Part shown: in pieces, positions 1 to 37,956 of the stretch | Layout: the number at the start of each line of letters is the position of its first letter | How positions within the stretch are numbered: position 1 is the first letter of the stretch | Notes under the pieces: model-generated | Databases searched by the model: none | Seen by the model: only the letters and a program-made list of their open reading frames with translations | What the model was told of the DNA's origin: nothing | Source: a virus | Length of the DNA: 37,956 nucleotides | Virus genome (UHGV): UHGV-0192057 | Strand: one strand, 5' to 3' | Made by a program: the position numbers and the translations under genes

Positions 1-182
1 CTGCACCTCCTTAAGTTATACAAAGTATAACTCACGGTGCTACAGGAAACGTTTTACCCCTGCGCATTTGTGAACGCCAGCAGAGTTTTTTATGCGTTAA
101 CAGATATGGAAAGCGGCTCGGAGAGAAAAGCAAAAGGTGAGGGAATTACAAAACAGAATGCGAGTCGTCTCGCATAAAACAA

Positions 183-199
183 CGCCACCCGAAGGTGGC
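183..199. repeat. attL core candidate (17-bp direct repeat, hairpin GCCACC-CGAA-GGTGGC)
   Basis: Exact copy of the 17-mer at 37143-37159; sits about 90 bp outside the int stop codon. Confidence 0.6.
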
Positions 200-289
200 A
201 TAAGGGGGTAGCATGTACCGCACCACCCCTTTATATATCAAATAGTTACAAGTTCAAAGTGGTTCGAAATCGTGCCATTTAGTCCCCGT

Positions 290-1321
290 TTATGGGCAAA
301 ATCTGGACAACTCCGCAACCGGATTGAACCTTACCGCGTCCTGGAGATAATCAGGTGCAAAGTGCGCATAGGTCATTGTTTGCTGAATTGTGCTGTGCCC
401 TAAAATACGCTGAAGGGTAATAATGTTCCCTCCATTTATCATGAAATGAGTTGCGAATGTGTGCCGTAAAACATGCACAGACTGACCGACTGGTAAATCA
501 GGCCGCACAGTCCTTATTGCACTTCTGACTATCGCATAACTGGGGTTCATTAATCTTCCCGTCGCTTTGACTTTAATCAGAGATTCAAGATCTTTAGCTA
601 TAGGAATAACCCGCCGCGATCCATTCTTTGTCTCCATGAAAATAACCTTCCCACCAATTATGTGTTCACCTTTAATATTGGCAACTTCACCCCAGCGCCC
701 GCCTGTAGCCAGGCTTAACAATACAGCCTTAAGATTATCGCCAGATAAAAGTGCGGTTAGTCTGGGAATATCATCATGTGCAAGATAAGCCATTTCCGGC
801 TGATTAATTGTTAGCTTGCGTATCTCGTGAAACGGGTTATCACCCACAAACTCTTCAACATCAATCAGCTTTTCAAAGAAACCGCTCATCATTGCACAAT
901 AACGATTTACCGTTGACTGCTTAATTCCGCGATTCATTAATTCAAGGCGATATCTGATAATATTTTTTCGGGTTAAGTGGTCACTTCTGTTAATACCAAG
1001 CTCTTGCATATCACGAAGAACCGCTTCAATTCTGACCCGATTCATCGCGCCATAACGATGATTCTTACCGTGGTACACCCACCACAGTTCCAGAAGATCG
1101 CTTAACGCTTTACGTTCAATAGGTTTTTCGACCCAGTCCTTATCGTGATAATGCGTCAGAACATGGCGTTCATACATCGCCGCTTCACCACGGGTAGGAA
1201 ATCGCCGCCGAAATCTTCTTCCTTCAGATCCAGCAGGCCGCACGTCCACACAGTATTTGCCATCAGCGAGCTTCTTAATCGACATAAGGAAGCCCCCCAA
1301 TGAAAACATCATCTTGATCAC
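290..1321 (-). CDS. int: Tyrosine integrase, P2 Int family
   Basis: 343-aa ORF; C-terminal region with HxxR...Y-type recombinase signature (VLRHTFATHF...TMTYAHF); sits next to the att repeat and upstream of the C repressor as in P2. Confidence 0.93.
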   Translation of the reverse strand: MIKMMFSLGGFLMSIKKLADGKYCVDVRPAGSEGRRFRRRFPTRGEAAMYERHVLTHYHDKDWVEKPIERKALSDLLELWWVYHGKNHRYGAMNRVRIEAVLRDMQELGINRSDHLTRKNIIRYRLELMNRGIKQSTVNRYCAMMSGFFEKLIDVEEFVGDNPFHEIRKLTINQPEMAYLAHDDIPRLTALLSGDNLKAVLLSLATGGRWGEVANIKGEHIIGGKVIFMETKNGSRRVIPIAKDLESLIKVKATGRLMNPSYAIVRSAIRTVRPDLPVGQSVHVLRHTFATHFMINGGNIITLQRILGHSTIQQTMTYAHFAPDYLQDAVRFNPVAELSRFCP

Positions 1322-1351
1322 AATTTTGAGAAATAAAGGCCAGATGGACCG

Positions 1352-1645
1352 TTAACCAGTCTTCTTGCCGGAGTGGGGTGATTCCGATTCGCTTCGCCCA
1401 ATGTGTGCGAGAGCCGGTACCACCTGCCCGACCTTTGGTTCGACCTCATCGAACAAAAACCAGTCGCGGTATTTAGAAAATCTCGGGTGCTTAAAAAGCT
1501 TGATAGTGATCTCAAGACCAGGAAGGTTACGACCATACTCATAACTGGTCAGAGCAGAGTAAGAAATTCCAATCATATCAGCGAACTCCCGTTGAGTGAG
1601 ATCTTCAGATTTACGCATGACGCGAATTTTTTGAGGAATGTCCAT
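1352..1645 (-). CDS. Immunity repressor, P2 C-like
   Basis: 97 aa from the internal ATG at 1645 (MDIPQKIRVMRKSEDLTQREFADMIGISY...SPHSGKKTG); HTH; resembles P2 C from memory; divergent from cox. Confidence 0.8.
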   Translation of the reverse strand: MDIPQKIRVMRKSEDLTQREFADMIGISYSALTSYEYGRNLPGLEITIKLFKHPRFSKYRDWFLFDEVEPKVGQVVPALAHIGRSESESPHSGKKTG

Positions 1646-1658
1646 TTGACAAACTCCT

Positions 1659-1688
1659 ACATATGTGAGATTAATACCACATATGAAC
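1659..1688. promoter_or_regulatory. Candidate C operator / early promoter region (direct repeats ACATATG x2)
   Basis: acatatgtga at 1659-1668 and acatatgaac at 1679-1688 flank an AT-rich TTAATA element between divergent C and cox; P2-type repressors bind direct repeats around the early promoter. Confidence 0.4.
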
Positions 1689-1759
1689 ATAAAAAGAAAT
1701 GTTCTAAGTGGTTCCAACTAGTGCCAGATAGAAATAGCACCAATAACGGAGGATACCAG

Positions 1760-2185
1760 ATGCAAGAAGTCACTCAAAACGCGCCTGAATCGCCTGCCGA
1801 AACACAGTGCGATCAGTTGACAGATGCGCCAGAAACCGCACACCAAAAGACCGGGCGCAAAGCCCCTGAACGCCAAGAAATCAGGCTTTCACAAAACCCT
1901 TCTCATCTCCTGTCAAAAGAAGGGTTTGCGATGTATATCGGCAAGACCGTTGACGCCATCGTGAGCATGGCAAAAGCAGGGAAATTACCCGCTGTGTACA
2001 TGGCGGACCCTCTCAAGCCTGGCGGAAACGCCGAACTTTACATCAACCGGAAAGCATGGGATGAAGCCTGCGATCGACTCACTGAAAACGCACCGCAAGA
2101 ATGGCACGAATGGGAAAACCGACTTTTTTTATTTAAGCCAGCAGCTGGTTCACGGAATAAACGTATCAGTAAAAAAGCAGCTTAA
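1760..2185 (+). CDS. cox: Cox-like excisionase/transcriptional regulator (C-terminally extended)
   Basis: ATG at 1760 preceded by GGAGGA; first gene of the early operon opposite C; HTH-like segment (MYIGKTVDAIVSMAKAGKLPAV). 141 aa versus about 91 for P2 Cox. Confidence 0.6.
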   Translation: MQEVTQNAPESPAETQCDQLTDAPETAHQKTGRKAPERQEIRLSQNPSHLLSKEGFAMYIGKTVDAIVSMAKAGKLPAVYMADPLKPGGNAELYINRKAWDEACDRLTENAPQEWHEWENRLFLFKPAAGSRNKRISKKAA

Positions 2186-2266
2186 TATCAAACACACAGC
2201 GAAATCCACAACAGGAGATTTCGCCGTAAATAATCTAATCGTTGGTGTTATGCGGGGGCGCAACAA

Positions 2267-2704
2267 TCAACCAAGAAGACTTTTGAAAGCAAAGGATAAC
2301 CCAGTAGTAAGAGCGGATGATGCGGTGCTTTTTATCGCGTCCATTGAGCCACTCTTGGCTGCATCAACAAGCTTGTCGCCAAATGATTGTTTAAGTGACT
2401 CTGGATCAAGCTTAAGTAATTCAAGACCTTTGGCCGTGAGAACCGCATCAGAAAAGTAATGCGGAGGAGAAGATTTAGCGGATACATAACCAGCATCAAC
2501 AAGCCATGCGATGGAGTCACGGCGAAGCTCAAGAGCTTCAACTAGTTGCCTCCTGGAGGATCGGTCTTCTTCAAAAGTCAGCTCTGAAACACCGGTTAAG
2601 GCACAAATATCAATAGTTACTTTGCGGGGAAAAGTTTCATAAAGAAACGCAAAAGTTTTACCAACTGTTTCATTAAAAACATCAAGATTTGAAGGTATTG
2701 ACAT
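2267..2704 (-). CDS. Hypothetical protein (antisense cargo gene in the early operon)
   Basis: 145-aa ORF from ATG at 2704 with GGAG 6 nt upstream; fills the gap between cox and the next plus-strand gene on the opposite strand. No recognisable motif. Confidence 0.55.
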   Translation of the reverse strand: MSIPSNLDVFNETVGKTFAFLYETFPRKVTIDICALTGVSELTFEEDRSSRRQLVEALELRRDSIAWLVDAGYVSAKSSPPHYFSDAVLTAKGLELLKLDPESLKQSFGDKLVDAAKSGSMDAIKSTASSALTTGLSFAFKSLLG

Positions 2705-2897
2705 GACTGACTCCACTCAAACAAAAGACTTATACAGCGATTTACGCTTCATCATCATACAACAGCAATCAGGCAGGATGGATCCAACACGTGCAAGCAA
2801 GGCCTGGAAAGAAGCCCTTACCGATCAGGGGATCGATGTAATTAGCGAAGTCATGGCTGAAGTGATTTTTAGGCTGACAAGAGACGAATCACTGTAA
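2703..2897 (+). CDS. Hypothetical small protein (64 aa)
   Basis: ORF with GAAGG upstream; its start codon overlaps head-to-head with the start of the minus-strand gene 2267-2704. Confidence 0.35.
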   Translation: MTDSTQTKDLYSDLRFIIIQQQSGRMDPTRASKAWKEALTDQGIDVISEVMAEVIFRLTRDESL

Positions 2898-2922
2898 TCA
2901 TCGCATAAGGACCGAGTGAAGA

Positions 2923-3261
2923 ATGAAGCAACAACGAAATGCACGCATCAATAACAACACCGAACGCCACGTTGCACGCCAGCACTTCCGTAAAAATAGT
3001 GCGACCGTAACCACTGAAATCCACGCAACACCAGACGGTCACCCGGTAAAACAAACCGGCAAACACACCTGGGCGATTGGCGACACTGCCATCGTTATTC
3101 ACAAAAGTTTTCGCAGTCCTGTTACTGGCAGATTTAATTTCACCCTGACTCGCGGGGATGATTACTTCGGACAGGATTTCACATTTTTTGAAGCCTTAAG
3201 AACGGCAGACAGATTAATCAACGGCCTGTGTTTTCAATATCCGGGAAGTAAGTACCGATAA
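2923..3261 (+). CDS. Hypothetical early-operon protein (112 aa)
   Basis: ORF in the co-directional early gene block; no motif recognised. Confidence 0.5.
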   Translation: MKQQRNARINNNTERHVARQHFRKNSATVTTEIHATPDGHPVKQTGKHTWAIGDTAIVIHKSFRSPVTGRFNFTLTRGDDYFGQDFTFFEALRTADRLINGLCFQYPGSKYR

Positions 3262-3276
3262 ATAAAGGATTCAGTC

Positions 3277-3519
3277 ATGATCGAAGCCTACAAAATACTT
3301 ATTAATAACGCGTTGCAGCGTTACCACTTTGAACTCGCAAACAGGGGCGTAACTAAGGATGAAAGCCTTCGTAACTCACTGCGCGGCGCAATTATGGGAC
3401 TGTATAACTGCGCGCTGGGCAGCGATGACCGTGAAGCGCTGGAAGAATTAAAGTCGATTATGACAGAACTGTTTGAAGGTGAAATTGTCGAGCCTTACTT
3501 CACAGGAGTGGCAGCATGA
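3277..3519 (+). CDS. Hypothetical early-operon protein (80 aa)
   Basis: ORF tightly packed with neighbours; stop overlaps the next start (ATGA). Confidence 0.5.
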   Translation: MIEAYKILINNALQRYHFELANRGVTKDESLRNSLRGAIMGLYNCALGSDDREALEELKSIMTELFEGEIVEPYFTGVAA

Positions 3520-3641
3520 GCATATTCCTTTCATGGGTAATTCTGATTATCTCCGTGCTTATGGCAATCGGCATTATGCGAATTATCCACACACTGAAGG
3601 ATATCGAATTATTCTTTACCGGCGATAAACGCCGTAAATAA
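3516..3641 (+). CDS. Small hydrophobic protein (41 aa)
   Basis: Hand-translated MSIFLSWVILIISVLMAIGIMRIIHTLKDIELFFTGDKRRK; AGGAG upstream; ATGA overlap with the preceding gene; below the ORF-track length cutoff. Confidence 0.4.
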   Translation: MSIFLSWVILIISVLMAIGIMRIIHTLKDIELFFTGDKRRK

Positions 3642-3855
3642 AGCGAAAACCTTATGAAGAATGTAAAAGCAATACACACCATCGCCACTGTATGGGTGAT
3701 ATTTCAGGTGAGTGCGCTTATCTGGTTAGCCCTGAAGATCTGGGAATAACCTGAAGCCGAAAGCAGGCGCGGAATAACACCAGAAAACACACGAGCAATT
3801 AATTAAGGCATTCATGCCTTCGGGTTCCCTTTGTCTTTTTTTCAGGAGTCAACAA

Positions 3856-4086
3856 ATGAGAACAGCCGAATCACCCGGCAGAGAAATAGCCGCCAGACCA
3901 GCTAACCATCATGCACATATCAGCATGGCCGCAAGAAAAGCCGAGCGTGCACATATCTGCGAATTACTGCGCGAGCTGACTGAGACAGCGAAAGAGACAC
4001 ACACCTGTCCACAGGAAACCTGCGCAGCCATTGAACGACTGATTGCAATACTCGCCAACCCAGACGAACTGAAGGGGTGCGCATAA
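3856..4086 (+). CDS. Hypothetical early-operon protein (76 aa)
   Basis: ATG at 3856 with AGGAG 8 nt upstream (the track ORF starts earlier, at 3814); Cys/His-containing. Confidence 0.5.
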   Translation: MRTAESPGREIAARPANHHAHISMAARKAERAHICELLRELTETAKETHTCPQETCAAIERLIAILANPDELKGCA

Positions 4087-4667
4087 TGAACCATCTCATG
4101 ATTGACACCGAAACACTGGGTAACGGACCGGACGCAGCCATATTCGCGATTGGGGCGGTGTTTTTCGACCCGTTCACCGGAAAGCTGGGCAAGCAGTTTG
4201 AGAAACTCATCGACCCGGTGGATTCAGAACGCAACGGCGGAACCGTCAATGCAGCCACCGCTGTATGGTGGGCCGGACAATCCGTGGAGGCCAGATCCTG
4301 CCTGCGCAACGCAGAGGGAACAGAGCTTGCGGCAGTAACCGAATTTCTGGCGTTCATTTCACGCAATATGCATGACGAAAGCACGGGCAATTCACTGACC
4401 ATATGGTGTAAGGGCGCATCCTTCGATTTCCCGATCCTGAAATCCGCCATAACACGCACAGCCGGAGAAAAAAGCATCCCCTGGCGCTACTGGAACGAGC
4501 GCTGTATGCGCCCGCTTATCGCCATGGCTGAATCAACTGGATGGAAAATGCCAGGCAGATCAGGAAAAGAGGCCATTGCTCACACCGCGCTGGGCGACGC
4601 CATTTACCAGGCAAAGGTCGTGTCAGAAATCTGGCAGCGCTTCACAACACCATTCCTGAACATATGA
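4086..4667 (+). CDS. DnaQ-like 3'-5' exonuclease (DEDD family)
   Basis: N-terminal Exo I-like motif MIDTETLG and later H...D (HTALGDAIYQ); 193 aa; start overlaps the previous stop. Confidence 0.7.
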   Translation: MNHLMIDTETLGNGPDAAIFAIGAVFFDPFTGKLGKQFEKLIDPVDSERNGGTVNAATAVWWAGQSVEARSCLRNAEGTELAAVTEFLAFISRNMHDESTGNSLTIWCKGASFDFPILKSAITRTAGEKSIPWRYWNERCMRPLIAMAESTGWKMPGRSGKEAIAHTALGDAIYQAKVVSEIWQRFTTPFLNI

Positions 4668-4900
4668 GGTGAAGCCATGGTCGCCATCCTGAATGTGTGT
4701 TGCTGCCCCCCCCTGAACGTGGAAAGAAAAGCCCGCGCATCGCTGCGTTTATTCCGCGACGGCGTGCGGAATTTTTCACGCATAAAACCCCACGACTACC
4801 TGGTAATAAGAATCGGTTTTCGCTGGCGATTGCTGAGCAAAAACAACGGGGCGTCATGGGATTTATTAACGCACGAAACCTATAACAAAGAGGCCGCGTT

Positions 4901-5881
4901 ATGAGCAAAGAACTGTTATCCGGTACGCCACTGAAATGGGTGGGCGGAAAAAGCCGCATCATGAACACACTGAAGGCGCATCTGCCAGAAGCAGACTGCC
5001 TGGTTGAGCCGTTTGTGGGTGGCGCATCGGTATTCATGAACACCAGTTACAAGCGTTACATCCTGGGTGATTCCAATGGTGCGCTGATTAATTTCTACCG
5101 GCAAGCCAGGGACAACACCGACAGCCTGATCGACGAGGCGAAAACCCTGTTCCTGAACCACAACAACAGGGGTGACTATCTCATCATTCGCGAAACCTTT
5201 AACGCAGAGAATCATGCCTTCCTGAACAGCAGAACGGGAATAAGCGACCGCCGTGAACTGCGACTGGCCGCCATGTTTTTGTACCTGAACCGACACAGCT
5301 TTAACGGTTTGTTCCGCGTGAACGGAAAAGGCGATTTTAACGTGCCTTTCGGCTGCTACCGCAAGCCCTACTTCCCTGAGCGGGAAATCCGCGCATTTGC
5401 AGACAAGGCAAACAGCACCCGAACGCTGCTTATCCACGCAGATTTTAAGGATACGCTGAACTCTGCCAGTCACCTGTTCGGCATGGGCAACACGCTTTGC
5501 GTGTACTGCGATCCCCCTTACCTGCGATTCAGTGGCCGGGACAATTTCACCGCCTACGGAAAACCATTCGATGAAGACGAGCACGTTCGTCTGAGGGCAG
5601 CGCTTGACCGCCTTTCACAGGAAACGGGCGGCATGACCAGCATCACCATCTCCAATTCCGACACACCGGAAACACGACGCATTTATCGGGGTTACCGGAT
5701 GAACTGCATACAGGCACCACGAAGCGTTGGCGCAAGAACCCGGGAATCAGCACCGGAGGTTATCGCCACCCTGAGACAGTGCGACGCCTGCGGTCACCAT
5801 GGCGGTGGCTACTGCCCGGACTGCGGACCTGTAACGGGAGATGCAACTTACAGCGTGATGTTTACCCCTGCCAGTACGTGA
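4901..5881 (+). CDS. dam: DNA adenine methyltransferase, Dam family (probable GATC N6-adenine MTase)
   Basis: Motifs PLKWVGGK, EPFVGGASVF (SAM binding), FLYLNRHSFNGLFRVN and catalytic DPPY (VYCDPPY); matches E. coli Dam from memory across the N-terminal two-thirds. Confidence 0.88.
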   Translation: MSKELLSGTPLKWVGGKSRIMNTLKAHLPEADCLVEPFVGGASVFMNTSYKRYILGDSNGALINFYRQARDNTDSLIDEAKTLFLNHNNRGDYLIIRETFNAENHAFLNSRTGISDRRELRLAAMFLYLNRHSFNGLFRVNGKGDFNVPFGCYRKPYFPEREIRAFADKANSTRTLLIHADFKDTLNSASHLFGMGNTLCVYCDPPYLRFSGRDNFTAYGKPFDEDEHVRLRAALDRLSQETGGMTSITISNSDTPETRRIYRGYRMNCIQAPRSVGARTRESAPEVIATLRQCDACGHHGGGYCPDCGPVTGDATYSVMFTPAST

Positions 5882-5916
5882 ATAAACAGATGAATCAGTA
5901 ACACCGGAGTCAGGAA

Positions 5917-6153
5917 ATGAATAGCGAAAACAACAAAGAGCTTTTGCGGGAATTGCGTCTCATCGCCCGTGCACATGAGGAAGCAGCAAAAGTTATCGCA
6001 GCTGCTGGAAGACCAGATCTCGTTATCGCTTCAGCAATCTCACTGAGGATCACCATGGAAGCAATCCGGGTGATTCAGGATCAGGAAAGTGAAATCGCCA
6101 CCCTTAAAAAGCAGCTCAACGAGAAATCTGCCGGGCAAAGGAGTCAGCAATGA
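5917..6153 (+). CDS. Hypothetical protein (78 aa)
   Basis: ORF in the co-directional early block. Confidence 0.45.
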   Translation: MNSENNKELLRELRLIARAHEEAAKVIAAAGRPDLVIASAISLRITMEAIRVIQDQESEIATLKKQLNEKSAGQRSQQ

Positions 6154-6368
6154 TCCAGGAATCAACCGTTATCCGGTTCACAGCCAACGGCCGTCAGTAC
6201 GAGGTAGACGAAAGCCTGATTGACCAGGGCATGACACGCCAGGACTCACGCAATTCTGAGATGCATCACATCCGCCTTATCAACGGTTCGCACTTCTGCG
6301 CCACGAACATGGAAGAAGTACGCGTGCTGACAGCAACACGCAATACGGGAGGTAAAGCATGGCAGTGA
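6150..6368 (+). CDS. Hypothetical protein (72 aa)
   Basis: ORF in the early block; start overlaps the previous stop. Confidence 0.45.
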   Translation: MIQESTVIRFTANGRQYEVDESLIDQGMTRQDSRNSEMHHIRLINGSHFCATNMEEVRVLTATRNTGGKAWQ

Positions 6369-6721
6369 TTTATATCGCCGGTCCAATGACCGGATACAAA
6401 GATCACAACAGAACGGCGTTTTTCACAGAGGCGATGAGGCTCGCGGCAGACGGGCACGTTGTGCTGAACCCTGCCACGTTGCCTGACGGATTAAGCCAGC
6501 AGCAGCACATGAGCATTTGTATTCCGATGCTCATGTGTGCCGATGTCATTTACTTGCTGGAAGGCTGGGAGGATTCAGCTGGCGCGCGGGCGGAGTACGC
6601 AATGGCACTCAAGCTGAACATAGACGTGTCATTACCGCCTGTCAGGGAAGACGGTAAAAGCATCACGCAGCCGGGAGTCGATCAGACGCCGCACAACCAG
6701 CAGATTAACCTTTCGGAGTAA
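6359..6721 (+). CDS. DUF4406-like / nucleoside 2-deoxyribosyltransferase-like protein
   Basis: N-terminal IYIAGPMTG motif typical of that fold; 120 aa. Confidence 0.55.
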   Translation: MAVIYIAGPMTGYKDHNRTAFFTEAMRLAADGHVVLNPATLPDGLSQQQHMSICIPMLMCADVIYLLEGWEDSAGARAEYAMALKLNIDVSLPPVREDGKSITQPGVDQTPHNQQINLSE

Positions 6722-7149
6722 CGCAAATGCTCGCTGGCAGACAGACCAACAGATGCGCTCGCTTTGTTTTTTGCGGGCCTGACAAACGCCTTCATGGATG
6801 CGCTGTTCGTTTCTTCCAGATACAGAATGCGCTCAATCAGGCGTTCAGTGCTCATGAAATCCCTTTGCGTAATCAGACGAAGGTAGCTCTGTTTCTGCCA
6901 GCACGCCAGTTCGGCGACGAATTCACACTTGCTGCAAAACCAGGAAAAAACAAAAAACGCCAGCCCCCAAAGGCTCATCAGGACGGGAAAACCAACCAGA
7001 AGAAAGGACAATACCGCAGCAATCAGCGCCCCGGCGCGCAACATGGCAGCGGCTTTATTGCTGAGTATGAAAACCATCTCTTCCAGCCAATAGCTGTACC
7101 ACAGATGAAAAAAAATCTTCTTGTCTGCTTGCTCCATAGCAACAGGCAT
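6682..7149 (-). CDS. Hypothetical membrane protein (antisense cargo gene)
   Basis: 155 aa from ATG at 7149 with GGAGG 6 nt upstream; hydrophobic hairpin AGALIAAVLSFLLVGFPVLMSLWGLAFFVFSWF; its 3' end overlaps the end of the DUF4406 gene. Confidence 0.6.
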   Translation of the reverse strand: MPVAMEQADKKIFFHLWYSYWLEEMVFILSNKAAAMLRAGALIAAVLSFLLVGFPVLMSLWGLAFFVFSWFCSKCEFVAELACWQKQSYLRLITQRDFMSTERLIERILYLEETNSASMKAFVRPAKNKASASVGLSASEHLRYSERLICWLCGV

Positions 7150-7535
7150 AAACAACCTCCATTGTTAATAAACGCCGCTATCCCTCGGCGCATTCCATTT
7201 TTGCGCCGCGATTATACATACTTCAGCACGCAACACAAAAACCGCTTGCCAGCGCTCGTCGTGTCAGGTTACATTTCCGCTGCACCTCATAAAACGGGTG
7301 CCGGGTTTCGCAGCCTGCTGACAACCAAAGCGCACAACCGCGCCAGCGGTTTTTTTGTGCGTACTGTATTGCCACGTCTTTTTCGCGTCAGAATTATGGC
7401 GGGGCGTACGGGGCCGACTTCGGTCGGGCCGGGTTCTTTGGTTGCCGGTACTGCGAACCTCGTACACCTCGCCACCCACAGTTTCGCAGCTCTGGATGGT
7501 GAGTTTTCAAAACTTACAACCAAAGAGGCCACACC

Positions 7536-7757
7536 ATGGCAAACCGCAAGCAACAGCGCGCCCGCGCTGAGCGTCTTCACATCCGCAGCGAAATCAACCG
7601 CAGACTCCATCGGGCTGCATCTGTCGCCTTTATCATGCAGTCAAACGTATTACACCGACTTAACGACGGTATCGCTGCCGGGTATTACGCGGCAGTCTTC
7701 AGCTATCTCGCCGAAGATCTGGCAGAACTACAAAGCCTCATCAACCAGCACCGATAA
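7536..7757 (+). CDS. Hypothetical small basic protein (73 aa)
   Basis: ATG with AGAGG upstream; Arg-rich N-terminus; first plus-strand ORF after the structured gap. Confidence 0.4.
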   Translation: MANRKQQRARAERLHIRSEINRRLHRAASVAFIMQSNVLHRLNDGIAAGYYAAVFSYLAEDLAELQSLINQHR

Positions 7758-7825
7758 ACCACATCCTGAAGCCATCCCGCACCCGTGCGCGGGAGGCTTC
7801 CGCACGTCTGTTACCGGAGGTTCTC

Positions 7826-8242
7826 ATGAAGAGCGTTAAGGGACTTTCAGATATTCAGGACTTTTTTAACTGGATGTGGGCGGTGGATCCCCTGCTGGCT
7901 TCCCGCCTGAACAACTGGCACGACTACTACCGCCGCGCCTGTAAACAGGCCGCCCGCAGCATCACCACATACGGGGATTTCTCCTTCACCGTTGACGGTC
8001 GTTACCGCGTGGACGTGAAAGGTGACGGTGATGGCTTTGGTTTATTTCACATCAACGGCACCGACAGTACCGCCATCAGCTGGTCATCGTCAGAGATGGC
8101 ACTGGTTCTGGAAATGACAACCCACAGCGTGGCCGTGAAAGGCATATACACCGCAGAAGACTTTATCGGTGAATACCAGCGCCTTCTCGTGCTGTACCGC
8201 GCGGCGTTTCAGGAGGTCACTGGCGGGGAGTACGACGCATGA
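7826..8242 (+). CDS. Hypothetical protein upstream of A (138 aa)
   Basis: ORF whose stop overlaps the A start. Confidence 0.55.
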   Translation: MKSVKGLSDIQDFFNWMWAVDPLLASRLNNWHDYYRRACKQAARSITTYGDFSFTVDGRYRVDVKGDGDGFGLFHINGTDSTAISWSSSEMALVLEMTTHSVAVKGIYTAEDFIGEYQRLLVLYRAAFQEVTGGEYDA

Positions 8243-10752
8243 GTGACCGCAATGCACAGCTGGCGTACCCGTGGAACGCACCGCTACCGGTTATCGATCC
8301 TGAAACGTTCGGCAGAGCACAACCAACCGCATTACGCCAGGCCATTCAGAGCTACATCAACGAGGACATTCGCATTGATGCCAGACTGGATGAAGAAACC
8401 GTCTCCTTCCTGACAAACACAGACGAAGGCAAGCGAATTAATTCGCATCTTCACCACGACGAAGAGCGTCGGGTCAGACTGGAAAAACTGGCGAAGCACA
8501 AACGCGAGAATCCGCCCACGGTGGTATCTGAAGCCATGGCAGAGCTGCGCGCCCTGCCGCCGTTTCTTGCCAGTCCGCTCATCCGGGACCTGGCTCGCCT
8601 GAGCCGCAAACAGGAGAGCGCACGCCGGGAAGGGCTTAAGAATAACAGCGCATATGCGGCGGATAACTTCGTTCGTCATGGGCTGCGTGCCCGCCTGAAA
8701 CGTATCGCCCGTGTGAATGAACGCTTTGCCACCCCGGCCTTTAAGGCCACCGCCGCCCGCGAACGGCTGGATGAACTGCTTATACTGCCGCAGCTGAGCC
8801 GTGACGAAATCCAGCGCCTTGCCACCCTGACCGCCACCGCGTTTTCCGCCGCACTGGAGCGCGCATGTGATGAGATCATCGAAAAGACCGGCAGGGGTGA
8901 CGATGACCTGTTCACCTGGTTACTGACCTACCAGTCACTGGCACACATGGCGTTAAAACTGGGTATCACGCCACCCTGCTGGCCGTCGCTGGAAATCAGG
9001 CCAGACCGCCGCACCGCCCCCAACCCGGAACGGGTGCCGGGTGCGGTCATGCGCCTTTCCTGTGCGACATGGTGGAACAGTCAGTTAAGACACCTCCGGG
9101 ACATCTGGCGTGAAGAGCTGTTACGCGCCGCAGGTCTGGTGTCACGTAAGACATCGGTATATATCAGCCATGAAGCGTTACTGGACTGGCGCGAAAAACG
9201 CCAGCGCACCCGCGATTTTCTGAAGGCCTGGGACATCGAGAACGAAGAGGGAGAACGGCTCAGCCTTGAGGATATCTACTGGGCAGGTCTCTCTAATCCG
9301 CGTAACCGCCGTAACGAGATGATGACCTGCGCCCGGGGAATGGAGCAGGTCGCCGAAGCACGCGGCGATGTGGCGTTTTTCGTCACCGTCACAGCCCCTT
9401 CCCGTTTTCACAGCGTGAACGATGACGGCAGTCTGAACCCGAAATACTGCGGGGCAACGGTACGCGATGCCAGTGATTATCTGGTTTACCGCTTTTTCGC
9501 CGCCGTCCGCAGGGCCATCGACAAGGCCGGGCTGGGCTGGTACGGCGTGCGCACAGTGGAGCCCCACCACGACGGTACACCGCACTGGCACATGCTGGTA
9601 TTCACCAGCCAGGAAAACGAAGCCCGTATCACTGAAATCATGCGCAACGCCGCCATCAGGGAGGACCGCGCAGAGCTGGGTGATGATATCTCCCCGCGTT
9701 TTAAATGCGAAAAAATCGACCCGGCAAAAGGCACACCGACAAGCTATATCGCGACCTATATCGGTAAGAACCTGGACGCCAGCGCCTTCATGGGAAATGA
9801 CCCGAAAACCGGCAAACCTTACGTCGATAAGGAATCAGGCAAAACCATGGCCGAAACCGTGGAGAACGCCATCGGCTGGGCAGGCCTTCACCGCATCCAC
9901 CAGTTCCAGTTCTTCGGTATCCCGCCCCGCCAGGTATGGCGCGAACTCCGCAGCCTTGCCGGGCAGATGGCCCGTAACCCGACTGCCCCACAGCGTCTGG
10001 ACCATGACGACATTGACGCCATACTGGCCGCCGCCGACGTGGGATGTTTTGCCACCTATATCACCCGCCAGGGTGGTGTGCTCATTCCCCGCAACACGTA
10101 CCTGGTCCGCACCGCATACGAAACTGCCGAAGAGGCCAACGACTACGGCGAATTCCCGCAACGCATTTACGGCGTCCGCGCCCCGTTACTCGGGGAGCGC
10201 TACACCATATGCACCCACCCGGACACCTGGAAACTGGTCAGACGTAAGCCGGAAAACGAAGACCGCACGGACGAGGGTTTTGACGTTGAGTGCGGCTTTG
10301 CCGCACCTTGGACTCGTGGCAATAACTGTCCCCATGATGAAAAAACAGACACCGGAGAGGGTAAAACCCCACCACCGGAAACCAGGAAAGAACAAAAACT
10401 GGTCGTCCCGGGAGGTGATTTGGGTGAGTGGTTAAGGTCACTGACCCCCACAGAGCGAAAACAACTCACCAGGCAGCTGAAAGATGCGCCATCTGACACA
10501 AAAACCGTGAAAACCGGCGGCCCCACCACGCCCGATGACGTCATACATGTGCGTACAGCATTGCCGCTGACTGACGTCACCACCACCGTAATCAAGTCGG
10601 CACTGAGCGCGACGGGCGAGGAGCTACACAGTGGCGCAGCACTTTCCGTACACAGAGGTGCACGCGTTCGCCTGCCTGACGGGCGGATTGTGCACTGGGA
10701 TGAGAAATCACGAAGCCTGGTGGCAGCAGATCAACCGGAGGTGAACCCATGA
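8239..10752 (+). CDS. A: Replication initiation protein A (rolling-circle endonuclease)
   Basis: 837-aa ORF at the P2 A position; active-site-like segment HHDGTPHWHMLVF...YIATYIGKNL (tyrosines near a His cluster). Confidence 0.9.
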   Translation: MSDRNAQLAYPWNAPLPVIDPETFGRAQPTALRQAIQSYINEDIRIDARLDEETVSFLTNTDEGKRINSHLHHDEERRVRLEKLAKHKRENPPTVVSEAMAELRALPPFLASPLIRDLARLSRKQESARREGLKNNSAYAADNFVRHGLRARLKRIARVNERFATPAFKATAARERLDELLILPQLSRDEIQRLATLTATAFSAALERACDEIIEKTGRGDDDLFTWLLTYQSLAHMALKLGITPPCWPSLEIRPDRRTAPNPERVPGAVMRLSCATWWNSQLRHLRDIWREELLRAAGLVSRKTSVYISHEALLDWREKRQRTRDFLKAWDIENEEGERLSLEDIYWAGLSNPRNRRNEMMTCARGMEQVAEARGDVAFFVTVTAPSRFHSVNDDGSLNPKYCGATVRDASDYLVYRFFAAVRRAIDKAGLGWYGVRTVEPHHDGTPHWHMLVFTSQENEARITEIMRNAAIREDRAELGDDISPRFKCEKIDPAKGTPTSYIATYIGKNLDASAFMGNDPKTGKPYVDKESGKTMAETVENAIGWAGLHRIHQFQFFGIPPRQVWRELRSLAGQMARNPTAPQRLDHDDIDAILAAADVGCFATYITRQGGVLIPRNTYLVRTAYETAEEANDYGEFPQRIYGVRAPLLGERYTICTHPDTWKLVRRKPENEDRTDEGFDVECGFAAPWTRGNNCPHDEKTDTGEGKTPPPETRKEQKLVVPGGDLGEWLRSLTPTERKQLTRQLKDAPSDTKTVKTGGPTTPDDVIHVRTALPLTDVTTTVIKSALSATGEELHSGAALSVHRGARVRLPDGRIVHWDEKSRSLVAADQPEVNP

Positions 10753-11153
10753 CACGATTCCATTGTGTACTCCAGCACCATGATTTCAGCGCCATCATGA
10801 GTGGACGCATTCCCGCACTGACGCTGAGCGGCGTCAGTGTTCGACCACAGCCAGGCGACGAACTGGAGATCACGATCGCAAACCCCGATCGCAGCACAGA
10901 TACCGTCATGACCGACATCCTGACTGCAAGAATCAACACCGACAGAAGCGCATTCATCGTTGCCGTGCGCCCTCGTCGCGCCATATCAGAGCCTGAACCA
11001 CTGACTCCCGTAGGAAAAATCATGCAGGCATACCACGAAAAACAGACCAGAAAACTCAACGAAGAACTGGCAAGAACGCTGGCCGTCGTTAACCGAAAAG
11101 CGGCAATTGTCCGCTATGTGCATTCGGCCGCCAGCAGGCAATCACGCAGGTAA
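10749..11153 (+). CDS. Hypothetical protein following A (134 aa)
   Basis: ATGA overlap with the A stop. Confidence 0.5.
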   Translation: MTRFHCVLQHHDFSAIMSGRIPALTLSGVSVRPQPGDELEITIANPDRSTDTVMTDILTARINTDRSAFIVAVRPRRAISEPEPLTPVGKIMQAYHEKQTRKLNEELARTLAVVNRKAAIVRYVHSAASRQSRR

Positions 11154-11201
11154 CAAAAGACCATGAACATGACCAGAAACAGCAAACCGAAGGAGCACAC
11201 C

Positions 11202-11372
11202 ATGAACGACATCAGGAGGATCAGCGACAAAGAGCTTACGAAAATGATTGAGTCGGCGCAGCAGCTGCTTTCACGACGAAATCCGGTTGTGGAAGAAACA
11301 TGGTGGGAAAATTTACTGACAGCACTGACCGAACTCCGCGAACGCCGGAACAACGAAGGAGCCGCCAAATGA
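11202..11372 (+). CDS. Hypothetical small protein (56 aa)
   Basis: ATG with AAGGAG 7 nt upstream (MNDIRRISDKELTKMIESAQQLL...). Confidence 0.45.
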   Translation: MNDIRRISDKELTKMIESAQQLLSRRNPVVEETWWENLLTALTELRERRNNEGAAK

Positions 11373-11707
11373 AGACACCCAGAATGACCGGAAAGGTAAT
11401 CATTTTACGCTACCTGGAAACGCACGCACGCTTCAGCGCACCAGAGCTGGTTGAAAAACTGGGCGTGAAAAGGACCATCATTAATCAGGCCGCCGGAAAG
11501 ATGGTACGCGAAGGGCTGCTGGTTGTGGACGGGTACACGGACAAGATAACGCATTACCGGAAGCCAACGGAAAAGGAACGACTGGAGCTGGCGCAACGGG
11601 CAGAATGGCAACAAGAGCCGTCCGTAATTGAAGCCTGCAAGCGCAGCGAAATCATGAAGAGAATTCTGTTTATCTACGGCGCTGGCGAAGAGCTGCCAGT
11701 CATCTAA
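11369..11707 (+). CDS. Putative winged-helix DNA-binding protein (112 aa)
   Basis: ATG with AAGGAG upstream and ATGA overlap; helix-turn-helix-like segment SAPELVEKLGVKRTIINQAAGKMVREGLL. Confidence 0.5.
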   Translation: MKTPRMTGKVIILRYLETHARFSAPELVEKLGVKRTIINQAAGKMVREGLLVVDGYTDKITHYRKPTEKERLELAQRAEWQQEPSVIEACKRSEIMKRILFIYGAGEELPVI

Positions 11708-11739
11708 CCCCAACAATAAAACCAACACGGGAGACAAAT

Positions 11740-12057
11740 ATGCCAACACAGGTTGCAACAGAGGGACGACTGGCAGCAGACCCGAACACAAGGAGAACAA
11801 CCAAAGGAACCAACGTCACAACGGCACAACTGGCGGTATCACTACCCTGCCATGGCGCAGAACAGCCAACCACAATGTGGCTTTACCTTATTTCATTCGG
11901 GAAGCAGCACGAAGAACTGGCAAAACACAGAAAAGGCGATCTGATTCTGGTGCACGGAAACTTGCAGGTAAACAGGTATCAGGACAAGTACGGGCAACAG
12001 AAAGAGGGCTGGCAGCTGCTGATGCAAAGCATTATCAGCTCAAGAACCGGGCGATGA
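11740..12057 (+). CDS. SSB-like OB-fold protein, short (105 aa, no acidic C-terminal tail)
   Basis: N-terminus EGRLAADPNTRRTTKGTNVTTAQLAVS resembles the SSB beta1-beta2 region; lacks the C-terminal DDDIPF-type tail. Confidence 0.5.
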   Translation: MPTQVATEGRLAADPNTRRTTKGTNVTTAQLAVSLPCHGAEQPTTMWLYLISFGKQHEELAKHRKGDLILVHGNLQVNRYQDKYGQQKEGWQLLMQSIISSRTGR

Positions 12058-12067
12058 CTTCACGCAT

Positions 12068-12091
12068 GTTACCCTCAGCAGCGAGGGTAAC
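12068..12091. terminator. Hairpin between convergent SSB-like gene and hotspot membrane gene
   Basis: gttaccctc-agcagc-gagggtaac 9-bp stem, followed by a T-run on the plus strand. Confidence 0.45.
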
Positions 12092-12106
12092 ACAGGATTT
12101 CTTTTT

Positions 12107-12751
12107 TCAGTCAAACCGAAATCGGCCGCTTGTCGCGTATGCATAGGTGACCACCGCACCCAGCGCATTCACACGCTTCTTCACATAAATCACATTACCA
12201 TCCTGATAGTCACCGTATGGGTAGCAAATAAAGATTGTTTTTTGCAAATCAGGATCATCAACAAATGCCCCTGAACAACTTTTTGAGCTACCGCGACTGT
12301 ACTCATAGGGAGCGGAATAGAATGAATCTTCACCCGGAAGAAAATATATCAGCGTAACCAGGAGGGTAAACAGAATCATCCAGGTAAGAAGGCACATACC
12401 CGAAAAAAACTTAAGATACGATGTAACCCCGGTAAATTTAGACCGATCAACCAGGTTCTTTTTCAACAGGCACAGTGAGACAAAAACCGAAAGCACCACA
12501 GACACTGAAACAAGGCAGTTTGTCGTGAACGAATAAAGGTAGGTAATTCTGTAAACATCGTTTCGCCACCAAATAAAAAGAAAAATCCCCCCCAAAACAG
12601 AAAGCGTGACAAAAGTTAAATAAGGATATGAGTAATTTTTCACAGTTCTCACCCGGCAATACACCACTGATTCAGACAGATGATTATCATCACCACCCAC
12701 CCCCAAAAATCGCAAGATAAAAAATGCACAAAAGCGCACGAAATTGCACAA
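12107..12751 (-). CDS. Hypothetical 3-TM membrane protein in the AT-rich tin/old-equivalent hotspot (start uncertain)
   Basis: 214-codon open frame in conspicuously AT-rich DNA; three hydrophobic segments and a roughly 85-aa C-terminal soluble domain. The track start is TTG; in-frame ATGs occur only near codon 123. Confidence 0.5.
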   Translation of the reverse strand: MCNFVRFCAFFILRFLGVGGDDNHLSESVVYCRVRTVKNYSYPYLTFVTLSVLGGIFLFIWWRNDVYRITYLYSFTTNCLVSVSVVLSVFVSLCLLKKNLVDRSKFTGVTSYLKFFSGMCLLTWMILFTLLVTLIYFLPGEDSFYSAPYEYSRGSSKSCSGAFVDDPDLQKTIFICYPYGDYQDGNVIYVKKRVNALGAVVTYAYATSGRFRFD

Positions 12752-13197
12752 TTTTTCTTATGTGTTTCATCCCCATTCAGCCCAGTAACGGCGCTGGCTG
12801 AGGCCGGTTTGCACGGTGCACGAAAAACGAGGCAATTGCAGCGCGCAGGCGACGAGGGAAGGGCGCCCGAATTGAGGGGTGGAAGGCAGGTTGCTTTATT
12901 TGGGGTCGTATTGCGCGTGATACGCACGCAGTGAAGCCGGTTCTGAAAAAACCACACCGAAACAGAGTCAGAAAAACAGGCCGCCAGAATGCGTCTGGTT
13001 GAGTTTTACGGGGTCGGGATTAAATGCGGAAACATCACACCGCAGGCATGACGCGAAAAAGAGAAAAACCACAGCAAAACATAATGTTAAATGTTATTGA
13101 TGAGTTGAGAAGCGAAAGGTGTATTGCGTTGACAGAGCTGGAGAGTCGGGGCATAAATTTTTTATGCCCCGGCGAAGCAGCCGACAAGCGAAGCGCG

Positions 13198-14241
13198 TCA
13201 GCTGGCGTTATCCTGAAGCAACGCATAGGGGTTAAAGCGCATTACCTCGCTTCCCAGCCATTCATTGACATGCTTCATGGCCTCCATGACAGGTTGCAGC
13301 TCGTTGATGAAAAACACCCTCGCCGCTTTCTCAACGTCACCGAGCGCCGCGTTCCCGTCAGGCATTGCCCCCATCAGCTGAGGCGGTACACGGTGAGCCG
13401 CAAGGATATCGTCACGGGCACTCCCCTTGATGTTAAGGAATTCGTCCTTCGCGGTGATTTGCTGGAACGGCAGTATTTGCACACCATCCTTGCCGCCACC
13501 TGGCGCGTGCAGAAGGATATTGCGGAACGCCCCCTTGCCACGGGATTCCGTGAGTGTTTTCTTGATGGCTTCCACGCTTTCAGCGTTTGCCTGGGCGGCA
13601 CCAACATAGACAATGCACCCGGCATGTGAACCGTTGTCATAGTAGAGCTTGCGGAACGTATCCGCTGAGTTCGACAGACTCACCGACAGCAACCCACCGA
13701 TATACTCCGGCATCCCGTAGATTTCCTGGTTGATATCGGGGTTCAGAACGTGGCACACAGCCCCCTTACGGAAAGCAAATTCAGAACCATCATCATTGAG
13801 GTACCAGTACGTATCGAGATCACTGCCCCGCCGCGTGTATTTCGCCAGCGCAGGACGAAGCGCAATGGGTTCACCGAACTTGTTGCGGCGGACTTCAAGA
13901 TAGGCATTACCGAACACGAACCAGTCCAGCGCAAACGCGGAAAACGCCTGGCGGGACAGTAGCGGATGAGGAACAAAGCAGCCGTTCAGGGCATTACGCT
14001 TAAAATACAGGGCCGACTGGTGCCATGATGCACGACGCGAGGCGCGAGCAATGGCATTCCAGTCCATGGGGGTGTCATAGTAGCGGCCATTATCGGCGCA
14101 CGACATGTTATCAAGCAGATCAAGACGGCTTGCTTCATAAGGACCGTCAAACGTGAAAGCACTGAGTGACGGCGCTGATTTCAGTGCATCAGCCAGTGAG
14201 CCCGTGCCGCGCTTTCCGGTGTATTTTTTACGTTTACTCAT
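13198..14241 (-). CDS. Q: Portal protein (gpQ)
   Basis: 347 aa; position next to cos and upstream of the large terminase; P2 gpQ-like. Confidence 0.93.
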   Translation of the reverse strand: MSKRKKYTGKRGTGSLADALKSAPSLSAFTFDGPYEASRLDLLDNMSCADNGRYYDTPMDWNAIARASRRASWHQSALYFKRNALNGCFVPHPLLSRQAFSAFALDWFVFGNAYLEVRRNKFGEPIALRPALAKYTRRGSDLDTYWYLNDDGSEFAFRKGAVCHVLNPDINQEIYGMPEYIGGLLSVSLSNSADTFRKLYYDNGSHAGCIVYVGAAQANAESVEAIKKTLTESRGKGAFRNILLHAPGGGKDGVQILPFQQITAKDEFLNIKGSARDDILAAHRVPPQLMGAMPDGNAALGDVEKAARVFFINELQPVMEAMKHVNEWLGSEVMRFNPYALLQDNAS

Positions 14242-14246
14242 TGTGT

Positions 14247-15980
14247 TCAGAACTCCATTGCAAAGCCACGATTATCCTCACGCTCTGCGCCGATTGGCTC
14301 ATTGATAACAGCAAGCATGGTTGCCCAGGCGAGATCACCATGACTGACACCGCGTGAGCGGTCAGTGTCATAGGTGATATAGCCGCCGGGCGTCTGTATT
14401 TTTCGCACCGATGCAAAGGCCTGTACCAGGTCGCGCTCGCTGCGGTCATACTCCCAGCGTCCGGCACGGACCACCTGAAGCATCTTCATGACCAGCGCCC
14501 GCTTTGAAGCGATATTAAAGTTATACGGAACAGCCAGGGGGAAGAATTTTTTCACTATCTGATAAACCCCTTCCCCGTTCCCGCCGGTGACATCAATCCC
14601 GATATGCTTCACATTGTATTTTTGGGTGTACTCCTCAATCAGGGCGGCCTGCTGTTCAAACTCCATGCCCTGAACCCTGACGGTTTCCACCGTACGAAAA
14701 CGCCCACCGACAACAAGGGGTGGCACGCACACCGACAGCGCCCCGCAGTCCCCCTTCCCGCTGCTGCCGTTGGCGTCATACCCGAGCCAGACTTCCCTCA
14801 CCCCCATGGGGCGGACAGCAAAAGGCTTCCAGTCCGGCCATTCGTCATAGCCATCAACACCGCACCCGACGAGCGTATTCAGACTGAAGGCTGCCTCACC
14901 ATCACGGACAAATTCGCACATGTACAGATTGCGAAATTCACTTTCTGTATTTTCGCCGCGAATATCATCAATACTGGTGAACTGCCATCCGTTAGCGACA
15001 GCATCCTCAATGGTGACAATCTGCCGCCACGTTTTGTCGGGAAAGAGCACGCCCCTCTTCAGGTGAGCATGTGAAACATCAAACTCACTGCGTTTTGAGC
15101 GTGGCTGTTCGCTGTTCCAGCGGTCCCCCGTCCAGAACTGATACGCCTCATGCATTTCCCCCGACGGCGTCGAGAAGTAAGTGCGCGTAAGCCCTTCCAG
15201 GGTCGCCATTGCCCCGGCAACCTTCCTGATGTTCACAAAGTTACTGACCCAGAAAAATTCGTCGAATTTAAGATGACCGGTATAGGACTGCGCGGTGGCA
15301 GCTGACGTACCGAGGAAGTGCAGCTCCGCGCCGTTGGACAGCACGATCTTGTCGCCCCCTTTCAGCTCAACATCCACTTCCAGCGCCGCCTGCTGAATAA
15401 AATGCTTGAACTGATACGCCTGACGACGGGAGGCGGATAAAAATATCTGGTTGCGCTGATACCCGGCGGAGACGTCATCACGCAGTGCATCAAGGAGCGC
15501 CTCGCGCGCAAAATACCAGGTCGCACCAATCTGACGCGACTTCAGGATCATACGGTTGCGGTGGTGACGGTTTTCGTACCATTCACGTTGATGCCACGCC
15601 AGCGTCGGGAGGATTTTTTCACGAAGCGCGACAATCTGTTCTTCGGTGAAGTGATTTTTCAGTCTGCGTTTACGGGGCTTTTTACCGGAAACGGCCTGTT
15701 CTCCCTGACCGTCATTCAGTTTTTTCAGCTGGCGCGTGAGAAGGTCAATTTCCTTAAAATCGCTGCCGCTTTTCTCTGTTTTTGTGGTGAGCTGGATCAG
15801 GCGCGCATCAATGGACTGGGTGACCCGCTGGATCGGAGGTGTGGCATCCCACTCATCGCGTTTTTTCCATGAGTAAATCGTGTTCTGGCTGATCCCCATC
15901 AGTTGCGAGATTTCCGCAGGTGTGTACCCTTGCCAGTAAAGTTGTCTTGCCCTTATGCGGACAAATGCATCCTGAATCAT
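14247..15980 (-). CDS. P: Terminase large (ATPase) subunit (gpP)
   Basis: ATG at 15980 (MIQDAFVRIR...); N-terminal HTH; P2 gpP-like; divergent from O. Confidence 0.93.
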   Translation of the reverse strand: MIQDAFVRIRARQLYWQGYTPAEISQLMGISQNTIYSWKKRDEWDATPPIQRVTQSIDARLIQLTTKTEKSGSDFKEIDLLTRQLKKLNDGQGEQAVSGKKPRKRRLKNHFTEEQIVALREKILPTLAWHQREWYENRHHRNRMILKSRQIGATWYFAREALLDALRDDVSAGYQRNQIFLSASRRQAYQFKHFIQQAALEVDVELKGGDKIVLSNGAELHFLGTSAATAQSYTGHLKFDEFFWVSNFVNIRKVAGAMATLEGLTRTYFSTPSGEMHEAYQFWTGDRWNSEQPRSKRSEFDVSHAHLKRGVLFPDKTWRQIVTIEDAVANGWQFTSIDDIRGENTESEFRNLYMCEFVRDGEAAFSLNTLVGCGVDGYDEWPDWKPFAVRPMGVREVWLGYDANGSSGKGDCGALSVCVPPLVVGGRFRTVETVRVQGMEFEQQAALIEEYTQKYNVKHIGIDVTGGNGEGVYQIVKKFFPLAVPYNFNIASKRALVMKMLQVVRAGRWEYDRSERDLVQAFASVRKIQTPGGYITYDTDRSRGVSHGDLAWATMLAVINEPIGAEREDNRGFAMEF

Positions 15981-16047
15981 TGACGCCCCCTTGCTGTTTG
16001 ATCTCAAGAGTAAACGCCCGCGCATTCATCCAGGTATCCGGTGCCAT

Positions 16048-16065
16048 TGTCGCCACGCTCTTACA
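16048..16065. promoter_or_regulatory. Ogr-type activator box (TGT-N12-ACA) between divergent P and O
   Basis: tgt-cgccacgctctt-aca centred about 55 bp from plausible transcription starts on both sides; P2 late promoters carry this dyad at about -55. Confidence 0.55.
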
Positions 16066-16137
16066 ACATCGCCGCCTTGAGGCGCAGCCATCCCCTTATC
16101 ATCATGAAGAAAAGCAACCCACAGAAAGGGGATTTAC

Positions 16138-16974
16138 ATGGCAAGTAAAAACGCGCCAGTACGGAAAAAATTCCGCGTCGCCGTCTCGGGCACCACCATC
16201 GACGGGCGTGAGATTTCGGGGCTGATGTTGCGTCAGGCCGCTGAGAATTACGACCCGGAAGTGTGGGGGTCACGGGTGAACGTGGAGCACATGCTTTCAC
16301 GTATGCCATCCAGTGAATTCAGTGCCGTGGGCGATGTGATTTCACTGTCCACCGAAGAAATCAGGGAAGGCAAACTGGCCGGCCGCACCGCACTGTATGC
16401 CGAAATTGAGCCCACCGACCGCATGACGCAGATGCTGAATGATGGCAAGAAAATCTACTCAAGCATTGAGCTTGAACCCAACATTGATGCCGTTGGCGGC
16501 CCTTACGTAATTGGCCTGGCAATGACCGATACCCCGGCAAGTCTCGGCACTGAACGACTGAAGTTTGCCGCCCAGCAGCGCGCCAGCATCATGCAGTTCA
16601 ACAGCCGCAACGGTGAGCCAGTCATGTTCACCGAATGTATGGAAGCGGAACTCGCGGCCTCCGTACAGGACAGCACCGAAGAAAGCCAGAAATGGTTTTC
16701 GCGCGTCATGGCGCTCATCAGCAAAACCCGTGACACGGACAGCGAGCAGTTCGCTCACGTGCGCGAAGCCGTCGAGAGCATTGCCACGGAACAGGCCGGC
16801 CTTCTGGATCGCTTCCATGCGATGGAAGAGCAACAGCGCAGTGATAAGGCATCACTGGAAACCCTGACCCGCGAACTGACTGAACTGAAGGCGCAGCTGA
16901 AAACCGAAGATGCAGACAAGGAACAGCGCTTTGCTTCAACCGGTGGCAACAGCCACGCCCTGGCTGATTTTTAA
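16138..16974 (+). CDS. O: Capsid scaffolding protein (gpO)
   Basis: 278 aa; acidic coiled-coil C-terminus; first gene of the rightward head operon. Confidence 0.88.
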   Translation: MASKNAPVRKKFRVAVSGTTIDGREISGLMLRQAAENYDPEVWGSRVNVEHMLSRMPSSEFSAVGDVISLSTEEIREGKLAGRTALYAEIEPTDRMTQMLNDGKKIYSSIELEPNIDAVGGPYVIGLAMTDTPASLGTERLKFAAQQRASIMQFNSRNGEPVMFTECMEAELAASVQDSTEESQKWFSRVMALISKTRDTDSEQFAHVREAVESIATEQAGLLDRFHAMEEQQRSDKASLETLTRELTELKAQLKTEDADKEQRFASTGGNSHALADF

Positions 16975-16989
16975 CAGAGGAACAAAATC

Positions 16990-18084
16990 ATGGGAAACCG
17001 CTTAACGCTTTCTCGCGAAGGCCGCAGCAATCTTGAGGCCTATCTTGCACGCCAGGCTGAACTGGCCGAAACCACCGTAGAACGACTGGGGAAAACCTTC
17101 AGCGTTGATCCGGCTGTTCATCAGAAGATGGAAAACGCCATCAAAGAGAGCGACGAGCTGCTGAAAAGAATCAACAGCATCGGCGTTGACGATCAGGAGG
17201 GTGAAAAAGTCCTGGTGAATACCAGCGGCCCCATCGCCAGCACCAACTCAACCAGTGACGGCGTGAAGCGACGCAATCCCGCTGACGTCTCTGATCTGGC
17301 ATCACGTCGTTATCGCTGCGAACAGGTGAACTACGACACCTTCATCAGCTACGCACAGATTGACGCGTGGAGCAGCCAGAAAAACTTCCAGCAACTGCTG
17401 AGTGCACAAATCACCCGACAGATTGCACTGGACCGTATCATGATTGGCTTTAACGGTGAGTCGCACGCCATCATCTCCGATCGTTCTGCCAACCCGAAAC
17501 TTCAGGACGTTAACACCGGGTGGCTGAAACACATCCGTGAACACGCCACGACGCGTGTCGTGAAGGCAATGACGCTGACCCGTCGCGATCATGAAAACAA
17601 ACTGGTTGCAAAAGGCGACTACGGCAACGCTGACGCGATGGTTAACGACATTCGCTCTTCCATACTGGATGAGTGGCACAAGGACGCCCCGGATCTGGTT
17701 GTTGTCATGGGCCGCAACCTGTTCAACACGCTGCGTCTGCCTATGATTAACGCCATCAGCACCACCAACCCGAACACGGAGCTGGTCGCCGGACAGCTGA
17801 TTACAGCCTCCCGCACCATTGGCGCGCTGCCAACCTTCTTTGCGCCGTACTTCCCGGACGATGCCATGCTGATCACGTCGTTCAGCAACCTTTCGGTCTA
17901 CTTCCAGAAAGGGTCACTGCGTCGCTTCATCCGTGAAGAGCCGGAGTACAACCGTATCGCCACCTACCAGTCCATGAACGACTGCTACGTGGTGGAAGAC
18001 TACGGCAAGTGCGCACTGATTGAGGGCATTTCTTTCGCCGGTGAAGATCCGGAAGACAAGAAAGAGGCAGAAGCACAGGCGTAA
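16990..18084 (+). CDS. N: Major capsid protein (gpN)
   Basis: 364 aa; matches P2 gpN from memory (FNGESHAIISDRSANPKLQDV..., PDLVVVMGR, YVVEDYGKCALIEGI). Confidence 0.93.
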   Translation: MGNRLTLSREGRSNLEAYLARQAELAETTVERLGKTFSVDPAVHQKMENAIKESDELLKRINSIGVDDQEGEKVLVNTSGPIASTNSTSDGVKRRNPADVSDLASRRYRCEQVNYDTFISYAQIDAWSSQKNFQQLLSAQITRQIALDRIMIGFNGESHAIISDRSANPKLQDVNTGWLKHIREHATTRVVKAMTLTRRDHENKLVAKGDYGNADAMVNDIRSSILDEWHKDAPDLVVVMGRNLFNTLRLPMINAISTTNPNTELVAGQLITASRTIGALPTFFAPYFPDDAMLITSFSNLSVYFQKGSLRRFIREEPEYNRIATYQSMNDCYVVEDYGKCALIEGISFAGEDPEDKKEAEAQA

Positions 18085-18133
18085 CGCATTATGGCGGGCA
18101 CATGTGCCCGCCGGTTAATCAGGAGTCGAATAC

Positions 18134-18943
18134 ATGCTGACACCGGCACAACGATACCTTCAGCGCGTGATGGCGCATCATCGGGCTGATCCATTCAGTC
18201 GCGAAGAGCAGCGAACACGAACGGCACATGAACAGGTTCTTCACCAGTTACGCCTCGCCCAGTTGCAGCTGAAGGGCGTGCAGTCGAACATCGCGAAAGC
18301 GGAGCTGAAGAAGCACCTGATACCGAATTTTGAAGGCTGGATAGACGGCACGCTGGCAGGCGACAGCGGACGCCAGGACGAAGTCATTACCACCATGATG
18401 GTGTGGGCAATTGACTGCCGGGATTATCCGCTGGCACTGCGTATCGGTGAGTACGTCATTCGTCACCGGCTGGCACTGCCGGACAACTTCGGGCGCGATT
18501 CGGCGACCGTGCTCACCGAAGAAATTGCCGAAGTTGTGCTGACAGAAGCCGCCACCAACAGCGAAACCGACTTATCCGGCTATATCCGTATGCTGGACGA
18601 GCTGGATGCACTGGTTCACGACCAGGACATGCCGGATCAGGTTCGTGCAAAACTACATAAGGCGCGGGCATTTTCACGGCGCGCATCAGGCAGTACGGAA
18701 GACATGACTGTGTCACTTGGTCTGCTGCGTGAAGCCATGCGCATCAATCCGGCAGCGGGCGTGAAGCGTGAAATCGCCACGCTGGCCAGAAAGGTATCAA
18801 AGGTTCAGCCGGAACCGGAAAAACCGGCAGAAGAGAAAAGTAAATCGAAAGCAACATCAGGGCGCAAAAAGCCGACTACAAAAGCGACGGCCAGAAAAGC
18901 CACGAAAAAAACCGCCGCAAAACCGGCGCGCAAGGCGACCTGA
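18134..18943 (+). CDS. M: Terminase small (endonuclease) subunit (gpM) with a Lys/Ala/Thr-rich C-terminal tail
   Basis: 269 aa at the P2 M position; last 45 aa low-complexity basic (KPAEEKSKSKATSGRKKPTTKATARKATKKTAAKPARKAT). Confidence 0.85.
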   Translation: MLTPAQRYLQRVMAHHRADPFSREEQRTRTAHEQVLHQLRLAQLQLKGVQSNIAKAELKKHLIPNFEGWIDGTLAGDSGRQDEVITTMMVWAIDCRDYPLALRIGEYVIRHRLALPDNFGRDSATVLTEEIAEVVLTEAATNSETDLSGYIRMLDELDALVHDQDMPDQVRAKLHKARAFSRRASGSTEDMTVSLGLLREAMRINPAAGVKREIATLARKVSKVQPEPEKPAEEKSKSKATSGRKKPTTKATARKATKKTAAKPARKAT

Positions 18944-19051
18944 TAACACCGGACCCGACCTCGTCGGCAGGCGGCGCGACCGGTGATCTGATCGCTGACT
19001 CCCGGTCATTTTCACCGGTCGCCCACCGCCTGATCTACAGGAGAAGACATC

Positions 19052-19546
19052 ATGAGCATGGTAGCCAGACCCCGTGTGAACGACGCCACGGATGACACGA
19101 CAGACACCGACGACGGAGAAGCGCGCATCAGTACAGACGCGTTCTGGCCGGATATCGTGCTGAAAGAGCTGCGCCTTGCCATGCGCATTCCCGGGCGCAC
19201 CACCACCTCACGTCTGCTGCATTCGGCCACCGAAGCTGTGGCACATGTAACGGCAGAGCTTGACGCCTGGAAACAGAAACAGGAGGCGGCGGGACGGTCG
19301 ACACTGGCGGACGTTCCGGCAGCACACATCAACGGTGAGAGCGTGAACGTGCACCGGTATCGACGCGCGGTGTATGCACTGACCCGCGCGGGCGTTCTTG
19401 AGCGTTCGCGGGATGTGGACACCACCGACAAAGGTGATCGCCGGGCCGATGCGCTGGACATGCAGATTGAAGATATGTGGCGCGATGCACGCTGGGCAAT
19501 ATCCGATATTCGCGGCGTCAGACGGATTTATGCGGAGCTGATTTAA
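19052..19546 (+). CDS. L: Head completion/stabilisation protein (gpL)
   Basis: 164 aa in the gpL position. Confidence 0.8.
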   Translation: MSMVARPRVNDATDDTTDTDDGEARISTDAFWPDIVLKELRLAMRIPGRTTTSRLLHSATEAVAHVTAELDAWKQKQEAAGRSTLADVPAAHINGESVNVHRYRRAVYALTRAGVLERSRDVDTTDKGDRRADALDMQIEDMWRDARWAISDIRGVRRIYAELI

Positions 19547-19746
19547 TGAAGGTAACCGCGCATGACGGCGACACCGTTGACTTACTCTGCCAGCGTCATT
19601 ACGGCATGACAAAGGGCGTGACAGAGCGCGTTCTGGCTGCCAATCCGGGGCTGAGTAACACGGTATTCCTCACTGCCGGGCAGGAAGTTGAATTACCGGA
19701 AATCACACAGGAAAAACAGCGCGAAACCGTTCAGTTGTGGGATTGA
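19546..19746 (+). CDS. X: Tail protein X (gpX, LysM-like)
   Basis: 66 aa with ATGA overlap to L (MKVTAHDGDTVDLLCQRHYG...). Confidence 0.8.
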   Translation: MKVTAHDGDTVDLLCQRHYGMTKGVTERVLAANPGLSNTVFLTAGQEVELPEITQEKQRETVQLWD

Positions 19747-19748
19747 TT

Positions 19749-20039
19749 ATGTTTCAGAGAATTTACGACCACATTACGTTTTTCACATCCGTCATGGTCA
19801 CCGGTATAGGGGTTATGACGCTGAGCGAGAAGATGGCGCTGGCAGGACTGATTCTGGGGGCGCTTTCACTGCTGCGCGGATGGATGCACAGAACACGTAT
19901 GGAGCAGGCACAGGAGCGGCGCAATGAGCTTATTGCACGCATTGCCGACCAGATGCAGCACCGACCACTAAAAGGCAGCGAGAAGCGCGCTCTGGAAGCC
20001 CTGAATGCAGACGGGGAATCACATGCCAGGACAGATTAA
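19749..20039 (+). CDS. Y: Holin (gpY-like)
   Basis: ATG at 19749; about 96 aa with hydrophobic helices (FFTSVMVTGIGVMTL, ALAGLILGALSLL) and a charged C-terminus; immediately upstream of the endolysin. Confidence 0.6.
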   Translation: MFQRIYDHITFFTSVMVTGIGVMTLSEKMALAGLILGALSLLRGWMHRTRMEQAQERRNELIARIADQMQHRPLKGSEKRALEALNADGESHARTD

Positions 20040-20562
20040 ACGCTATGCCGTTGCCGCCATCGTGGCGCTGGGTTTTTCGCTGGCCCCCGGGGAGCTGAGA
20101 ACCTCACAGGAGGCACAGGAAAAAATTGCCACCTGGGAAGAGTGTCGGGCATTCCCGTACAGGGATATCGCTGGCGTGAAAACAGTGGGTTGTGGCTCAA
20201 CGGGAAACGTCCCCGACCGCCACCATACCAAACAGGAAGTTGCCGGTCGATGGGTGAACGATTTACGACGGGCGGAGAACTGCATCAATCAGAATTTCAA
20301 TGGCCGCGACATGCCACAGCGCCACTTTGAGGCAATGACGGATGCTGCCTTTAATCTGGGGTGCAAAGGCCTGATGTGGTTTAAGGGGCGTGACGGGAGG
20401 ATGCACAGAACAACCATCTGGAAGTTCGCTCAGGGAAAGAACTGGAGCGCAATGTGCGGCAGGCTGACGGATTTTGTGAACAGCGGCGGACGCTATTCAC
20501 AGGGGCTGTTTAACCGGCGCAATGACTTCAGGAACTGGTGTATGAACGGAGTGAAGCAATGA
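20023..20562 (+). CDS. K: Endolysin (gpK-like lysozyme) with N-terminal signal-anchor (SAR-like) segment
   Basis: ATG at 20023; N-terminus MPGQIKRYAVAAIVALGFSLAPG is hydrophobic; sits between holin and spanins. Confidence 0.78.
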   Translation: MPGQIKRYAVAAIVALGFSLAPGELRTSQEAQEKIATWEECRAFPYRDIAGVKTVGCGSTGNVPDRHHTKQEVAGRWVNDLRRAENCINQNFNGRDMPQRHFEAMTDAAFNLGCKGLMWFKGRDGRMHRTTIWKFAQGKNWSAMCGRLTDFVNSGGRYSQGLFNRRNDFRNWCMNGVKQ

Positions 20563-20993
20563 AAACACCTGCCGTGTTGCTCTGGTTTCTTGCCACCCTG
20601 TTGCTTTGTGGCCTGACAGGCTGGGAAGCATACCGCAAAGGGAAGGAAAGTCTCGGACGGGAACAGATGATGGACATCATAGAGGACAACCGCGCCGCCA
20701 TGCAGGAAGTTCGCCATGCATACACAGACTTTTCCAGGGTGATAAACGTGATCCGCATTCTGGACCAGCAACGGATCACAGAAGGAGAGCAACGACGTGA
20801 AGAAATGCAAAAAGCCGTGCAGGGCGACACGTGTGCCAGCGCTTATCCTCCCGCTGCTGTTACTGAGCGGTTGCAGCAACACGCCGCACACGTTGAAAAC
20901 CAGACTCGTTTACGAGCCGGTGCCGACAGTTCTGACAAGGCAGACCCCGGTTCCGGCACTGGAAATACCCGTGACATGGTACAGGGTGACTGA
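20559..20993 (+). CDS. lysB: i-spanin (LysB/Rz-like)
   Basis: ATG at 20559 overlapping the K stop; one N-terminal TM (AVLLWFLATLLLCGL) then a charged coiled-coil region. Confidence 0.6.
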   Translation: MKTPAVLLWFLATLLLCGLTGWEAYRKGKESLGREQMMDIIEDNRAAMQEVRHAYTDFSRVINVIRILDQQRITEGEQRREEMQKAVQGDTCASAYPPAAVTERLQQHAAHVENQTRLRAGADSSDKADPGSGTGNTRDMVQGD

Positions 20994-21108
20994 ATGGAGC
21001 GATCGGCTACTGGAAGCACTCGACACATGCAACGCAGACAAGGCTGCGATCGCCTGGCTGGATAAACAAAGAGCAGAACGGGCGCAAGATGCGCCCCATC
21101 AGGAGTAA
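20797..21108 (+). CDS. lysC: o-spanin (LysC/Rz1-like lipoprotein) overlapping lysB in the +1 frame
   Basis: Lipobox LLLSGCS after a signal-like segment; Pro-rich; overlapped architecture with the i-spanin. Exact start uncertain. Confidence 0.55.
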   Translation: MKKCKKPCRATRVPALILPLLLLSGCSNTPHTLKTRLVYEPVPTVLTRQTPVPALEIPVTWYRVTEWSDRLLEALDTCNADKAAIAWLDKQRAERAQDAPHQE

Positions 21109-21111
21109 ACG

Positions 21112-23082
21112 ATGAGCAAAAAACACTTTGAACTGATTACTGCCACCAACCGCGCAGAATTCGCTGAAAAAGTTAACAAGCGGTTACAGGAAGGCTGGGA
21201 ACTTCTCGGTAATGCCGGTATTGCATCAGAGCCGGGAGTCCCCTGGTATCTCATGCAGGCTATGGTTTCAGGCAGTGATGACCAGGGAGGCACCATTATC
21301 ACCCCGACATCCGACAGCGAACCGGAGTGGTATTACGTTGTGGTGAGCGCTGGTCAGTCCAACTCTATGGCATACGGTGAGGGGTTACCTCTCCCGGACA
21401 GTTACGATAAACCCGATTCGCGCATTCGCCAGCTGGCACGCCGCAGCACCGTAACCCCGAGCGGAAAAGCCTGTGCCTATAACGACATCATTCTGGCGGA
21501 TCACTGCCTGCATGACGTGCAGGATATGAGCCAGTACAACCACCCGAAAGCCGACCTGAACAAAGGTCAGTATGGCTGTGTGAGTCAGGGATTGCACATT
21601 GCGAAGCGCCTGCTGCCATTTATCCCGGCAAATGCGGGGATCCTTCTGGTCCCATGCAGCCGTGGCGGTTCCGGCTTTACAACCGGTGATGCGGGGCAAT
21701 TCAGCGAGATCGGCGGCGCAACTGAAAAATCCTGCCGCTGGGGAACGAACACGCCGCTGTACAAGGATTTAATCAGCCGCACAAAAGCAGCGCTGGCGAA
21801 AAATCCGAAAAACGTCCTGCTGGCCGTCTGCTGGACACAGGGCGAGGCAGATCTTGAGAAAGAACAAAACGCCGCACAGCATAAAGATCTTTTCACAGCC
21901 ATGGTGAAGCAGTTCCGGGCTGACCTGGCCGATGTTGCGAAGCAGTGCAACCAGGGCAACCCTGAAAGCGTGCCGTGGATTTGTGGAGATACCACCTACC
22001 ACTGGAAAAAAACCTACGAAGCACAGTACGCAACCGTGTATGGCGGATACAAAAACAGCACTGAGAAGAATATTGTTTTTGTGCCTTTTGTTACGGATGA
22101 GTACGGGAAAAACACCCCAACAAACGAGCCGACAGAAGATCCGGATATTGCGGAAGCGGGTTATTACGGTGCCGCATCCCGCAGTAGCGGAAACTGGGTA
22201 AGCCATCTGCGTGGAACGCACTTCAGCTCATGGGCCCGCCGGGGCATTATTGCCGATCGCATGGCGTCAGCAATCCTGCTTAACGTCGGCCGCACGCTGC
22301 CATTTATTGCGGGTACAGAGCCGGAACGCGTGGCAAAACCATCACAGGATGCACCGGGCGGCATCAGTAAGCCATCTTCACCGGAAACAGAACAACCGGC
22401 AGTCAGACCGGGGCCGGTCACGCTCATGAGTCTGCTGGCATCATCTCCTGAACTGGAAAGCCAGGGCTGGACGCTGAGCGAAGGCAAAAACGGGGCCAAC
22501 ACACCAAAACAACTGAAAGACATGCTGATCGGTGATGAGGAAGCAACAGGGAAAAAAGCCCTGAAACTGACCAAACAGGAAGGCAATACCTGGTATCTGG
22601 ATCATAAGGCCGGTAATGGTGCTGACCTTCTGAAAAATGGCGGGACTGTAAGTTGCCGATTCAAAATCGAGGGTGAGCTGAAAAAAGACCAGTACGCAAT
22701 GGCGATGTACTGGAAAACATCAGCATTACCGCAGGATGTGAAATTACTGGGGGCAGATCCAAATAATTTATTGCTCTCATTCTTTCTTCAGACAGACAGC
22801 GCAAACCTGAATCTGATGTATCACAAAACGCCAAACGAACAACTGGGAACCTTTGGTCAGTTCAATAACAACTGGCACACCATAGCGTTTCGTTTTGCGG
22901 GAAACAACAGCACCCAGGTAACACCGGTTCTGGATGGCGTGGACGGAAAACCGTTCATGCTTTCCACATCAAAAGCCGATGTTACCAACGACACGTTACG
23001 CGTGACCGATATCACGTATCGGCCGACCTATACCGTACTGATTGACAGCCTGAGCGTTGTCGTAAATCAGCCACCGGCATAA
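21112..23082 (+). CDS. NanS-p-like sialate O-acetylesterase (DUF1737-like N-terminus + SASA/SGNH esterase core + C-terminal domain)
   Basis: 656 aa; motifs VVVSAGQSNSMAYGEG (GQSN catalytic-Ser block), PCSRGGSGF, WTQGEADL; N-terminus MSKKHFELITATNRAEFAEKVNKRLQEGWELLG resembles the DUF1737 domain of prophage NanS-p esterases. Family assignment is from memory. Confidence 0.6.
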   Translation: MSKKHFELITATNRAEFAEKVNKRLQEGWELLGNAGIASEPGVPWYLMQAMVSGSDDQGGTIITPTSDSEPEWYYVVVSAGQSNSMAYGEGLPLPDSYDKPDSRIRQLARRSTVTPSGKACAYNDIILADHCLHDVQDMSQYNHPKADLNKGQYGCVSQGLHIAKRLLPFIPANAGILLVPCSRGGSGFTTGDAGQFSEIGGATEKSCRWGTNTPLYKDLISRTKAALAKNPKNVLLAVCWTQGEADLEKEQNAAQHKDLFTAMVKQFRADLADVAKQCNQGNPESVPWICGDTTYHWKKTYEAQYATVYGGYKNSTEKNIVFVPFVTDEYGKNTPTNEPTEDPDIAEAGYYGAASRSSGNWVSHLRGTHFSSWARRGIIADRMASAILLNVGRTLPFIAGTEPERVAKPSQDAPGGISKPSSPETEQPAVRPGPVTLMSLLASSPELESQGWTLSEGKNGANTPKQLKDMLIGDEEATGKKALKLTKQEGNTWYLDHKAGNGADLLKNGGTVSCRFKIEGELKKDQYAMAMYWKTSALPQDVKLLGADPNNLLLSFFLQTDSANLNLMYHKTPNEQLGTFGQFNNNWHTIAFRFAGNNSTQVTPVLDGVDGKPFMLSTSKADVTNDTLRVTDITYRPTYTVLIDSLSVVVNQPPA

Positions 23083-23146
23083 CAATGCTTCCCAGCCATC
23101 CGGCGGGGAAGCTCGCTGACAACCGGGAAAATAAAAGGAGCAAGCC

Positions 23147-23311
23147 ATGGGATTTATTCATCAGATAATGTTGTATTTCAGTACCGCCGTATCCCTTCTG
23201 TATCTGATCTCAGGGGGATATAAAGCCGTCCGCAATTTCTGGAACAAAAAGATAGATGAAGCAGCCGCCAGGAAATCAGCTGGCGGAGCGGTCAACGGGG
23301 TATTGCCATAA
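23147..23311 (+). CDS. Small membrane protein (54 aa)
   Basis: Hand-translated MGFIHQIMLYFSTAVSLLYLISGGYKAVRNFWNKKIDEAAARKSAGGAVNGVLP; strong AAGGAG 7 nt upstream; below the ORF-track cutoff. Confidence 0.45.
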   Translation: MGFIHQIMLYFSTAVSLLYLISGGYKAVRNFWNKKIDEAAARKSAGGAVNGVLP

Positions 23312-23483
23312 CAACAGGCACAGCGCATCAGAACGGCACCACTGTCCACAGCAAAAGAAACAAAAAACCCTCCGGTATACGGAGGGTGCAAGAGGGGAAA
23401 GGTGAGCAAGAAAGAACCCGAATTAAAAGCCATTTAATTTTGAGATTTTTAATTGCCACACGCAACACGTTCTACGGTGTTTT

Positions 23484-23954
23484 ATGCTGAAACTGAATTC
23501 ATTACGCGAAGCTCTGACCAGCAACTGCCGGTGGTGTAAGGCCAGCCCGGAAAAATTCACGGTATTCATTGAATCGGGTGGCATTGAAACCACCGGTGAA
23601 TCCCCCTCATTCCTGTACCGCTACAACCTGGTGTTGTTCGTCATGGACTTCACAGAAAGTATCGACAACATCATGCTGCCGGTCATGGCGTGGCTGTACA
23701 GGAATCAGCCGGATCTTCTTCTCAATCCGGAGAAGAACAAAAGCATCAAATTTTCGACGGCCATCAACGATGACGACAGTGCCGATATCCTGCTGGAAAT
23801 CCCGGTATGGGAGCGCGTGATTGTGCGCCGTAATGACGACGGCACGGTGACGGCAGAGCACATCGGTGAGCCCCCGATAAGCCGGGCACTGGAAGCATGG
23901 CGCGTAGTGTTTGAAGACATGACGTGGCGAACCGGAACGGAGACCAGCACATGA
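23484..23954 (+). CDS. R: Tail completion protein R (gpR)
   Basis: 156 aa at the gpR position; ATGA overlap with S. Confidence 0.8.
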   Translation: MLKLNSLREALTSNCRWCKASPEKFTVFIESGGIETTGESPSFLYRYNLVLFVMDFTESIDNIMLPVMAWLYRNQPDLLLNPEKNKSIKFSTAINDDDSADILLEIPVWERVIVRRNDDGTVTAEHIGEPPISRALEAWRVVFEDMTWRTGTETST

Positions 23955-24586
23955 GAGCGGACCGCGAACTGGATGCCATCTTTCAGGATATTCTTTCCGG
24001 CCTGTCGGCAGCCGGAATTCAGCGCACGGCAATGAGCGTGGGTAAGGTCGTCCGACAGCTACAGACAAAACGCATCAGAAGCCAGGTATCCCCGGAAGGC
24101 CAGCCATGGGAGAAACGAAAACGCCGCATCATGCGCATACAAAAAGGCGTGAAGTTTATCTGGAAGGACGGCCAGGTAAGAAACCTGAAAAACTGGAGCA
24201 CGTCACAGGGATGTTTCGGGCAGAAAATCACCGGCTACGATACGGACGCCGGGGGGATCAGGACGTTTTACAAGGCAGACATCGGGGACTACCTGGAAAT
24301 TAACACACAGCGCGTCGCAGCAAGAGCATCACGTCGCTCACCTATGTTCGAAAAGCTGAGAACAGCACGCTTTCTGAGAATCATCCCCGACACAAACGGC
24401 GTAAGTGTCGGCTTTCAGGGCCGGGCCGCGCGTATTGCCAGAGTGCACCAGTTCGGTGAGGTGGGCCTGGTATCACCCGGGAACGCCACGAAATACCCCG
24501 TGCGCGAGCTGCTGGGCCTGAACGAAAAAGACAAACAGCAAATCACAGAAACCGTGATTGCCGGACTGGGGAAAGCAGCGAAATGA
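23951..24586 (+). CDS. S: Tail completion / virion morphogenesis protein S (gpS)
   Basis: ATG at 23951; stop overlaps the V start. Confidence 0.75.
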   Translation: MRADRELDAIFQDILSGLSAAGIQRTAMSVGKVVRQLQTKRIRSQVSPEGQPWEKRKRRIMRIQKGVKFIWKDGQVRNLKNWSTSQGCFGQKITGYDTDAGGIRTFYKADIGDYLEINTQRVAARASRRSPMFEKLRTARFLRIIPDTNGVSVGFQGRAARIARVHQFGEVGLVSPGNATKYPVRELLGLNEKDKQQITETVIAGLGKAAK

Positions 24587-25164
24587 ACATCGAGCTTATG
24601 CGTCTGCTGGAAAACATTGTGCGGATTGGTGTGGTTACGGAAATCAACACCGACACCTGGGAGGTGCGTGTGCAGACCGGCGGCCTGACCACAAACTGGA
24701 TCCGATGGAACAGCGGGCGGGCCGGAAAATTTAAAATCTGGATCCCCCCATCACCGGGCGAACAGGTGTTTCTCCTATGCCCGGGCGGCAATCCGGAAAC
24801 CGCAGTCAGCGCAGGAAGTCTGTACAGCAACGACAACCCGCCACCGGGATCGCTGGAAAACGAAATGGTCATTACCGCGCCGGACGGTGCGGAATTTCGC
24901 TATAACGCACAGGAAAGCAGCCTGACGGCCAGAGGTATAAAAACCGCAACCATTACGGCTGAAACCAGTATCACGCTGGACGCGCCAAAGGTGGAATGTA
25001 CGCAGTTGCTGAAGACAAAGACATTCGAGCTGACCAGCGGCGGAACAATGAAAGGCAACGTGAAACACAGTGGCGGCAGCCTCGAATCAAACGGCATCAC
25101 CGTACACACCCACGTACACAGCGGAGTGAAGAGCGGTAGCGATACGAGCGGAGGCCCACAATGA
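24583..25164 (+). CDS. V: Baseplate spike/assembly protein V (gpV)
   Basis: 193 aa; C-terminal HTHVHSGVKSGSDTSG motif typical of gpV spike apex. Confidence 0.85.
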   Translation: MNIELMRLLENIVRIGVVTEINTDTWEVRVQTGGLTTNWIRWNSGRAGKFKIWIPPSPGEQVFLLCPGGNPETAVSAGSLYSNDNPPPGSLENEMVITAPDGAEFRYNAQESSLTARGIKTATITAETSITLDAPKVECTQLLKTKTFELTSGGTMKGNVKHSGGSLESNGITVHTHVHSGVKSGSDTSGGPQ

Positions 25165-25529
25165 GTACCGGCTACACAGGCATGTATCACGCAGGCTACG
25201 GAACGCTGACAGACATCGACCATCTGAACCAGTCAATCACGGATATTATCCTGACACCGGAAGGTTCGCGTGTTATGCGGCGCGAGTATGGCAGCAACCT
25301 GCCCGCTCTTCTTGACAGTCCGGCAAATGAAATAACCAGACTGCGCTGTATGAGTGCCGCCGTGATCGCCATTACACGATGGGAGCCACGCGTTGCCATA
25401 AACAGCGTGGACCTGACGTGGAGAAACAATGGCAGCGCAGTGTTATCCATGAGCTATCTGATTGTAAGCACCATGCAGAGCGCCAGTATTTCCGTTGATA
25501 TACAGGGAGGGAAGGATGCCGACAATTGA
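25161..25529 (+). CDS. W: Baseplate protein W (gpW)
   Basis: 122 aa, position and size; ATGA overlap with V. Confidence 0.78.
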   Translation: MSTGYTGMYHAGYGTLTDIDHLNQSITDIILTPEGSRVMRREYGSNLPALLDSPANEITRLRCMSAAVIAITRWEPRVAINSVDLTWRNNGSAVLSMSYLIVSTMQSASISVDIQGGKDADN

Positions 25530-26412
25530 TTTATCCCAGCTGCCGCAACCGGCGATCATTGAATCGCTGGATTATGAAGTGATTCTGGCACAGACAAAGA
25601 CATTCATGATTAGCGTCTTTCCGGAAGCCATGCGCGATGAAGTGGCGGCAGCCCTTGAACTGGAGTCAGAACCACTGAACATCATCGCTCAGGCTATGGC
25701 ATGGCGGGAGCTGTTACTGCGGCAGCGAATCAATGATGGCGCAGCGGCCTGTATGCTGAGTCATTCATCAGGAAGCGATCTTGACAATCTGGGTGCAAAC
25801 ATGAATGTGCAGCGCCTGGTTATCACCGAAGCAACGGAGACCACACCGGCGGTAATGGAAAGTGACGCCGCGTTCCGGATGCGCATACAGAGCGCCTTTG
25901 AAGGGATGAGTGTTGCCGGGCCTTCCGGCTCATATGAGTATTTTGCACGCAGCGCAAGCGGAAAAGTGGCAGATGCCAGAGCAACCAGCCCGGCACCGGC
26001 GGAAGTTGTGGTTGCGCTCCTTTCAGCCGACGGAGACGGAACGGCGAACGAAGCACTGATTAACGAAGTGAAAGCCGTACTGAACGACGAAACAGTTCGC
26101 CCCGTGGCGGACAGACTGACGGTGAAAAGCGCGGAAATCATCAGCTACAAGATTGATGCGACACTCTATTTTTACCCGGGGCCGGAATCAGAACCCATAC
26201 TTCAGGCCGCACGGGCACAACTGGAGGCGTGGCTGGCAGAGCAGCGAAGAATTGGTCGTGACGTGGCCCGTTCAGCCATCATGGCGGCCCTGCATGTGCC
26301 CGGAGTTCAGCGGGTGGAGTTAACACAACCAGCGAAGGATCTGGTGATCAGCGAAACACAGGCGGCGCGATGCTCCGCCACAGAGATTCGCGCCGGGGGG
26401 ACCGATGAGTAA
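25516..26412 (+). CDS. J: Baseplate assembly protein J (gpJ)
   Basis: ATG at 25516 (MPTIDLSQLPQPAIIESLDYE...); about 298 aa. Confidence 0.88.
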   Translation: MPTIDLSQLPQPAIIESLDYEVILAQTKTFMISVFPEAMRDEVAAALELESEPLNIIAQAMAWRELLLRQRINDGAAACMLSHSSGSDLDNLGANMNVQRLVITEATETTPAVMESDAAFRMRIQSAFEGMSVAGPSGSYEYFARSASGKVADARATSPAPAEVVVALLSADGDGTANEALINEVKAVLNDETVRPVADRLTVKSAEIISYKIDATLYFYPGPESEPILQAARAQLEAWLAEQRRIGRDVARSAIMAALHVPGVQRVELTQPAKDLVISETQAARCSATEIRAGGTDE

Positions 26413-27124
26413 AACGGTGCTTCCGCCGTCTGCCAGTGTTTTTCTGAAAACCGTTGATCGCTCCGGGGAAAAAATCAGCCAGCTGCCGGTGAAACTTAAC
26501 ACCCTGTGGAATGCGGACGAATGCCCTGAAGTACTGCTGCCATGGCTCGCATGGACGCTTTCAGTGGACAGATGGGATAAGGCATGGACGGAAGAGACTC
26601 GCCGGGACGTTATACGCGAGTCGTGGATGGTTCACCGTCATAAGGGGACCATCAGCGCCATGAGAAGAGCTATTGCCCCGTTCGGCGCGCTGCTGAGCAT
26701 TACAGAGTGGTGGGAAAACGGCGACCCTCCAGGCAGTTTTCGTCTCAACATCGATGTTACACATGCAGCCCTGACAGAGGCGACCTATCAGGAAATGGAG
26801 CGCATGATTGCGCTGGCGAAGCCGGTAAGCCGTCACCTGAAAGCACTGAGGCTGACATACATTGCAAAAGGGGAAGTCTTTACCGGGGCAGTGAGTCATA
26901 GCGGAGACATCATACAGGTATATCCGGACGCAACACTGCCGAACCCCTGCATTACCGGAGGAGAAATTTATTGTGCTGGCGCGATTTACGACAGTGACAT
27001 AACCCGGGTTAAACCGGATACGGAGATACCGTCACCGTGCGCCGCACAAGCCGCTATCTGTATAGCCGGAACAACATACGACGGCACAACGACCATCGTA
27101 AAACCGGCACCGGAGGAACCATGA
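26405..27124 (+). CDS. I: Tail/baseplate protein I (gpI)
   Basis: 239 aa between J and the tail fibre. Confidence 0.82.
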   Translation: MSKTVLPPSASVFLKTVDRSGEKISQLPVKLNTLWNADECPEVLLPWLAWTLSVDRWDKAWTEETRRDVIRESWMVHRHKGTISAMRRAIAPFGALLSITEWWENGDPPGSFRLNIDVTHAALTEATYQEMERMIALAKPVSRHLKALRLTYIAKGEVFTGAVSHSGDIIQVYPDATLPNPCITGGEIYCAGAIYDSDITRVKPDTEIPSPCAAQAAICIAGTTYDGTTTIVKPAPEEP

Positions 27125-28728
27125 CACAGAAATACAAAACCATTATCACCACTGAGGGCCGCCGGAAGCTGGCCGAAGCCCTGAAGCCCGGTGGAAAAAA
27201 AGTCACCCTGGCAAAGATGCAGGTGGGCGACGGCAACGGCCAGGAAGTGGAGCCATCAGAAGGGCAAAAACAACTGGTGAAAAAAGTCTGGGAAGGGAAT
27301 ATCTCCAGCATCACACAGGATGCGGAGAATGAAAGCTTTGTCACCGCAGAGCTGGTTATTCCTGCTGACCAGGGCGGCTTCTGGGTGAGGGAGATTGGGT
27401 TATTTGATGATGAAGGTGCCCTGATTGCTGTTGGCAACGTAGCAGAAGGTTACAAACCGAAGCTGGAGGAAGGTTCAGGTCGGGAGCAGGTATTCAGGAT
27501 GGTTATTCTCCTGAGTAATATTTCTGCGCTGAATATTAAACTGGATCAGTCAGTTGTCATGGTCACAAAAGCCGCTCTGGATCAGGCCATCAAAGAACAT
27601 GAAAAAAGCGGCACCCACCAGTCTGCATCCACAAGCACAAAGGGATTTGTGCAACTGAGCAGTGCCACCGACAGTGACAGCGAAGAAACAGCCGCAACCT
27701 CTAAGGCCATCAAAACGCTGAAAGGAATGATTAATGAAAAATCTTCAGTCACTGACGCCACGACCAGCCAGAAAGGCATCGTCCGGCTGAGCAGCGAAAC
27801 GGGCAGCGCCGCCGAAAACGCCGCTGCAACACCAAAGGCAGTCCAGCTCACCATGCAGAAAGCCACTGAAGCCGAAAAACTGGCTGAACAGGCTAAACAG
27901 AGTGCACAGGCAGCAAGTGAGAAAGCCTCAACACTGGAGCAACAAATCAATGCCACAAACCAGACCGTACAACAACTTCAACAGTCAACACAAAGCGGAG
28001 CACAGAAGGCGAAATATACCGCGCTGACCGTTGATCTCAATACACTGGGAAAACCAGAACACCACGGGGATTACTATCAGTCGGCCAATAAAGATGCAAC
28101 CACCGCCATGCACTACCCCGTTGAACAGGCGGGATACCTGTCCGTGAAAATGGGAGCCTGGGGTTTCTGTCAACAGGAATACACTACATGGAACCCCATC
28201 AGGAAGTTTGTCAGGGCTGTCAACGGTAATTTCACCGGAAATGGTCCATGGACGGACTGGAAGGAACTGGGGGCCGAGGGGCCAGCGGGTCGACAAGGAC
28301 CTGCCGGGCCGACGGGGCCGACGGGACCGACGGGGCCGCAGGGGAACACCGGACCACGAGGTTTGCAGGGAGAAACAGGAAGACAGGGCCCGACAGGTCC
28401 ACAGGGCCCGACAGGTGAACCCGGACCACAGGGGCCAACCGGAAGGCTGGTACCCGGGGAAATTTACAGCATCGGAACATACATTATTGCCGCACTAGCC
28501 CCGTATATAACCGACATCGGCAGAACCTATCAGCCAGGAGAAACTGTATCGGGTTCACGCCTTAAGCGATGCGCCCTAATCAAAGACGAAAACGGAAACT
28601 ATATGAAAGCTAACACCGATGGCATTGACGGCAAACTATCCTCAGTTCCGGGCTCATGGATGGTGTGTAATGAAATTACGTCGACAAATGATAATGAAAG
28701 CATCGGGCTGTTCCAGCGCGCATACTGA
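27121..28728 (+). CDS. H: Tail fibre protein H (gpH) with collagen-like Gly-X-Y repeats
   Basis: ATG at 27121 overlapping the I stop; conserved N-terminus MTQKYKTIITTEGRRKLAEA; internal GPAGPTGPTGPTGPQGNTGPRGLQGETGRQGPTGPQGPTGEPGPQGPTG stretch; variable C-terminus. Confidence 0.85.
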   Translation: MTQKYKTIITTEGRRKLAEALKPGGKKVTLAKMQVGDGNGQEVEPSEGQKQLVKKVWEGNISSITQDAENESFVTAELVIPADQGGFWVREIGLFDDEGALIAVGNVAEGYKPKLEEGSGREQVFRMVILLSNISALNIKLDQSVVMVTKAALDQAIKEHEKSGTHQSASTSTKGFVQLSSATDSDSEETAATSKAIKTLKGMINEKSSVTDATTSQKGIVRLSSETGSAAENAAATPKAVQLTMQKATEAEKLAEQAKQSAQAASEKASTLEQQINATNQTVQQLQQSTQSGAQKAKYTALTVDLNTLGKPEHHGDYYQSANKDATTAMHYPVEQAGYLSVKMGAWGFCQQEYTTWNPIRKFVRAVNGNFTGNGPWTDWKELGAEGPAGRQGPAGPTGPTGPTGPQGNTGPRGLQGETGRQGPTGPQGPTGEPGPQGPTGRLVPGEIYSIGTYIIAALAPYITDIGRTYQPGETVSGSRLKRCALIKDENGNYMKANTDGIDGKLSSVPGSWMVCNEITSTNDNESIGLFQRAY

Positions 28729-28747
28729 CAGACAGGAGATGACATGA

Positions 28748-29347
28748 ATGTGGAAAAAAATAAGCAATCCGCAATGGGCAGATAAAGATCACACTGCTGT
28801 CAATTGCATGGTGAAGTTTGAGCACATTGAGCAGGCGGTTCCTTTCACTGCAACAGCCAGCGATACCGAAGCATACGGGCGGGATATTTATGCCGCTTGT
28901 CTGAGAGGAGAGGCCGGTGAAATTGCAGAATATGTACAGCCATCCATCAGCCCGGAAAAAGCCAGAGAACTCAAAACCGCCGGGATCAACGCCTGGCGGA
29001 ACAGAATGGAATCAGCCAGTTATATTTTCAGCTTTAATGGCCGTAACTGGGATTATGGAAAGGAAACACAGGATCGCCTTGGCCCATCAGTTATCGCAGC
29101 AAAAGAAGGCAATCTCCCGGAGAAGTTTTTCTGGACAGACGCAGACAACAACGACGTCCCCATGACTGCGGAAGAACTGATTGCGCTGAGTGAAGCCGCG
29201 CAACAGGCAATGTTCGCGAAGGGAATGGAAATTCATGTGCGCCAGCGCAACATGAAAAAAGAGATTGCAGAACTTCAGGATGCGGAGGCCATTCAGCGTT
29301 ACGTTGTGGGCTGGCCCACAACGGAAGAACCCGCCACCGAAAGATGA
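28748..29347 (+). CDS. G: Tail fibre assembly chaperone (gpG)
   Basis: 199 aa immediately after H; Tfa-like. Confidence 0.8.
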   Translation: MWKKISNPQWADKDHTAVNCMVKFEHIEQAVPFTATASDTEAYGRDIYAACLRGEAGEIAEYVQPSISPEKARELKTAGINAWRNRMESASYIFSFNGRNWDYGKETQDRLGPSVIAAKEGNLPEKFFWTDADNNDVPMTAEELIALSEAAQQAMFAKGMEIHVRQRNMKKEIAELQDAEAIQRYVVGWPTTEEPATER

Positions 29348-29355
29348 ACAGCAAA

Positions 29356-29377
29356 AACGCCCTGACACCAGGGCGTT
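29356..29377. terminator. Bidirectional rho-independent terminator between convergent G and U
   Basis: aacgccctg-acac-cagggcgtt 9-bp stem flanked by an A-run upstream and a T-rich run downstream. Confidence 0.55.
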
Positions 29378-29382
29378 ATTAT

Positions 29383-29856
29383 TTAAACCGGAATGGACAG
29401 ATTATTCAGGGCACCTTTGACGTTATTCGCAAGATCACCAAGCGACGAGGACTGAAGACGTTCACGCAGATCTTCATCCACACGCTCAAAAGTGACAGTA
29501 AACTCAATCTTTCTTGCCCGACCATAGCGATCAAGTTCAGAGCGGGTGGTGTTAAGCCCGGTAATGACATACATCCCGTAAATCTGCCCTACCCCATCAA
29601 TCAGCGGCCATGGTCGCCCGACGTAAGCCTGGCTGGTCAGTGCGGTCAGGGAGACTTCACCGCCCGTAATTTCCGGGTAGAGCAAACCCGAAAGCGTGAT
29701 GGTATCGTCACCCGCGCCGATATACTGCCAGCTGGCTGAGCGGTTGATTCGCTCGTTCTTTACATGCCTCCAGTTACGGGACTGTTGTATTTGTTGGTGT
29801 GGCAGTGTGCTTAACTGAAAAACAAACATGCCGTAAATCATCATCATAACCATCAC
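29383..29856 (-). CDS. U: Tail protein U (gpU)
   Basis: 157 aa; N-terminus MMVMMMIYGMFVFQLSTLPHQ and core (WPLIDGVGQIYGMYVITG) match P2 gpU from memory. Confidence 0.85.
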   Translation of the reverse strand: MMVMMMIYGMFVFQLSTLPHQQIQQSRNWRHVKNERINRSASWQYIGAGDDTITLSGLLYPEITGGEVSLTALTSQAYVGRPWPLIDGVGQIYGMYVITGLNTTRSELDRYGRARKIEFTVTFERVDEDLRERLQSSSLGDLANNVKGALNNLSIPV

Positions 29857-29858
29857 TC

Positions 29859-32744
29859 CTAATCACGATCGCGGAAACTGTTCATACCGCCGGATTGTCT
29901 GCGAATTTCTTCCCGTACCGCCTCCCCCACCATTCTGGCAAGGTCGCGAGGGTTCTGCGTAACCACGTTGTGAAGGTGAACATGAATATCACCACCGTAC
30001 ACAGACGGCGGTTCAGGAGAGCGCGAAGGCCCCCGGGGTGTCGGGGACACCGGATCCCACCGCTTAACCTCCACAGGACGGGAAGAATCCGGGGAAACCG
30101 CCGGAGACACAGGCGAAAACGCTGGCATAAGCGGAAGCCCGGGTGCAACAGTCGGTTCATTCCACTGCCCGCGAACAGCCAGCGCACGGGGGAGATTTTT
30201 AAACACGATATCGCCAGGACCGATACGCTTGCGGGCTTCCTGAAGCATACCCGACGTATTACCCTCGATACCTTTGAGCCTGCGAAGAACGCCACTGGTG
30301 CCGTCGTTTATGACAGAAGGCTTGCCACCATTATTACCTTTATCATTGCCATCAACTGGCTTAGCGGGCGAGATAATGGCATTAACATCCCCCTGAAGCA
30401 GGGAGAGCTTGCCCTGAAGAAGCGAAGCCCGCTGTGCATCCTCCAGTTTCCGGCGCGCCCTTTCAGCTTCATCAGGCAGCACGCCAAGCTTTTCCAGTAC
30501 CCAGGCAAGTCCATCCATCAGCGCCTTCAGCGGCGTAAGCGCAAGCGATATCGCCCCACTAAGTACACGACCGAAGCTTTCTCCCGCAGACGTACACCGT
30601 TCAAGAGATTCGTTGCTGGCCTGAACAGGCGTGAGTAACCGGGTAAACCAGTCAAACACCGTGGACACCGCACCCGACACCAGATCAAACAACGGCGCAA
30701 ACTGAGCAATACTTTCACGAACAGGCGCAAGGCCAGCCCACAGCGACCGGAATGTGCCGAGCATGAACGCCTTAACCTGTTCCCAGTGACGCCATATGAG
30801 CAGCGCCCCACCGGCAAGAGCAGCAATCACGAGACCAACAGGACTGAGAAGACCGGAAAGCACCCCGCCCAGCACAGAAACCGCACCGGAGACCATCCCC
30901 CACAGTGCCGGAAGGCCGGACAGGCGAAGAGCAAGACCACCAACACCGTTTGTAAGCGAGGACAGCCCGCCACCAAGAAGCGCAGAGCCAAGCTGAAGTT
31001 TTGCAAAAATCCCCGTCAGTAACCCACCTCCGACAGACAACGCACCAATGGCCGTTGTGGCCGCAAGCACGCCACCCACGGTAAGGGTCAGCGTGCGTAC
31101 AAGCTGCGGGTTTTCCTGAACCCACGACCTGAAGCGTTCACCCACAGAAGCAACAGCCTGTACAAGCTCGCGGATATCATCAGTAACCAGCGACACAACA
31201 TCACTGCGAATACCGGAGAAAATGCCGGACAGACGATCGGTGTCGCCGCCGAGGTTGTCACGCAGAACATCCCCCATTCGCCGGGCGGTTCCCTGAACCA
31301 GCCCCATACGGTCAGATACCGTTGCAAGCGACCGGAGAAAATCCGGGATCTGGTCAACAGCCAGATCTTCAATGGGTGTGCCGAACAGCGCTATCGCCGC
31401 ATTGGCCCGTTCTGCAGGATCCTGAATCTGTAACAGACCTGACGCGGTGCGACGCATCGCTTCACGCGCGGCCGCGCCGCCACTGGCGATCGCTGACGAC
31501 ATTCTTTCAGCGTTAAGGCCAATCAGCTCATAGGCTTCAACGCTGGATTTGGACATATCCGAGCCGCGAATACTGAATTCTTTGACAGCATCGCCGGTTT
31601 TATCCAGGGCGAATTTCCCCTGCTGCGCCATGCTGACAAGCAGCGTCATGGTTTCAGAGCCGGATAGCCCCATATTGCGGAAATGCGTGGAATACTCATG
31701 CAGAATTTCAGGAAGTTCGCCGCGCATTTCGGCAGACATTTTCTGCATCCCTGCCGCCATCAGGTCGACGGCCTCACCTGCATTTGCGGCAAGCCCGTTT
31801 TTCAGCATAATGCCAGCAGCCTGAACCTGTTCAGCCACATTACCGCCGGTGACCTGAGCAAGATCGATTGCCTGCCGTGTCACCCTTTCCAGTTCTTCAG
31901 TCCCTACGGTACCCAGTGCGCCAAGCGTGCTTTGCGCCGCAGCTGCTGCTTCCGAAATCATCGCGATATCCGTGGCCGCACCTGACGCACGGATGCTCTG
32001 AATCATACGGCTGTAGCGCTGGCCGTCTTCTGCGCTGCCGCCACTCTGTGCCGCAATGAGCGCACCCTGCCGTTGCTCTTCAACAACAGGTGCAACCGCG
32101 CGACCGGCAGCATACAGACCGGCACTGCCAGCCGCCATGGCAACAGCACCGCGCTGACTGAGCTTACCGGCAATATCCTGAACACGGTCATAGCGTTGCT
32201 GCGCCTGCGTGACGCGTGCAAGCTGGCCCCGCTGGCGTTCGAGCTGATCGTTGTATTCCTGCGTCCGCCTGATTGCCCTCTCGACCGCACGGTTACTTCC
32301 GTCCGCCCGTATACCGTGAGATTCCAGTTCGCGACTGGCTTCGCTAAGTCGGGATTTGTGGAGGGAATAAACCGTATTAAGGCGATCAATCTTCACAGTC
32401 ATCGAGCGGATAGCTTCCTGCTGTTTTTCCGTTAGTGTTGTGCCTGTACGCTGGGCCTCCTGGAGGCGCTGAAGTCGCGCACGCGCCTCGTTCAGACTGT
32501 TTTCAGTCGAGGTCACCTGCTGGCGGGCACGGGAAAACGCATCACTGCTTCGCTGGAGTGACTTAAGAGCGTTCTGCGTGGAGGAAAGAGATTCGGAAAG
32601 CGCGCCGGTCATTTCCCGGGCGCGCCTGACGGGTTGAGTGAGACGGTCGACCGCAGTAAGGGCTACACGTATCTGGAGATTATTACTCATCGTTATGATT
32701 CCCGGTTCTGACGGCCGCCCGTTCTCGCCAGGCAACCAGTTCAC
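29859..32744 (-). CDS. T: Tail tape measure protein (gpT)
   Basis: 961 aa, alpha-helical N-terminus, Gly/Ala-rich hydrophobic central region; GTG start at 32744 overlaps the E' stop (GTGA); an internal ATG near 32690 is an alternative start. Confidence 0.88.
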   Translation of the reverse strand: MNWLPGENGRPSEPGIITMSNNLQIRVALTAVDRLTQPVRRAREMTGALSESLSSTQNALKSLQRSSDAFSRARQQVTSTENSLNEARARLQRLQEAQRTGTTLTEKQQEAIRSMTVKIDRLNTVYSLHKSRLSEASRELESHGIRADGSNRAVERAIRRTQEYNDQLERQRGQLARVTQAQQRYDRVQDIAGKLSQRGAVAMAAGSAGLYAAGRAVAPVVEEQRQGALIAAQSGGSAEDGQRYSRMIQSIRASGAATDIAMISEAAAAAQSTLGALGTVGTEELERVTRQAIDLAQVTGGNVAEQVQAAGIMLKNGLAANAGEAVDLMAAGMQKMSAEMRGELPEILHEYSTHFRNMGLSGSETMTLLVSMAQQGKFALDKTGDAVKEFSIRGSDMSKSSVEAYELIGLNAERMSSAIASGGAAAREAMRRTASGLLQIQDPAERANAAIALFGTPIEDLAVDQIPDFLRSLATVSDRMGLVQGTARRMGDVLRDNLGGDTDRLSGIFSGIRSDVVSLVTDDIRELVQAVASVGERFRSWVQENPQLVRTLTLTVGGVLAATTAIGALSVGGGLLTGIFAKLQLGSALLGGGLSSLTNGVGGLALRLSGLPALWGMVSGAVSVLGGVLSGLLSPVGLVIAALAGGALLIWRHWEQVKAFMLGTFRSLWAGLAPVRESIAQFAPLFDLVSGAVSTVFDWFTRLLTPVQASNESLERCTSAGESFGRVLSGAISLALTPLKALMDGLAWVLEKLGVLPDEAERARRKLEDAQRASLLQGKLSLLQGDVNAIISPAKPVDGNDKGNNGGKPSVINDGTSGVLRRLKGIEGNTSGMLQEARKRIGPGDIVFKNLPRALAVRGQWNEPTVAPGLPLMPAFSPVSPAVSPDSSRPVEVKRWDPVSPTPRGPSRSPEPPSVYGGDIHVHLHNVVTQNPRDLARMVGEAVREEIRRQSGGMNSFRDRD

Positions 32745-32837
32745 CGGGAGTCATCACAAAGATTTCAGAGGGCGACCAGTGAAATACAACGGCTATATCA
32801 GCGACAATATCTTCAACGTAATCAAAAGCAAGAAGCG

Positions 32838-33218
32838 TTACGCGCCGCCCGCCTCCTGCGCCTTCTTCGCTGACGAGGGAAGCAAAAAACCGACTGCCAC
32901 CTCGTACAGTTTAAAGAAGTCTTCCGGGCACATTGACATAAGTGCCGCGCGGCTGAGGTGAGGTTCAGTTACGCGTTCCAGAAAAATGGCGGCAGCATCA
33001 ACATCGGTGTTGAACAGGTCCGTCATGCGGATCCCTCGAAGCGAGCCCACCTGACGCGCAAGCGCCCCAATCTTCACGCTGGAAACCGTCTTATTACCGC
33101 AGACAACAGGAACCCTGAGATTAACCGTGTCATTTGCGATCGCCTCTGCGTTTTCCGTGTCGCCATTCGTCACAGCATCTGTGTCATTCGTCACGATATT
33201 TTCTTCAGTCTGATCCAT
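32838..33218 (-). CDS. E: Tail assembly chaperone E (gpE); E+E' frameshift product would extend to about 32740
   Basis: 126 aa upstream of T. Slippery TTTTTTG near the 3' end (minus strand, plus coordinates 32883-32889); the -1 frame stays open for about 50 codons and ends at TGA overlapping the T start. Confidence 0.75.
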   Translation of the reverse strand: MDQTEENIVTNDTDAVTNGDTENAEAIANDTVNLRVPVVCGNKTVSSVKIGALARQVGSLRGIRMTDLFNTDVDAAAIFLERVTEPHLSRAALMSMCPEDFFKLYEVAVGFLLPSSAKKAQEAGGA

Positions 33219-33269
33219 TATTTTTCTCCCGGGGCAACAGGACGCCGCCCCTGTTATCAGATTTAACTA

Positions 33270-33782
33270 TCAGCCAAGCCCCAGCATGGAGCGGGTGCGG
33301 TCAGGAAGAACATCATTACCATCAATGCGCCAGATGAAGTTCAGCACGTCGATTTCAATAACATCGCTGTTATCAACGCTGAGCTTGTACCAGGTGCATT
33401 TCATCGCATAGGTATGTTCGGTATCTTCACCCTGTTTGGCCTCGCCCTTGTCGATTTCGACAATGCGACCACGGGCTTCAATATCGACGTACTCAATCCC
33501 TTCTTCGGAATAGTATTCACCCGAGAAGCGAACACGCACGGCATCAATACCGGCGGCGTATTTAGCAAAGATGTGACGATCGACGCCACCAACCGCAAAG
33601 GAGAGATCCAGTGCACCATCATCAAGACCGAGATCCACCGACGCAGAGCCAGGCATACCCGCCCCGCGATACGACTCTGTTTTGCGGGTCAGTTTTGGCG
33701 GGGTAAAAGACGTCACCTTGCCCAGCTTGTTGTCACCGTCCACAAAGACGGTAAACACACGAAGTTTTTTTGGTACGGCCAT
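33270..33782 (-). CDS. FII: Tail tube protein (gpFII)
   Basis: 170 aa; P2 FII-like (MAVPKKLRVFTVFVDGDNKLGKVTSFTPP...). Confidence 0.9.
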   Translation of the reverse strand: MAVPKKLRVFTVFVDGDNKLGKVTSFTPPKLTRKTESYRGAGMPGSASVDLGLDDGALDLSFAVGGVDRHIFAKYAAGIDAVRVRFSGEYYSEEGIEYVDIEARGRIVEIDKGEAKQGEDTEHTYAMKCTWYKLSVDNSDVIEIDVLNFIWRIDGNDVLPDRTRSMLGLG

Positions 33783-34987
33783 TAGCTACCTCCAAGAGAT
33801 GCAAAAGCAGAGCCAAAGAACTCGTCGGTAAACGTCTGATAGAGTTCCATACATTCCATCGGTGGTACGGGCGTGTATTTGTAGCGAATACGCACAATGC
33901 CCTGACGAAGACTGGTTGTATTGTTGTCGACAATATCGAACCAGCATTCCGCCCCAATGAGTTTTCCGGCTGTCACCAGTGCATCCAGCTTTGCCTTGAT
34001 AGCGCTCACGGCATCCTTAGCATTGGCAGGCGTAAGCGGTGAATCCACTATCTGAAGTTGCGCCTCCGCAATGGTGTCAGCCAGTTGCTGCGCCGTACGT
34101 GTGTACACCTCAAAGATGTACTCCGCAGTTTCCGGCGTACGGTTACCCCAGAAACGGAAGGAGCCGTCGCCCTGGTGAATAAGAGTGGTCACCTCGCTGT
34201 TGTTCAGCGTGTTGGCATCGCTGTTTTCATCCTGAAGTGACCAGGAAACAGACGCTGACACCCCAAGAACATTTTTCACAGGCATGTTAGAAAGGGAGCG
34301 ATGCCAGCCCTGTTCATGGTCGAGTCGGGCACGAAGACCGCACGCATACGCCGCAGCCGGGAAGGTTTCGTTTTTACCGGACACCGGGTTGAACGCAATG
34401 AAATCAGGCCACAGAAGCATGATTTCGCGACCGGAAATCTTTTTACGGAACGCAATAGCATCGGACGGTTTTGTGCAGCCAGGGCAGCCGGAATACGCAA
34501 ATGCGCGCATTTTTCCGGCAACAGTCACCAGTGCAGCCGTGACAGCATCCGATTCAAGGCCCGGAGCGGCAAGAATGCGGGGTCGGCAACCAATACCTTC
34601 CATCTGTTCGGCAACCAGAAGCGCCTGCATACCGCTGTAGCTTCCGTCTTCTTCCGTGGTACCAATGACCAGTTGATCCTGTGTTTTATTCTCAGCCCCC
34701 TCTTTTGCCGCCTCCACGCGAACGACAATCACCCGTGTACTGACCTGGTCAGATATCGCTTTAAGGGCCTTATAAAGCGTGCCCGCTTTCCCGGCCTTCC
34801 CCAGAACAGAAGATACACGGGTAATCAGCACTGGCTTGTTAAGGGGGAACTGCCCGGTATCCGCATCATCTGCAACGGCAACAATACCAATGACGCTGGA
34901 ATCAACGTCATTAATGGCCGTCACAAGGTCGGTATTCTCCGTGACGCGCACACCGTGAAATCGTTTTTCAGCCATACGATTCACCAT
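33782..34987 (-). CDS. FI: Contractile tail sheath protein (gpFI)
   Basis: 401 aa; P2 FI-like. Confidence 0.93.
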   Translation of the reverse strand: MVNRMAEKRFHGVRVTENTDLVTAINDVDSSVIGIVAVADDADTGQFPLNKPVLITRVSSVLGKAGKAGTLYKALKAISDQVSTRVIVVRVEAAKEGAENKTQDQLVIGTTEEDGSYSGMQALLVAEQMEGIGCRPRILAAPGLESDAVTAALVTVAGKMRAFAYSGCPGCTKPSDAIAFRKKISGREIMLLWPDFIAFNPVSGKNETFPAAAYACGLRARLDHEQGWHRSLSNMPVKNVLGVSASVSWSLQDENSDANTLNNSEVTTLIHQGDGSFRFWGNRTPETAEYIFEVYTRTAQQLADTIAEAQLQIVDSPLTPANAKDAVSAIKAKLDALVTAGKLIGAECWFDIVDNNTTSLRQGIVRIRYKYTPVPPMECMELYQTFTDEFFGSAFASLGGS

Positions 34988-35050
34988 CAGTTGTGTTTAT
35001 GCTCGCCTGAATAATCCACCATTGGCGCACAGCCATCACCTGATGCGGGC

Positions 35051-35068
35051 TGTGGGGATTTTTTTACA
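35051..35068. promoter_or_regulatory. Ogr-type activator box (TGT-N12-ACA) in the divergent FI/D intergenic region
   Basis: tgt-ggggattttttt-aca; about 55 bp from plausible transcription starts for both FI (minus) and D (plus). Confidence 0.5.
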
Positions 35069-35128
35069 ACAGAGCCAGACAGAAACGACAAGGTACGCGT
35101 GGGATGATACGCACACGGGAGGGATATC

Positions 35129-36274
35129 ATGAGCATCACTGAATCAGTAACACATCACATCAACAGCGCACTGGATGCAGCGGAAGATACCGTTAGGGTG
35201 CCAGACTTCACTATCACACTGGAAGGGAAAGATGCCAGCCTGAAGAACATCACGCAGCGCATCATGAGCCTGACCATGACAGACAACAGGGGTTTTGAGG
35301 CTGACAGGGTGACACTGGAAATCGACGACGCCGACGGCGGGGTGGTACTTCCGGAACGCGGAACACGATTATCGCTGGCGATGGGGTGGAAAGGTGAAAG
35401 CCTCACTCGCAAGGGGACGTTTGTGGTGGACGAAGTGAGCCACGAAGGTCCGCCGGATAAGCTGACCATATCCGCGAACAGTGCGGATTTTCGCGAAGAG
35501 TTTAACGTGAAACGCGAAGTCTCCTGGCATGACGTGACCGTTGAGCGTGTGGTATCTGCCATCGCGCACCGTTACGGACTGAAAGCACAAATCAGCGAAA
35601 TGCTGATGAATATCGAAATCGACCATGCAGACCAGACAGAGGAAAGCGACATCTCGTTCCTCACGCGTATGGCTGACATGCTGGGTGCAATAACCACCGT
35701 AAAAAACGGGAGCCTGCTGTTCATTCTGCCGGGTGGCGGTGTGACAGCCAGCGGGCGCGCCCTCCCCTCATTCGCCCTGACCCGCTCGGATGGCGACAGT
35801 CATCGCTTTCGCATTGCTGACAGAAAAGCCTATACCGGAGTGAAAGCTTACTGGCTGGATTTAAAGTTCGGCCAGAAGAAGGCCGTGAACGTGAAAAAGC
35901 GAAACGCGAAAACCACACAGAAGCCGGAGAAAAGCAGTTCACGGGAGGGTGGATACATGGAAGGCGCAGAAGGCAATGTATATGTGCTGAGAAAAACCTA
36001 CCCGAACGAAGAAGCCGCGCGTCGCGCAGCTGCCGCACGCTGGCAGCAACTTCAGCGGGGTGCAGCAGAATTCAGCATCACGCTGGCGCGCGGACGCGCC
36101 GACCTGTATCCGGAGATGCACGGCACGGTATCCGGGTTCAAGAGCGATATTGACAATCAGGACTGGGTTATTTCGCGCATTGAGCACGTCATCGACGACA
36201 GCGGCTTCACCACCAGACTGGAGCTGGAAGCAAAAATCGCAGACTGGATAGCAGAGCGCGCCACAACTGGCTAG
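35129..36274 (+). CDS. D: Late control / tail protein D (gpD)
   Basis: 381 aa with GGGAGGG upstream; P2 gpD-like; followed by ogr. Confidence 0.9.
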   Translation: MSITESVTHHINSALDAAEDTVRVPDFTITLEGKDASLKNITQRIMSLTMTDNRGFEADRVTLEIDDADGGVVLPERGTRLSLAMGWKGESLTRKGTFVVDEVSHEGPPDKLTISANSADFREEFNVKREVSWHDVTVERVVSAIAHRYGLKAQISEMLMNIEIDHADQTEESDISFLTRMADMLGAITTVKNGSLLFILPGGGVTASGRALPSFALTRSDGDSHRFRIADRKAYTGVKAYWLDLKFGQKKAVNVKKRNAKTTQKPEKSSSREGGYMEGAEGNVYVLRKTYPNEEAARRAAAARWQQLQRGAAEFSITLARGRADLYPEMHGTVSGFKSDIDNQDWVISRIEHVIDDSGFTTRLELEAKIADWIAERATTG

Positions 36275-36315
36275 AATGAGCGCGAGCCCACCCCGTTTCA
36301 GCCTGGGGGACCATC

Positions 36316-36618
36316 ATGCATCCTTGCCCATACTGCGGAGCAAGTACCCGCACCAGAACAAGCCGCGACGCCAACGATACAGGAACAATCAGGGAGAAAT
36401 ATTACCAGTGCAACAACATTGAATGCAGCGCCACCTTTGTGACGCACGAGTTTGTCGTGAGAACCGTATGCCGTCCGCAACCCACCGAAGAACGGGGAGT
36501 CGTCCCCGCAGACGCTTTCAAATCATGCCACCGGGGAAGGGATCAACTCAGCCTCCCCCTGGGCGATTGCGCCTCCCAGTCAAAAACTGTACATTACGCG
36601 CGGGTGCCTTTCGGCTGA
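36316..36618 (+). CDS. ogr: Ogr/Delta-family zinc-finger late transcription activator (3' end uncertain)
   Basis: N-terminus MHPCPYCGASTRTRTSRDANDTGTIREKYYQCNNIECSATFVTHE carries the C-x2-C...C-x4-C Ogr zinc finger. The open frame runs to 100 aa versus about 72 in P2. Confidence 0.8.
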   Translation: MHPCPYCGASTRTRTSRDANDTGTIREKYYQCNNIECSATFVTHEFVVRTVCRPQPTEERGVVPADAFKSCHRGRDQLSLPLGDCASQSKTVHYARVPFG

Positions 36619-36749
36619 CGGCTGGAAGGATTACCTGAAGGCCGGATGTGGAAAGGCCCCGAGTCAAACATATTGTTTAACCCGAGGCCCTGACCATCTA
36701 ACCGTGACAAGTGGAAGGTTAGCGCCTCTTTGAAAAAGGAGCAAGCGCT

Positions 36750-36890
36750 ATGCCGCAAAAAACGATCATCGTGAGCATTTTATGCTTAACCATGTTGTTG
36801 ACCGTCTGGATGATACACCGTTCACCGTGTGAGTTCAGACTTAACATCATGTGGTCAGAATTTGCGGCGTTCTTGCAGTGTAAACAGTAA
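36750..36890 (+). CDS. Hok/Gef-family type I toxin (HokA-like, 46 aa)
   Basis: Hand-translated MPQKTIIVSILCLTMLLTVWMIHRSPCEFRLNIMWSEFAAFLQCKQ; AGGAG 9 nt upstream; resembles E. coli HokA from memory (MPQK..., TWMIRDSLCE..., AAFLACK); single TM then conserved Cys. Confidence 0.6.
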   Translation: MPQKTIIVSILCLTMLLTVWMIHRSPCEFRLNIMWSEFAAFLQCKQ

Positions 36891-36983
36891 GAAACCGCAG
36901 CGGGGGTGAAAGCCCCCGCTATCCGGTTGCCGAAGGTTCGGTCGAAAGTCGCACCATCACACGCAAGTCACAAAGAAAAACAA

Positions 36984-37015
36984 AGCCCGCAGCGTAAAAA
37001 CTGTGGGCTTTTTTT
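36984..37015 (+). terminator. Rho-independent terminator downstream of the hok-like gene
   Basis: agcccgcag-cgtaaaaa-ctgtgggct stem-loop followed by TTTTTT. Confidence 0.6.
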
Positions 37016-37142
37016 GTTTAACAACCTGGCGGTGAAAACAACAAGCAGAGATAGTCTCACCAAAAAAATTTAGAACGCCATGGCAATATGTGGACAACTC
37101 GAAAAATAATCCTTTATTTTTCATTGCATTACATCAGTTTTC

Positions 37143-37159
37143 GCGCCACCCGAAGGTGG
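37143..37159. repeat. attR core candidate (17-bp direct repeat / terminator hairpin)
   Basis: Identical to 183-199; followed by gtgcttttattatt, so the right copy retains a U-tract. Confidence 0.6.
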
Positions 37160-37172
37160 CGTGCTTTTATTA

Positions 37173-37514
37173 TTACTTATCCCTGTCTAACCAGTCGCCG
37201 CTTTCAATTAGCTTTAATCCATCGACGGGTCGTTGATAAACGTACATCCATGCACTCCCGTACGGCGTCTGAATCAACTGGCGCGCGTATTCACCGCCCC
37301 TGGTGCGCAAGGCATCAAGTTCGGCCAGCGTGGCGTTGTCAATACGATAAACTTCACCGTGTACTGTTCCGTTCCCCGGAACTGCGCCTGGATAGTGGCC
37401 CAGGCTATACAACTGGTAGTTATCGATACTGAAATCGCCCAGTAACTGGGCATTGGTCATCCAGTGACTGTTGCCTTGTTTGTGGCGTAAACTGCCGTAG
37501 ACAAATATTCGCAT
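37173..37514 (-). CDS. ytfP: Gamma-glutamylcyclotransferase-family protein YtfP (host)
   Basis: 113 aa MRIFVYGSLRHKQGNSHWM... (GGCT-like YGSL motif); directly downstream of the tamB 3' end as in E. coli. Confidence 0.85.
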   Translation of the reverse strand: MRIFVYGSLRHKQGNSHWMTNAQLLGDFSIDNYQLYSLGHYPGAVPGNGTVHGEVYRIDNATLAELDALRTRGGEYARQLIQTPYGSAWMYVYQRPVDGLKLIESGDWLDRDK

Positions 37515-37516
37515 TG

Positions 37517-37956
<440 letters not shown>

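Follow-up and report, generated by a model that had tools for sequence, protein, structure and literature searches.

The attachment site of Escherichia phage P88 (Xuanwuvirus P88, KP063541) has been published as the 14-bp attP sequence GCCACCCGAAGGTG, in a paper from which the word 'terminator' and any word starting with 'ytf' are absent (PMC5285337). The sites of P2, W-phi, phi-D145, and 186 sit at other MG1655 positions, and the arm-type sites of P2-type integrases follow the consensus tgTGGaCa (PMC3448106). The pneumococcal prophage phi-OXC141 inserts into the ccnC (csRNA3) gene, within the 3′ stem-loop of a host RNA, resulting in hybrid attL and attR sites and an altered 3′ structure; that target is a regulatory sRNA with demonstrated competence inhibition, whereas the target described here is an mRNA terminator (PMC9764711). 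The present locus lies in a stretch of 37,956 nucleotides from UHGV virus genome UHGV-0192057 (the window). Its core contains GCCACCCGAAGGTG downstream of ytfP, which is the P88-type attachment site, and the feature is ordinary and largely known from that phage.

Tn7 inserts at attTn7, in the glmS terminator region, directed by its transposase and TnsD. As with Tn7, a mobile element occupies the conserved 3′ end of a host gene and leaves the coding sequence undisturbed, but Tn7 uses a transposase/TnsD mechanism rather than a tyrosine integrase, and no core is shared.

The 17-mer CGCCACCCGAAGGTGGC occurs exactly twice in the window, both times on the plus strand (183-199 and 37144-37160), against a chance expectation of 0.01 matches and with two copies in 0 of 100 shuffles; no third copy was found in the window at up to two mismatches. 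It is the longest exact word common to window positions 1-600 and 36701-37956, the second longest being the 10-mer TGGACAACTC, the arm-type site of the integrase. A repeat search across the whole window returned short chance families only and no alternative boundary repeat. The earlier note had named this 17-mer as the sole long exact repeat at both ends, which holds, although its right end at 37159 stops one base short of 37160. The repeat marks both ends of an ordinary P2-like prophage inserted in the ytfP terminator hairpin of E. coli, with a length of 36,961 bp including one core copy. The core copies and the phage genes between them are as follows.

183-199, unstranded: left 17-bp att core at the int-proximal junction (B-O-P′), from the repeat search, the empty site, and junction comparison
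290-1285, minus strand: tyrosine integrase, 331 aa, with an arm-binding domain at the N-terminus and a catalytic domain (Pfam Int_N, 1e-19; Phage_integrase, 3e-15)
1352-1651, minus strand: C-type immunity repressor with a helix-turn-helix, from a domain search and the DETEC-S792 annotation
1760-2185, plus strand: Cox, the excision/switch protein (Pfam Phage_Cox, E = 4e-27)
2186-36315, unstranded: prophage body, from the near-identical DETEC-S792 prophage annotation and the ORF map
36316-36618, plus strand: Ogr/Delta late-gene activator, from a domain search and the DETEC-S792 annotation
36750-36890, plus strand: Hok/Gef toxin gene in a hok/sok-like cassette, prophage cargo, from a domain search and annotation
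37144-37160, unstranded: right 17-bp att core at the ogr/hok-proximal junction (P-O-B′), where the minus-strand hairpin lacks a U-tract

Judged by its gene content, the element is a complete-looking P2-type temperate prophage of the P88 lineage (Peduoviridae), running from int-C-cox through ogr and hok. The helix-turn-helix repressor and Phage_Cox genes adjoin int and form the int-C-cox switch region beside attP. Within the body are replication gene A and the portal, terminase, scaffold, capsid, lysis, and baseplate modules, along with tail fibre, sheath, tube, tape measure, and gene D. A PADLOC run on four cargo ORFs gave no defence-system matches.

The integrase is 80% identical to that of P88, and the two phages also share the host site, the layout of the P and P′ arms, the arm-type repeats, the A/T block, and a hok-family gene at the right end. 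They differ in the attP-attB match (14 nt in P88 vs. 17 here, CGC...GGC here becoming CGT...GAC in P88) and in the right-end cargo; the DNA of the int region is ~76% identical, and little else matches at the megablast level. Likeness to P2 extends to a tyrosine integrase equal in length to a P2 Int (58% identity along all 331 aa), the same int-C-cox order, direct arm-type repeats on both arms that fit tgTGGaCa, and the succession of ogr terminator, arm sites, A/T block, and core, while the core sequence and host site are different and the core here is short (14-17 nt).

The related lysogen ETEC1732 carries a truncated int pseudogene, and free attP for this exact phage was not found in IMG/VR or the phage collection, as might be expected of a decayed element that can no longer move, with the repeat left over from an old insertion. 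The IMG/VR scan, made with the contiguous-attP pattern TTTTCGYGCCACCCGAAGGTGRCATRA, gave 0 matches and has no bearing either way on attP. Against decay stand a full-length Int, the presence of C, cox, and every P2 structural module, two exact cores, conserved arm sites, and the plaque-forming phage that the relative P88 gave upon mitomycin C treatment (PMC5285337). We judged a defective remnant distinctly unlikely.

When the flanks are joined through one copy of the core, the resulting site is found uninterrupted in 5198 of the 5426 complete E. coli genomes and is 100% identical over 405 nt in NZ_CM128590.1. The reconstruction of a single attB containing the 17-mer, which the earlier note had set as the test of its own boundaries, thus succeeded, and the identical core at both junctions reconstitutes a contiguous attB. 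Related int genes (80-99.5% identity) occupy the same junction in 35 genomes, and the junctions of six lysogens together with P88 limit the common core to 14 or 17 nt. Placing the prophage ends elsewhere was rejected, as the empty-site alignment runs gap-free across the junction and P88 carries the hok cassette too, which identifies the cassette as phage cargo. In the phage collection, the reconstructed attP recovered the att site in P88 only, whose circular record is linearised at this core and is therefore split at the site; the other matches cover the int 3′ end and arm region only. Searches of the literature on ytfP or chpS with prophages found no mention of this att site. The attP junction is predicted to read ...TTTTCG-CGCCACCCGAAGGTGGC-ATAAGG..., and the restored attB ...AAAACAA-CGCCACCCGAAGGTGGC-GTGCTTTT.... 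Exact boundaries for this P88-lineage prophage fix its annotation and give an attB/attP/attL/attR set usable for curing or induction.

The host sequences on either side of the prophage contain the following features.

1-182, minus strand: host DNA between chpS and ytfP, on the side of the chpS promoter, with the chpS start codon directly left of position 1
158-175, minus strand: second host hairpin ATGCGAGACGACTCGCAT, then TCTGTTTTGT, terminator-like and in tandem with the core hairpin, on its downstream side
173-181, minus strand: host U-tract of the ytfP terminator, TGTTTTATG, lying 3′ of phage int in the lysogen
37161-37174, plus strand: host T-tract GTGCTTTTATTATT, polymorphic in E. coli
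37173-37514, minus strand: ytfP, gamma-glutamylcyclotransferase family
37517-37956, minus strand: tamB 3′ end, truncated at the window edge

The hairpin that the earlier note described, GCCACC-CGAA-GGTGGC, is real: six base pairs lie within the repeat, and the uninterrupted site (ACGCCACC CGAA GGTGGCGT) extends the stem to 8 bp. Its minus-strand loop is a C(UUCG)G tetraloop, with a dG of -13. Terminator scans find the uninterrupted site terminator-like on both strands, and the ytfP-sense (minus-strand) form, a GC-rich stem-loop with an immediate U-tract, is present in the uninterrupted site and at the left junction. Published Term-seq of K-12 places the primary ytfP 3′ end at MG1655 4448270(+), in the hairpin U-tract and 177 nt upstream of the chpS ATG, and scores the intrinsic terminator at 14.2; this end maps to window position ~177. 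The attB is thus the ytfP terminator hairpin mapped experimentally in K-12, and the Term-seq score supports the proposal of integration into an intrinsic terminator just 3′ of ytfP. The same entry also marks the region as Rho-dependent (Rho score 2.36), so the intrinsic terminator is not the sole determinant and Rho might compensate.

The phage arms beside the two cores carry the following elements.

200-236, plus strand: P′ arm hairpin adjoining the core, then TTTATATAT, from structure and alignment
292-313, plus strand: P′ arm-type integrase site ATGGGCAAAATCTGGACAACTC, overlapping the int end
36982-37011, both directions: phage-borne P-arm terminator (minus strand AAAGCCCACAG...CUGCGGGCUUU then GUUUUUCUU, dG -15.2)
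37080-37100, plus strand: P arm-type integrase site ATGGCAATATGTGGACAACTC
37101-37126, plus strand: A/T-rich block GAAAAATAATCCTTTATTTTTCATTG between the arm site and core

Direct arm-type repeats flank the core on both sides and are conserved in the seven phages aligned, as is the A/T-rich block (7/7), whose layout also occurs in a P2 record. We infer that the block is a site for a bending protein (IHF-like). Recombination by the tyrosine integrase most likely integrated the phage, through a shared sequence within the stem-loop of the intrinsic terminator at which tamB-ytfP transcription stops. The attP-attB match covers 17 bp in this phage and the inner 14 bp, GCCACCCGAAGGTG, only in P88-type relatives; strand exchange must therefore fall within GCCACCCGAAGGTG. 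The core sites of tyrosine recombinases are inverted repeats. Here the exchange probably takes place within the loop and the inner part of the stem, both stem arms being putative inverted core-type integrase sites, and the overlap region is predicted to be 6-8 bp centred on CGAA.

Because the crossover lies inside the hairpin, each junction keeps a hairpin while the sequence after it is swapped. Along the plus strand, GTGCTTTTATTATT comes after the right copy and the phage sequence ATAAGGGGG after the left one, so the earlier note was correct that the right copy keeps a U-rich tail and the left copy runs into phage sequence. On the minus strand, the left copy keeps TGTTTTATG, whereas the right, ytfP-proximal copy is followed by CGAAAACTGATG and has lost its U-tract. 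Terminator scans agree, with the left junction retaining the minus-strand form only and the right junction the plus-strand form only. The hairpin at the right junction here runs into CGAAAACUGAUG, and neither scan detected a ytfP-sense terminator at that junction in any of the six lysogens.

The effect on the host depends on which transcript reaches the hairpin. The host genes chpB, chpS, ytfP, and tamB are all on the minus strand, and the host transcript therefore enters from the right; tamB-ytfP is the only documented one to reach the hairpin, and it does so in this direction. The earlier note had instead assigned the change to the left copy, whose lost U-tract would leave a rightward, plus-strand host transcript unterminated. 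On that strand the left copy does run into phage DNA rather than T's, the uninterrupted site has the form of a plus-strand terminator in the background of this strain, and the unsupported ORF yzfA of an older K-12 annotation crosses the hairpin. However, none of the annotated host genes is directed rightward into the site, chpS and chpB being minus-strand genes that face away from it. No plus-strand promoter-like site was found in 1-182, and Term-seq shows only the ytfP-sense 3′ end at the site. In addition, the plus-strand T-tract is present in ~59% of genomes and missing in ~40%, including K-12, and the phage brings its own hairpin and TTTATATAT just inside the left junction. The only plus-strand transcript candidate, yzfA, is a doubtful ORF that is absent from the RefSeq annotation of the K-12 record examined, and nothing relevant was among the papers listed for it. 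An effect on a transcript entering from the left is highly improbable: given the strand of the flanking genes, and with the ytfP-sense U-tract lost from the right copy and retained at the left, both the strand and the copy had been misassigned.

Integration of a P88-lineage phage with swapped terminator tails is the explanation we prefer, with a probability of roughly 85%. At the left junction, the host minus-strand U-tract and the second host hairpin now sit past phage int, and at the right junction the host plus-strand T-tract sits past the phage right end; with host tracts beyond both junctions, outward phage transcription should still meet a terminator at each end. At the right junction, the ytfP-sense hairpin stands without its U-tract, and ytfP transcripts would enter the P arm. 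Read-through is predicted to extend ~150 nt, where the phage terminator at 37011-36982 probably stops it. A minus-strand phage terminator lies 86-147 nt inside the core in five of the six lysogens and in P88, while the O22:H8 lysogen has none within the ~270 nt of phage DNA examined. We predict from the DNA sequence both that termination is lost at the right junction and that the P-arm terminator plays this part, and the host effect is likely to be small, consisting of a slightly longer ytfP 3′ untranslated region. The wider point is a modest one: a crossover in a terminator hairpin swaps the U-tracts, and the direction of each flanking transcript then decides which of them loses termination. 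No long-standing question hinges on insertion at the ytfP terminator.

It is possible, if rather unlikely, that integration is transcriptionally neutral and that the hairpin is used only for its dyad symmetry, which supplies two inverted binding sites. The hairpin by itself, Rho, or RNA processing might then maintain ytfP termination. The inverted-repeat form of tyrosine recombinase cores and the Rho-dependent flag in K-12 are consistent with neutrality, as is the generic character of CGCCACCCGAAGGTGGC, a GC-rich hairpin for which at least 120 unrelated genomes are among the matches listed (one genome per species); the 17-mer carries no information on host range. Without a U-tract, however, a hairpin is not an intrinsic terminator, and the first 12 nt past the stem on the minus strand of the right junction hold only 2 U. 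The conserved phage terminators inside both junctions further suggest that read-through matters to the phage.

Lambda sib provides retroregulation of int, with att recombination altering what lies 3′ of the gene. The swapped-tail arrangement offers a conceptual parallel only: past int lies a host terminator when the phage is integrated, and the P arm with its terminator when it is circular; an RNase III site and differential int mRNA stability are not part of the likeness. One could go further and regard insertion within a two-way terminator hairpin as a designed arrangement for insulation and state-dependent int control, which we consider doubtful. Under such a design, the two host U-tracts would be reused as outward terminators that keep phage transcription out of chpSB and ytfP, and terminators on both attP arms would shield the prophage against host read-through. 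The int message would end differently in the two states, at the host terminator when integrated and in the P arm when circular, and these different 3′ ends would allow a lambda sib-like control of int. If this were general for P2-type integrases, terminator hairpins would be favoured as a class of attB, their dyad symmetry providing the inverted core sites.

The stem sequence of the P′ arm hairpin varies across phage lineages, with pairing maintained.

The prophage ends are marked by the 17-mer CGCCACCCGAAGGTGGC, which occurs exactly twice in the window (183-199 and 37144-37160, plus strand each), with no third copy anywhere in the window even when two mismatches are allowed. No longer exact word is common to the first 600 bases and the last 1256; the second-longest is the 10-mer TGGACAACTC, and a repeat search across the whole window found no competing boundary repeat. 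Shuffled sequences contained a mean of 0.01 matches, and none of 100 shuffles contained two. These results confirm the earlier note's observation of a single long exact repeat at the window ends, together with the hairpin and the plus-strand tails described for its two copies. The proposed prophage bounds of 183-37159 hold except at the right end, which is one base short since the repeat ends at 37160.

The uninterrupted host site (attB) was reconstructed, as the earlier note had suggested, by joining window 1-199 to 37161 onward, and was searched against 5,426 complete E. coli genomes. The reconstruction succeeded: the junction is contiguous in 5,198 genomes, and NZ_CM128590.1 matches all 405 bases at 100%. 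Among the 228 non-contiguous genomes, 35 encode a related integrase at the same left junction (80-99.5% identity), 191 lack the chpS-side flank, and about two exceptions remain. A conserved phage arm is likewise present at the right junction of related lysogens, and lysogeny at the ytfP site amounts to ~0.65% of the complete genomes. In E. coli H22 (NZ_CP120563.1), the one genome examined among those without the chpS-side flank, esiB replaces chpSB; the sequence departs from ~9 nt left of the hairpin. The ytfP terminator borders a variable host segment. One of the two or so exceptions, E. coli N32 (NZ_CM165895.1), carries an IS4 element (~1588-3000) within the same hairpin, so mobile elements of two or more kinds strike it; the IS4 is flanked by a 12-bp target duplication, CACCCGAAGGTG. 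In the ETEC1732 lysogen, int is a truncated pseudogene. The gene nearest the right junction differs among lysogens: in O22:H8 it encodes a BRCT-domain protein, whereas BEC1 and cq9 have genes for small hypothetical proteins there, and in each case the gene lies on the ytfP-sense strand.

In window orientation chpB, chpS, ytfP, and tamB all lie on the minus strand, with the chpS start codon immediately left of position 1. The minus strand of the uninterrupted site reads ACGCCACC-UUCG-GGUGGCGU followed by UGUUUUAUG, a hairpin with a C(UUCG)G tetraloop and a 7-bp CGCCACC/GGUGGCG core (~-13 kcal/mol), and a further hairpin and T-run lie downstream on that strand (175-158). Published K-12 Term-seq data put the primary 3′ end of ytfP at MG1655 4448270(+), 177 nt before the start of chpS; its intrinsic-terminator score is 14.2 (threshold 3.0), and the same entry carries a Rho-dependent-region flag (score 2.36; PMC7815308). 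At that distance from chpS, the 3′ end corresponds to window-equivalent position ~177, five bases beyond the stem and within the U-tract, which upholds the claim that the phage integrated into an intrinsic terminator downstream of ytfP. The plus strand is also terminator-like in the strain background of the window, where the hairpin is followed by GCTTTTATTA. This T-tract at 37161-37174 (GTGCTTTTATTATT, strand opposite ytfP) is exact in 3,206 of 5,422 genomes (~59%), and GTATGCATATGG takes its place in ~2,170 (~40%), K-12 among them. The ytfP-sense U-tract is kept in all aligned sites and lysogens.

The window integrase shares 80% identity with the phage P88 enzyme and 58% with a P2 integrase, and P88 is the sole phage record with DNA similarity in the int region (~76%). 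The P88 record is linearised exactly at gccacccgaaggtg, and its attP was ‘determined’ as the 14-bp fragment GCCACCCGAAGGTG (PMC5285337); the attachment site had thus been published before, in a paper containing neither ‘terminator’ nor any word starting ‘ytf’. Core limits were defined by aligning both junctions of six lysogens with P88 and with four sites that are empty or variant. In the host the sequence is AAC-GCCACCCGAAGGTG-GCGTGC. P88-type phages have CGT-GCCACCCGAAGGTG-ACATGA and share only 14 bases with it; the shared stretch is 17 bases for the window phage and for the prophage of O22:H8, both of which have CGC-GCCACCCGAAGGTG-GCATAA. In P88-type lysogens, the base after GGTG is the phage A at the left junction and the host G at the right. 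Because only 14 bases are common in P88-type phages, strand exchange must fall inside the 14-mer. We infer that the loop and the inner part of the stem are where it takes place and that the two arms of the stem serve as inverted core sites, an arrangement usual for tyrosine recombinases. The right-junction hairpin of cq9, GCCCCCCGAAGGTGGC, contains GCCCCC, an A to C change in the left stem arm, and its left junction is wild type. This change is either a phage attP variant, bearing on crossover position, or a later mutation; if phage-derived, this single case would place strand exchange to the right of it. Each attP arm, P next to the right core copy and P′ next to the left, has a conserved arm-type site:

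37080-37100: P-arm arm-type site, ATGGCAATATGTGGACAACTC
292-313: P′-arm arm-type site, ATGGGCAAAATCTGGACAACTC

The P arm also contains a conserved A/T-rich block. The arm-type sites fit the P2-type consensus tgTGGaCa (PMC3448106), and the attP layout is the same as in a P2 record. The window prophage adds a member to the P88/P2 integrase family, at a published site.

Since crossover falls inside the hairpin, each junction keeps the hairpin and the downstream partners are swapped. The left junction is terminator-like on the minus strand only, where the hairpin and host TGTTTTATG come after int; the right junction is so on the plus strand only, where the hairpin and host CTTTTATTAT come after the ogr/hok end. 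Phage transcripts leaving the prophage on either side would therefore still run into a terminator. Read in the ytfP sense, the right-junction hairpin leads into CGAAAACUGAUG, and a terminator scan found no terminator there in any of six lysogens. Judged from these sequences, the inward ytfP transcript would be without its U-tract after integration. In P88 and in five of the six lysogens, the phage supplies a minus-strand terminator of its own, 86-147 nt inward of the core; in the window it is:

37011-36982, minus strand: P-arm terminator, dG -15.2, tail GUUUUUCUU

On the P′ side, a hairpin adjoins the core and is followed by TTTATATAT; its stem varies by lineage with pairing kept. In the circular phage, the P-arm terminator and the P′ hairpin may end C-int and ogr/hok transcripts crossing attP, and in the integrated state ytfP read-through would run ~150 nt before stopping at the P-arm terminator.

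The consequence drawn in the earlier note, that the left copy's lost U-tract could alter a host transcript entering from the left, was assigned to the wrong strand and the wrong copy, even though the attachment site and terminator were right; U-tract loss instead affects the right copy on the minus strand, the ytfP transcript. No rightward host gene into the site is annotated, no plus-strand promoter-like site was found in window 1-182, and Term-seq shows a ytfP-sense 3′ end only (PMC7815308). The sole candidate source is an ORF of older K-12 annotation, yzfA, which runs antisense to ytfP and spans the hairpin; it is absent from the RefSeq annotation of the K-12 record examined, and a literature search found no relevant work on it.

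This feature is ordinary and for the most part known. Added here are the recognition of attB as the mapped ytfP terminator, the corrected strand logic, and a core length of 14 or 17 nt according to phage lineage. Conceptual parallels are sib retroregulation in lambda and the use of the glmS terminator by Tn7. Prophage junctions that change a host RNA 3′ end have related precedents, among them phi-OXC141 in the pneumococcal ccnC gene (PMC9764711).

The window ORF map, together with the annotated genes of a near-identical prophage (strain DETEC-S792), shows a complete P2-like gene complement: integrase, C repressor, Cox, replication gene A, portal, terminase, scaffold, and capsid, then lysis genes, baseplate, tail fibre, sheath, tube, tape measure, gene D, Ogr, and a Hok-family gene. 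Pfam matches include Int_N, Phage_integrase, HTH, Phage_Cox, Ogr_Delta, and HOK_GEF. Further features are:

7282-7356, plus strand: isrK (Rfam, 65.9 bits, above gathering score)
7392-7479, plus strand: C4 antisense RNA (Rfam, 80.8 bits, above gathering score)
12107-12751, minus strand: 214-aa membrane-like ORF
21112-23082, plus strand: 656-aa ORF with DUF1737, SASA (sialate O-acetylesterase), and DUF6645 domains
36580-36960, plus strand: hok/sok-like type I toxin cassette at the prophage right end (Hok CDS 36750-36890)

The toxin cassette is ~85% identical to the ‘MokW-like host killing’ region of Stx2-converting phages, and P88 has a hok/gef gene in the corresponding place. Window 7282-7479 is a putative P1/P7-type antisense immunity module carried by a P2-like prophage; both RNA matches fall within or adjoin ORF 6727-7839, which has a weak Ash-family match. 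The 656-aa ORF encodes a NanS-p-type esterase, a type usually found in Stx phages, and is placed between lysis and tail genes. The 214-aa ORF, without a match in Pfam or PADLOC, lies in a ~1.1 kb low-GC stretch (12040-13181) between SSB-like and portal genes that has no annotated gene in the DETEC-S792 prophage. P2 relatives carry variable cargo such as old/tin at the equivalent position.

What the first reader, a model, noticed from the sequence alone, without database searches (positions are those of the whole stretch)
2186..2900. Reverse-oriented cargo gene between cox and the early genes, with head-to-head overlapping start codons
The 145-aa minus-strand gene (2267-2704) exactly fills the cox-to-next-gene gap on the opposite strand, and its ATG (2702-2704) overlaps the ATG of a plus-strand 64-aa ORF (2703-2705), both with plausible RBSs. 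Early transcription from Pe would run antisense through it, so it is probably expressed mainly in the lysogen and subject to transcriptional interference. Function unknown.
Basis: partly seen in the sequence, partly recalled or inferred. Interest (0 to 1): 0.5.

Follow-up and report, generated by a model that had tools for sequence, protein, structure and literature searches.

The report
Head-to-head two-gene prophage cassette
The reverse-oriented prophage gene and the small gene facing it, whose start codons overlap, form a conserved but uncharacterised two-gene cassette found in many temperate phages, laid out so that probably only one of the two proteins is made at a time.

Summary
In this E. 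coli P2-like prophage a 145-aa gene (A, 2267-2704, minus strand) and a 64-aa gene (B, 2703-2897, plus strand) start back to back on the tetranucleotide CATG (2702-2705). Each gene's ribosome-binding site lies inside the first codons of the other.

This is not chance, and A is not a lone cargo gene. A belongs to a large unnamed phage family (1483 cluster representatives, PHROG 2266, no Pfam family). Of 92 distinct relatives examined, 46 have the same 2-nt start-codon overlap with a divergent 63-85 aa ORF. All but two of those ORFs are clearly homologous to B.

The pair sits at many different phage sites. A is convergent with its 3' neighbour in 45 of 46 cases, and B usually runs with the surrounding lytic operon. 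Close E. coli relatives carry A+B, B alone with the first 12 codons of A, or an unrelated pair.

A is an acidic winged-helix protein with a low-confidence C-terminal tail. B is a three-helix bundle. Neither matches any known defence, toxin-antitoxin or regulator family.

Best reading: a moron-like cassette with mutually exclusive expression, A in the lysogen and B in lytic growth, possibly as A's antagonist. The architecture is shown; expression timing and function are inferred.

The parts
2267..2704 (-). Gene A: 145-aa acidic winged-helix protein with a C-terminal tail of about 45 aa (PHROG 2266, no Pfam family)
2703..2897 (+). Gene B: 64-aa three-helix protein, conserved divergent partner of A
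   Evidence: ORF. Partner alignment with the motif Q..G.MD..RA+.YW..L....LAEAL. Partner profile hits. AF2 pLDDT 89, three helices. dN/dS 0.21.
2702..2705 (.). CATG: the two start codons overlapping by 2 nt, head to head
   Evidence: Sequence. The same tetranucleotide with a partner ORF occurs in 46 of 92 distinct relatives.
2711..2714 (-). Shine-Dalgarno of A (GGAG, 6-nt spacer), encoded inside codons 3-4 of B
   Evidence: Sequence. Consensus cGGAG-N7-CATG across 44 loci.
2691..2695 (+). Shine-Dalgarno of B (GAAGG, 7-nt spacer), encoded inside codons 4-5 of A
   Evidence: Sequence. In relatives the matching CTCC on the A strand is conserved only where a partner is present.
2670..2704 (-). First 12 codons of A. 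These are kept, because they carry B's translation start region, in related prophages that have lost the rest of A
   Evidence: Alignment with L002 and L003. Remnant ORF MESVMSTPSNPDALNDPGLF in L002.
2195..2228 (-). Terminator-like hairpin just after A's stop codon (13-pair stem, then a U-rich tail). On the plus strand it is weaker and has no U tract
1760..2185 (+). Context: cox (left border of the slot). Early transcription leaving cox runs antisense through A and then sense through B
   Evidence: PF10743 E 1.1e-27. Gene order.
2923..3261 (+). Context: DUF4761 early gene (right border of the slot)
   Evidence: Conserved border in L001-L004.

Best explanation
Bases 2267-2897 are one mobile two-gene cassette of temperate phages, not a single cargo gene next to an early gene.

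Shown:
- A and B are both real, conserved protein genes.
- They are divergent, with start codons overlapping on CATG.
- Each ribosome-binding site is written into the other gene's first codons.
- The pair is inherited and relocated as a unit.
- A is embedded antisense to the phage's lytic operon, while B usually points the same way as that operon.

Inferred mechanism:
- Because the start codons overlap, each mRNA must begin inside the other gene. The two translation-initiation regions are therefore exact complements.
- In the lysogen the early promoter Pe is repressed, and A would be made from its own promoter and stopped at the hairpin after its stop codon.
- On induction or infection, transcription from Pe runs through cox, antisense across all of A, and on into B and the replication genes.
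- That would silence A by polymerase collision and by RNA duplex formation over its start region, while producing B.
- The cassette would thus act as a very compact 'excludon': A in lysogeny, B in lytic growth.

Inferred function (weaker):
- A is an acidic winged-helix protein, so it more likely binds a protein than DNA. It would serve the lysogen as an accessory function, with exclusion of other phages as the leading guess.
- B would be a lytic-phase antagonist of A. That would also explain why phages keep B alone.
For: Both genes are real:
- Family sizes, purifying selection and PGAP annotation.

Conserved overlap:
- 46 of 92 distinct relatives have it, spread over five sequence clusters at below about 38% identity.
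- Further partners start within 1-18 nt.
- The logo is cGGAG-N7-CATG-N5-CTCC, and the CTCC is conserved only when a partner is present.

Co-inheritance:
- Pairwise identities of A and B correlate, r = 0.83.

Mobility as a unit. The pair is found at:
- cox/early genes (window; L120)
- repressor/early genes in Yersinia
- after gpA in the P2 tin/old slot
- tail tube/tail chaperone
- large terminase/portal, holin/muramidase, and near gpU and gpD

Orientation:
- The 3' neighbour of A is on the opposite strand in 45 of 46 loci.

Replaceable unit:
- The same slot holds A+B, B only, or an unrelated head-to-head pair.

Precedents:
- P2 tin and old are reverse-oriented lysogenic-conversion genes, and Pe/Pc are face-to-face promoters.
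- Genes antisense to lytic genes are typical prophage accessory loci, and the P22 sas antisense RNA switches sieB translation (PMC7067206).
- Excludon concept (PMC12288877).

A as a protein binder rather than a DNA binder:
- Winged-helix fold, with median pI 4.6 and median charge -6.5 across the family.
Against: - No promoter for A could be located. Consensus scans are at chance level and show no positional enrichment across loci.
- Expression timing is untested.
- A occurs without B in roughly a third or more of loci, including the same terminase/gpW site. B therefore cannot be an obligatory antidote.
- In one clade A lies in sense orientation after gpU inside a tail operon.
- The flank beyond B is co-directional in only 27 of 46 loci, by crude ORF calling.
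- There is no direct evidence that A and B interact, because no complex prediction was possible.
- Neither gene matches any defence model in PADLOC.
- An acidic winged helix does not strictly exclude DNA binding.
Confidence: 0.45

Rival explanations
1. A is a DNA-binding winged-helix repressor that controls the divergent B gene and the early genes behind it. B would act as its Cro/Cox-like or anti-repressor counterpart. The cassette would then be a small local genetic switch, not an accessory function with an antagonist.
For: Winged-helix fold with MarR-type best matches. Weak HTH_45 and DUF4364 hits in 2 of 56 members. One phage annotation calls the homolog a 'putative transcriptional regulator'. 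In Yersinia the pair sits directly beside the repressor and integrase genes, where a switch would be. Divergent regulator-target pairs are common.
Against: The winged-helix domain is acidic across the family: median pI 4.6, median charge -6.5. No regulator family reaches its Pfam or NCBIfam cut-off. No extended palindrome or operator-like repeat surrounds the CATG. B is read through from the upstream operon anyway. The cassette sits in late, lysis and packaging operons, where a local repressor has no obvious role. A occurs without B and B without A.
Confidence: 0.2
2. The overlap is incidental. A is an ordinary single-gene moron and B an unrelated small lytic gene. They stay together only through tight linkage, and the shared CATG has no regulatory meaning.
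For: Both genes exist on their own: A-only loci and B-only prophages. Function is unknown for both. The compactness of phage genomes favours overlaps.
Against: Linkage alone does not explain why the same pair, with the same 2-nt overlap, appears at at least seven unrelated phage sites and in hosts from Enterobacterales to Pseudomonas, with one copy in a Phycisphaerae MAG. The exact offset and both embedded ribosome-binding sites persist down to about 25-30% protein identity. Divergent overlaps are otherwise extremely rare.
Confidence: 0.15
3. A and B are a toxin-antitoxin-like or abortive-infection pair. A would be a toxin, perhaps membrane-active through its small-residue-rich C-terminal tail, and B its antitoxin.
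For: Two small adjacent genes carried on mobile elements. B-only 'orphan antitoxin' prophages outnumber A+B in E. coli: 20 versus 3 genomes. The A tail (residues 101-145) is amphipathic, rich in G/A/S/T and of low model confidence.
Against: The genes are divergent, not co-transcribed. A occurs without B in many loci, which a constitutive toxin would not tolerate. No match to any toxin, antitoxin or defence profile. The tail is too polar for a transmembrane helix: mean hydropathy stays below 1.
Confidence: 0.08

Closest known systems
P2 tin and old (reverse-oriented lysogenic-conversion genes of P2-like phages)
   Same: Non-essential accessory genes of P2-like prophages, oriented against the early operon. 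Distant copies of this cassette occupy that very gpA-to-portal slot.
   Different: No sequence or domain relation. tin and old have no divergent partner with an overlapping start codon. Their anti-phage phenotype is proven, whereas here no phenotype is known. In the window the cassette sits between cox and the early genes, not at the right end of the genome.
P22/lambda sieB-esc with the sas antisense RNA
   Same: A lysogen-phase exclusion gene whose translation is switched by an antisense RNA (PMC7067206). That sas derives from early lytic transcription is from my own knowledge. The system also has a phage-encoded antagonist (Esc) that protects the phage itself. This is the same logic as proposed here.
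   Different: Esc is an in-frame internal product of sieB, not a divergent gene. No homology was tested or is expected: SieB is a membrane protein (my own knowledge). The antisense control there is experimentally shown; here it is inferred from geometry.
Excludons (divergent genes with overlapping 5' transcripts; Listeria and others)
   Same: Divergent neighbours whose transcripts must overlap, which predicts mutually exclusive expression through transcriptional interference and RNase III (PMC12288877).
   Different: Described excludons overlap in long untranslated regions. Here the coding starts themselves overlap and each ribosome-binding site lies in the other gene's codons, which is an extreme and conserved form. 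No transcript data exist for this locus.
Face-to-face promoters of the P2 (Pe/Pc) and 186 (pR/pL) switches
   Same: Converging promoters with overlapping transcripts decide between lysogenic and lytic gene sets in the same phage group (P2 features).
   Different: Those promoters lie in an intergenic region between C and cox and are controlled by known DNA-binding repressors. Here there is no intergenic region, and no operator was found.
MarR/PadR-type winged-helix proteins
   Different: No family-level sequence match, an acidic surface charge, and no MarR-style dimerisation helices. Instead there is a C-terminal tail of about 45 residues modelled with low confidence.

Membership tests
Prophage moron / lysogenic-conversion locus | Accessory: present or absent between otherwise collinear phages | tested here: met
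   The same cox/DUF4761 slot holds A+B (L001), B only (L002, L003) or an unrelated pair (L004).
Prophage moron / lysogenic-conversion locus | Own transcription unit (promoter and terminator), often antisense to lytic genes | tested here: inconclusive
   Antisense orientation in 45 of 46 loci and a terminator-like hairpin after A. No promoter could be placed.
Prophage moron / lysogenic-conversion locus | Expressed from the repressed prophage and confers a host phenotype | not testable with these tools
   Needs RNA-seq of lysogens and phenotype assays.
Excludon | Divergent neighbouring genes whose transcripts overlap | tested here: met
   Divergence and the 2-nt coding overlap are shown. Transcript overlap follows from the geometry if both genes are expressed, but was not observed directly.
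Excludon | Mutually exclusive expression through interference or RNase III | not testable with these tools
   Needs strand-specific transcriptomics or reporter fusions, with and without rnc.
MarR/PadR-like winged-helix transcription regulators | Winged-helix fold | tested here: met
MarR/PadR-like winged-helix transcription regulators | Sequence membership (profile above the curated cut-off) | tested here: not met
   No Pfam or NCBIfam hit for the window protein. Only 2 of 56 relatives give sub-threshold HTH_45 or DUF4364 hits.
MarR/PadR-like winged-helix transcription regulators | Basic DNA-binding surface and an operator near the regulated promoter | tested here: not met
   Domain median pI 4.6, median charge -6.5. 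No palindrome or repeat around the CATG.
Type II toxin-antitoxin | Co-transcribed bicistronic operon | tested here: not met
   The genes are divergent.
Type II toxin-antitoxin | Toxin never found without its antitoxin; homology to known families | tested here: not met
   A-only loci exist. No profile hits.
Known anti-phage defence systems (PADLOC-DB 2.0) | Profile match to a catalogued defence protein | tested here: not met
   No hit for A, B or the next gene. One spurious Cmr5 hit among 56 relatives. Catalogues newer than 2023 were not available.
T7 gp5.5 / gp5.7 (similarity suggested by the phage Midge annotation of a homolog) | Detectable profile similarity | tested here: not met
   hhalign probability 0.1% and 0.5%, against a single-sequence template.
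P22/lambda SieB-Esc | Homology to SieB; in-frame internal Esc product | not tested
   Considered only as a functional analogy. A contains no internal methionine until residue 121, so an Esc-like in-frame product from an ATG is unlikely.

The most novel reading that the evidence does not exclude
The cassette is a previously undescribed self-contained defence/counter-defence unit. A would be a lysogen-phase anti-phage (exclusion or abortive) effector acting through a protein-binding winged helix. B would be its cognate inhibitor, made only in the phage's own lytic cycle. The conserved CATG overlap, with reciprocally embedded ribosome-binding sites, would be a hard-wired either/or translation switch. 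Phages carrying B alone would then be escape variants holding an anti-defence gene.
Probability: 0.2. Interest if true: 0.8.

Novelty: new variant of a known kind. Interest (0 to 1): 0.6.

Why it matters
Divergent genes with overlapping start codons are almost absent from bacterial genomes: E. coli K-12 has 2 among 4,131 adjacent pairs. Here one such overlap is preserved, to the nucleotide, across dozens of distinct phage lineages and several bacterial orders, together with both embedded ribosome-binding sites.

That makes it a clean natural test case for whether head-to-head coding overlap can act as a built-in either/or switch between lysogenic and lytic gene products.

It also defines two sizeable protein families with no name or function. 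One copy type is present in thousands of Salmonella assemblies, and the pair repeatedly lands in phage accessory and defence hotspots. The families are therefore reasonable candidates for a new exclusion/anti-exclusion pair.

If the overlap proves to have no effect on expression, the finding reduces to an ordinary two-gene moron of unknown function.

Tried and rejected
- Megablast of the region against sequenced phages found nothing. tblastn found only 11-12 phage records, none characterised.
- Pfam, NCBIfam and PADLOC gave no family for A or B. PHROGs gave only 'unknown function' families.
- PDB sequence search gave only repeat-protein artefacts and a weak AspA hit, and nothing for B.
- Fold search of B returned only generic helical bundles. 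The viral structure library gave no match at E <= 0.001 for A. The afdb50 library was unavailable.
- The T7 gp5.5/5.7 similarity stated in the Midge annotation was not reproduced. B is not related to P2 Orf78.
- Promoter hunting was inconclusive. The consensus scan was at chance level. The PWM scan across 46 loci showed no shared position. The -10-like hexamer count showed no enrichment upstream of either start. A TATAA-like block aligned in enterobacterial copies is explained by Leu-Tyr codons of B.
- The putative C-repressor operator ACATATG occurs only in the C/cox intergenic region, so direct C control of the cassette is not indicated.
- The broad alignment A5 was too diverse for the search for related loci, so A2 was used instead.
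- A literature search by accession and PHROG number found nothing. The P2 hotspot papers do not mention this pair.
- A is rare on plasmids, 2 of 72,556 records, so this is not a plasmid module.

Full report
WHAT IS THERE

The window is a complete P2-like prophage of E. coli. Its left end reads:
- integrase, 290-1321, minus strand
- an HTH repressor of the C type, 1352-1645, minus strand
- Cox, 1760-2185, plus strand (PF10743, E 1.1e-27)
- a minus-strand ORF, 2267-2704
- a plus-strand run of early genes: a 64-aa ORF (2703-2897), DUF4761, DUF4754, a 3'-5' exonuclease, a ParE-like protein, Dam methylase and, further on, the replication protein gpA

Plus-strand bases 2702-2705 read CATG, so the ATG of the 145-aa minus gene (here A) and the ATG of the 64-aa plus gene (here B) share two bases. 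A has GGAG six bases upstream, and B has GAAGG seven bases upstream. Each of these ribosome-binding sites lies inside codons 3-5 of the other gene.

A is separated from cox by 81 bases. These contain a 13-pair hairpin followed by a U-rich stretch on A's strand. Read on the other strand, the hairpin is weaker and lacks a U tract. NCBI's annotation of a 98%-identical prophage calls both genes with these same starts.

BOTH GENES ARE REAL AND BELONG TO FAMILIES

A matches PHROG 2266 (unknown function) over its whole length, with no Pfam, NCBIfam or PADLOC family. A profile built from first hits finds 1483 cluster representatives at E <= 0.001. Nearly all are stand-alone proteins of 135-160 residues.

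B has no family in any library. A profile of partner ORFs collected from related loci retrieves 132 proteins, all 'hypothetical'. Against a 76%-identical relative, dN/dS is 0.23 for A and 0.21 for B.

THE OVERLAP IS CONSERVED, AND THE SMALL ORF IS THE PARTNER

I fetched 109 loci encoding relatives of A from viral and genome collections and located the start of each homolog with a family profile. Results for 92 distinct homologs:
- 54 begin with CATG.
- In 46 of these, the opposite-strand ATG opens an ORF of 63-85 residues.
- All but two of the 46 ORFs align with the window's B and with each other. The shared core is Q..G.MD..RA[KR].YW..L....LAEAL.
- A profile of them also detects partners that were not used to build it. 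Their starts lie 1, 2, 5, 15 or 18 bases from A's start.

The arrangement is found in five sequence clusters of A that share under about 38% identity. It also holds in the 25-29%-identical copies in Klebsiella phage ST147-VIM1phi7.1, Salmonella phage FSL SP-004 and Escherichia phage Midge.

The DNA consensus around the junction is cGGAG-N7-CATG-N5-CTCC. The CTCC is the complement of B's ribosome-binding site and also the Ser5 codon of A. It is conserved only in loci that have a partner, which is independent evidence that B is translated from that ATG.

Pairwise identities of A and B across loci correlate, r = 0.83. For comparison, E. coli K-12 has 2 divergent overlaps among 4,131 adjacent gene pairs (PMC4161906).

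WHERE THE CASSETTE SITS

It is not tied to the cox slot. Sites found:
- between cox-side genes and the early operon (window; Serratia)
- between the repressor and the early operon in a Yersinia 186-like prophage
- after gpA, next to the portal gene, which is the P2 tin/old hotspot; that exact B protein is indexed in more than 1500 blocks of Salmonella assemblies
- between tail tube and tail chaperone in Pseudomonas
- between large terminase and gpW/portal, between holin and muramidase, and next to gpU or gpD

In 45 of 46 partner-bearing loci, the gene next to A's 3' end is on the opposite strand, often within 0-4 bases. A is therefore embedded antisense. In every context with called or annotated genes, B points the same way as the surrounding lytic genes. 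By crude ORF calling, the flank beyond B is co-directional in 27 of 46 loci.

Within E. coli, the slot between cox and DUF4761 holds one of three things:
- A+B
- B alone, preceded by the first 12 codons of A, which are exactly the stretch that carries B's ribosome-binding site
- an unrelated 151-aa/87-aa pair that is also head to head

Among 5426 complete E. coli genomes, A is in 3 and B in 20. Conversely, many Pseudomonas loci have A without B at the same terminase/gpW site, and one clade has A in sense orientation after gpU. The two genes are therefore strongly but not obligatorily associated.

WHAT THE PROTEINS LOOK LIKE

A:
- Residues 1-100 fold with high confidence into a winged helix.
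- The domain is acidic throughout the family: median pI 4.6, median charge -6.5; the window copy has pI 4.9 and charge -4.4. This argues for protein binding rather than DNA binding.
- Residues 101-145 are small-residue-rich, amphipathic, weakly basic and modelled with low confidence. They are too polar for a membrane span.

B:
- It is a confident three-helix bundle, pLDDT 89, with only generic structural neighbours.
- Some orthologues carry Cys-rich C-termini.

The similarity to T7 gp5.5/5.7 quoted in the Midge record is not reproduced. B is unrelated to P2 Orf78.

HOW IT MOST LIKELY WORKS

Shown: a mobile two-gene cassette with reciprocally embedded translation starts. A is antisense to the host phage's lytic operon, and B is usually sense.

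Inferred from the geometry: each mRNA must start inside the other gene, so the two initiation regions are perfect complements and transcription is face to face. In this prophage, transcription from the early promoter has to cross A in antisense before it reaches B.

The simplest consequence is mutually exclusive expression. A would be made in the repressed prophage and B during lytic growth. Interference and RNA pairing would shut A off, as described for excludons (PMC12288877), for face-to-face promoters in P2 and for the sas/sieB switch of P22 (PMC7067206).

The functional reading is a weaker inference. It holds that A is a lysogen-phase accessory protein, possibly excluding other phages, and that B is its lytic-phase antagonist. 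Supporting points:
- the moron-like distribution
- the hotspot locations
- the retention of B alone, consistent with a counter-measure

Points against:
- A-only loci and the sense-oriented clade
- no match in the 2023 defence catalogue
- no interaction data

No promoter for A could be assigned. The repressor's likely operator (ACATATG twice, at 1659 and 1679) is absent from the cassette.

RIVALS

- A local repressor/anti-repressor switch. For: the fold and the Yersinia position. Against: the acidic domain, no operator, and the late-operon sites.
- An incidental overlap of unrelated genes. Against: the same pair with the same offset at many sites and at low identity.
- A toxin-antitoxin-like pair. 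Against: divergent transcription and A-only loci.

VERDICT

It misses that the 64-aa ORF is part of the same conserved unit.

Relative to known biology, this is a new variant of a known kind. It is a prophage accessory locus of the tin/old or sieB type, but with an unusual, precisely conserved head-to-head coding overlap and two unnamed protein families. I found no publication on it. Function remains unproven, and the proposed switch is directly testable.

Noticed in passing
L004:2083-2802 (E. coli G1/2; same slot as window 2186-2922): An unrelated pair occupies the identical cox/DUF4761 slot. It consists of a 151-aa minus-strand gene (PHROG 28512, unknown function) and an 87-aa plus-strand gene, with start codons back to back (CATATG). 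A head-to-head layout may be a recurring feature of cassettes at this site.
   Followed up: partly
window 2634-2690: Direct repeat GTTTCAT[A/T]AA... at 2634 and 2667. The second copy coincides with the left edge of homology to prophages that keep B but have lost A, so it may mark the deletion or recombination point.
   Followed up: no
window 4677-4904 (+): A 75-aa ParE-family toxin-like gene (named so in the 98%-identical record) sits in the early operon directly before the Dam methylase gene (4901-5881). No obvious antitoxin gene is next to it.
   Followed up: no
window 1760-2185 (+): Cox is 141 aa here. The Pfam Cox domain covers only residues 40-120, leaving an acidic N-terminal extension of about 40 residues that P2 Cox (91 aa) lacks.
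   Followed up: no
window 1659-1685: Two copies of ACATATG, 20 bp apart, lie between the repressor gene and cox. They resemble the paired direct-repeat operators of P2 C. The only other copy in the window is at 4660.
   Followed up: partly
window 11300-12751: In the classical gpA-to-portal hotspot there is a 135-aa MarR_2-like gene (11300-11707, plus strand) and a 214-aa minus-strand ORF with no family (12107-12751). This may be further cargo.
   Followed up: no
window 6682-7155 (-): A 157-aa ORF runs antisense to, and almost wholly inside, a 370-aa Ash-like plus-strand gene (6727-7839). Relatives are annotated with a reverse-strand hypothetical gene at about this place. Which strand is coding here is unresolved.
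   Followed up: no
window 183-199 and 37144-37160: A 17-bp exact repeat, CGCCACCCGAAGGTGGC, which is itself a hairpin, lies near both ends of the prophage. A TamB gene fragment at 37517-37885 marks host DNA on the right. The repeat could be attachment-site cores or just two terminators.
   Followed up: no
L118:4781-5248 (Yersinia prophage): A second reverse-oriented gene (155 aa, PHROG 6315, unknown function) lies in the same early operon, between the A/B cassette and cox.
   Followed up: no
partner proteins of L021, L031, L035, L079, L086, L100: Several B orthologues end in Cys-rich tails (for example CQCHCCRHC, CRCCRSC, CNCCR) that the window's B lacks. This could be metal binding or another add-on function.
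   Followed up: no

Follow-up and report, generated by a model that had tools for sequence, protein, structure and literature searches.

A P4/P1-type IsrK–C4 RNA module beside an independent membrane-protein cassette in a P88-like prophage

In the 37,956-nucleotide viral genome UHGV-0192057 (the window, by which we mean the whole stretch of DNA analyzed), a P88-like prophage of the P2 family, we distinguish two adjacent elements that are best understood separately. We put a probability of roughly 80% on the reading that positions 7233–7535, together with the genes downstream, form an RNA immunity switch of the type found in P4 and P1, and that 6682 to ~7232 is an independent neighbor, a self-contained cargo cassette. 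The RNA part consists of an IsrK leader and a C4/CI antisense RNA, a combination already known from those two phages. By analogy with them, it is predicted to gate an anti-repressor-like gene as well as the gene for replication in this P2-like prophage, whose repressor is a homolog of P2 C (E 7e-27 to PDB 2XCJ/2L49). We treat the two elements as independent features rather than one module because homology boundaries split them and each occurs without the other (see below).

Table 1. Features of the RNA module, the genes downstream of it and the adjoining cassette (positions in the window)
Feature	Position	Strand	Evidence or remark
155-aa helical-hairpin membrane protein gene	6682..7149	-	ORF, SD, phrog_6315, hydropathy, AlphaFold2
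5′ UTR and putative promoter of the membrane gene	7150..7232	-	sequence reading; homology boundaries
Sigma-70 promoter of the RNA module, equivalent of P4 PLE	7246..7275	+	promoter scan; alignment with P4 PLE
IsrK / P4 seqA-type leader RNA	7282..7356	+	Rfam RF01394, 65.9 bits (gathering score 50)
C4 / P4 CI-type antisense RNA	7392..7479	+	Rfam RF01695, 80.8 bits (gathering score 45)
Downstream targets a2 (TTCGCAG, 7483–7489) and b2 (CAACCAAAGA, 7517–7526)	7483..7528	+	exact complementary k-mers
73-aa homolog of the P4 epsilon 'derepression' (putative anti-repressor) protein	7536..7757	+	PF25738, phrog_3688
138-aa protein (phrog_3237)	7826..8242	+	conserved position between derepression gene and gpA
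gpA replication endonuclease, last gene past the RNA gate	8239..10752	+	Pfam PF05840, 354 bits

The leader RNA, the C4 RNA and their targets

IsrK and C4 are the sole Rfam matches at gathering level in the whole window, and both lie on the plus strand; ARAGORN found no tRNA or tmRNA. The leader is preceded by a promoter of its own (−35 TTGCCA, 18-nt spacer, −10 TACATT, predicted start at ~7282), which is kept in all P88-like homologs and aligns column by column with the PLE region of P4. It comprises two hairpins, the second of which displays target a1 (TTCGCAG, 7307–7313) in its loop, followed by a linker with target b1 (CAACCAAAG, 7322–7330) and an intrinsic terminator located by a terminator scan (hairpin at ~7336–7351, then a T7 run to 7358). 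The stems are 98% paired across 20 homologs, and the combination of two hairpins and a terminator, placed upstream of C4 and behind a dedicated promoter, is that of P4. A match to the c4-a1b1 family (RF03163) at 7269–7321 stays below threshold. A difficulty for the switch is that lytic transcription from Pe would have to get past the terminator of the leader to reach gpA.

The C4 match covers the full length of the model (1–87 of 87), on which the CI RNA of P4 scores 74.9 bits. Its architecture is a 17-bp closing stem around two hairpins, with a recognition loop b′ (TCTTTGGTTG, 7435–7444), an element a′ (CTGCGAA, 7451–7457) and a CCACCC 3′ tail that resembles the family consensus; a C·A mismatch in the closing stem (7405/7466) is private to the window. 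Over the 27 stem pairs, 99.6% of cells are paired and 11 pairs show compensatory (double) changes, a level of covariation that none of 500 shuffles reached, with slid controls at 33–45%.

Several elements of the original prediction, made from the letters of the window, can be recognized in these RNAs. The stem-loop ggccgac-ttcg-gtcgggcc near 7412–7432 is helix 2 of C4, and the plus-strand terminator with its T7 run near 7338–7358, which was expected to split the early operon, is the intrinsic terminator of the IsrK leader. The suggestion of a regulatory RNA or leader was right in that the region holds structured regulatory RNA and wrong in assigning it to the membrane gene, as the RNAs face the plus-strand genes downstream. 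The same prediction considered a retron unlikely, and we likewise reject one: the neighboring ORFs that were scanned contain no RT domain, and the window yields no msr/msd-type RNA match.

The two C4 elements each have a target upstream and another downstream on the same strand. Loop b′ is exactly complementary to b1 over 9 nt and to b2 over 10 nt, while a′ is complementary to a1 and to a2 over 7 nt each, and b2 overlaps the SD sequence AAGAGG (7523–7528) of the first downstream gene, an epsilon-like gene with its ATG at 7536. The diversity of loops and targets was sampled by a degenerate C4 pattern scan of IMG/VR; a contig search with the 73-aa product of the epsilon-like gene returned 2 loci. 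The 43 distinct homologous regions contain 15 variants of b′ and 10 of a′, each co-varying with both of its own targets. With either of these targets, a b′ variant forms a minimum of 8 contiguous pairs and an a′ variant a minimum of 7, as against an average of ~5 with the targets of other loop types. The closest relative of the window (L003) illustrates this on a short scale: 6 of the 10 differences between the two in 7233–7600 are coordinated changes in b1, b′ and b2, which replace the b specificity CAACCAAAG of the window by CTAGCAAAG in phages that are otherwise 98% identical.

Downstream genes and the proposed switch

The first gene that C4 would gate encodes a putative anti-repressor of the P4 epsilon family. 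Its match to PF25738 is marginal (27.9 bits vs a gathering score of 27, with P4 epsilon itself at 170 bits on the same model); in pairwise BLASTP, it shares 34% identity with P4 epsilon over 50 aa (E 1e-8), and the L003 copy is named 'derepression protein' by PGAP. Next comes the 138-aa ORF, whose stop overlaps the start of gpA (ATGA, 8239–8242); P88, Shae_phiSM and E. coli prophages have it in the same place, after the derepression gene and before gpA. The order of RNAs, derepression gene, hypothetical gene and gpA is common to P88, Shae_phiSM and 1283 of the 5426 complete E. coli genomes, in which the RNA module is found with or without the membrane gene. This distribution identifies the RNA part as a conserved core element of the P88-like (Xuanwuvirus) phages of the P2 family rather than an insert. 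Our literature search found no description of C4 or IsrK in P2-like, Peduoviridae or P88 phages.

Because it is modeled on P4, P1 and Gifsy-1, the regulation that we outline for the P88-like lineage is a prediction. Transcription would start constitutively at ~7282 from the PLE-like promoter, and most transcripts would end at the intrinsic terminator, giving a short IsrK/seqA leader that carries a1 and b1. Transcripts that read through would contain the C4/CI RNA, which is probably excised by RNase P and 3′ trimming, as in P1 and P4. Loop b′ and element a′ would then pair with b2 and a2 just downstream; since b2 lies over the ribosome-binding site from which the epsilon-like gene is translated, this pairing is expected to block its translation. 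The untranslated RNA would in turn be terminated early, again as in P4 and P1, so that the anti-repressor, orf138 and gpA would be kept off in the lysogen, as well as in any superinfecting phage whose RNA has the same specificity. The a1 and b1 sites of the leader may serve as a second, upstream target or as a decoy that tunes the switch, comparable to P4 seqA and Gifsy-1 IsrK. When produced, the 73-aa protein would likely act on the P2 C-type repressor of the phage.

Two other readings of the region 7233–7535 need to be weighed against the switch. According to one, which we consider very unlikely, the region codes for protein instead of RNA, in the frame of the 'Ash family' or P4 'cI ORF', here part of a 370-aa plus-strand ORF (6727–7839). 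One plus-strand frame is indeed free of stops in 41 of the 43 homologs, the Pfam family PF10554 (Phage_ASH) matches the P4 ORF that lies over the CI RNA, and some genomes carry the PGAP label 'ash family protein'. Nevertheless, the variable sites show no third-position excess or other periodicity by codon phase (50/84, 46/85 and 52/85), and no conserved protein gene exists across 7150–7535, as the original prediction had surmised from the lack of a convincing ORF. Past the promoter, the only plausible start or SD available to the frame is an AUG within the C4 stem, and it runs out of frame across the whole epsilon-like gene. Its substitutions are compensatory in the stems and coordinated between loop and target, and the conservation over it (7280–7535) is accounted for by this RNA covariation. 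Moreover, the immunity factor of P4 is the processed CI RNA (PMC4825925, PMC3632133). Mis-calls over the region in existing annotations include a pseudogene for an 'ash family protein', 62-aa CDSs on the minus strand and phantom ORFs of 213–370 aa.

Equally unlikely is the idea that IsrK–C4 is an inert relic of a P4-like satellite, brought into the prophage by recombination and of no use to the phage. The segment is ~71% identical in DNA to P4-like elements over ~250 nt, and P4 is the best-known bearer of the epsilon gene, both of which would suit such an origin. Against it, the module holds a fixed position ahead of the derepression gene, orf138 and gpA throughout the phage genus and the E. 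coli genomes counted above. Further, b2 is matched to the SD of the lineage-specific epsilon-like gene, and it co-varies with b′ and b1 inside the P88-like group, which calls for ongoing selection.

The minus-strand membrane-protein cassette

The original prediction called a 155-aa hydrophobic-hairpin protein on the minus strand, with a strong ribosome-binding site and an overlap with the 3′ end of the preceding gene, and every part of this description is borne out. The ORF has a GGAGG SD at 7156–7160 (complement), 6 nt ahead of its ATG; it is convergent with the DUF4406 gene (6359–6721), with which it overlaps by 40 bp at the 3′ ends. Its residues ~39–72 exceed 2 on the Kyte-Doolittle scale and include a G-F-P turn, and AlphaFold2 models the protein as a long helical hairpin (pLDDT 84). 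A match to phrog_6315 (E 5.6e-28) and a gap-free allele with 37% aa identity in the same slot of another prophage (L004) both indicate a genuine gene. The family is small, with members of ~150 aa that share conserved motifs: a full HMMER scan collected 11 representatives, and a word-indexed homolog search reached close relatives only. Profile searches with the protein gave no match in Pfam, NCBIfam or PADLOC, including the PADLOC and Pfam families of known anti-phage defense proteins and SLATT-type 2TM effectors.

Upstream of the gene, a perfect −10 TATAAT (7211–7216, minus strand) with a weak −35 marks a putative promoter, which was read by eye and was not called by the promoter scan. From the homology boundaries, at 6682 and at 7219/7233, the segment 7150–7232 belongs to the membrane-gene cassette and not to the RNA module. 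Homology to the window begins at 7233 in P88 and L005, which have only the module, and picks up again at 7220 in L004 with its divergent allele; that of L131 covers 6682–7300. The allele found in the window is present in 12 of the 5426 complete E. coli genomes. By this comparison, 6682 to ~7232 is the only portion that acts like an inserted cassette. The earlier proposal of an inserted module with its own regulation is thus retained for this cassette, and the RNA module does have its own promoter, but that proposal fails for the RNA part as an insert, which the distribution in E. coli identifies as core.

The same boundary and the separate distributions dispose of the earlier view that the membrane gene and the structured region are one module. 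This view, in which the structured 380 bp would serve the minus-strand gene as its leader or regulatory RNA, has some appeal, as the gene adjoins the RNA module with the two promoter regions back to back and ~30 bp apart, and P88-like prophages that carry the gene always have it directly beside the module. We regard it as extremely improbable. IsrK and C4 are encoded on the other strand from the gene and face away from it; the C4 targets are in the plus-strand mRNA of the downstream gene, and complementarity to C4 or IsrK within 6500–7232 amounts to one 7-mer at most. A recombination boundary at 7219–7233 separates the two. The module occurs without the gene in P88, Shae_phiSM, L005, L006 and ~1270 E. 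coli genomes (P88 and L005 retaining C4), and Mu-like and Yersinia phages have homologs of the gene but neither IsrK nor C4.

We therefore keep the cassette and the RNA switch apart and describe the membrane gene as a lone 'moron' antisense to the early operon, an autonomous and rare piece of cargo. It runs against that operon and is therefore most likely expressed from the prophage. Our best guess is that the protein may act at the membrane in superinfection exclusion or abortive infection. Like the morons old, tin and fun of P2 and sieB and rexB of lambda, it stands alone with a promoter region of its own, placed against or outside the phage operons, and it has a patchy presence and strongly divergent alleles in unrelated temperate phages; neither these morons nor the PADLOC models resemble it in sequence or profile. 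The cassette is accordingly a candidate lysogenic-conversion or exclusion gene.

Related immunity systems and biological meaning

The closest counterpart of the RNA switch is the immunity region of P4 (PLE, seqA, CI RNA = seqB, seqC, then kil, epsilon, orf151, cnr and alpha). The equivalence of IsrK with seqA and of C4 with the CI RNA has been published (PMC3632133), and pairing of CI with seqA and seqC terminates transcription of the P4 replication genes (PMC4825925). The experimentally defined P4 region matches IsrK, c4-a1b1 and C4, followed by epsilon, and the window shows this Rfam trio (c4-a1b1 below threshold) in the same order and spacing behind an alignable promoter. Both have two recognition elements whose targets lie on either side of the C4/CI RNA, with the b site on the downstream side falling on an SD, and both place an epsilon-family gene and then the replication initiator of the element downstream. 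The DNA identity with the P4 region is only ~70%, and further differences concern the bearer and its outputs. P4 is a satellite, whereas the element in the window is a complete helper-type phage of the P2 family, which also has the C/Cox protein switch of P2; its first gated gene is the epsilon homolog itself, with no kil; its replication gene is the rolling-circle endonuclease gpA rather than the primase alpha; and its orf138, which we considered as an equivalent of P4 orf151, was rejected as such, there being no similarity between the two.

The immI region of P1 and P7 (c4, a1/b1, a2/b2, icd, ant) shares the C4 RNA family and the duplicated targets (Rfam RF01695, RF03163). There too, the first gene downstream has an occluded ribosome-binding site and the switch controls an anti-repressor, as is putatively the case in the window. 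Variation in the c4 loop sets the hetero-immunity of P1 vs P7, and the 15 b′ and 10 a′ variants parallel this. Icd and Ant have no relatives among the downstream proteins in the window, whose genome context also differs and where a replication gene lies downstream as well. The isrK-orf45-anrP locus of Gifsy-1 (PMC4825925) resembles the window in its IsrK-family leader with its own promoter and leaky terminator, the processed stable RNA STnc1160 downstream and an anti-repressor output (putative in the window); it differs in belonging to a lambdoid prophage with an AnrP/AntQ cascade as output. In that system, and experimentally in Gifsy-1 only, the short IsrK binds Hfq and acts in trans to activate the read-through transcript (PMC4825925).

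The homology of the module to the immunity/derepression cassette of P4 bears on the exchange of regulatory parts between helpers and satellites. One could go further and suppose that P88-like helper-type phages and P4-like satellites share a single RNA 'barcode' immunity under diversifying selection, with cross-silencing of gpA and alpha operons by C4/CI RNAs whenever specificities coincide. We rate this as doubtful. Among the 43 regions, none of 920 helper-satellite combinations match at both the a and b sites, a result that suits insulation as well as conflict. If the barcode were real, helper-satellite conflict would have a layer at the RNA level, the hypervariable loops would be the trace left by an arms race, and the epsilon gene and CI immunity of P4 would have been borrowed from, or exchanged with, the helper lineage.

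For annotation, a blank or mis-called stretch should become two RNA genes. The co-varying loop and target variants provide a natural series of orthogonal RNA regulators, from which immunity groups may be predictable by sequence. P2 itself has no RNA immunity layer; in the lineage studied here, such a layer precedes an epsilon-type gene and the replication initiator, which would add a second, RNA-based immunity beside the C/Cox switch in a large and common P2-family lineage, resident in roughly one in four complete E. coli genomes.

An IsrK–C4 module ahead of the replication gene

We place the P2-family prophage of the window in the P88-like group (Peduoviridae, Xuanwuvirus), whose gene layout (see table) recurs in P88, the Citrobacter phage Shae_phiSM and many E. 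coli prophages. The Rfam search proposed in the original prediction recovered IsrK and C4 on the plus strand, both over their gathering thresholds, and the two structures singled out there are parts of these RNAs: the hairpin with a T7 run at 7336-7358 is the 3′ end of IsrK, and the ggccgac-ttcg-gtcgg stem-loop near 7412-7432 is helix 2 of C4. The b2 target of C4 overlaps the Shine-Dalgarno sequence AAGAGG (7523-7528) of a 73-aa gene that begins with the ATG at 7536. Two private C4 substitutions at 7466-7467 (G>A, T>C), absent from all 42 other homologues, introduce one C.A mismatch (7405/7466) into the closing stem and convert the adjacent G.U to G-C.

Features of the window and their P4 counterparts
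Feature	Position	Strand	Detail
Integrase	290-1321	-	left end of window
P2 C-type repressor	1352-1648	-	E 7e-27 against P2 C structures 2XCJ/2L49
Cox-like gene			follows repressor in left-end order
Early operon		+	DUF4761, DUF4754, 3′-5′ exonuclease, ParE-like ORF, Dam methylase, two small ORFs, DUF4406 gene
DUF4406 gene	6359-6721	+	last listed early gene before the region in question
TATAAT box	7211-7216	-	with own 5′UTR, inside cassette
Sigma-70 promoter	7246-7275	+	TTGCCA, 18-nt spacer, TACATT; just 5′ of IsrK start (promoter scan)
a1, b1 targets of C4 motif	7269-7321	+	Rfam, sub-threshold match
IsrK (RF01394)	7282-7356	+	Rfam 65.9 bits, gathering threshold 50
a1, loop of IsrK hairpin 2	7307-7313	+	TTCGCAG, complement of a′
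b1, within IsrK	7322-7330	+	CAACCAAAG, exact complement of b′
C4 antisense RNA (RF01695)	7392-7479	+	Rfam 80.8 bits, gathering threshold 45
b′, C4 loop	7435-7444	+	TCTTTGGTTG
a′ element	7451-7457	+	CTGCGAA
a2	7483-7489	+	TTCGCAG, complement of a′
b2	7517-7526	+	CAACCAAAGA, exact complement of b′
73-aa ORF	7536-7757	+	first gene past the region in question
138-aa ORF (orf138)	7826-8242	+	between 73-aa ORF and gpA
gpA replication endonuclease	8239-10752	+	3′ of 138-aa ORF
P4 IsrK	8615-8692		Rfam
P4 C4 (P4 CI RNA)	8420-8507		Rfam

The immunity region of the satellite phage P4 displays the same Rfam trio (IsrK, c4-a1b1 and C4) in the same order, followed by the epsilon derepression gene, and its PLE promoter is alignable with the sigma-70 promoter of the window. 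The equivalence of IsrK with the P4 seqA leader and of C4 with the CI RNA has been published, as has the presence of this immunity system in P4, P1, P7, N15 and lambdoid prophages (PMC3632133; PMC4825925); in Gifsy-1, it is the short form of IsrK that switches on translation of the read-through RNA (PMC4825925). Our search of the accessible literature found no description of the module in P2-like or P88-like phages. Neither the RNA families nor their architecture and logic are new, and the window copies are detected at curated thresholds; the novelty lies in the context, i.e., a helper-type P2-family phage with a P4-type immunity/epsilon cassette ahead of gpA, and in the breadth of specificity variants.

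Covariation, specificity and competing readings

We compared 43 distinct homologous regions from E. coli prophages, P88, Shae_phiSM, P4 and IMG/VR contigs, the last picked by a degenerate C4 pattern. Across these, 99.6% of cells in the C4 stems are paired, with compensatory double changes in 11 of the 27 pairs (0/500 shuffles attain this; slid controls reach 33-45%). The IsrK stems, in 20 homologues, are 98% paired with little variation. Among the recognition elements, which are hypervariable, we count 15 b′ loops and 10 a′ elements; every variant retains pairing with both of its own targets, by at least 8 contiguous pairs for b and at least 7 for a, as against about 5 on average for targets of a different loop type. 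The closest relative, a prophage of E. coli JNEC-KY204 (98% identity over 2.4 kb), shows 10 differences from the window within 7233-7600. Six of them are coordinated changes, affecting b1 (7323/7325), b′ (7441/7443) and b2 (7518/7520). At the sequence level, stem covariation together with coordinated loop and target changes bears the hallmark of a working antisense system selected for new specificities, for which P1 versus P7 is a known case.

An alternative is that 7280-7535 encodes a protein, via the "Ash" or P4 "cI ORF" frame or a 370-aa phantom ORF. The sole point in its favor is that the Ash frame lacks stops in 41/43 homologues; however, its variable sites show no codon phase, the substitutions are not of a coding type and RNA pairing accounts for the conservation, in keeping with the original view that 7150-7535 holds no convincing ORF. 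The 370-codon open frame (6727-7839, plus strand) lies antisense to the membrane-protein gene, spans both RNAs and overlaps the derepression gene in a different frame. The suggestion that the structured region is the leader of the minus-strand gene is contradicted by strand, distribution and boundaries, and an inert P4 remnant by the covariation of b2, within a lineage, with the Shine-Dalgarno sequence of that lineage's own gene.

Several annotations overlie these RNAs. The P4 "cI ORF" (8168-8584), over the CI RNA, matches Pfam PF10554 (Phage_ASH), which a survey of P4 satellites took as an epsilon marker (PMC8628076). A PGAP "ash family protein" pseudogene lies on top of IsrK/C4 in a module-only P88-like prophage (L006, 2503-2890), and 62-aa minus-strand calls overlie the RNAs in P88 (gp13, 5033-5221) and an E. 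coli prophage (L004, 2883-3071). In three related contigs (L131, L133 and L134), gene callers predict, where the 370-codon frame runs, a 213-aa ORF in place of the 76-aa derepression gene.

A separate membrane-protein cassette

The minus-strand ORF is present as first described, with its GGAGG ribosome-binding site, a convergent 40-bp overlap with the DUF4406 gene and a hydrophobic hairpin in its product. The latter matches phrog_6315 (E 5.6e-28), a small family (at E<=1e-3, 1.84 billion proteins yield 11 representatives) of ~150-160 aa proteins with conserved motifs, and an AlphaFold2 model (pLDDT 84) predicts three short helices and a long helical hairpin whose tip is hydrophobic. The L004 prophage carries in the same slot a gap-free allele of 37% identity between flanks that are 93-98% identical. 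By these sequence criteria, the ORF is a genuine gene.

Homology starts exactly at the stop codon (6682) in L131, a prophage whose upstream gene differs, and at 7233 in module-only phages, and the divergent L004 allele extends over 6672-7219; these boundaries therefore delimit a cassette at 6682-~7232. Of 5426 complete E. coli genomes, 12 carry this allele and 1283 the RNA module. Homologues of the gene elsewhere stand alone and antisense, in a Mu-like prophage and in a Yersinia Firavirus, both devoid of IsrK or C4. As judged from these comparisons, the gene is an element separate from the RNA switch, and the 380-bp "non-coding region" is thus a composite of ~80 bp of cassette and ~300 bp of switch. 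The proposed inserted module accordingly stands for the cassette and fails for the RNA part beyond the homology edge at 7233. The protein represents an uncharacterised moron family.

The slot just 5′ of the PLE-like promoter (window 7233, with equivalents in L001, L002, L005, L006 and L131) is variable among P88-like prophages. Some hold the cassette, either alone or together with DUF4406 or a MarR-like gene; P88 has a lipoprotein/serine protease there, Shae_phiSM and L006 have a DNA-binding protein, and in L005 the slot is empty. In Yersinia phage vB_YenM_42.18 (L130), a full-length homologue with the family's conserved residues (3501-3944, plus strand in the locus) lies opposite the annotated 221-aa gp08 (3303-3968, minus strand), which is probably called on the wrong strand. 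A second lone gene antisense to the early operon (2267-2707, minus strand; ~145 aa; phrog_2266, unknown function), within AT-rich sequence flanked by the cox-like gene and DUF4761, is probably another moron. The early operon also features an ORF with a ParE-like toxin domain (4677-4904, plus strand; PF24732, 64 bits) between the exonuclease and Dam genes.

Predicted gated genes and their regulation

The 73-aa product only just exceeds the threshold of the Pfam "Derepression" family PF25738 (27.9 bits, threshold 27), which is defined by P4 epsilon (170 bits), and shares 34% identity with epsilon over 50 residues. It is followed by orf138, a conserved protein of unknown function whose stop codon overlaps the gpA start and which showed no relationship to P4 orf151 on direct comparison. 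Because of this similarity and gene order, we recognize, as in P4, an RNA gate that precedes both the gene for an epsilon-type protein and that for the replication initiator of the element.

The switch anatomy is directly apparent, and homology suggests the most likely mechanism of regulation. In the lysogen, the PLE-like promoter would be active, with the IsrK terminator ending most transcripts and C4 arising by processing of read-through RNA. C4 pairing with a2 and b2 would mask the epsilon-like gene's ribosome-binding site, and the untranslated RNA would be terminated, keeping the putative anti-repressor, orf138 and gpA silent; a second target or decoy, setting the threshold, may be provided by the a1/b1 copy within the leader or IsrK. 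Between the derepression gene and orf138 lies a 68-nt spacer (7758-7825) with a GC-rich inverted repeat (CCCGCAC..GTGCGCGGG) that lacks a T run and could bear on the predicted premature termination. Beside its C/Cox protein switch, this prophage would have an added layer of RNA-based immunity that is missing from P2 itself.

Follow-up and report, generated by a model that had tools for sequence, protein, structure and literature searches.

A gene beside the cos site of a P2-like prophage encodes a membrane protein of 178 amino acids, with three predicted helices and a beta-rich C-terminal domain, which by sequence and profile searches belongs to a small family shown to be without homology to any described family. 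The gene is real and conserved, and it is a discrete mobile cassette that moves between phage families. Our best guess at its role, which we hold tentatively, is that of a superinfection-exclusion protein expressed from the prophage and acting at the envelope. The window, which is the whole stretch of DNA analysed here (37,956 nucleotides; UHGV virus genome UHGV-0192057), is itself the P2-like prophage, and all positions refer to it.

Genomic location and previous record of the gene

Like tin and old, minus-strand genes that the P2 annotation sets between gene A/orf91 and cosR, the gene (12107-12643, minus strand) is located by cos, between gpA (8239-10752) and the portal gene (13198-14241); the terminase gene is found at 14247-16025. 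The P2 record has the old-tin transcript begin about 150 bp inside cosR, and both old-tin and the window gene run leftward from just inside cosR and converge on the early replication operon. An earlier note on this DNA had put the gene at the tin/old position, and the place and direction that it shares with old-tin in the P2 annotation bear this out. The same note described it as transcribed opposite to its neighbours. This is true of the plus-strand early operon (gpA to the SSB-like gene), with which it converges, but false of the portal and terminase genes, with which it is codirectional across cos.

The cos site of the prophage is placed tentatively, and only approximately, at 12790-12870 by likeness to P2 cosR. 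The G-rich GGCGCTGG...GCAC (12790-12814) and GGCGACGAGGGAAGGGCGC (12848-12866) resemble GGCGAGGCGGGGAAAGCAC of P2 cosR.

The gpA-gpQ interval of P2 was defined experimentally as a defence hotspot by Rousset et al. 2022 (PMC9122126), and the window gene, situated between gene A and the portal gene Q and near cos, has the location of hotspot cargo. Partition systems and a cytolethal distending toxin, which are not defence genes, are among its cargo as well (PMC9122126), so that position by itself is not proof of defence. Table S5B of the same study (PMC9122126) lists a System #4, marked "3 TM" and no Pfam, with 470 occurrences among 18,150 loci. Its sequence (MRTVKNYSYPYLTF...GRFRFD) begins three codons before the start of the window protein and, from KNYSYPYL onward, is identical to it through the C-terminus; WP_000801013 is present in Table S5A. 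The protein is absent from the table of cloned and tested systems of Rousset et al. 2022 (PMC9122126) and from the supplementary text files of Vassallo 2022 and DefensePredictor. Literature on WP_000801013, on WP_000120056 and on exclusion functions in 434 and P2-like phages yielded no characterisation. System #4 is a catalogue entry only; the true start, the predicted fold and topology, the extent of the family and its spread beyond P2-like phages are new here.

The coding sequence and its start codon

The minus-strand stop-free frame at this locus spans 12107-12751, which gives 214 amino acids from TTG, and the stop-free run is 216 codons long. Its length and place are those claimed earlier, and the C-terminal sequence that had been quoted was found in its translation. 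The remark that a long stop-free frame is unexpected there agrees with dinucleotide-preserving shuffles of 12058-12780, in which the longest stop-free run averaged 94 codons (sd 22) and reached at least 214 codons in one of 5000.

Open over 214 codons as the frame is, the coding sequence itself has 178, and the start codon, left unresolved in the earlier note, can now be fixed. On the comparison of alleles and homologues, the true gene runs on the minus strand from GTG (12643-12641) to TGA (12109-12107) and encodes the 178-amino-acid-residue membrane protein RefSeq WP_000801013.1. NCBI PGAP annotates exactly this interval, 12107-12643, in E. coli loci that are 100% identical. In homologues with about 52% identity the first codon is ATG (MKKDSYPYL or MKNYSYPYL), aligned to GTG 12643. 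Close alleles carry 0 to 1 substitutions within 12107-12643, and their divergence is confined to the upstream side. The SCU-106 allele has one synonymous change across the 537-bp coding sequence and many substitutions in 12644-12751, including the amino-acid-changing VVY to VGD. We read this in-frame 5' extension of 36 codons (12644-12751, minus strand), which is not kept in the family alignment, as a non-coding 5' untranslated and promoter region. A Shine-Dalgarno-like sequence, GGGTGAG, can be read 5 nt upstream of the GTG (12648-12654, minus strand); it is unchanged between alleles, whereas the bases 5' of it differ.

Two other starts were rejected. The 214-codon reading from TTG 12751 is contradicted by the homologue starts, which align to GTG 12643, and by the amino-acid-changing differences gathered in the 36 upstream codons. 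The GTG three codons upstream, which gives the MRTV... start of Rousset et al., has neither a Shine-Dalgarno-like sequence nor a counterpart in homologues. Among 434-type alleles 14 codons showed amino-acid changes and 9 synonymous changes only, a polymorphism that points to only moderate constraint.

Upstream repeats and terminator

At 12725-12751 on the minus strand, 82 to 108 nt upstream of the start codon, TTGTGCA, TCGTGCG and TTGTGCA form three direct repeats that recur every 10 bp, with an A-tract before them. The same repeats are found at the same distance in P2-like loci of E. coli, Salmonella and Enterobacter and in phage 434. A reading of the TTGTGCA repeats as a gene-specific operator was revised, since phage P88_4B11, which is without this gene, has them too at its right end, and since in P2 related (A/G)TGCA repeats sit just 5' of the point where the old-tin transcript is annotated to start, as they do 5' of the window gene. 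These two occurrences assign the repeats to the cos-proximal region of P2-like phages, and the 12725-12751 stretch is likely part of a conserved leftward promoter region in that place. A scan upstream of the gene found no consensus sigma-70 promoter, and neither scan nor eye gave a convincing -10/-35 pair, so expression in the lysogen rests on the analogy with P2. A 56-aa ORF upstream of the 434 copy was considered as a partner gene and set aside: P2-like loci have nothing that corresponds to it, and at its 3' end it runs into the conserved repeat region.

Immediately past the stop codon, in the gap that separates the window gene from the convergent SSB-like gene, RNA folding gave a stem-loop of 10 to 12 bp (12067-12092). 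Its folding energy is -19.6 kcal/mol for the minus strand, with z = -4.5, and -17.7 kcal/mol for the plus strand, with z = -3.8. It is trailed on the plus strand by a T-run at 12099-12108, and a hairpin and T-run also follow the phage 434 copy. The stem-loop is probably a terminator, possibly acting in both directions.

Base composition and distribution

The G+C content of the gene is 0.42, against 0.53 for the window. Measured in segments of 150 bp, it is 0.36-0.46 over 12125-12800 and 0.51-0.59 to either side. The AT-richness described earlier is therefore real, but it is moderate, and to call it striking was an overstatement. A lower G+C of the gene recurs across 434, Salmonella, Klebsiella, Enterobacter and Providencia (0.32-0.44, versus 0.39-0.53 for the prophage loci). 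A stretch of 758 bp, which begins 137 bp before the gene and ends 90 bp beyond it, is 76% identical between phage 434 and an E. coli P2-like locus. The lower G+C and the occurrence of a discrete cassette in unrelated phage backbones agree with the label of cargo that the earlier note had given it. Upstream region, ORF and putative terminator together make the cassette self-contained. As in morons, which are inserted between conserved phage genes with a promoter and terminator of their own, the base composition is atypical, and a predicted terminator-like hairpin is present 3' of the gene.

The family is restricted to Gammaproteobacteria. Copies in the P2-like hotspot were found in Escherichia, Salmonella, Klebsiella and Enterobacter. 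The 434-type lambdoid allele is present in 915 of 5426 complete E. coli genomes, O157:H7 included, where the prophage copy WP_000120056 adjoins ybhC, and roughly one in five complete E. coli genomes has a family member. In 434, mEp332 and 2B8 the gene has xis and exo on either side, and the pL operon is on the other strand; a lambdoid prophage of Providencia has its homologue between the antiterminator Q and holin genes, in the direction of the late operon. All prophage copies examined occupy accessory-gene positions. The chromosomal copy of Phytobacter and Kosakonia adjoins two DUF4062-STAND-TPR genes, a combination that we read as defence-type; there the G+C matches the surrounding locus and the gene order is kept across three species. 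Neighbours vary in each context examined, with no constant partner gene. Scans of IMG/VR with Phytobacter, Proteus and Pseudomonas members gave no useful matches. In two Serratia genomes a homologue is located immediately downstream of ptsG.

Architecture and topology of the protein

Hydropathy and the helices of the AlphaFold model (pLDDT 93.9, high confidence) agree on three membrane-spanning segments, as had been noticed earlier. Helix 1 (residues 9-26; 12566-12619, minus strand; AlphaFold helix 6-29) ends in a W26 that is nearly invariant in the family alignment. Helix 2 comprises residues 43-60 (12464-12517, minus strand; AlphaFold helix 38-61), and helix 3, for which charge counts were also used, residues 83-102 (12338-12397, minus strand; AlphaFold helix 73-101). 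Helix 3 is preceded by a basic loop (loop 2, residues 61-82) with a mean net charge of +3.4 in 30 family members, which is predicted to be cytoplasmic.

The remaining residues, 103-178 (12110-12337, minus strand), form a beta-rich domain with five strands in the model (105-116, 125-130, 135-140, 151-158 and 162-171), predicted to be periplasmic. Nine Tyr and two Cys among its 76 residues fit the earlier description of a Cys/Tyr-rich C-terminal domain. Both cysteines are conserved (C123, codon 12275-12277; C140, codon 12224-12226; minus strand) and probably form a disulfide that clamps the domain. It contains the motifs SCSGA, DPxL, ICxP and KRSNxLG. Its mean identity in the family alignment is 46%, versus 19-36% for the helices, and no other part of the protein, an N-terminal motif excepted, is as well conserved. 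High conservation of a predicted periplasmic domain fits a conserved binding partner.

By the positive-inside rule, loop 2 (net +3.4) would lie in the cytoplasm and the C-terminal domain (net +0.6) outside. A short strand in loop 1 of the model (residues 34-36) is consistent with pairing of this loop with the C-terminal domain, both being on one side of the membrane. The predicted arrangement has a cytoplasmic N-terminus, three helices and a beta-barrel-like domain of about 75 residues in the periplasm. By this prediction only some 30 residues are on the cytoplasmic side; nearly all the non-membrane mass would lie in the single two-cysteine domain outside, which would leave no cytoplasmic sensor or enzyme domain.

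Sequence and structure searches

Neither the window protein nor its family matched an annotated family in Pfam, NCBIfam, PADLOC or PHROGs, and a profile search of PDB sequences gave no match. Pfam searches with 30 members found no enzymatic domain and no lysis-family match. Against the defence models of PADLOC-DB v2 the window protein had no match, and the 30 members gave one weak match to RexB (E=0.09). The C-terminal 90 residues matched positions 1-90 of the 90 in phrog_1416 (function not known; E=1.2e-49). This profile covers the last membrane helix and the beta domain only, whereas the full three-helix protein is conserved in the family alignment; the profile is short because gene calls in deposited phage genomes are truncated, starting at an internal Met.

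A Foldseek search of the PDB with a first, weaker model ranked OB folds best, all below threshold: RPA (4gop_A, E=0.035, probability 0.94) was followed by ExoVII, RecO and LysRS. Foldseek against BFVD gave nothing significant, the match at rank 23 being annotated as an NfeD-like C-terminal domain (E=0.21). The hhalign probabilities were 0.25% for P22 SieA, 1% for E. coli YbbJ and 0.15% for P2 Tin.

Comparison with known phage proteins

The likeness to P2 old and tin in slot and orientation does not extend to sequence kinship (hhalign probability for Tin, 0.15%). Old is annotated in the P2 record as an AAA family ATPase and exonuclease, whereas the window protein has no enzymatic domain. Tin has on our reading no evident membrane-spanning segment, whereas the window protein is a membrane protein.

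SieA of P22, which blocks DNA delivery, is an inner-membrane protein of 162 to 164 amino acids; three helices are predicted in it, and its start codon is uncertain (PMC10883804). Like SieA, the window protein is the product of a single prophage gene, has about 160 to 180 amino acids and three predicted helices, and is assigned to the inner membrane. Homology between the two was not detected by hhalign (0.25%), and the SieA motif FxRYPxEAxxFNK, which is predicted to be cytoplasmic (PMC10883804), is missing from the family alignment. The locations differ as well, sieA lying between genes 16 and 9 of P22-like phages (PMC10883804) and the window family in P2-like and lambdoid prophage contexts. 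The window protein also differs from SieA in its folded beta domain, predicted to be periplasmic.

HK97 gp15 and T4 Imm are small phage-encoded inner-membrane proteins that block DNA entry; gp15 is the product of an accessory moron gene and is linked to the host permease PtsG. To our knowledge the two have one or two membrane helices and no beta-barrel domain. By these descriptions they are distinct from the window protein with its three helices and beta-barrel domain.

Proposed function and alternatives

The earlier note had offered superinfection exclusion, abortive infection and lysogenic conversion as candidate roles. As an envelope-acting exclusion protein, our tentative best guess, the product would be expressed from the prophage, by analogy with old-tin in the same slot of P2. 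Its periplasmic domain and loop 1 may bind a conserved inner-membrane or periplasmic component of the host, or the DNA-delivery apparatus of an incoming phage, and this binding would block genome entry of competing phages. The slot and direction of old/tin and the gpA-gpQ defence hotspot argue for exclusion, as does the analogous SieA, a three-helix inner-membrane protein that blocks DNA delivery (PMC10883804). The mobile cassette, the accessory-gene positions of the prophage copies, the DUF4062-STAND-TPR neighbours in Phytobacter and Kosakonia and the high conservation of the predicted periplasmic domain count on the same side. The predicted periplasm-facing domain and the small cytoplasmic mass would favour exclusion or another envelope role over an abortive system that senses from the cytoplasm. 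Against exclusion are the lack of homology to known exclusion and defence proteins (PADLOC on 30 members, hhalign with SieA) and the Providencia copy, whose place beside lysis genes might indicate a part in lytic growth. The missing consensus sigma-70 promoter, the only moderate constraint among 434-type alleles and the non-defence cargo of the hotspot also weigh against it. A more specific form of the proposal is doubtful: that these are class-founding envelope exclusion proteins whose three helices and disulfide-bonded periplasmic beta-barrel bind a conserved inner-membrane component of the host needed in DNA translocation, such as the PTS permeases PtsG or ManYZ, in a cassette of about 760 bp that spread from the P2-like cos flank to lambdoid phages. 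The Serratia homologues next to ptsG are a hint in this direction.

The same architecture and predicted periplasmic orientation would also suit a lysogenic-conversion envelope factor unrelated to phages, raising the fitness of the lysogen through immunity to a bacteriocin or contact-dependent toxin, modulation of a membrane complex or stress tolerance. The P2 hotspot does carry non-defence cargo, commensal and pathogenic E. coli, O157:H7 among them, very commonly have a member of the family, and a conserved periplasmic domain fits a conserved host partner; the locus-matched G+C and kept gene order of the Phytobacter and Kosakonia copies suggest a retained host benefit. We nevertheless think such a factor unlikely, given that no similarity to immunity or envelope families was seen and that prophage copies are always at positions typical of inter-phage competition genes. 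Rousset et al. 2022 (PMC9122126) remark that the transmembrane proteins of systems already described are taken for suicide effectors. The window protein, small, multi-pass and encoded in a defence hotspot, with a very weak RexB match in one of 30 family members (E=0.09), might likewise be an abortive-infection effector, inert until infection and then oligomerising or opening to depolarise the cell in a RexB-type, holin-like manner. This we judge quite unlikely. The cassette is a single gene with no consistent partner, the 56-aa ORF of 434 being missing from P2-like loci; the roughly 30 residues predicted to face the cytoplasm offer no obvious means of sensing infection from inside; and the extracytoplasmic domain, not the helices, is best conserved.

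An accessory role in the phage's own lytic cycle (lysis timing, membrane protection in replication, or preventing re-adsorption or re-injection by progeny) would suit the Providencia homologue, which lies between Q and the holin gene in late-operon direction. The P2-like copy is codirectional with the late P-Q operon across cos, which makes late read-through conceivable. Such a role is improbable to us, however: the 434-type copy lies between xis and exo, opposite the early-left transcript and far from lysis genes, the P2-like copy is outside the lysis cassette, and the protein shows no features of a holin, antiholin or spanin and matched no lysis family in Pfam. Short NfeD proteins (E. coli YbbJ, B. 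subtilis YuaF; PF01957) have membrane helices followed by a small C-terminal beta-barrel. The size and layout of the window protein resemble theirs, and together with the OB-fold Foldseek matches of the weaker model and the rank-23 NfeD-like match in BFVD (E=0.21) would suggest a C-terminal OB-fold acting with the helices on a host SPFH complex of stomatin or HflKC type. Since these structural matches are all below significance, none of the 30 members matched Pfam NfeD (PF01957) at E up to 10, hhalign gave 1% for YbbJ, and no SPFH/stomatin gene adjoins family members in the contexts examined, we find this highly improbable; nor do we associate NfeD with a conserved pair of cysteines or with the periplasmic orientation predicted here.

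The cos-proximal hotspot of P2 is a proven anti-phage reservoir, and this protein is its fourth most frequent entry, one without domain annotation. Its family reaches beyond P2-like phages into 434-type lambdoid phages, and Salmonella, Klebsiella, Enterobacter and Providencia have it in their prophages too. If the envelope-exclusion reading is true, the protein would be a common, unrecognised determinant of phage host range, with a bearing on phage therapy and phage typing, and a new structural type would join the short list of inner-membrane exclusion proteins.

Genomic position in the prophage

The window comprises an entire P2-like prophage, of the P88/Xuanwuvirus type. It carries an integrase gene (290-1321), replication gene A (8239-10752), and, on the minus strand, genes for portal (13198-14241) and terminase (14247-16025); the capsid, lysis and tail genes come next. 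Beyond gene A, the early operon (plus strand) goes on to ORFs of 134 and 69 amino acids, a winged-helix protein and, last, a 105-amino-acid SSB-like OB-fold protein (11740-12057; Pfam SSB, E=1.5e-13; phrog_44), whose gene converges with the minus-strand membrane-protein gene. In the P2 annotation, tin and old are minus-strand genes flanked by orf91 and cosR, and the old-tin mRNA starts about 150 bp inside cosR. The membrane-protein gene shares both this slot and this direction, so the tin/old position proposed in the earlier note is correct.

Several neighbouring genes deserve mention. The 105-residue SSB-like protein comprises, in our reading, the OB domain only; the C-terminal tail of cellular SSB would not fit. 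P2 Tin is said to poison the T4 SSB gp32, and because the same hotspot holds Tin in P2, the SSB-like protein could be a decoy or defence-related cargo. The winged-helix protein (11369-11707, plus strand), named a MarR family regulator by PGAP, gives a match to phrog_142 'Ren-like exclusion protein' (E=1e-28) and a weak one to a PADLOC winged-helix model; it may be additional cargo of this hotspot, serving exclusion or counter-exclusion. The early operon also includes a Dam-like D12-class N6-adenine DNA methyltransferase gene (4901-5881, plus strand), and the same kind of gene is found in Salmonella and Enterobacter relatives of the prophage. Between the lysis and tail regions, a 656-amino-acid protein (21112-23082, plus strand) has DUF1737, SASA (sialate O-acetylesterase-like) and DUF6645 domains, and is similar to the esterases of NanS-p type in Shiga-toxin prophages. 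Its gene, probably another accessory gene, ends in a local G+C dip. A 201-amino-acid frame (13024-13629, plus strand) overlapping the 3' part of the portal gene in antisense has no Pfam match and is probably spurious; related prophages such as L004 have instead an annotated plus-strand gene of 167 amino acids between cos and the portal gene.

Open frame and true start

A 214-codon minus-strand frame with a TTG start is present at 12107-12751, as first described. Its stop-free run of 216 codons was reached in only 1 of 5000 dinucleotide-preserving shuffles of region 12058-12780 (mean 94 codons), which bears out that such a frame is unexpected by chance. The DNA had been called strikingly AT-rich. 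G+C is indeed lower, at 0.42 for the gene vs 0.53 for the window and 0.36-0.46 across 12125-12800 in 150-bp windows, and 'strikingly' overstates it.

The frame stands; the coding sequence within it is shorter. In E. coli genomes with identical DNA, PGAP annotates 12107-12643 (minus strand) as a 178-amino-acid 'hypothetical protein' (WP_000801013.1) with a GTG start. Three lines of evidence support GTG 12643 as the true start. The ATG start of homologues with about 52% identity (MKKDSYPYL or MKNYSYPYL) aligns exactly with this GTG codon, and GGGTGAG lies 5 nt upstream of it. Strain SCU-106 differs from the window by one synonymous change in the 537-bp coding sequence vs many substitutions in the approximately 160 bp upstream, some of them amino-acid-changing within the in-frame extension. 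On this evidence the 36 codons upstream of the GTG are untranslated leader and putative promoter DNA, open by chance. A frameshifted copy in E. coli STEC17-183 (L003 1501-2245), with a 2-bp length difference, no annotated coding sequence and a protein match cut off at the N-terminal end, is an apparent pseudogene of the gene.

Predicted structure and topology

The three transmembrane helices proposed from the sequence were recovered both by hydropathy and by a high-confidence AlphaFold model built from a 30-sequence family alignment (mean pLDDT 93.9, pTM 0.83). In the model, residues 6-29, 38-61 and 73-101 are helical, loop 1 contains a short strand (residues 34-36) and residues 105-171 form a five-stranded beta domain. 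Mean net charge in the family is +3.4 for loop 2, +1.4 for the N-terminus, +1.0 for loop 1 and +0.6 for the 73-residue C-domain. By the positive-inside rule, this distribution predicts that the N-terminus is inside and the C-terminus outside, with loop 1 and the beta domain in the periplasm.

Conservation is highest in the C-domain and the N-terminal motif MKxxSYPYL and lowest in the helices. C140 is invariant and C123 nearly so; the two lie on either side of the beta2-beta3 hairpin, a placement consistent with a disulfide in the periplasm. W26, P103-G104, an SCSGA motif, DPxL, ICxP and KRSNxLG are also conserved. Among 434-type alleles, 14 codons have amino-acid changes vs 9 with synonymous changes only, a pattern pointing to only moderate constraint on these alleles.

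Neither the protein nor any of 30 family members matched Pfam, NCBIfam or PADLOC, and a profile search of PDB sequences gave no match. The sole family match was phrog_1416 (unknown function), whose 90-position profile covers the last helix and the beta domain. Direct profile comparison with P2 Tin gave a probability of 0.15%. For the beta domain, a putative small OB-like barrel with no family assignment is the best description.

Cassette and flanking repeats

A 758-bp segment is common to phage 434 and an E. coli P2-like locus (76% identity); it begins 137 bp upstream of the start codon and ends 90 bp beyond the stop. This segment delimits a mobile unit made up of upstream region, ORF and putative terminator. 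A hairpin of 10-12 bp at 12067-12092 (-19.6 kcal/mol for the minus strand, -17.7 for the plus) lies between the gene and the convergent SSB-like gene.

Upstream of the gene, three direct TTGTGCA repeats with a 10-bp period follow an A-tract (12725-12751). Their distance to the start is constant in all cos-adjacent P2-like loci and in phage 434, where they lie at L009 4895-4925. The same repeats occur in the last 45 nt of the right end of P88_4B11 (L093), a phage lacking the gene, and in P2 (L091, about 7452-7480) related (A/G)TGCA repeats lie just 5' of the point annotated as the start of the old-tin transcript. These occurrences argue that the repeats are part of the conserved cos-proximal region of P2-like phages. 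Whatever their cargo, P2-like phages keep repeats of the (A/G)TGCA type, with a 10-bp period, at about 100 bp from cosR, and 434-type lambdoids contain a copy of this cos-flank region upstream of their homologue. The region is probably a leftward promoter region driving whichever cargo occupies the slot; the repeats themselves are candidate promoter elements, binding sites of a regulator or packaging signals, and no convincing -10/-35 pair could be assigned upstream of the gene. The repeats in 434 point to capture of the lambdoid copy from a P2-like phage. A 56-amino-acid 'putative membrane protein' annotated just 5' of the 434 homologue (L009 4755-4925) was considered as a partner gene and rejected; its 3' end overlaps the repeat region, it has no P2-like counterpart and it is probably no genuine partner.

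Family and distribution

Among 1.84 billion representative proteins, a profile search returned only 60 at E up to 1e-3. Full-length members have 150-200 residues and the same layout. Named sources are Escherichia, Shigella, Salmonella, Klebsiella, Enterobacter, Phytobacter, Citrobacter, Proteus, Providencia and one Pseudomonas, and all source-named members are labelled 'hypothetical' or 'transmembrane protein'.

Genomic contexts are stereotyped. In P2-like prophages of E. coli, Salmonella, Klebsiella and Enterobacter, with portals 41-100% identical to that of the window, the gene lies between portal/cos and gene A, without exception in the direction of the portal gene. In 434-type lambdoids (434, mEp332, 2B8 and many IMG/VR contigs) it lies between xis and exo, opposite to the pL operon, and in a Providencia lambdoid prophage it is flanked by Q and the holin gene. 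The chromosomal copies of Phytobacter and Kosakonia match their locus in G+C and adjoin two DUF4062-STAND-TPR genes, a combination we regard as defence-type. In Phytobacter diazotrophicus (L103 2959-9510) these neighbours, two large proteins that each combine DUF4062, AAA (STAND) and TPR, have 945 and 1235 residues, and the gene order is kept across three species (L104 and L105 are similar). In two Serratia metagenome-assembled genomes (L107 7877-10510, and L106) a member of low G+C (0.44 vs 0.54 for the locus) lies directly 3' of a ptsG-type PTS EIICB gene, in a chromosomal holB-ptsG neighbourhood. PtsG is the inner-membrane factor needed by HK97 for DNA entry, and the adjacency may be coincidence or, as a weak hint only, functional.

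Of 5426 complete E. coli genomes, 22 have the window allele in full and 915 have the 434-type allele, which is also carried by O157:H7 prophages at ybhC that are counted among these. A third allele occurs in about 77, with 83 more at 78% identity.

Possible function

The exact protein is System #4 in Table S5B of Rousset et al. 2022 (PMC9122126), who analysed 18,150 E. coli gpA-gpQ loci; it is listed with no Pfam, '3 TM' and 470 occurrences. It is missing from the table of cloned systems in that study, was not found in the text supplementary files of Vassallo et al. 2022 and DefensePredictor, and a literature search by either RefSeq accession (WP_000801013 or WP_000120056) returned no paper. 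The gene is thus already catalogued and uncharacterised.

Almost none of the protein's mass is cytoplasmic by prediction, it lacks an enzymatic domain and a constant partner gene, and the part that is folded and conserved would face the periplasm. The gene moves as a self-contained cassette into accessory-gene sites, in three or more kinds of temperate phage, the exclusion-gene slot of P2 among them. Our leading, still tentative, reading is a superinfection-exclusion protein of the envelope. It would be made from the prophage, at the slot that in P2 holds exclusion genes expressed in the lysogen, and would act at the envelope to hinder delivery of an incoming genome, by binding either a conserved host inner-membrane or periplasmic component or the DNA-delivery apparatus of the incoming phage. 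Strong conservation of the putative periplasmic domain favours a conserved, probably host, partner. Such a role would be analogous to that of P22 SieA, although the protein is not of the SieA family (profile comparison probability 0.25%).

The earlier note had offered exclusion, abortive infection or lysogenic conversion, a plausible functional reading. A non-phage envelope or lysogenic-conversion function, for which a periplasmic domain with a host partner might equally serve, is rather unlikely; a membrane-acting abortive-infection effector, in a protein with so little cytoplasmic mass, is less probable again, and an accessory function during lytic growth of the phage itself is slightly more doubtful still. 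Least credible is an NfeD-like modulator of host SPFH complexes; direct comparison with E. coli NfeD (YbbJ) gave a probability of 1%.

Common and compact, with a well-defined predicted structure, the gene lends itself to testing and would not surprise a specialist. It represents a new, non-homologous family among prophage hotspot membrane cargo, a known kind, and may encode an exclusion protein.

Follow-up and report, generated by a model that had tools for sequence, protein, structure and literature searches.

A P2-like Escherichia coli prophage adjoining serS contains, in the interval from lysC to tail gene R, two adjacent genes: nanS-p and a gene for a small DUF1378 protein. Our preferred reading, to which we give a probability of roughly three in four, is that they form a cassette fixed in the P2-like late operon, that the encoded esterase is a mosaic of domains and that it would act on mucin once released by lysis. 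The window, i.e., the whole stretch of DNA that was analysed, comprises 37,956 nucleotides of the virus genome UHGV-0192057 and contains the following features at this locus:

20538-21108, plus strand: left border, consisting of the gene for Rz-like LysB (20538-20993) and the overlapping gene for Rz1-like LysC (phrog_214/456; Pfam LysC, PF23793)
21101-21105, plus strand: ribosome-binding site AGGAG of nanS-p, within the 3' end of lysC (sequence reading)
21112-23082, plus strand: nanS-p-like gene, 656 amino acids, stop codon included (open reading frame list, Pfam, PHROG_143, 3pt5 and 6yp6)
23135-23140, plus strand: ribosome-binding site AAGGAG of the DUF1378 gene (sequence reading)
23147-23311, plus strand: DUF1378 gene, 54 amino acids (Pfam PF07125, phrog_494)
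23484-23954, plus strand: right border, tail completion gene R encoding gpR (Pfam P2_Phage_GpR, PF06891, E = 9e-41)

Both open reading frames have exactly the strand and coordinates given in an earlier sequence-only reading, and the LysB, LysC and gpR matches bear out its placement of nanS-p between the spanins and R, co-directional with the P2-like late operon. The LysB and LysC assignments are also found in the RefSeq annotation of an identical prophage. The stop codon of lysC occupies positions 21106-21108 and the ATG of nanS-p follows 3 nt downstream, while 6 nt separate AAGGAG from the ATG of the DUF1378 gene. PADLOC returned no defence-system match and NCBIfam no meaningful match, and Rfam no RNA family between positions 20700 and 23700.

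The 656-residue protein had been proposed to be a NanS-p-like sialate O-acetylesterase, to be checked for SASA and DUF1737 domains, and sequence comparison confirms it as an intact member of the NanS-p type that has both. Pfam matched DUF1737 (residues 3-52, E = 1.6e-08), SASA (residues 148-274, E = 3.4e-13, the model being matched only partially) and DUF6645 (residues 507-620, E = 1.5e-44), each above its gathering score, and PHROG_143 was matched over the full length (E = 1.7e-296). In a PDB sequence search residues 70-389 matched chromosomal NanS (YjhS, 3pt5) with E = 2.4e-114 and about 55% identity over 320 columns, with the same serine and histidine. NanS is a single-domain enzyme encoded in the nanCMS operon and described as periplasmic, whereas the protein of the window has additional N- and C-terminal domains and no signal peptide, its N-terminus being free of any hydrophobic stretch. 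Its parts are encoded as follows:

21118-21267, plus strand: DUF1737 domain, residues 3-52, belonging to a P2-specific subtype; its loop reads EPGVPWYLMQAM (Pfam, model)
21319-22287, plus strand: SGNH/SASA esterase domain, residues 70-392 (similarity to NanS 3pt5, four SGNH blocks kept)
21358-21360, plus strand: codon of the predicted nucleophile Ser83 in GQSN, block I (alignment to NanS and NanS-p)
22219-22221, plus strand: codon of the predicted catalytic His370 in RGTH, block IV (alignment to NanS and NanS-p)
22411-23067, plus strand: C-terminal lectin-like jelly-roll domain, residues 434-652, DUF6645 included (6yp6 match, Foldseek)

SGNH blocks I to IV read GQSN (81-84), RGGS (184-187), QGE (243-245) and RGTH (367-370); the GQSN and W-x-QGE-x-D blocks noticed earlier were both recovered, the second as W-T-QGE-A-D at residues 241-247. 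Ser83 and His370 are unchanged in an alignment of 25 homologues. An AlphaFold2 model derived from a 25-sequence alignment reached a mean pLDDT of 69 and dropped below 50 at the Ser83 and His370 loops, so that active-site geometry was judged by alignment to 3pt5, i.e., by sequence homology only. Of the Ser/His/Asp arrangement looked for in the structure, serine and histidine are present by alignment; the model is too low in confidence to speak for the geometry. A Ser/His/Asp triad is in any case too strict a criterion for this family, since a catalytic role in NanS has been demonstrated for serine and histidine only, with no acidic residue assigned (PMC10017367, review).

The C-terminal part (residues 434-652) matches 6yp6, the C-terminal domain of NanS-p vb_24B_21, with E = 3.3e-63 and 52% identity in the PDB search, and 6yp6 is also the best Foldseek match (TM 0.88), followed by other lectin-like domains including the sialic-acid-binding 2w68. 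Three of the four positions of the aromatic binding site of 6yp6 (Y510/Y515/Y540/F611) are aromatic here (Y528, Y533, F558), and the counterpart of F611 falls into an alignment gap.

The same DUF1737-SASA-DUF6645 build with the SGNH blocks kept occurs in NanS-p of Stx/lambdoid prophages (933W, Z1466/L0105; phi24B, vb_24B_21 = gp84), to which the protein of the window is 51-56% identical overall. In these phages DUF1378 likewise lies downstream and the cassette stands in the late operon beside the lysis genes, in agreement with what the sequence-only reading had stated for esterases of lambdoid prophages. On the other hand, lambdoid nanS-p is located between stx/Q and holin S, whereas in the window, which is of a P2-like myovirus, the gene follows the spanins; the lambdoid gene encodes a different DUF1737 subtype with another putative anchor loop, and block IV, RGTH in the window, is RSSH, RASH or RPTH in Stx-phage NanS-p (PMC10462455). 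As to its family the gene is ordinary, but the subtype of its N-domain is particular to P2-like phages.

Occupation of the lysC/R slot by nanS-p is neither a one-off nor a recent insertion. In the survey of P2-like prophages at this junction that the sequence-only reading had suggested, the slot was filled in three or more diverged lineages of P2-like E. coli prophages and empty in six related P2-like prophages from E. coli and other genera (L042, L044-L048). The arrangement of lineage ii is found in 373 of 5426 complete E. coli genomes (about 7%), the version of the window in 14 of the 5426, with at least 99.7% identity; its carriers include strain NCTC9112. The order gpX-LysB-LysC-(nanS-p)-gpR-gpS was present at all 33 IMG/VR loci and also in L002, L003, L038 and the Peduoviridae phage vB_EcoM-705R2. 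A survey of genome contigs with a gpR alignment yielded five loci, and the sample of cargo outside E. coli is accordingly small; when the locus was compared by megablast with 50,697 phage records there was no match, relatives being recovered by tblastn only. Of the modular transfer into a P2-like operon proposed earlier, the mosaic exchange with lambdoid alleles described below stands, whereas a single or recent insertion is contradicted by the three lineages that share the slot and, for the 3' half, by the lack of any E. coli donor above about 72% nucleotide identity. NanS-p has hitherto been treated as a trait of lambdoid/Stx phages tied to EHEC fitness; here nanS-p emerges as a regular constituent of the late operon in P2-like prophages, whose hosts are ordinary E. 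coli from humans, animals and wastewater.

These data also bear on the notion that the locus is decaying passenger DNA devoid of present function. Several copies in P2 context are indeed truncated or internally deleted (L033, L034, L036, L037) and the DUF1378 gene of L002 is a pseudogene, but the reading frame in the window is intact with all catalytic motifs, identity over the 14 genomes is at least 99.7%, the 90% cluster of nanS-p has 277 member sequences and dN/dS is about 0.1 across all domains, which makes decay a very improbable explanation.

Two further elements concern transcription:

16048-16065, no strand assigned: closest TGT-N12-ACA dyad on the upstream side, between the divergent terminase and scaffold genes (motif scan)
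23367-23387, no strand assigned: 8-bp GC-rich hairpin (folding, -16.4 kcal/mol, z = -4.0)

A motif scan of positions 18000-25000 for sigma-70-like sites found none near the nanS-p start and only one in total, at 22738 within nanS-p itself. Sites of the Ogr type (TGT-N12-ACA) are lacking between 16066 and 27058. The dyad at 16048-16065 is presumably the Ogr-dependent late promoter of the operon that includes nanS-p, judging from knowledge of P2 late promoters. The gap of 3 nt to lysC and the lack of a promoter motif nearby thus argue for a late-operon gene and against a classical moron; from its sequence context nanS-p reads as a fixed late-operon gene, which the term moron fits poorly. What remains of the earlier designation as a lysis-associated moron is presence or absence among relatives and a low-GC part, whereas a promoter motif of its own was not found. 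GC content is 0.46-0.51 over positions 22400-23800 as compared to about 0.55-0.58 in the flanks, which the 5' two-thirds of nanS-p resemble. The hairpin reported downstream of the DUF1378 gene is real (23367-23387), with one correction as to its form. On the plus strand it is preceded by an A-tract on its 5' side and not followed by a U-tract, and it is therefore terminator-shaped for the minus strand only. A comparable A-tract plus hairpin is located downstream of nanS-p in 933W and L002.

Judged from the alignments, the DUF1737 domain is specific for the P2 lineage, inherited with the phage backbone under purifying selection rather than imported from lambdoid phages, whereas the catalytic and lectin domains as well as DUF1378 are exchanged with lambdoid alleles. 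The isolated N-terminus matches Pfam DUF1737 with E = 4.3e-10, and the subtype, with the signature EPG[VT]P[WF]YLMQA, is confined to P2-like contexts among the proteins compared. N-domains are 50-77% identical within P2-context proteins and 24-38% identical to lambdoid ones; NanS-p of a Mu-like phage lacks the P2-type N-domain and has a different one. Catalytic domains, by comparison, are 64-78% identical to those of all proteins compared, and the C-terminal domain is nearer to lambdoid proteins, at 54-59%, its identity to sister P2 alleles being 38-40%. The DNA of P2-like L009 and lambdoid L041 is about 100% identical between codon ~80 and a point ~45 codons short of the stop, yet their N-domains are unrelated; between L002 and L003, pS amounts to 0.30 in the N-domain and 0.76 in the catalytic domain. 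Values of dN/dS are about 0.07-0.14 for the N-domain and about 0.1 in all domains. Persistence of the N-domain could merely reflect missing homology for recombination in this region. A search of 5426 E. coli genomes for a donor of the low-GC 3' half plus DUF1378 yielded nothing above about 72% nucleotide identity, and a phmmer search with the 58-residue N-domain against 1.84 billion representatives gave 10 matches, mainly short fragments, and was uninformative as to architectures. The approximately 1.5 kb of near-identical DNA common to unrelated prophage types is a substrate for inter-prophage recombination, and an N-domain that stays with the phage type while enzyme and lectin are swapped provides a testable handle on the role of DUF1737.

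With regard to function, the protein would be made during lytic growth only, along with the lysis and tail proteins, its gene being transcribed from the late promoter that depends on Ogr. NanS-p would then leave the cell upon lysis, be directed to its substrate by the lectin domain and strip 9-O-acetyl groups from the sialic acids of gut mucin glycans. With P2-like prophages as regular carriers, the pool of gut mucin-sialic-acid esterases becomes wider. As published functions of NanS-p alleles, the literature describes growth on Neu5,9Ac2, de-O-acetylation of mucin and induction-linked up-regulation (PMC8065619; PMC10462455). A role as a soluble public good has been proposed for Stx phages, and it is a serious possibility, at a little under even odds, that this is all there is to the protein of the window: enzyme from a few lysed cells would feed surviving lysogens on 9-O-acetylated sialic acid, and DUF1737 would have no capsid role but simply be a vertically inherited 5' end. 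The lack of conservation of the anchor residue Tyr42 and the combination of a single N-domain type with two unrelated capsid families, both detailed below, agree with this. It is less easily reconciled with purifying selection that is as strong on the N-domain as on the catalytic part (dN/dS about 0.1), with retention of the N-domain although a near-identical lambdoid allele replaced the rest of the gene, with a Mu-like phage that puts another N-domain on the same enzyme and with the finding that the phi24B protein is a virion component (bioRxiv 10.64898/2026.04.10.717836). Alternatively, the esterase might aid adsorption or host range by deacetylating glycans of the bacterial surface, such as O-acetylated K1 polysialic acid or O-antigen, and thereby giving the phage access to its receptor, a possibility raised for NanS-p in PMC8065619 and compatible with synthesis alongside virion proteins. 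We consider it quite improbable, given that nanS-p is not adjacent to tail-fibre genes, that the N-domain is homologous to a capsid-binding and not a tail-binding domain, that the catalytic domain is nearest to sialate-specific NanS and that the C-terminal domain resembles lectin modules of the sialoglycan type.

Release of a mucin esterase by lysis, as preferred here, leaves room for a further step, in which the N-domain would dock the enzyme on the phage head and thus equip the virion with a mucus-binding and mucus-modifying module. A 2026 preprint describes NanS-p of phi24B (gp84) as a virion component whose DUF1737 hexamer plugs capsid hexons, binding in the T=9 shell being limited to the flat hexons at the face centres (bioRxiv 10.64898/2026.04.10.717836). 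The AlphaFold2 model of our N-domain (pLDDT about 70-82) comprises strands at residues 5-11, 30-38 and 46-53 and a helix at 14-26, i.e., the strand-helix-strand-loop-strand fold also predicted for the homologous DUF1737 of gp84. Both proteins have flexible interdomain linkers with an SSP motif in the second (KPSSPE, ASSPE). Since the DUF1737 of phi24B plugs capsid hexons, docking on P2-type heads is plausible, and by homology with gp84 the likeliest role of the P2-specific DUF1737 would be to attach NanS-p to the phage's own head, a step to which we give somewhat less than even odds. Differences from gp84 concern the anchor tooth Tyr42, which is replaced by Val43 in the alignment, the putative anchor loop (SEPGVPWY as opposed to TAGYGAEF), the missing SISSP after the N-domain and the capsid protein, which is of the gpN type. 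The aromatic residues W45/Y46, close to the Val43 position, are at most putative equivalents of Tyr42. P2-type heads have T=7 symmetry and, to our knowledge, no flat face-centre hexons of the phi24B kind; this and the altered anchor count against docking.

Psu, a product of the satellite P4 and not of its helper phage, decorates gpN hexamers of P2/P4-type capsids; although unrelated in sequence, it would show by precedent that an accessory protein can sit at the centre of a P2-type hexamer. The haemagglutinin-esterases of influenza C virus and betacoronaviruses combine an SGNH sialate-O-acetylesterase with a jelly-roll lectin on the virion and mediate reversible binding to O-acetylated sialoglycans of mucus. 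Unlike the protein of the window, they are membrane glycoproteins of enveloped viruses; homology has been demonstrated for nothing beyond the SGNH fold, and the analogy is functional and presupposes display of NanS-p on the capsid. The fullest version of head decoration, in which DUF1737 docks esterase and lectin on the gpN hexamers of the T=7 capsid as a haemagglutinin-esterase-like device for O-acetylated sialomucin and the N-domain is an exchangeable capsid adaptor supplied separately by lambdoid, P2-like and Mu-like phages, appears rather doubtful to us. If true, P2-like E. coli virions would bind and traverse O-acetylated sialomucin by means of their own head-decoration protein, and the mosaic poses the question whether temperate phages carry mucus-active enzymes on their heads. 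A strict one-to-one correspondence between DUF1737 subtype and capsid family, which holds for 933W/TL-2011c, BP-4795/L041 and the P2-like phages, was rejected because in PhiR12_4 an N-domain of the BP-4795 type accompanies a lambda E/D head, so that one lambdoid N-domain type occurs with two unrelated heads, the other having the 645-residue capsid protein of the BP-4795 type.

The 54-residue open reading frame behind the esterase, earlier described as a single-TM protein with a strong ribosome-binding site, has the AAGGAG element and matches Pfam DUF1378 (PF07125) with E = 6e-21 as well as phrog_494, the hydrophobicity score of its one candidate membrane helix being borderline (residues 3-21, Kyte-Doolittle 19-residue mean 1.61). 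The product, one predicted membrane helix followed by a basic amphipathic tail, would be a small inner-membrane protein that co-travels with nanS-p. DUF1378 is present in 309 and nanS-p in 347 phage records, adjacent in every case checked, and the two genes also adjoin in the Mu-like prophage. In the P2-like phages DUF1378 is dispensable: it is absent in lineage ii and a pseudogene or absent in L002 and L003, L002 having the pseudogene. An alternative function as a lysis-timing factor (holin/antiholin accessory) and not as an esterase partner, with its placement due to the cassette landing beside lysis genes, is suggested by the small size and single membrane pass, by its position directly upstream of holin S in lambdoid phages and by that downstream of the lysis cassette in the window. 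It is unlikely in view of the Mu-like prophage, where DUF1378 follows nanS-p at the genome end with no recognisable lysis gene alongside, of the intact lysis cassettes in P2-like lineages without DUF1378 and of the way in which DUF1378 tracks nanS-p across about 300 phage records. Aligned homologues (933W, TL-2011c, BP-4795, Mu-like) share the N-terminal hydrophobic helix and a basic segment SGGY[KR]A..[FW], the proteins of the window and of 933W being 50% identical.

The window is a prophage of P2-like type, integrated beside serS, and its gene order confirmed the proposal of the sequence-only reading that a cassette of two genes lies between the spanins and tail gene R:

19477-19746, gene X
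19737-20039, holin
20005-20562, lysozyme
20538-20993, Rz-like LysB
end at 21108, Rz1-like LysC
21112-23082, plus strand, nanS-p-like ORF, 656 aa
23147-23311, plus strand, DUF1378 ORF, 54 aa
23484-23954, gpR, followed by gpS

A prophage of E. coli S1-CAM-02-A, 99.9% identical to window positions 20500-24000 (3.5 kb compared), carries annotations for a capsid protein of the P2 family, the GPO scaffold, gpM, L, X, lysozyme and LysC as well as for R, S, V, W, J, I, a tail fibre, sheath and tube, D and ogr.

The proposed NanS-p-like nature of the 656-aa protein was borne out by several lines of evidence. Pfam matched both anticipated domains, DUF1737 (aa 3-52) and SASA (aa 148-274), as well as DUF6645 (aa 507-620), and PHROG_143 covers the protein end to end. 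The NanS/YjhS structure 3pt5 aligned to aa 70-389 (E 2.4e-114; 177 of 320 columns identical), and 6yp6, the crystal structure of the phi24B NanS-p C-terminal domain, to aa 434-652 (E 3.3e-63, 52% identity). The same two entries topped the Foldseek results with the AlphaFold model as query, followed by lectin-like jelly rolls, among them the domain with which Vibrio cholerae sialidase binds sialic acid. In the N-domain, the model (pLDDT ~70-82) shows strand-helix-strand-loop-strand as in phi24B DUF1737; a signal-peptide-like N-terminus was not found. All four SGNH blocks defined for NanS and NanS-p (PMC10462455) were present in the alignment, namely GQSN (Ser83), RGGS, QGE(A)D and RGTH (His370). 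The Ser and His of an expected Ser/His/Asp arrangement are thus in place, while the demand for Asp was unsuited: in NanS itself a catalytic role is proven for Ser and His only, without a known acidic partner (PMC10017367), so that a missing Asp is no argument against NanS-p membership.

The downstream ORF likewise proved to be the small membrane protein gene with a ribosome-binding site that had been predicted. It encodes a DUF1378 protein (Pfam, E 6e-21) that has a single hydrophobic helix and a basic segment conserved among homologues, and is preceded by a strong AAGGAG site. DUF1378 accompanies nanS-p in lambdoid, Mu-like and P2-like phages. Among the latter it is a pseudogene in the sister prophage L002 and absent from the sister prophage L003 and from a distant P2-like lineage, lineage ii, and is therefore dispensable there. 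In phage 933W an unannotated ORF at the same place after nanS-p encodes a protein 50% identical to that of the window. This ORF (59 aa; L004 5073-5252, i.e., NC_000924 25261-25440) is missing from the RefSeq record, in which an overlapping 148-aa hypothetical ORF is annotated instead.

The idea of a self-contained moron had to be corrected. The nanS-p ATG lies 3 nt past the lysC stop with its AGGAG inside lysC, and a motif scan found no sigma-70-like site near nanS-p or DUF1378. The dyad TGT-N12-ACA, the activator site of P2 late promoters, does not occur between 16066 and 27058; the nearest copy (16048-16065) is in the divergent terminase/scaffold region. Given the short gap and the lack of either promoter motif, both genes are read as members of one late operon with R and S. 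The hairpin noted behind them is real (23367-23387, -16.4 kcal/mol, z = -4.0) but does not look like a forward terminator, as it carries a T-run on the minus strand only and is terminator-shaped for the opposite strand. On the plus strand it should not efficiently stop late transcription, which fits the downstream position of the essential genes R and S. GC-rich hairpins with a 5' A-tract and no 3' U-tract follow nanS-p/DUF1378 in P2-like and lambdoid phages alike, e.g., in L002 (8558-8580) and 933W (L004 ~4946-4976).

A survey of the lysC/R junction found the slot filled by nanS-p in several P2-like lineages and empty in some related prophages. The window allele forms its own 90% cluster (277 member sequences), the nearest relatives of which are at most ~60% identical, and 14 of 5426 complete E. 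coli genomes carry the prophage segment with an identity of ≥99.7%. An IMG/VR pattern scan yielded 33 loci, all ordered gpX–LysB–LysC–nanS-p–gpR–gpS, which split into the window lineage (gpR 90-100% identical) and lineage ii (gpR 56-58%, LysC 44% identical to the window). Lineage ii, whose nanS-p genes encode 625-627 aa and end 27 nt from R, has its arrangement in 373 of the 5426 genomes. In four of its loci (L033, L034, L036, L037) nanS-p is truncated or internally deleted (218, 273, 286 and 286 aa); in the last two it looks like an in-frame deletion with N-domain and C-terminal end retained. A third P2-like lineage, L038, carries nanS-p, DUF1378 and R, and the deposited Peduoviridae phage vB_EcoM-705R2 has nanS-p, annotated as hypothetical, in the same slot. 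The junction is empty in the E. coli lineage-ii prophage L042, in P2-like prophages from Citrobacter, Edwardsiella, Symbiopectobacterium and Salmonella records, as well as in a contig (L047) whose label is Vagococcus sp. WN89Y. That contig holds an enterobacterial P2-like segment with gpS 98% identical to L042, which suggests a contaminated or mislabelled assembly. All 347 sampled phage records with a nanS-p homologue were Stx or other lambdoid phages, and we found no paper linking NanS-p to P2-like phages. The window gene is a NanS-p family member in a phage group from which, as far as could be found, NanS-p had no prior description.

The suggested modular transfer was supported with corrections, the protein being a mosaic when its domains were compared separately.

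Amino acid identity to the window protein: N-domain (DUF1737); catalytic domain; C-terminal domain
Sister P2-like prophages: 75-77%; 64-78%; 38-40%
Lineage ii: 58%; 69-72%; 38%
L038: 50%; 68%; 56%
Lambdoid phages: 24-38%; 69-75%; 54-59% (P0099, 41%)
Mu-like version: no similarity; 73%; 56%

The loop EPG[VT]P[WF]YLMQA is common to all proteins from a P2 context, whereas those of lambdoid phages differ at this place. The N-domain is native to P2-like phages. L002 and L003 differ less at synonymous sites of the N-domain (0.30) than at those of the catalytic domain (0.76); where saturation is not an issue, dN/dS of the N-domain amounts to 0.07-0.14, with similar values for the catalytic domain. 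The N-domain thus goes with the type of phage and evolves there under selection. The enzyme and lectin part, together with DUF1378, behaves as exchangeable cargo. GC content falls from 0.54-0.57 to 0.46-0.51 over ~22400-23800 (C-terminal domain, DUF1378 and spacer), and complete E. coli genomes offered no donor for this part above ~72% nucleotide identity. In lineage ii, L009 shares ~1.5 kb of ~100% identical nanS-p DNA (L009 6240-7740) with L041, a lambdoid prophage of E. coli Ec-U3 that has Q, tRNAs, a holin and a capsid protein of 645 aa. The shared stretch begins at codon ~80 and ends ~45 codons short of the stop; outside it, in the DUF1737 part and the flanks, the two prophages are unrelated. 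This indicates very recent gene conversion between unrelated phage types. A Mu-like prophage carries the same enzyme and lectin domains behind a different, non-DUF1737 N-terminus (689 aa; metagenome contigs L039, 10001-12707, and L040). Its gene comes after a Gin-like invertase, has DUF1378 and DUF826 behind it and T6SS genes adjacent. The picture is not one of a single transfer: the gene is established and recurrent in several P2-like E. coli lineages. Three IMG/VR contigs (L011 6001-13872, L014, L017) join a P2-like left flank (gpX, LysB, LysC, then nanS-p) to a lambdoid right flank (933W-type holin at 99%, DUF1327, lysozyme, Rz, Nu1, gpA) and are either prophage recombinants via the shared nanS-p or chimeras that arose in assembly across a repeat of 1.5 kb.

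NanS-p of Stx prophages de-O-acetylates Neu5,9Ac2 and mucin glycans, enables lysogen growth on Neu5,9Ac2 and is expressed more strongly upon induction (PMC8065619). The phi24B NanS-p, gp84, is reported in a 2026 preprint (bioRxiv 10.64898/2026.04.10.717836) to be abundant in virions, where its DUF1737 forms a hexamer plugging the pore of face-centre hexons of the T=9 capsid, the remainder being cleaved off following release. On the favoured reading, the window protein would be produced late and freed at lysis, possibly docked to the head via its P2-specific DUF1737, and the putative esterase may then act on O-acetylated sialomucin with the lectin domain as guide. Against such docking, the phi24B "tooth" Tyr42 corresponds to Val43 in the window protein, and P2-type heads are T=7 and lack face-centre hexons. 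Moreover, of five lambdoid genomes compared, four show a match of N-domain type and capsid type and one does not: 933W and TL-2011c have capsid protein and N-type in common, as do BP-4795 and L041 despite differing enzyme domains, while PhiR12_4 has the N-type of BP-4795 together with a head of the lambda E/D kind.

Elsewhere in the prophage, the interval between ssb and portal, probably a variable cargo hotspot of P2-like phages, is ~2.7 kb shorter in the window than in the near-identical prophage L001; where L001 has four minus-strand hypothetical genes, only one ORF, of 214 aa and without Pfam match, lies in the window (12107-12751, minus strand). At the prophage end beside serS, a Hok/Gef-family toxin gene is annotated in L001 (34250-34390), which would correspond to window positions ~36749-36889.

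Follow-up and report, generated by a model that had tools for sequence, protein, structure and literature searches.

Orientation of the tail genes and the fibre-U junction

The 37,956-nucleotide virus genome UHGV-0192057, which is the whole stretch of DNA analysed here and is called the window below, contains a P2-like contractile-tail module. The genes of the module, U, T, E/E', FII, and FI, are located on the minus strand, and the fibre genes, D, and an ogr-like gene are on the plus strand (Table 1). The identities of the genes were determined from Pfam profile matches, and several of their starts were taken from PGAP. FI, FII, E, T, U, and D all matched Pfam profiles, and the order FI-FII-E-T-U is that of the P2-like module. 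The match of E to Phage_TAC_7 was weak (E = 4.9e-4), under the curated cut-off. Pfam and annotation placed genes V, W, J, I, and H, which encode baseplate and fibre proteins, on the plus strand. The D protein is 48-76% identical to the D proteins of P2-like phages and prophages. The ogr-like gene is positioned 41 bp downstream of D, and its product has four cysteines arranged as CX2C-X24-CX4C.

The window shares with P2 the gene families, their internal order within the module, and the presence of an Ogr-type gene after D, at a protein sequence identity of approximately 46-49%. The P2 block runs in the same direction as genes V-G and D, with U overlapping D; the Z/fun region lies between G and the PF promoter, and V has its own promoter. 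In contrast, in the window the whole block intervenes between U and D, D is preceded by an upstream region of its own, and the operon structure of P2 is not found. The strands and Pfam assignments confirm the original prediction that the FI-to-U block reads leftward, unlike in P2, while D and ogr read rightward.

The tape measure protein probably starts at position 32690, rather than at 32744, which is reached by the longest open reading frame. The FI start at 34975 is favoured over that at 34987 by PGAP and homology, since alignments with homologues start at residue 5 of the longer reading frame, and a Shine-Dalgarno-like GGTG is positioned upstream of the ATG at 34975. The 141-bp FI-D spacer of the original prediction is obtained only with the upstream ATG at 34987; from the favoured start, the spacer is 153 bp long. 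At the sequence level, the programmed E/E' frameshift is intact. A simulated -1 shift at the slippery run leads into an open E' extension of 66-68 residues, which overlaps the ATG of T as in P2, and the homologous E+E' frameshift is annotated in the P2 record.

The gene that converges on U, previously identified as G, encodes a DUF4376 fibre-assembly-like protein with no demonstrated homology to gpG. It has approximately 89% nucleotide identity to tail fibre assembly regions of lambdoid Escherichia coli phages and belongs to a fibre-tip/chaperone cassette common to lambdoid coliphages. The collagen-like fibre gene at the H position is the penultimate gene of the rightward baseplate and fibre run. 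The 35-bp gap between the stop codons of the fibre-chaperone gene and U contains a stable hairpin, as was expected of a terminator signal separating the converging genes. Its folding energy is -16.1 kcal/mol on either strand (z = -5.2 and -4.3), and the U-run is good on the U side (UUUUUGCUGUU) and weaker on the plus strand (AUUAUUUAAA). Transcription would be expected to end at this hairpin, which is a probable terminator of the FI-U operon and possibly, with the weak U-run, also that of the fibre operon. With a crude scan, only 31 of 58 relatives yielded a hairpin followed by a T-rich tail downstream of U.

In related elements, the fibre-U junction carries cargo, including an alternative fibre cassette accompanied by an invertase, DUF262 with HEPN, a UvrD-like helicase, and DUF7380/DUF4209 genes, among others. 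The slot is empty in the window, and the proposed loss of the Z/fun cargo slot therefore applies to the window genome, but not to its relatives, in which the junction is filled.

Table 1 Features of the inverted tail block, its surroundings, and the P/O comparator site
Feature	Coordinates	Strand	Basis
Further perfect TGT-N12-ACA, in the middle of the divergent P/O spacer	16048..16065	.	Comparator
Tail fibre gene, H position, collagen-like repeat	27121..28728	+	Pfam Phage_tail_fib, Phage_fiber_2, Collagen; start from PGAP
Fibre-assembly-like gene, 'G' position	28748..29347	+	Pfam DUF4376, E = 2.8e-20
GC-rich hairpin	29356..29377	both	Terminator scan and folding
gpU tail protein	29383..29856	-	Pfam Phage_P2_GpU, E = 5.6e-40; PGAP start 29847
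gpT tape measure	29859..32690	-	Pfam PhageMin_Tail; PGAP start; sequence reading
E' extension	32683..32889	-	-1 frameshift at slippery run GGTTTTTTG, 32889-32883
gpE tail assembly chaperone	32838..33218	-	Pfam Phage_TAC_7; PGAP 'phage tail assembly protein'
gpFII tail tube	33270..33782	-	Pfam Phage_tube, E = 7.8e-49
gpFI tail sheath	33782..34975	-	Pfam sheath domains; PGAP start; longer reading frame starts at 34987
Predicted -10 GATTAT of the leftward FI (PF-equivalent) promoter	35011..35016	-	Conservation at fixed offset
Dyad TGT-N12-ACA, Ogr/Delta-type box, centre 35059.5	35051..35068	.	Exact match
Predicted -10 GATGAT of the rightward D promoter	35103..35108	+	Conservation at fixed offset
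gpD, baseplate hub / late control D	35129..36274	+	Pfam Phage_GPD
ogr/delta-like zinc-finger late activator	36316..36618	+	Pfam Ogr_Delta, E = 9.9e-16; translation

Putative shared control region between FI and D

The Ogr/Delta-dependent late promoters of P2 are characterised by a TGT-N12-ACA dyad centred approximately 55 nt upstream of the transcription start, a weak -10 element, and no good -35 element. The single TGT-N12-ACA box predicted in the FI-D spacer is present as an exact match. In 60 of 65 inverted relatives, the motif T[GC]T-N12-ACA is found a single time and always at the same position. Its half-sites show the highest conservation of all columns in the spacer; in 22 of 58 relatives, the left one reads TCT instead of TGT. 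Over the entire window, TGT-N12-ACA shows no enrichment (8 sites observed against 9.1 expected; with one mismatch allowed, 163 against 171). The number of boxes is therefore uninformative, and the significance of the FI-D box derives from its position and conservation. A position-weight matrix calculated from the boxes of 46 relatives was rejected as a promoter finder, because it was dominated by spacer composition and gave the window's own box a low score. The top match of the matrix, at 7300-7329, falls within a match to the isrK sRNA.

The box is flanked by two -10-like hexamers, the edges of which are both 43.5 nt from the box centre, so that they are exact mirror images of each other. Among 58 unique relatives, positions A2, A5, and T6 of the FI-side hexamer are retained in 95-97% of sequences, and those of the D-side hexamer in 95% (A2), 76% (A5), and 90% (T6). 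Both sides retain A2 and T6 in 50 of the 58 sequences. Outside the box, only these two mirrored offsets exhibit such conservation. The predicted transcription starts are near 35004 on the minus strand and 35115 on the plus strand, approximately 55 nt from the box centre. The FI start codon lies 84.5 nt from this centre, compared to approximately 83 nt at the PF promoter of P2.

The window contains a second perfect box between the divergent starts of P (15980) and O (16138), and a -10-like CATCAT at 16100-16105 has the same +43.5 offset from it. A one-mismatch box at 23299-23316 may indicate a further promoter upstream of R. In the RefSeq record of P2, a single 'activator binding site; pO, pP promoters' is listed at 3057-3087 and lies between the starts at 3016 (minus strand) and 3127 (plus strand). 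The PP/PO region of P2 thus has one dyad midway between divergent late starts approximately 111 bp apart, which is the geometry of the FI-D spacer. The PP' and PO' promoters of Stenotrophomonas phage Smp131 also use the same 18-bp site (PMC3931495). The spacer of the window differs from both in being flanked by FI and D instead of P and O, and its starts are predicted.

The central box plausibly serves both the FI and D promoters, and the two would depend on Ogr. The idea that one box could serve two promoters thus gains plausibility from the constant position of the box and the mirrored hexamers, but it is not novel, since a shared site is already annotated in P2.

Alternatively, the central box could serve the FI promoter only, with D and ogr expressed from an Ogr-independent promoter or under the control of another activator site that has escaped recognition. 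The first Ogr has to be produced in the absence of Ogr, ogr has a promoter of its own in P2, and the D-side hexamer is slightly less conserved at A5. The result of a consensus scan, which identified no sigma-70-type promoter in the FI-D spacer in either direction, can be read in the same way. However, the spacer contains just one conserved dyad, and its sole two conserved -10-like positions mirror each other around it. Furthermore, D is a structural late protein that requires expression at the late level, and PP/PO of P2 provides a direct precedent for sharing. We consider it unlikely that the box serves FI only. With a box shared by FI and D, the spacer would be a second natural example of a bidirectional Ogr-type site, and the prediction is easy to test with reporters.

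Distribution of the arrangement among phages and prophages

A megablast search of the region against phages matched only mosaic fibre-tip and hok/gef pieces and nothing over the block; therefore, searches at the protein level were needed. Cross-matching of the strands reported in the sheath and D searches identified 45 phage records with sheath identity of at least 53%, and in all 45 of them D is on the opposite strand, approximately 150 nt from the sheath start. The records span five ICTV genera and Serratia phage KSP20. The inverted layout is present in Xuanwuvirus P88 and P884B11, Novemvirus phiT5282H, Reipivirus ST16-OXA48phi5.4, Reginaelenavirus 3LV2017, Senquatrovirus SEN4/5, and KSP20. 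The record of KSP20 labels the genes as gpD-like on the minus strand and gpFI-like on the plus strand. At least 16 complete E. coli genomes carry the same prophage, with the same arrangement and identical junctions (at least 95% identity over the full length).

In a species-level genome scan limited to the best 80 of 433 candidates, 59 of the 80 loci, from approximately 30 genera of Enterobacterales, were inverted. More distant P2-like groups, and thus also the exact root of the inversion, are outside this sample. The D proteins of the 59 inverted loci are at least 58% identical to that of the window (58-76%), whereas those of the 21 loci of the P2 type are at most 53% identical. Neighbour-joining trees of D, which is outside the block, and of FI, which is inside, each contain an exact bipartition into inverted and colinear loci. 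The splitting of both trees by a single branch points to one ancient, fixed inversion.

P88 and its relatives (Xuanwuvirus; phiSM, P884B11, 500465-2, PhiR44_2, and Chuche) share with the window the rightward baseplate and fibre genes, the leftward U-T-E'-E-FII-FI block, and the rightward D followed by an ogr-like gene. Their FI-D spacer is approximately 150 bp long with the box in the same place, and hok/gef follows D and ogr. P88 differs in that its sheath and D proteins are only approximately 73% and 72% identical to those of the window, and that its fibre genes are separated from U by a DNA invertase gene and an alternative fibre cassette, in place of the 35 bp found at this junction in the window. 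The left half-site of the P88 box is TCT. Phages phiT5282H, ST16-OXA48phi5.4, 3LV2017, SEN4/5, and KSP20 have the same inverted block and divergent FI-D junction at sheath identities of 53-67%; ST16-OXA48phi5.4 has DUF262 with HEPN at the fibre-U junction, and SEN5 has a macro-domain gene among its fibre genes.

The D identity and the D and FI trees place the window inside the inverted group. The element belongs to Peduoviridae as a P88-like phage related to Xuanwuvirus, and its integration site in E. coli is between chpS and ytfP/tamB. It probably represents a distinct species or genus, outside those named under the ICTV nucleotide-identity thresholds; megablast gave no match to the block in any phage record.

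The synteny comparison runs against the implied oddity of the window's layout, since related P2-like references have the same orientation. Because the layout is shared by the named genera and by 59 of the 80 sampled loci (the best 80 of 433), it is an ordinary lineage arrangement, and the inverted tail block is very probably an old trait of the P88-like lineage. As a standard trait of a large and already classified P2-like group, it has little discovery value. Nevertheless, the inversion is a clean synapomorphy separating the P88-like group from the P2/186/Fels-2 group, and annotation and synteny-based prophage tools should not use P2 as the sole template for the tail modules of Peduoviridae. 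An explicit description of the inversion was not found in the texts on P88, phiSM, SEN4/5, Burkholderia P2-like phages, and Serratia PP4, or in the 2026 global survey of P2-like phages, although the genomes show it.

Proposed origin of the inverted block

Based on the gene order, the trees, and the structure of the FI-D spacer, an origin of the arrangement by a single in-situ inversion can be proposed. In the common ancestor of the clade, the segment comprising the PF promoter, FI, FII, E/E', T, and U would have been inverted once, one breakpoint falling between the fibre/cargo region and PF and the other between U and D. The orientation is now fixed, and the segment is not actively invertible. 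FI to U would still form one late operon, which the orthologous PF promoter would now drive leftward as far as the hairpin facing the fibre genes. In P2, the translation of D is coupled to that of U; after the inversion, D would have become the first gene of a new rightward unit running into ogr. Because the Ogr/Delta-type site is a dyad, the inversion would have put the PF box directly upstream of D, which would then need only a -10 element at the mirror-image distance. The outcome would be a bidirectional activator-dependent control region resembling the single P/O site of P2.

We speculate, with somewhat less than even confidence, that the late genes of the clade run from two bidirectional Ogr-type regions, P/O and FI/D, and that the dyad PF site made the inversion tolerable by feeding the orphaned D and ogr. 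If true, the clade would illustrate concretely how a palindromic activator site can buffer a rearrangement that breaks an operon, an idea for which we found no description in the literature searched.

Instead of being inverted in situ, a foreign module of sheath, tube, and tape measure genes could have been inserted backwards by mosaic replacement. The tail and fibre regions of P2-like phages are mosaic, the fibre tip and chaperone of the window are approximately 89% identical to those of lambdoid phages, and tail genes have been rearranged in other P2-like phages such as Smp131 (PMC3931495). Nevertheless, all the genes of the block are orthologues from the P2 family that retain the P2 internal order and E/E' frameshift, the identity of FI tracks that of D with the same split in both trees, and the spacing from FI to the box equals that of P2 PF. 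These observations make mosaic replacement improbable and argue for an inversion in situ.

A recent, strain-specific inversion, or a phase-variable segment flipped by a site-specific invertase, is very improbable. P88 and phiSM encode a Gin/Cin-type DNA invertase adjoining U, and the Gin, Cin, and Hin fibre systems likewise place a segment of the tail region in the opposite orientation, with invertases encoded nearby in relatives of the window. However, the P88 enzyme is positioned beside the alternative fibre cassette, not the FI-U block. No invertase gene was annotated or found in the window, and a search for inverted repeats at the ends of the block, such as the crossover repeats of those systems, returned only matches at chance level. 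Moreover, the segment in the window consists of 5.7 kb of essential structural genes, and all 62 inverted loci with a usable D sequence have a single orientation that tracks the phylogeny as one bipartition, in agreement with a clade-wide fixed inversion.

An assembly artefact of the contig, for which the short intergenic gaps at the breakpoints could hide mis-joins, has a negligible probability, since the same junctions are present in the 16 independently assembled E. coli genomes, in more than 45 phage records, and in 59 prophages of other species, and contain no repeats able to mislead an assembler. The original prediction of an evolved rearrangement rather than a misassembly is upheld by the recurrence of the junctions in these complete genomes and in isolated functional phages: P88 was induced and is plaque-forming (PMC5285337), phiSM shows spontaneous activity (PMC6456863), and particles of SEN4/5 were produced (PMC5261728).

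Inverted tail block of the window

The DNA represents a P2-like prophage of E. coli flanked by chpS and ytfP/tamB. Its tail genes FI-FII-E/E'-T-U are located on the strand opposite to D (table), and the gene identities determined by Pfam and the strands agree on this inversion, in line with the original prediction. The -1 frameshift of E/E' is intact, with the slippery run GGTTTTTTG at 32889-32883, and the -1 frame is open to 32683, overlapping the start of T. The FI start at 34975 is favoured by PGAP, homologue alignments and an SD-like GGTG, and the spacer between FI and D is then 153 bp long instead of the previously proposed 141 bp. The gene that had been called G matches DUF4376 and is not a demonstrated gpG homologue.

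Features of the inverted block and its surroundings
Feature	Position	Strand	Basis or sequence
V, W, J, I, fibre gene		+	
Gene at the G position	28748-29347		DUF4376 fibre-assembly-like protein (Pfam)
Hairpin between fibre genes and U	29356-29377		
U	29383-29856	-	Pfam
Tape measure T	29859-32744	-	Pfam; start probably 32690
E	32838-33218	-	Pfam
Tube FII	33270-33782	-	Pfam
Sheath FI	33782-34975/34987	-	Pfam
Predicted FI-side -10	35016-35011	-	GATTAT
Predicted activator site	35051-35068		TGT-N12-ACA
Predicted D-side -10	35103-35108	+	GATGAT
D	35129-36274	+	Pfam
Ogr/Delta zinc-finger gene	36316-36618	+	Pfam

Proposed control region between FI and D

According to the RefSeq record of P2, FI-FII-E/E'-T-U-D form one operon transcribed from PF, in which U overlaps D and the transcript continues into ogr. 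The same record contains one 'activator binding site; pO, pP promoters' at 3057-3087, flanked by the divergent pO and pP starts 3016 and 3127, 55-56 nt on each side. The phage Smp131 is reported to use a single 18-bp site for both PP' and PO' (PMC3931495). The logic of a shared site is textbook P2.

The TGT-N12-ACA motif expected between FI and D, a putative Ogr/Delta-type activator site (box), is present in the window, where the overall count of this motif is at chance level. In 60 of 65 inverted relatives a single T[GC]T-N12-ACA occurs, and its distance from the FI start is constant. When 58 unique spacers are aligned on the box without gaps, the two box halves, T.T and GCGACAACA, form the most conserved columns. 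Only two offsets outside the box display a conserved -10-like signature (xAxxAT), and these are mirror images of each other, each with its edge 43.5 nt away from the centre of the box. On the FI side, A2 and T6 of the hexamer are each conserved in 95% of the spacers; on the D side, A2 is conserved in 95% and T6 in 90%. Both hexamers are present in 50 of the 58. The predicted start sites in the window are near 35004(-) and 35115(+). The FI ATG is 84.5 nt from the box centre, compared with approximately 83 nt in P2 PF, which suggests that the FI-side promoter is orthologous to PF. These comparative data are consistent with the P2 shared-site design and with the earlier proposal that one box serves both the FI and D promoters, all promoter assignments in the window being predictions from sequence.

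Inversion of the segment from PF and FI to U would deprive D of its promoter. The same inversion would set the PF activator site, a dyad, directly upstream of D. It is plausible, if slightly short of probable, that this palindromic site made the operon-breaking inversion immediately viable, with the late genes expressed mainly from two bidirectional control regions. The main alternative, which concerns the mechanism only, is that D is served by an Ogr-independent or separate site; we consider it unlikely.

The P/O spacer (15981-16137) contains one perfect TGT-N12-ACA at 16048-16065, with CATCAT at the identical +43.5 offset from the box centre. The PGAP start of P at 15980 fits better than the longest-ORF start at 16025, because with the latter the predicted PP start would fall within P. 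S overlaps V (24583-24586), and therefore the gap that holds PV in P2 is absent from the window. The rightward late run has only one gap of appreciable size, at 23083-23483 upstream of R; this gap contains a one-mismatch box at 23299-23316 (GGT...ACAACA), which might be an extra late promoter.

Distribution and probable origin of the inversion

The arrangement is not unusual. The same orientation in related reference genomes had been named beforehand as what would refute the significance of the inversion, and it is seen in Escherichia phage P88 (Xuanwuvirus), Enterobacter phage phiT5282H (Novemvirus), Klebsiella phages ST16-OXA48phi5.4 (Reipivirus) and 3LV2017 (Reginaelenavirus), Salmonella phage SEN5 (Senquatrovirus), and a fragment of Serratia KSP20, in which the depositors named the divergent genes 'gpD-like' and 'gpFI-like'. 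Unlike the window, ENT90 and P2 are colinear. Cross-matching of tblastn strands for sheath and D placed D on the opposite strand, approximately 150 nt from the sheath start, in all 45 phage records with a sheath at least 53% identical to that of the window. A gpD alignment was also compared with one genome per bacterial species, and the best 80 of 433 loci were typed by tblastn with the tail proteins of the window. Fifty-nine of these 80 are inverted, all with D at least 58% identical to that of the window; they come from approximately 30 Enterobacterales genera, including Symbiopectobacterium, Edwardsiella, Citrobacter, Serratia, Erwinia, Pantoea, Enterobacter, Kosakonia, Klebsiella, Providencia, Xenorhabdus, Photorhabdus, Morganella and Yersinia. 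The other 21 are P2-type, with D at most 53% identical. An exact bipartition separates inverted from colinear genomes in two neighbour-joining trees, that of D, outside the block, and that of FI, inside it. The simplest reading of this is a single ancient inversion that has since become fixed and characterizes a large clade. The inverted layout is found in functional phages: P88 is inducible and plaque-forming (PMC5285337), phiSM is spontaneously active (PMC6456863), and SEN4/5 produce particles (PMC5261728).

That a foreign module was inserted backwards is unlikely, because FI and D have concordant phylogenies and the internal order, frameshift and promoter spacing of P2 are retained in the block. 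An assembly artefact is excluded by 16 complete E. coli genomes, assembled independently of one another, that contain the full 7.7-kb region and both junctions at no less than 95% identity, and an active invertible segment by the clean split of the best 80 of 433 loci according to D identity, the bipartition in both trees, and a search for inverted repeats flanking the block that found none; the window also contains no invertase gene. The inversion is neither an artefact nor a local event, and its reading as an evolved rearrangement stands.

Many deposited genomes classified by ICTV display the arrangement; no explicit description of it as an inversion was found in the literature that was accessible. 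The sheaths of the window and P88 share approximately 73% identity, and megablast returned no match covering the block. The element is a new member of the P88-like group.

One P88-like prophage, whose D and sheath are 71% and 73% identical to those of the window, similar to other enterobacterial matches, is located on a 226-kb contig labelled as the Gram-positive 'Vagococcus sp. WN89Y' (L016, NZ_JBQPOM010000071.1), an assembly that is probably contaminated or mislabelled. The P2-type locus of Yersinia sp. HM-2024 (L083, 7414-11128), in which U-D come immediately after gene I and the sheath-to-T genes are absent, is a degraded prophage. In Rouxiella silvae (L047, 1297-3448), alcohol-dehydrogenase-like and LysR genes adjoin the U end of an inverted block, suggesting that the prophage is truncated.

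Junction of the fibre genes with U, and other regions

The converging stop codons of the fibre genes and U are separated by a 35-bp gap with a hairpin of -16.1 kcal/mol on either strand (z-scores -5.2 and -4.3). Its U-run is good toward U and weak toward the fibre genes, which would make it a probable terminator for the U side and a possible one for the fibre side. The junction contains nothing else in the window. The same junction holds an invertase and alternative fibre cassette in P88, DUF262 alongside a HEPN protein in ST16-OXA48phi5.4, and, in four prophage loci, a UvrD-like helicase (L034), DUF7380/DUF4209 (L049), an MBL-fold protein (L078) and a tRNA_anti-like protein (L063). Because of this varied cargo, the Z/fun slot that was thought to be lost is better described as a positional equivalent of the P2 hotspot that persists in the clade and is unoccupied in the window. 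The adjacent segment 28314-29287, comprising the distal fibre end and the DUF4376 chaperone gene, is approximately 89% identical in DNA to tail-fibre regions of lambdoid coliphages (PhiR5/PhiR12 series, P-Eib phages), and the remaining tail module lacks a nucleotide match; the segment is a receptor-binding cassette that has been exchanged horizontally.

On the plus strand, isrK (7282-7356) and C4 antisense RNA (7392-7479), both matched in Rfam at the gathering level, directly precede a 'Derepression' family gene (7536-7757, +). The region 7282-7757 resembles an antirepressor module under antisense-RNA control, in the style of P1/P4, within a P2-like prophage, and P88 has a derepression protein annotated at the equivalent place. 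The late region encodes, between LysC of the lysis genes and R of the tail genes, a 656-residue protein with DUF1737, SASA (sialate O-acetylesterase-like) and DUF6645 domains (21112-23082, +); this protein resembles the esterase cargo that follows the lysis genes of lambdoid and Stx prophages. The hok/gef (MokW-like) toxin region after ogr (36582-36956) matches parts of Stx2-converting phages with approximately 84-85% identity, and P88 also has hok/gef in this position. The lower-GC region 10749-13197, from the replication gene to the portal gene, occupies the position of the P2 old/tin hotspot and encodes a MarR-like regulator, a short SSB and several proteins without a Pfam match, including that of a 214-residue minus-strand ORF.

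Follow-up and report, generated by a model that had tools for sequence, protein, structure and literature searches.

A predicted hok/sok-type cassette without a mok frame, carried next to ogr by a P2-like prophage

The analysis of virus genome UHGV-0192057, a stretch of 37,956 nucleotides that we call the window, indicates that a P2-like prophage very probably carries as cargo a type I toxin–antitoxin cassette of the hok/sok type, lodged between the late-gene activator gene ogr and a terminator/attachment arm. As delimited from the sequence, the cassette spans about 36566–37018 (∼450 bp). A preliminary description had located a toxin module at 36620–37020; the module is indeed found there, but this interval starts too late: its left border cuts off the promoter together with the initial 18 nt of the mRNA (36566–36619). 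The anatomy proposed below is read from the sequence and from comparisons, and the dynamics would follow those of R1, as summarised in PMC8621323, and those of hokW-sokW of phage Sp5.

The toxin gene is a plus-strand coding sequence of 46 codons plus stop (36750–36890; peptide MPQKTIIVSILCLTMLLTVWMIHRSPCEFRLNIMWSEFAAFLQCKQ). Seven nucleotides before its ATG, the Shine-Dalgarno (SD) sequence AAGGAG can be read at 36737–36742, in agreement with the good ribosome-binding site noted earlier; in the minimum free energy (MFE) structure of the full-length mRNA, this SD is engaged in a local hairpin with CCUCUU. The Hok/Gef architecture first attributed to the open reading frame is supported by the Pfam profile HOK_GEF (PF01848), which matches residues 9–44 on profile positions 7–42 of 42 with 27.8 bits (E 1.9e-6) for a gathering score of 22, so the objection that no Hok-family match exists falls away. 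Similarly, the PHROG 251 family (‘MokW-like host killing’) matches residues 1–46, the full length of the peptide, with an E value of 4.7e-19. The hydrophobic stretch is N-terminal (residues 5–23), and residues C12, T14, E28 and A39 are invariant in an alignment of the peptide with HokA, HokB, HokC and phage homologues. In the genome NZ_CP116067, which is 99.8% identical over this region, PGAP names the product ‘Hok/Gef family protein’ (WP_016237651.1).

The preliminary description had also likened the peptide to HokA of Escherichia coli, and this resemblance holds while orthology does not. The K-12 HokA protein is found by BLASTP at 45% identity (E 6e-12), and it is the closest of the only three K-12 Hok proteins that were aligned (46% for HokA, 26% for HokB and 24% for HokC), with the segments MPQK, WMI, CE and AAFL.CK in common. 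The best NCBIfam models for the open reading frame are the HokA equivalog (NF007290) and the Hok subfamily, which reach 37.4 bits for a cut-off of 89 and 27.3 bits for a cut-off of 73, respectively. Because the equivalog score is so far under its cut-off, the peptide is, by its sequence relationships, a member of the Hok family resembling HokA and not a HokA orthologue. Unlike the present module, K-12 hokA sits by cspA and is interrupted by IS150.

Upstream of the toxin gene, a putative hok promoter is placed on the plus strand at 36566–36595, with TTGCGC (36566–36571), an 18-nt spacer and TACATT (36590–36595), the transcription start being expected near G36602. The blocks ATTGC and TA(C/A/G)ATT-ACGCGC-GGGTGCC are kept across modules whose upstream DNA is unrelated, and at the −10 region they are in register with K-12 hokB and hokC. 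Besides, an alignment of upstream DNA revealed that the homology between modules in unrelated contexts starts at the ATTGC block, that is at the −35 element, and we therefore take a mobile unit to extend over about 36566–37018. Neither this promoter nor the Sok promoter described below was called by a promoter scanner, each matching the consensus at 8 of 12 positions; both assignments rest on conserved blocks and on homology with K-12. The hok promoter would thus be a weak and conserved one. The predicted full-length mRNA runs over about 417 nt (36602–37018, plus strand), in line with BLAST homology to other modules over 36600–37014, and it would end at a Rho-independent terminator (36982–37018) made of a hairpin at 36982–37011 and a T run to about 37018, which agrees with the canonical terminator reported before.

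The predicted transcript appears to be intensively folded, with an MFE of −171.1 kcal/mol (z = −8.0 compared with shuffled sequences). Its 5′ end is a tac-like element (GGGUGCCUUUCGGCUGA, 36602–36618) for which two alternative partners are predicted. In the unconstrained MFE structure of the full-length mRNA, the first 17 nt pair with 36937–36955, an fbi-like box (GUUCGGUCGAAAGUCGCACC) complementary to the 5′ end. After deletion of 86 nt from the 3′ end, the MFE structure pairs the 5′ end with 36648–36660, a ucb-like box (GUGGAAAGGCCCC) that acts as a local partner, and the RNAalifold consensus does likewise (helix 1, 99.4% paired in 43 homologues). The energies of the two duplexes hardly differ (−23.8 kcal/mol for tac-fbi and −23.6 kcal/mol for tac-ucb). 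For the window, the tac-fbi duplex compares with −17.5 kcal/mol for shuffled sequences, and over 71 unique relatives its mean is −27.0 kcal/mol versus −16.9 kcal/mol for shuffles (median z −3.8), the real duplex being stronger in all 71. The 5′ element is fixed by the search pattern used to gather the relatives, and the tac/ucb helix is invariant among them; its support is therefore one of conservation, an invariant helix offering no covariation.

Further elements of the fold are predicted between these ends. A leader hairpin (36684–36728; GAGGCC...CUAACC / GGUUAG...GCCUC), which would present the Sok target, forms in the MFE structure of the truncated RNA; its helix 5 shows 100% pairing across 43 homologues, and the changes it contains are all one-sided. 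Inside the coding sequence, a box at 36862–36870 (UUGCGGCGU) is predicted to pair with the start-codon region at 36750–36758 (AUGCCGCAA), forming helix 7, with 9 pairs and 99.2% pairing in the 43 homologues. Downstream of the stop codon, the consensus places a hairpin at 36893–36928 (helices 12 and 13). A scanner also finds it, at 36898–36921 with 9 pairs (7 of them G-C), where a GC-rich hairpin had been pointed out previously. Four of its pairs are changed on both sides, each in 9 to 15 of the 43 sequences, and by analogy with R1 it is likely to mark the 3′ end of the processed, active mRNA. As a whole, the consensus structure of the 43 relatives is 99.1% paired, compared with 40–47% when the partners are slid, and it contains 13 pairs changed on both sides versus 0–4 in the slid controls, mostly in the post-stop hairpin and the helices of the coding sequence.

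The window MFE structures also suggested a Mok-independent switch, in which Sok binding would free GCCUCUU to close the SD and 3′ truncation would open it. This candidate was dropped: over 71 homologues, the ensemble probability that the SD is unpaired is 0.30 for the full-length RNA, 0.28 after truncation and 0.30 when the Sok target is masked, and only 21 of the 71 shift in the predicted direction.

The second component of the cassette would be a Sok-like antisense RNA of about 64 nt, transcribed from the minus strand from 36709 to 36646. It is predicted by positional homology, since the whole module can be aligned with K-12 hokB and hokC and the annotated sokB and sokC both project to 36708..36646 on the minus strand. 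Such an RNA had been expected in the leader from the start, along with an antisense promoter somewhere in 36650–36760, and homology provides a candidate for each. The putative Sok promoter (36717–36745, minus strand) combines TTGCTC (36745–36740), a 17-nt spacer and TAACCT (36722–36717), with a start near G36709. The complement of its −10 element (AGGTTAGCGCCTC) is invariant in 43 homologues, the −35 element is either TTGCTC or TTGACT, and the layout is the same as that of K-12 sokB (TTGCCG-17-TAAGAT, then 7 nt to the annotated start). Judged by these alignments, the hok leader contains a predicted antisense Sok gene with a putative promoter of its own.

In the fold of the predicted Sok RNA (−35.6 kcal/mol, z = −6.5), a 5′ tail of ∼13 unpaired nt precedes an 18-bp hairpin, a form that is kept in all 47 Sok variants found among the relatives. 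This support comes from folding each variant on its own. In the RNAalifold analysis, no pair of the Sok hairpin is changed on both sides; the lower 10 pairs are invariant, so this lower stem brings no evidence of covariation, and the upper stem differs by indels. Across 71 relatives, the leader is conserved apart from the 5′ tail of the predicted Sok and the matching loop of the target, where variation is greatest. Twenty-nine distinct 17-nt tails were counted among the relatives, and single genomes contain up to 6 hok/sok copies; this diversity of tails would fit an avoidance of cross-talk between co-resident copies.

The Rfam sok family (RF01794) matches 36602–36760 over its full model length with an E value of 2.2e-9, but the score of 47.9 bits is under the gathering score of 59. 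For comparison, K-12 hokC and hokB obtain 118 and 110 bits, while P88 and TL-2011c obtain 48 and 36. The phage-type leaders inspected (36602–36760 of the window, L004 2503–2660 and L006 2001–2161) all score between 36 and 48 bits, below 59, and the subfamily is therefore missed by annotation at this threshold.

Compared with R1 hok/mok/sok (parB) and with K-12 hokB/sokB and hokC/sokC, the module has the same overall plan: a Hok-family peptide, an mRNA starting with 5′ GGGUGC, a predicted tac-fbi end pairing with an alternative ucb partner, a post-stop hairpin, a Sok unit at the homologous position of the leader with a similar promoter layout, and a terminator 3′ of fbi. It differs from these loci by the lack of mok, either overlapping as mokB or in frame as mokC, by a leader with 8 fewer nucleotides separating the target hairpin from the SD, and by a peptide of 46 aa versus 49–52; its Rfam sok score of 47.9 bits also contrasts with the 110–118 bits of hokB and hokC. 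A further likeness is to the phage-borne 46-aa Hok proteins (PHROG 251) of P88, Chuche and Shiga toxin (Stx) phages such as TL-2011c, which are of the same peptide type (50–85% identity). Matches to the module extend over ∼415 nt in P88 and Chuche and ∼356 nt in Stx phages; the nucleotide identity of these relatives is 75–85%, and their Sok 5′ tails and hairpin loops differ in sequence from those of the window. By its published description, hokW-sokW of Sakai prophage 5 (Sp5) is likewise a prophage-encoded hok/sok locus, though HokW has 51 aa and resides in a lambdoid Stx2 phage. That locus is a working type I toxin–antitoxin system whose toxin is directed to the inner membrane and becomes active on induction (PMC8621323).

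On this basis, the cassette may operate as follows. From its weak promoter, a stable and folded hok mRNA would be made, and the pairing between its 5′ and 3′ ends would keep the full-length form inert. Slow trimming of the 3′ end up to the post-stop hairpin would remove fbi, after which the 5′ end would pair with ucb. This tac-ucb form would be translatable and open to Sok, and the short-lived Sok RNA would pair with 36646–36709 and block or destroy the mRNA. Once Sok synthesis stops, Hok would be made and the inner membrane depolarised. Such a shut-off could result from the loss of the prophage, from a transcription stop imposed by an invading lytic phage or from prophage induction. As for the payoff to the phage, we infer that exclusion of competing phages ranks about level with prophage retention, followed by a help in lysis. 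With respect to exclusion, R1 hok/sok lowers the plating of T4, as cited in PMC8621323.

The junction between ogr and hok makes the contribution to lysis worth weighing more closely. The ogr gene (36316–36618, plus strand) is predicted to encode the late-gene activator and is named ogr/Delta-like in NZ_CP116067; its product matches Pfam Ogr_Delta with 57.8 bits. This open reading frame has 100 aa versus 72 in P2, and only residues 4–51 match Ogr_Delta. Its last codons and TGA stop (36616–36618) coincide with the putative hok promoter and with nucleotides 1–17 of the predicted hok mRNA. The two genes are not separated by a terminator, so that ogr and late transcripts are likely to continue into hok. 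In P2, the terminator of the ogr and F-operon transcripts comes directly after ogr; here the hok terminator occupies that position. Among 129 instances of the module, obtained from a pattern scan of IMG/VR and from copies in the annotated genome and phage records that were retrieved, an ogr homologue is directly upstream in 95, nearly always at the same distance (in about 90 instances).

One could thus propose that help with lysis or its timing, and not addiction, is the main role of the cassette: ogr and late transcripts would carry hok and outnumber Sok, and Hok would depolarise the membrane late in infection. A lysis role is plausible because these transcripts should read through hok, and it is favoured by the position of the ogr stop codon inside the 5′ end of the hok mRNA, by the location of the hok terminator, by the fixed junction and by the observation that phage release from Sp5 falls by half when hokW-sokW is missing (PMC8621323). 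However, the 5′-extended mRNA arising from the predicted read-through may fold otherwise and stay untranslatable, and the module is independent of ogr, since it is also present in non-phage islands and elsewhere in Stx phages. As the main role, lysis is in our opinion possible and rather unlikely. A broader proposal is that the phage-borne 46-aa Hok works without a Mok leader and, in P2-like phages, is additionally wired into lytic transcription, acting as an effector of lysis or of exclusion coupled to Ogr expression instead of a plain addiction module. Hok would then be released on Sok decay and also when late read-through transcripts outnumber Sok; we consider this combination doubtful. The hok/sok-type toxin–antitoxin cassette with the payoffs ranked above remains the reading that we favour.

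A distinctive feature of this cassette is the absence of a mok frame. In R1, mok is essential for regulation, and a mok-like frame had been anticipated in the leader of the present module. Our search covered ATG, GTG and TTG starts in the other frames as well as a mokC-like in-frame extension, and the same script recovered mokB as a positive control. In the window, no mok was found: the upstream open reading frames that reach toward hok have only 9 codons (GTG 36704) and 14 codons (TTG 36730), and, over the length of hok, stops interrupt each of the two alternative frames several times. No candidate was seen either in 50 of the 71 unique relatives, and a mokC-type in-frame extension is present in none of the 71, because an in-frame stop lies 18 or 30 nt upstream of the ATG. 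The lack of mok thus appears, from these comparisons, as a shared trait of a large and widespread subfamily and not as a private lesion. As this phage-borne subfamily is devoid of mok, the textbook coupling of Sok, mok and hok cannot be its control. A recent survey left Mok out as hard to predict (bioRxiv 10.1101/2025.08.07.668861), and since Mok was not analysed there, the mok-less state of the phage-borne subfamily may be unreported so far.

The same absence invites a more pessimistic interpretation, in which the module would be a decayed and silent relic that lost mok, carries an untranslatable hok and rides along without effect. The mok-less leaders are consistent with it, as are the low predicted unpaired probability of the SD (0.17–0.25 in every modelled state) and the reported inactivity of the K-12 chromosomal hok loci (Pedersen and Gerdes, 1999, as cited in bioRxiv 10.1101/2025.08.07.668861). 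Against this view, exactly 46 codons are retained in 67 of the 71 unique relatives, despite a nucleotide divergence of up to roughly 30%; two relatives have an altered 44-aa C-terminus. The dN/dS ratio of hok has a median of 0.25 and is below 1 in all 523 homologue pairs, so that the Hok peptide is, to judge from its codons, under purifying selection. Promoter blocks, fbi box, post-stop hairpin and Sok unit are also conserved, some of them with compensatory changes, and the absence of mok is common to a widespread subfamily. Purifying selection together with intact reading frames therefore disfavours the relic, which we hold to be improbable. As a precedent for the favoured hok/sok-type reading, 42 of 45 diverse Hok homologues were toxic when tested (bioRxiv 10.1101/2025.08.07.668861).

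The assignment of the favoured cassette to the prophage itself relies on the attachment region. A 17-bp direct repeat (CGCCACCCGAAGGTGGC) is found at 183–199 and at 37144–37160, the latter being the attR core and the former the identical attL copy, with an integrase-sized open reading frame just inside the left copy. The suggestion that these repeats are the att cores, and that the module lies inside the prophage at its end, is well supported. Indeed, a simulated empty site (window 1–199 joined to 37161–37560) gives one contiguous match in 5200 of 5426 complete E. coli genomes, with 100% identity in NZ_CM128590, and an unoccupied attB therefore exists without hok. The segment from the hok terminator to the att core (37015–37143) is found by BLAST in only 3 of the 5426 genomes, and it includes a predicted phage attachment arm (37090–37135, plus strand) that combines an Int arm-type site (TGTGGAC) with an IHF-like site rich in A/T; this DNA (ATGTGGAC...AAAATAATCCTTTATTTTTCATTG) is similar to the Int P-arm and IHF sites annotated ahead of the P2 attP core. 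The att core coincides with the stem-loop of the ytfP terminator (183–199; 37142–37163). Upon integration, a ytfP terminator is rebuilt at attR, and a half-phage copy remains at attL.

The phage genes flanking the module are D, ogr and the integrase gene, and its neighbours in NZ_CP116067 are D, ogr, ytfP and tamB. These comparisons identify the hok/sok module as cargo of a P2-like (Peduoviridae) prophage inserted in the ytfP terminator, between ogr and the attachment arm. The notion that hok belongs to the host chromosome by ytfP and that the prophage merely integrated alongside, which could draw on this proximity and on hok modules outside prophages such as that of the RM9131 urease island, is refuted with near certainty by the contiguous prophage-free junction without hok in 5200 of 5426 genomes, by the rarity of 37015–37143 and its P2-type Int and IHF arm sites, and by the homologous module that follows ogr in isolated virions of P88 and Chuche. 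Concerning the phage itself, no close relative was found among deposited phage genomes; the matches to the prophage region 13000–36600 are limited to terminase and portal at ∼72%, and they come from P88-like (Xuanwuvirus) and other Peduoviridae phages.

The module is much more widespread than this prophage. As a discrete unit (36600–37014), it is detected by BLAST in 674 of the 5426 E. coli genomes. A copy with 94% identity is located at the end of another prophage adjoining ihfB, where two modules stand in tandem, and copies with ∼88% identity occur in the RM9131 urease island and in many O157:H7 and other Shiga-toxin-producing strains. Many Stx phages have a module that is 78–85% identical, and the P2-like phages P88 and Chuche have one that is ∼75% identical with the same D-ogr-hok order. 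The RM9131 copy (L002 3421–5290; 88%) is not part of a phage; it shares its island with urease genes, IS66 elements, a traT fragment and a type B L31 gene. It follows that phage and non-phage settings exchange the module. Other prophages contain tandem hok modules of different subtypes, 455–720 bp apart (L003 4283–4700 and 5003–5431; L023; L089). In Chuche, a Com-like gene and a gene for a DNA methyltransferase lie between hok and the integrase gene as well (L005 3516–4458), so the ogr-to-att interval can accommodate further cargo.

The novelty of the cassette is low. Modules of this type are annotated in RefSeq and in phages (P88, Chuche), the subfamily is present in PHROGs, and the enrichment of Hok in prophages has already been published: a survey reported 6290 Hok homologues in IMG/VR phages and prophages, noted Hok for 9.3% of the Escherichia phages and described prophages as four-fold enriched in it (bioRxiv 10.1101/2025.08.07.668861). 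Two papers on P2 defence hotspots (PMC9122126 and PMC13586616) make no mention of hok.

To conclude, the hok/sok cassette as found here matters little by itself, being an ordinary and already annotated kind of element. It should be of interest to specialists of type I toxin–antitoxin systems on two accounts: the phage-borne subfamily appears to keep the RNA folding apparatus of hok without mok, and it is missed by the Rfam sok family at the gathering score. For the biology of P2, the fixed ogr–hok junction adds a small site for accessory genes by the attachment site.
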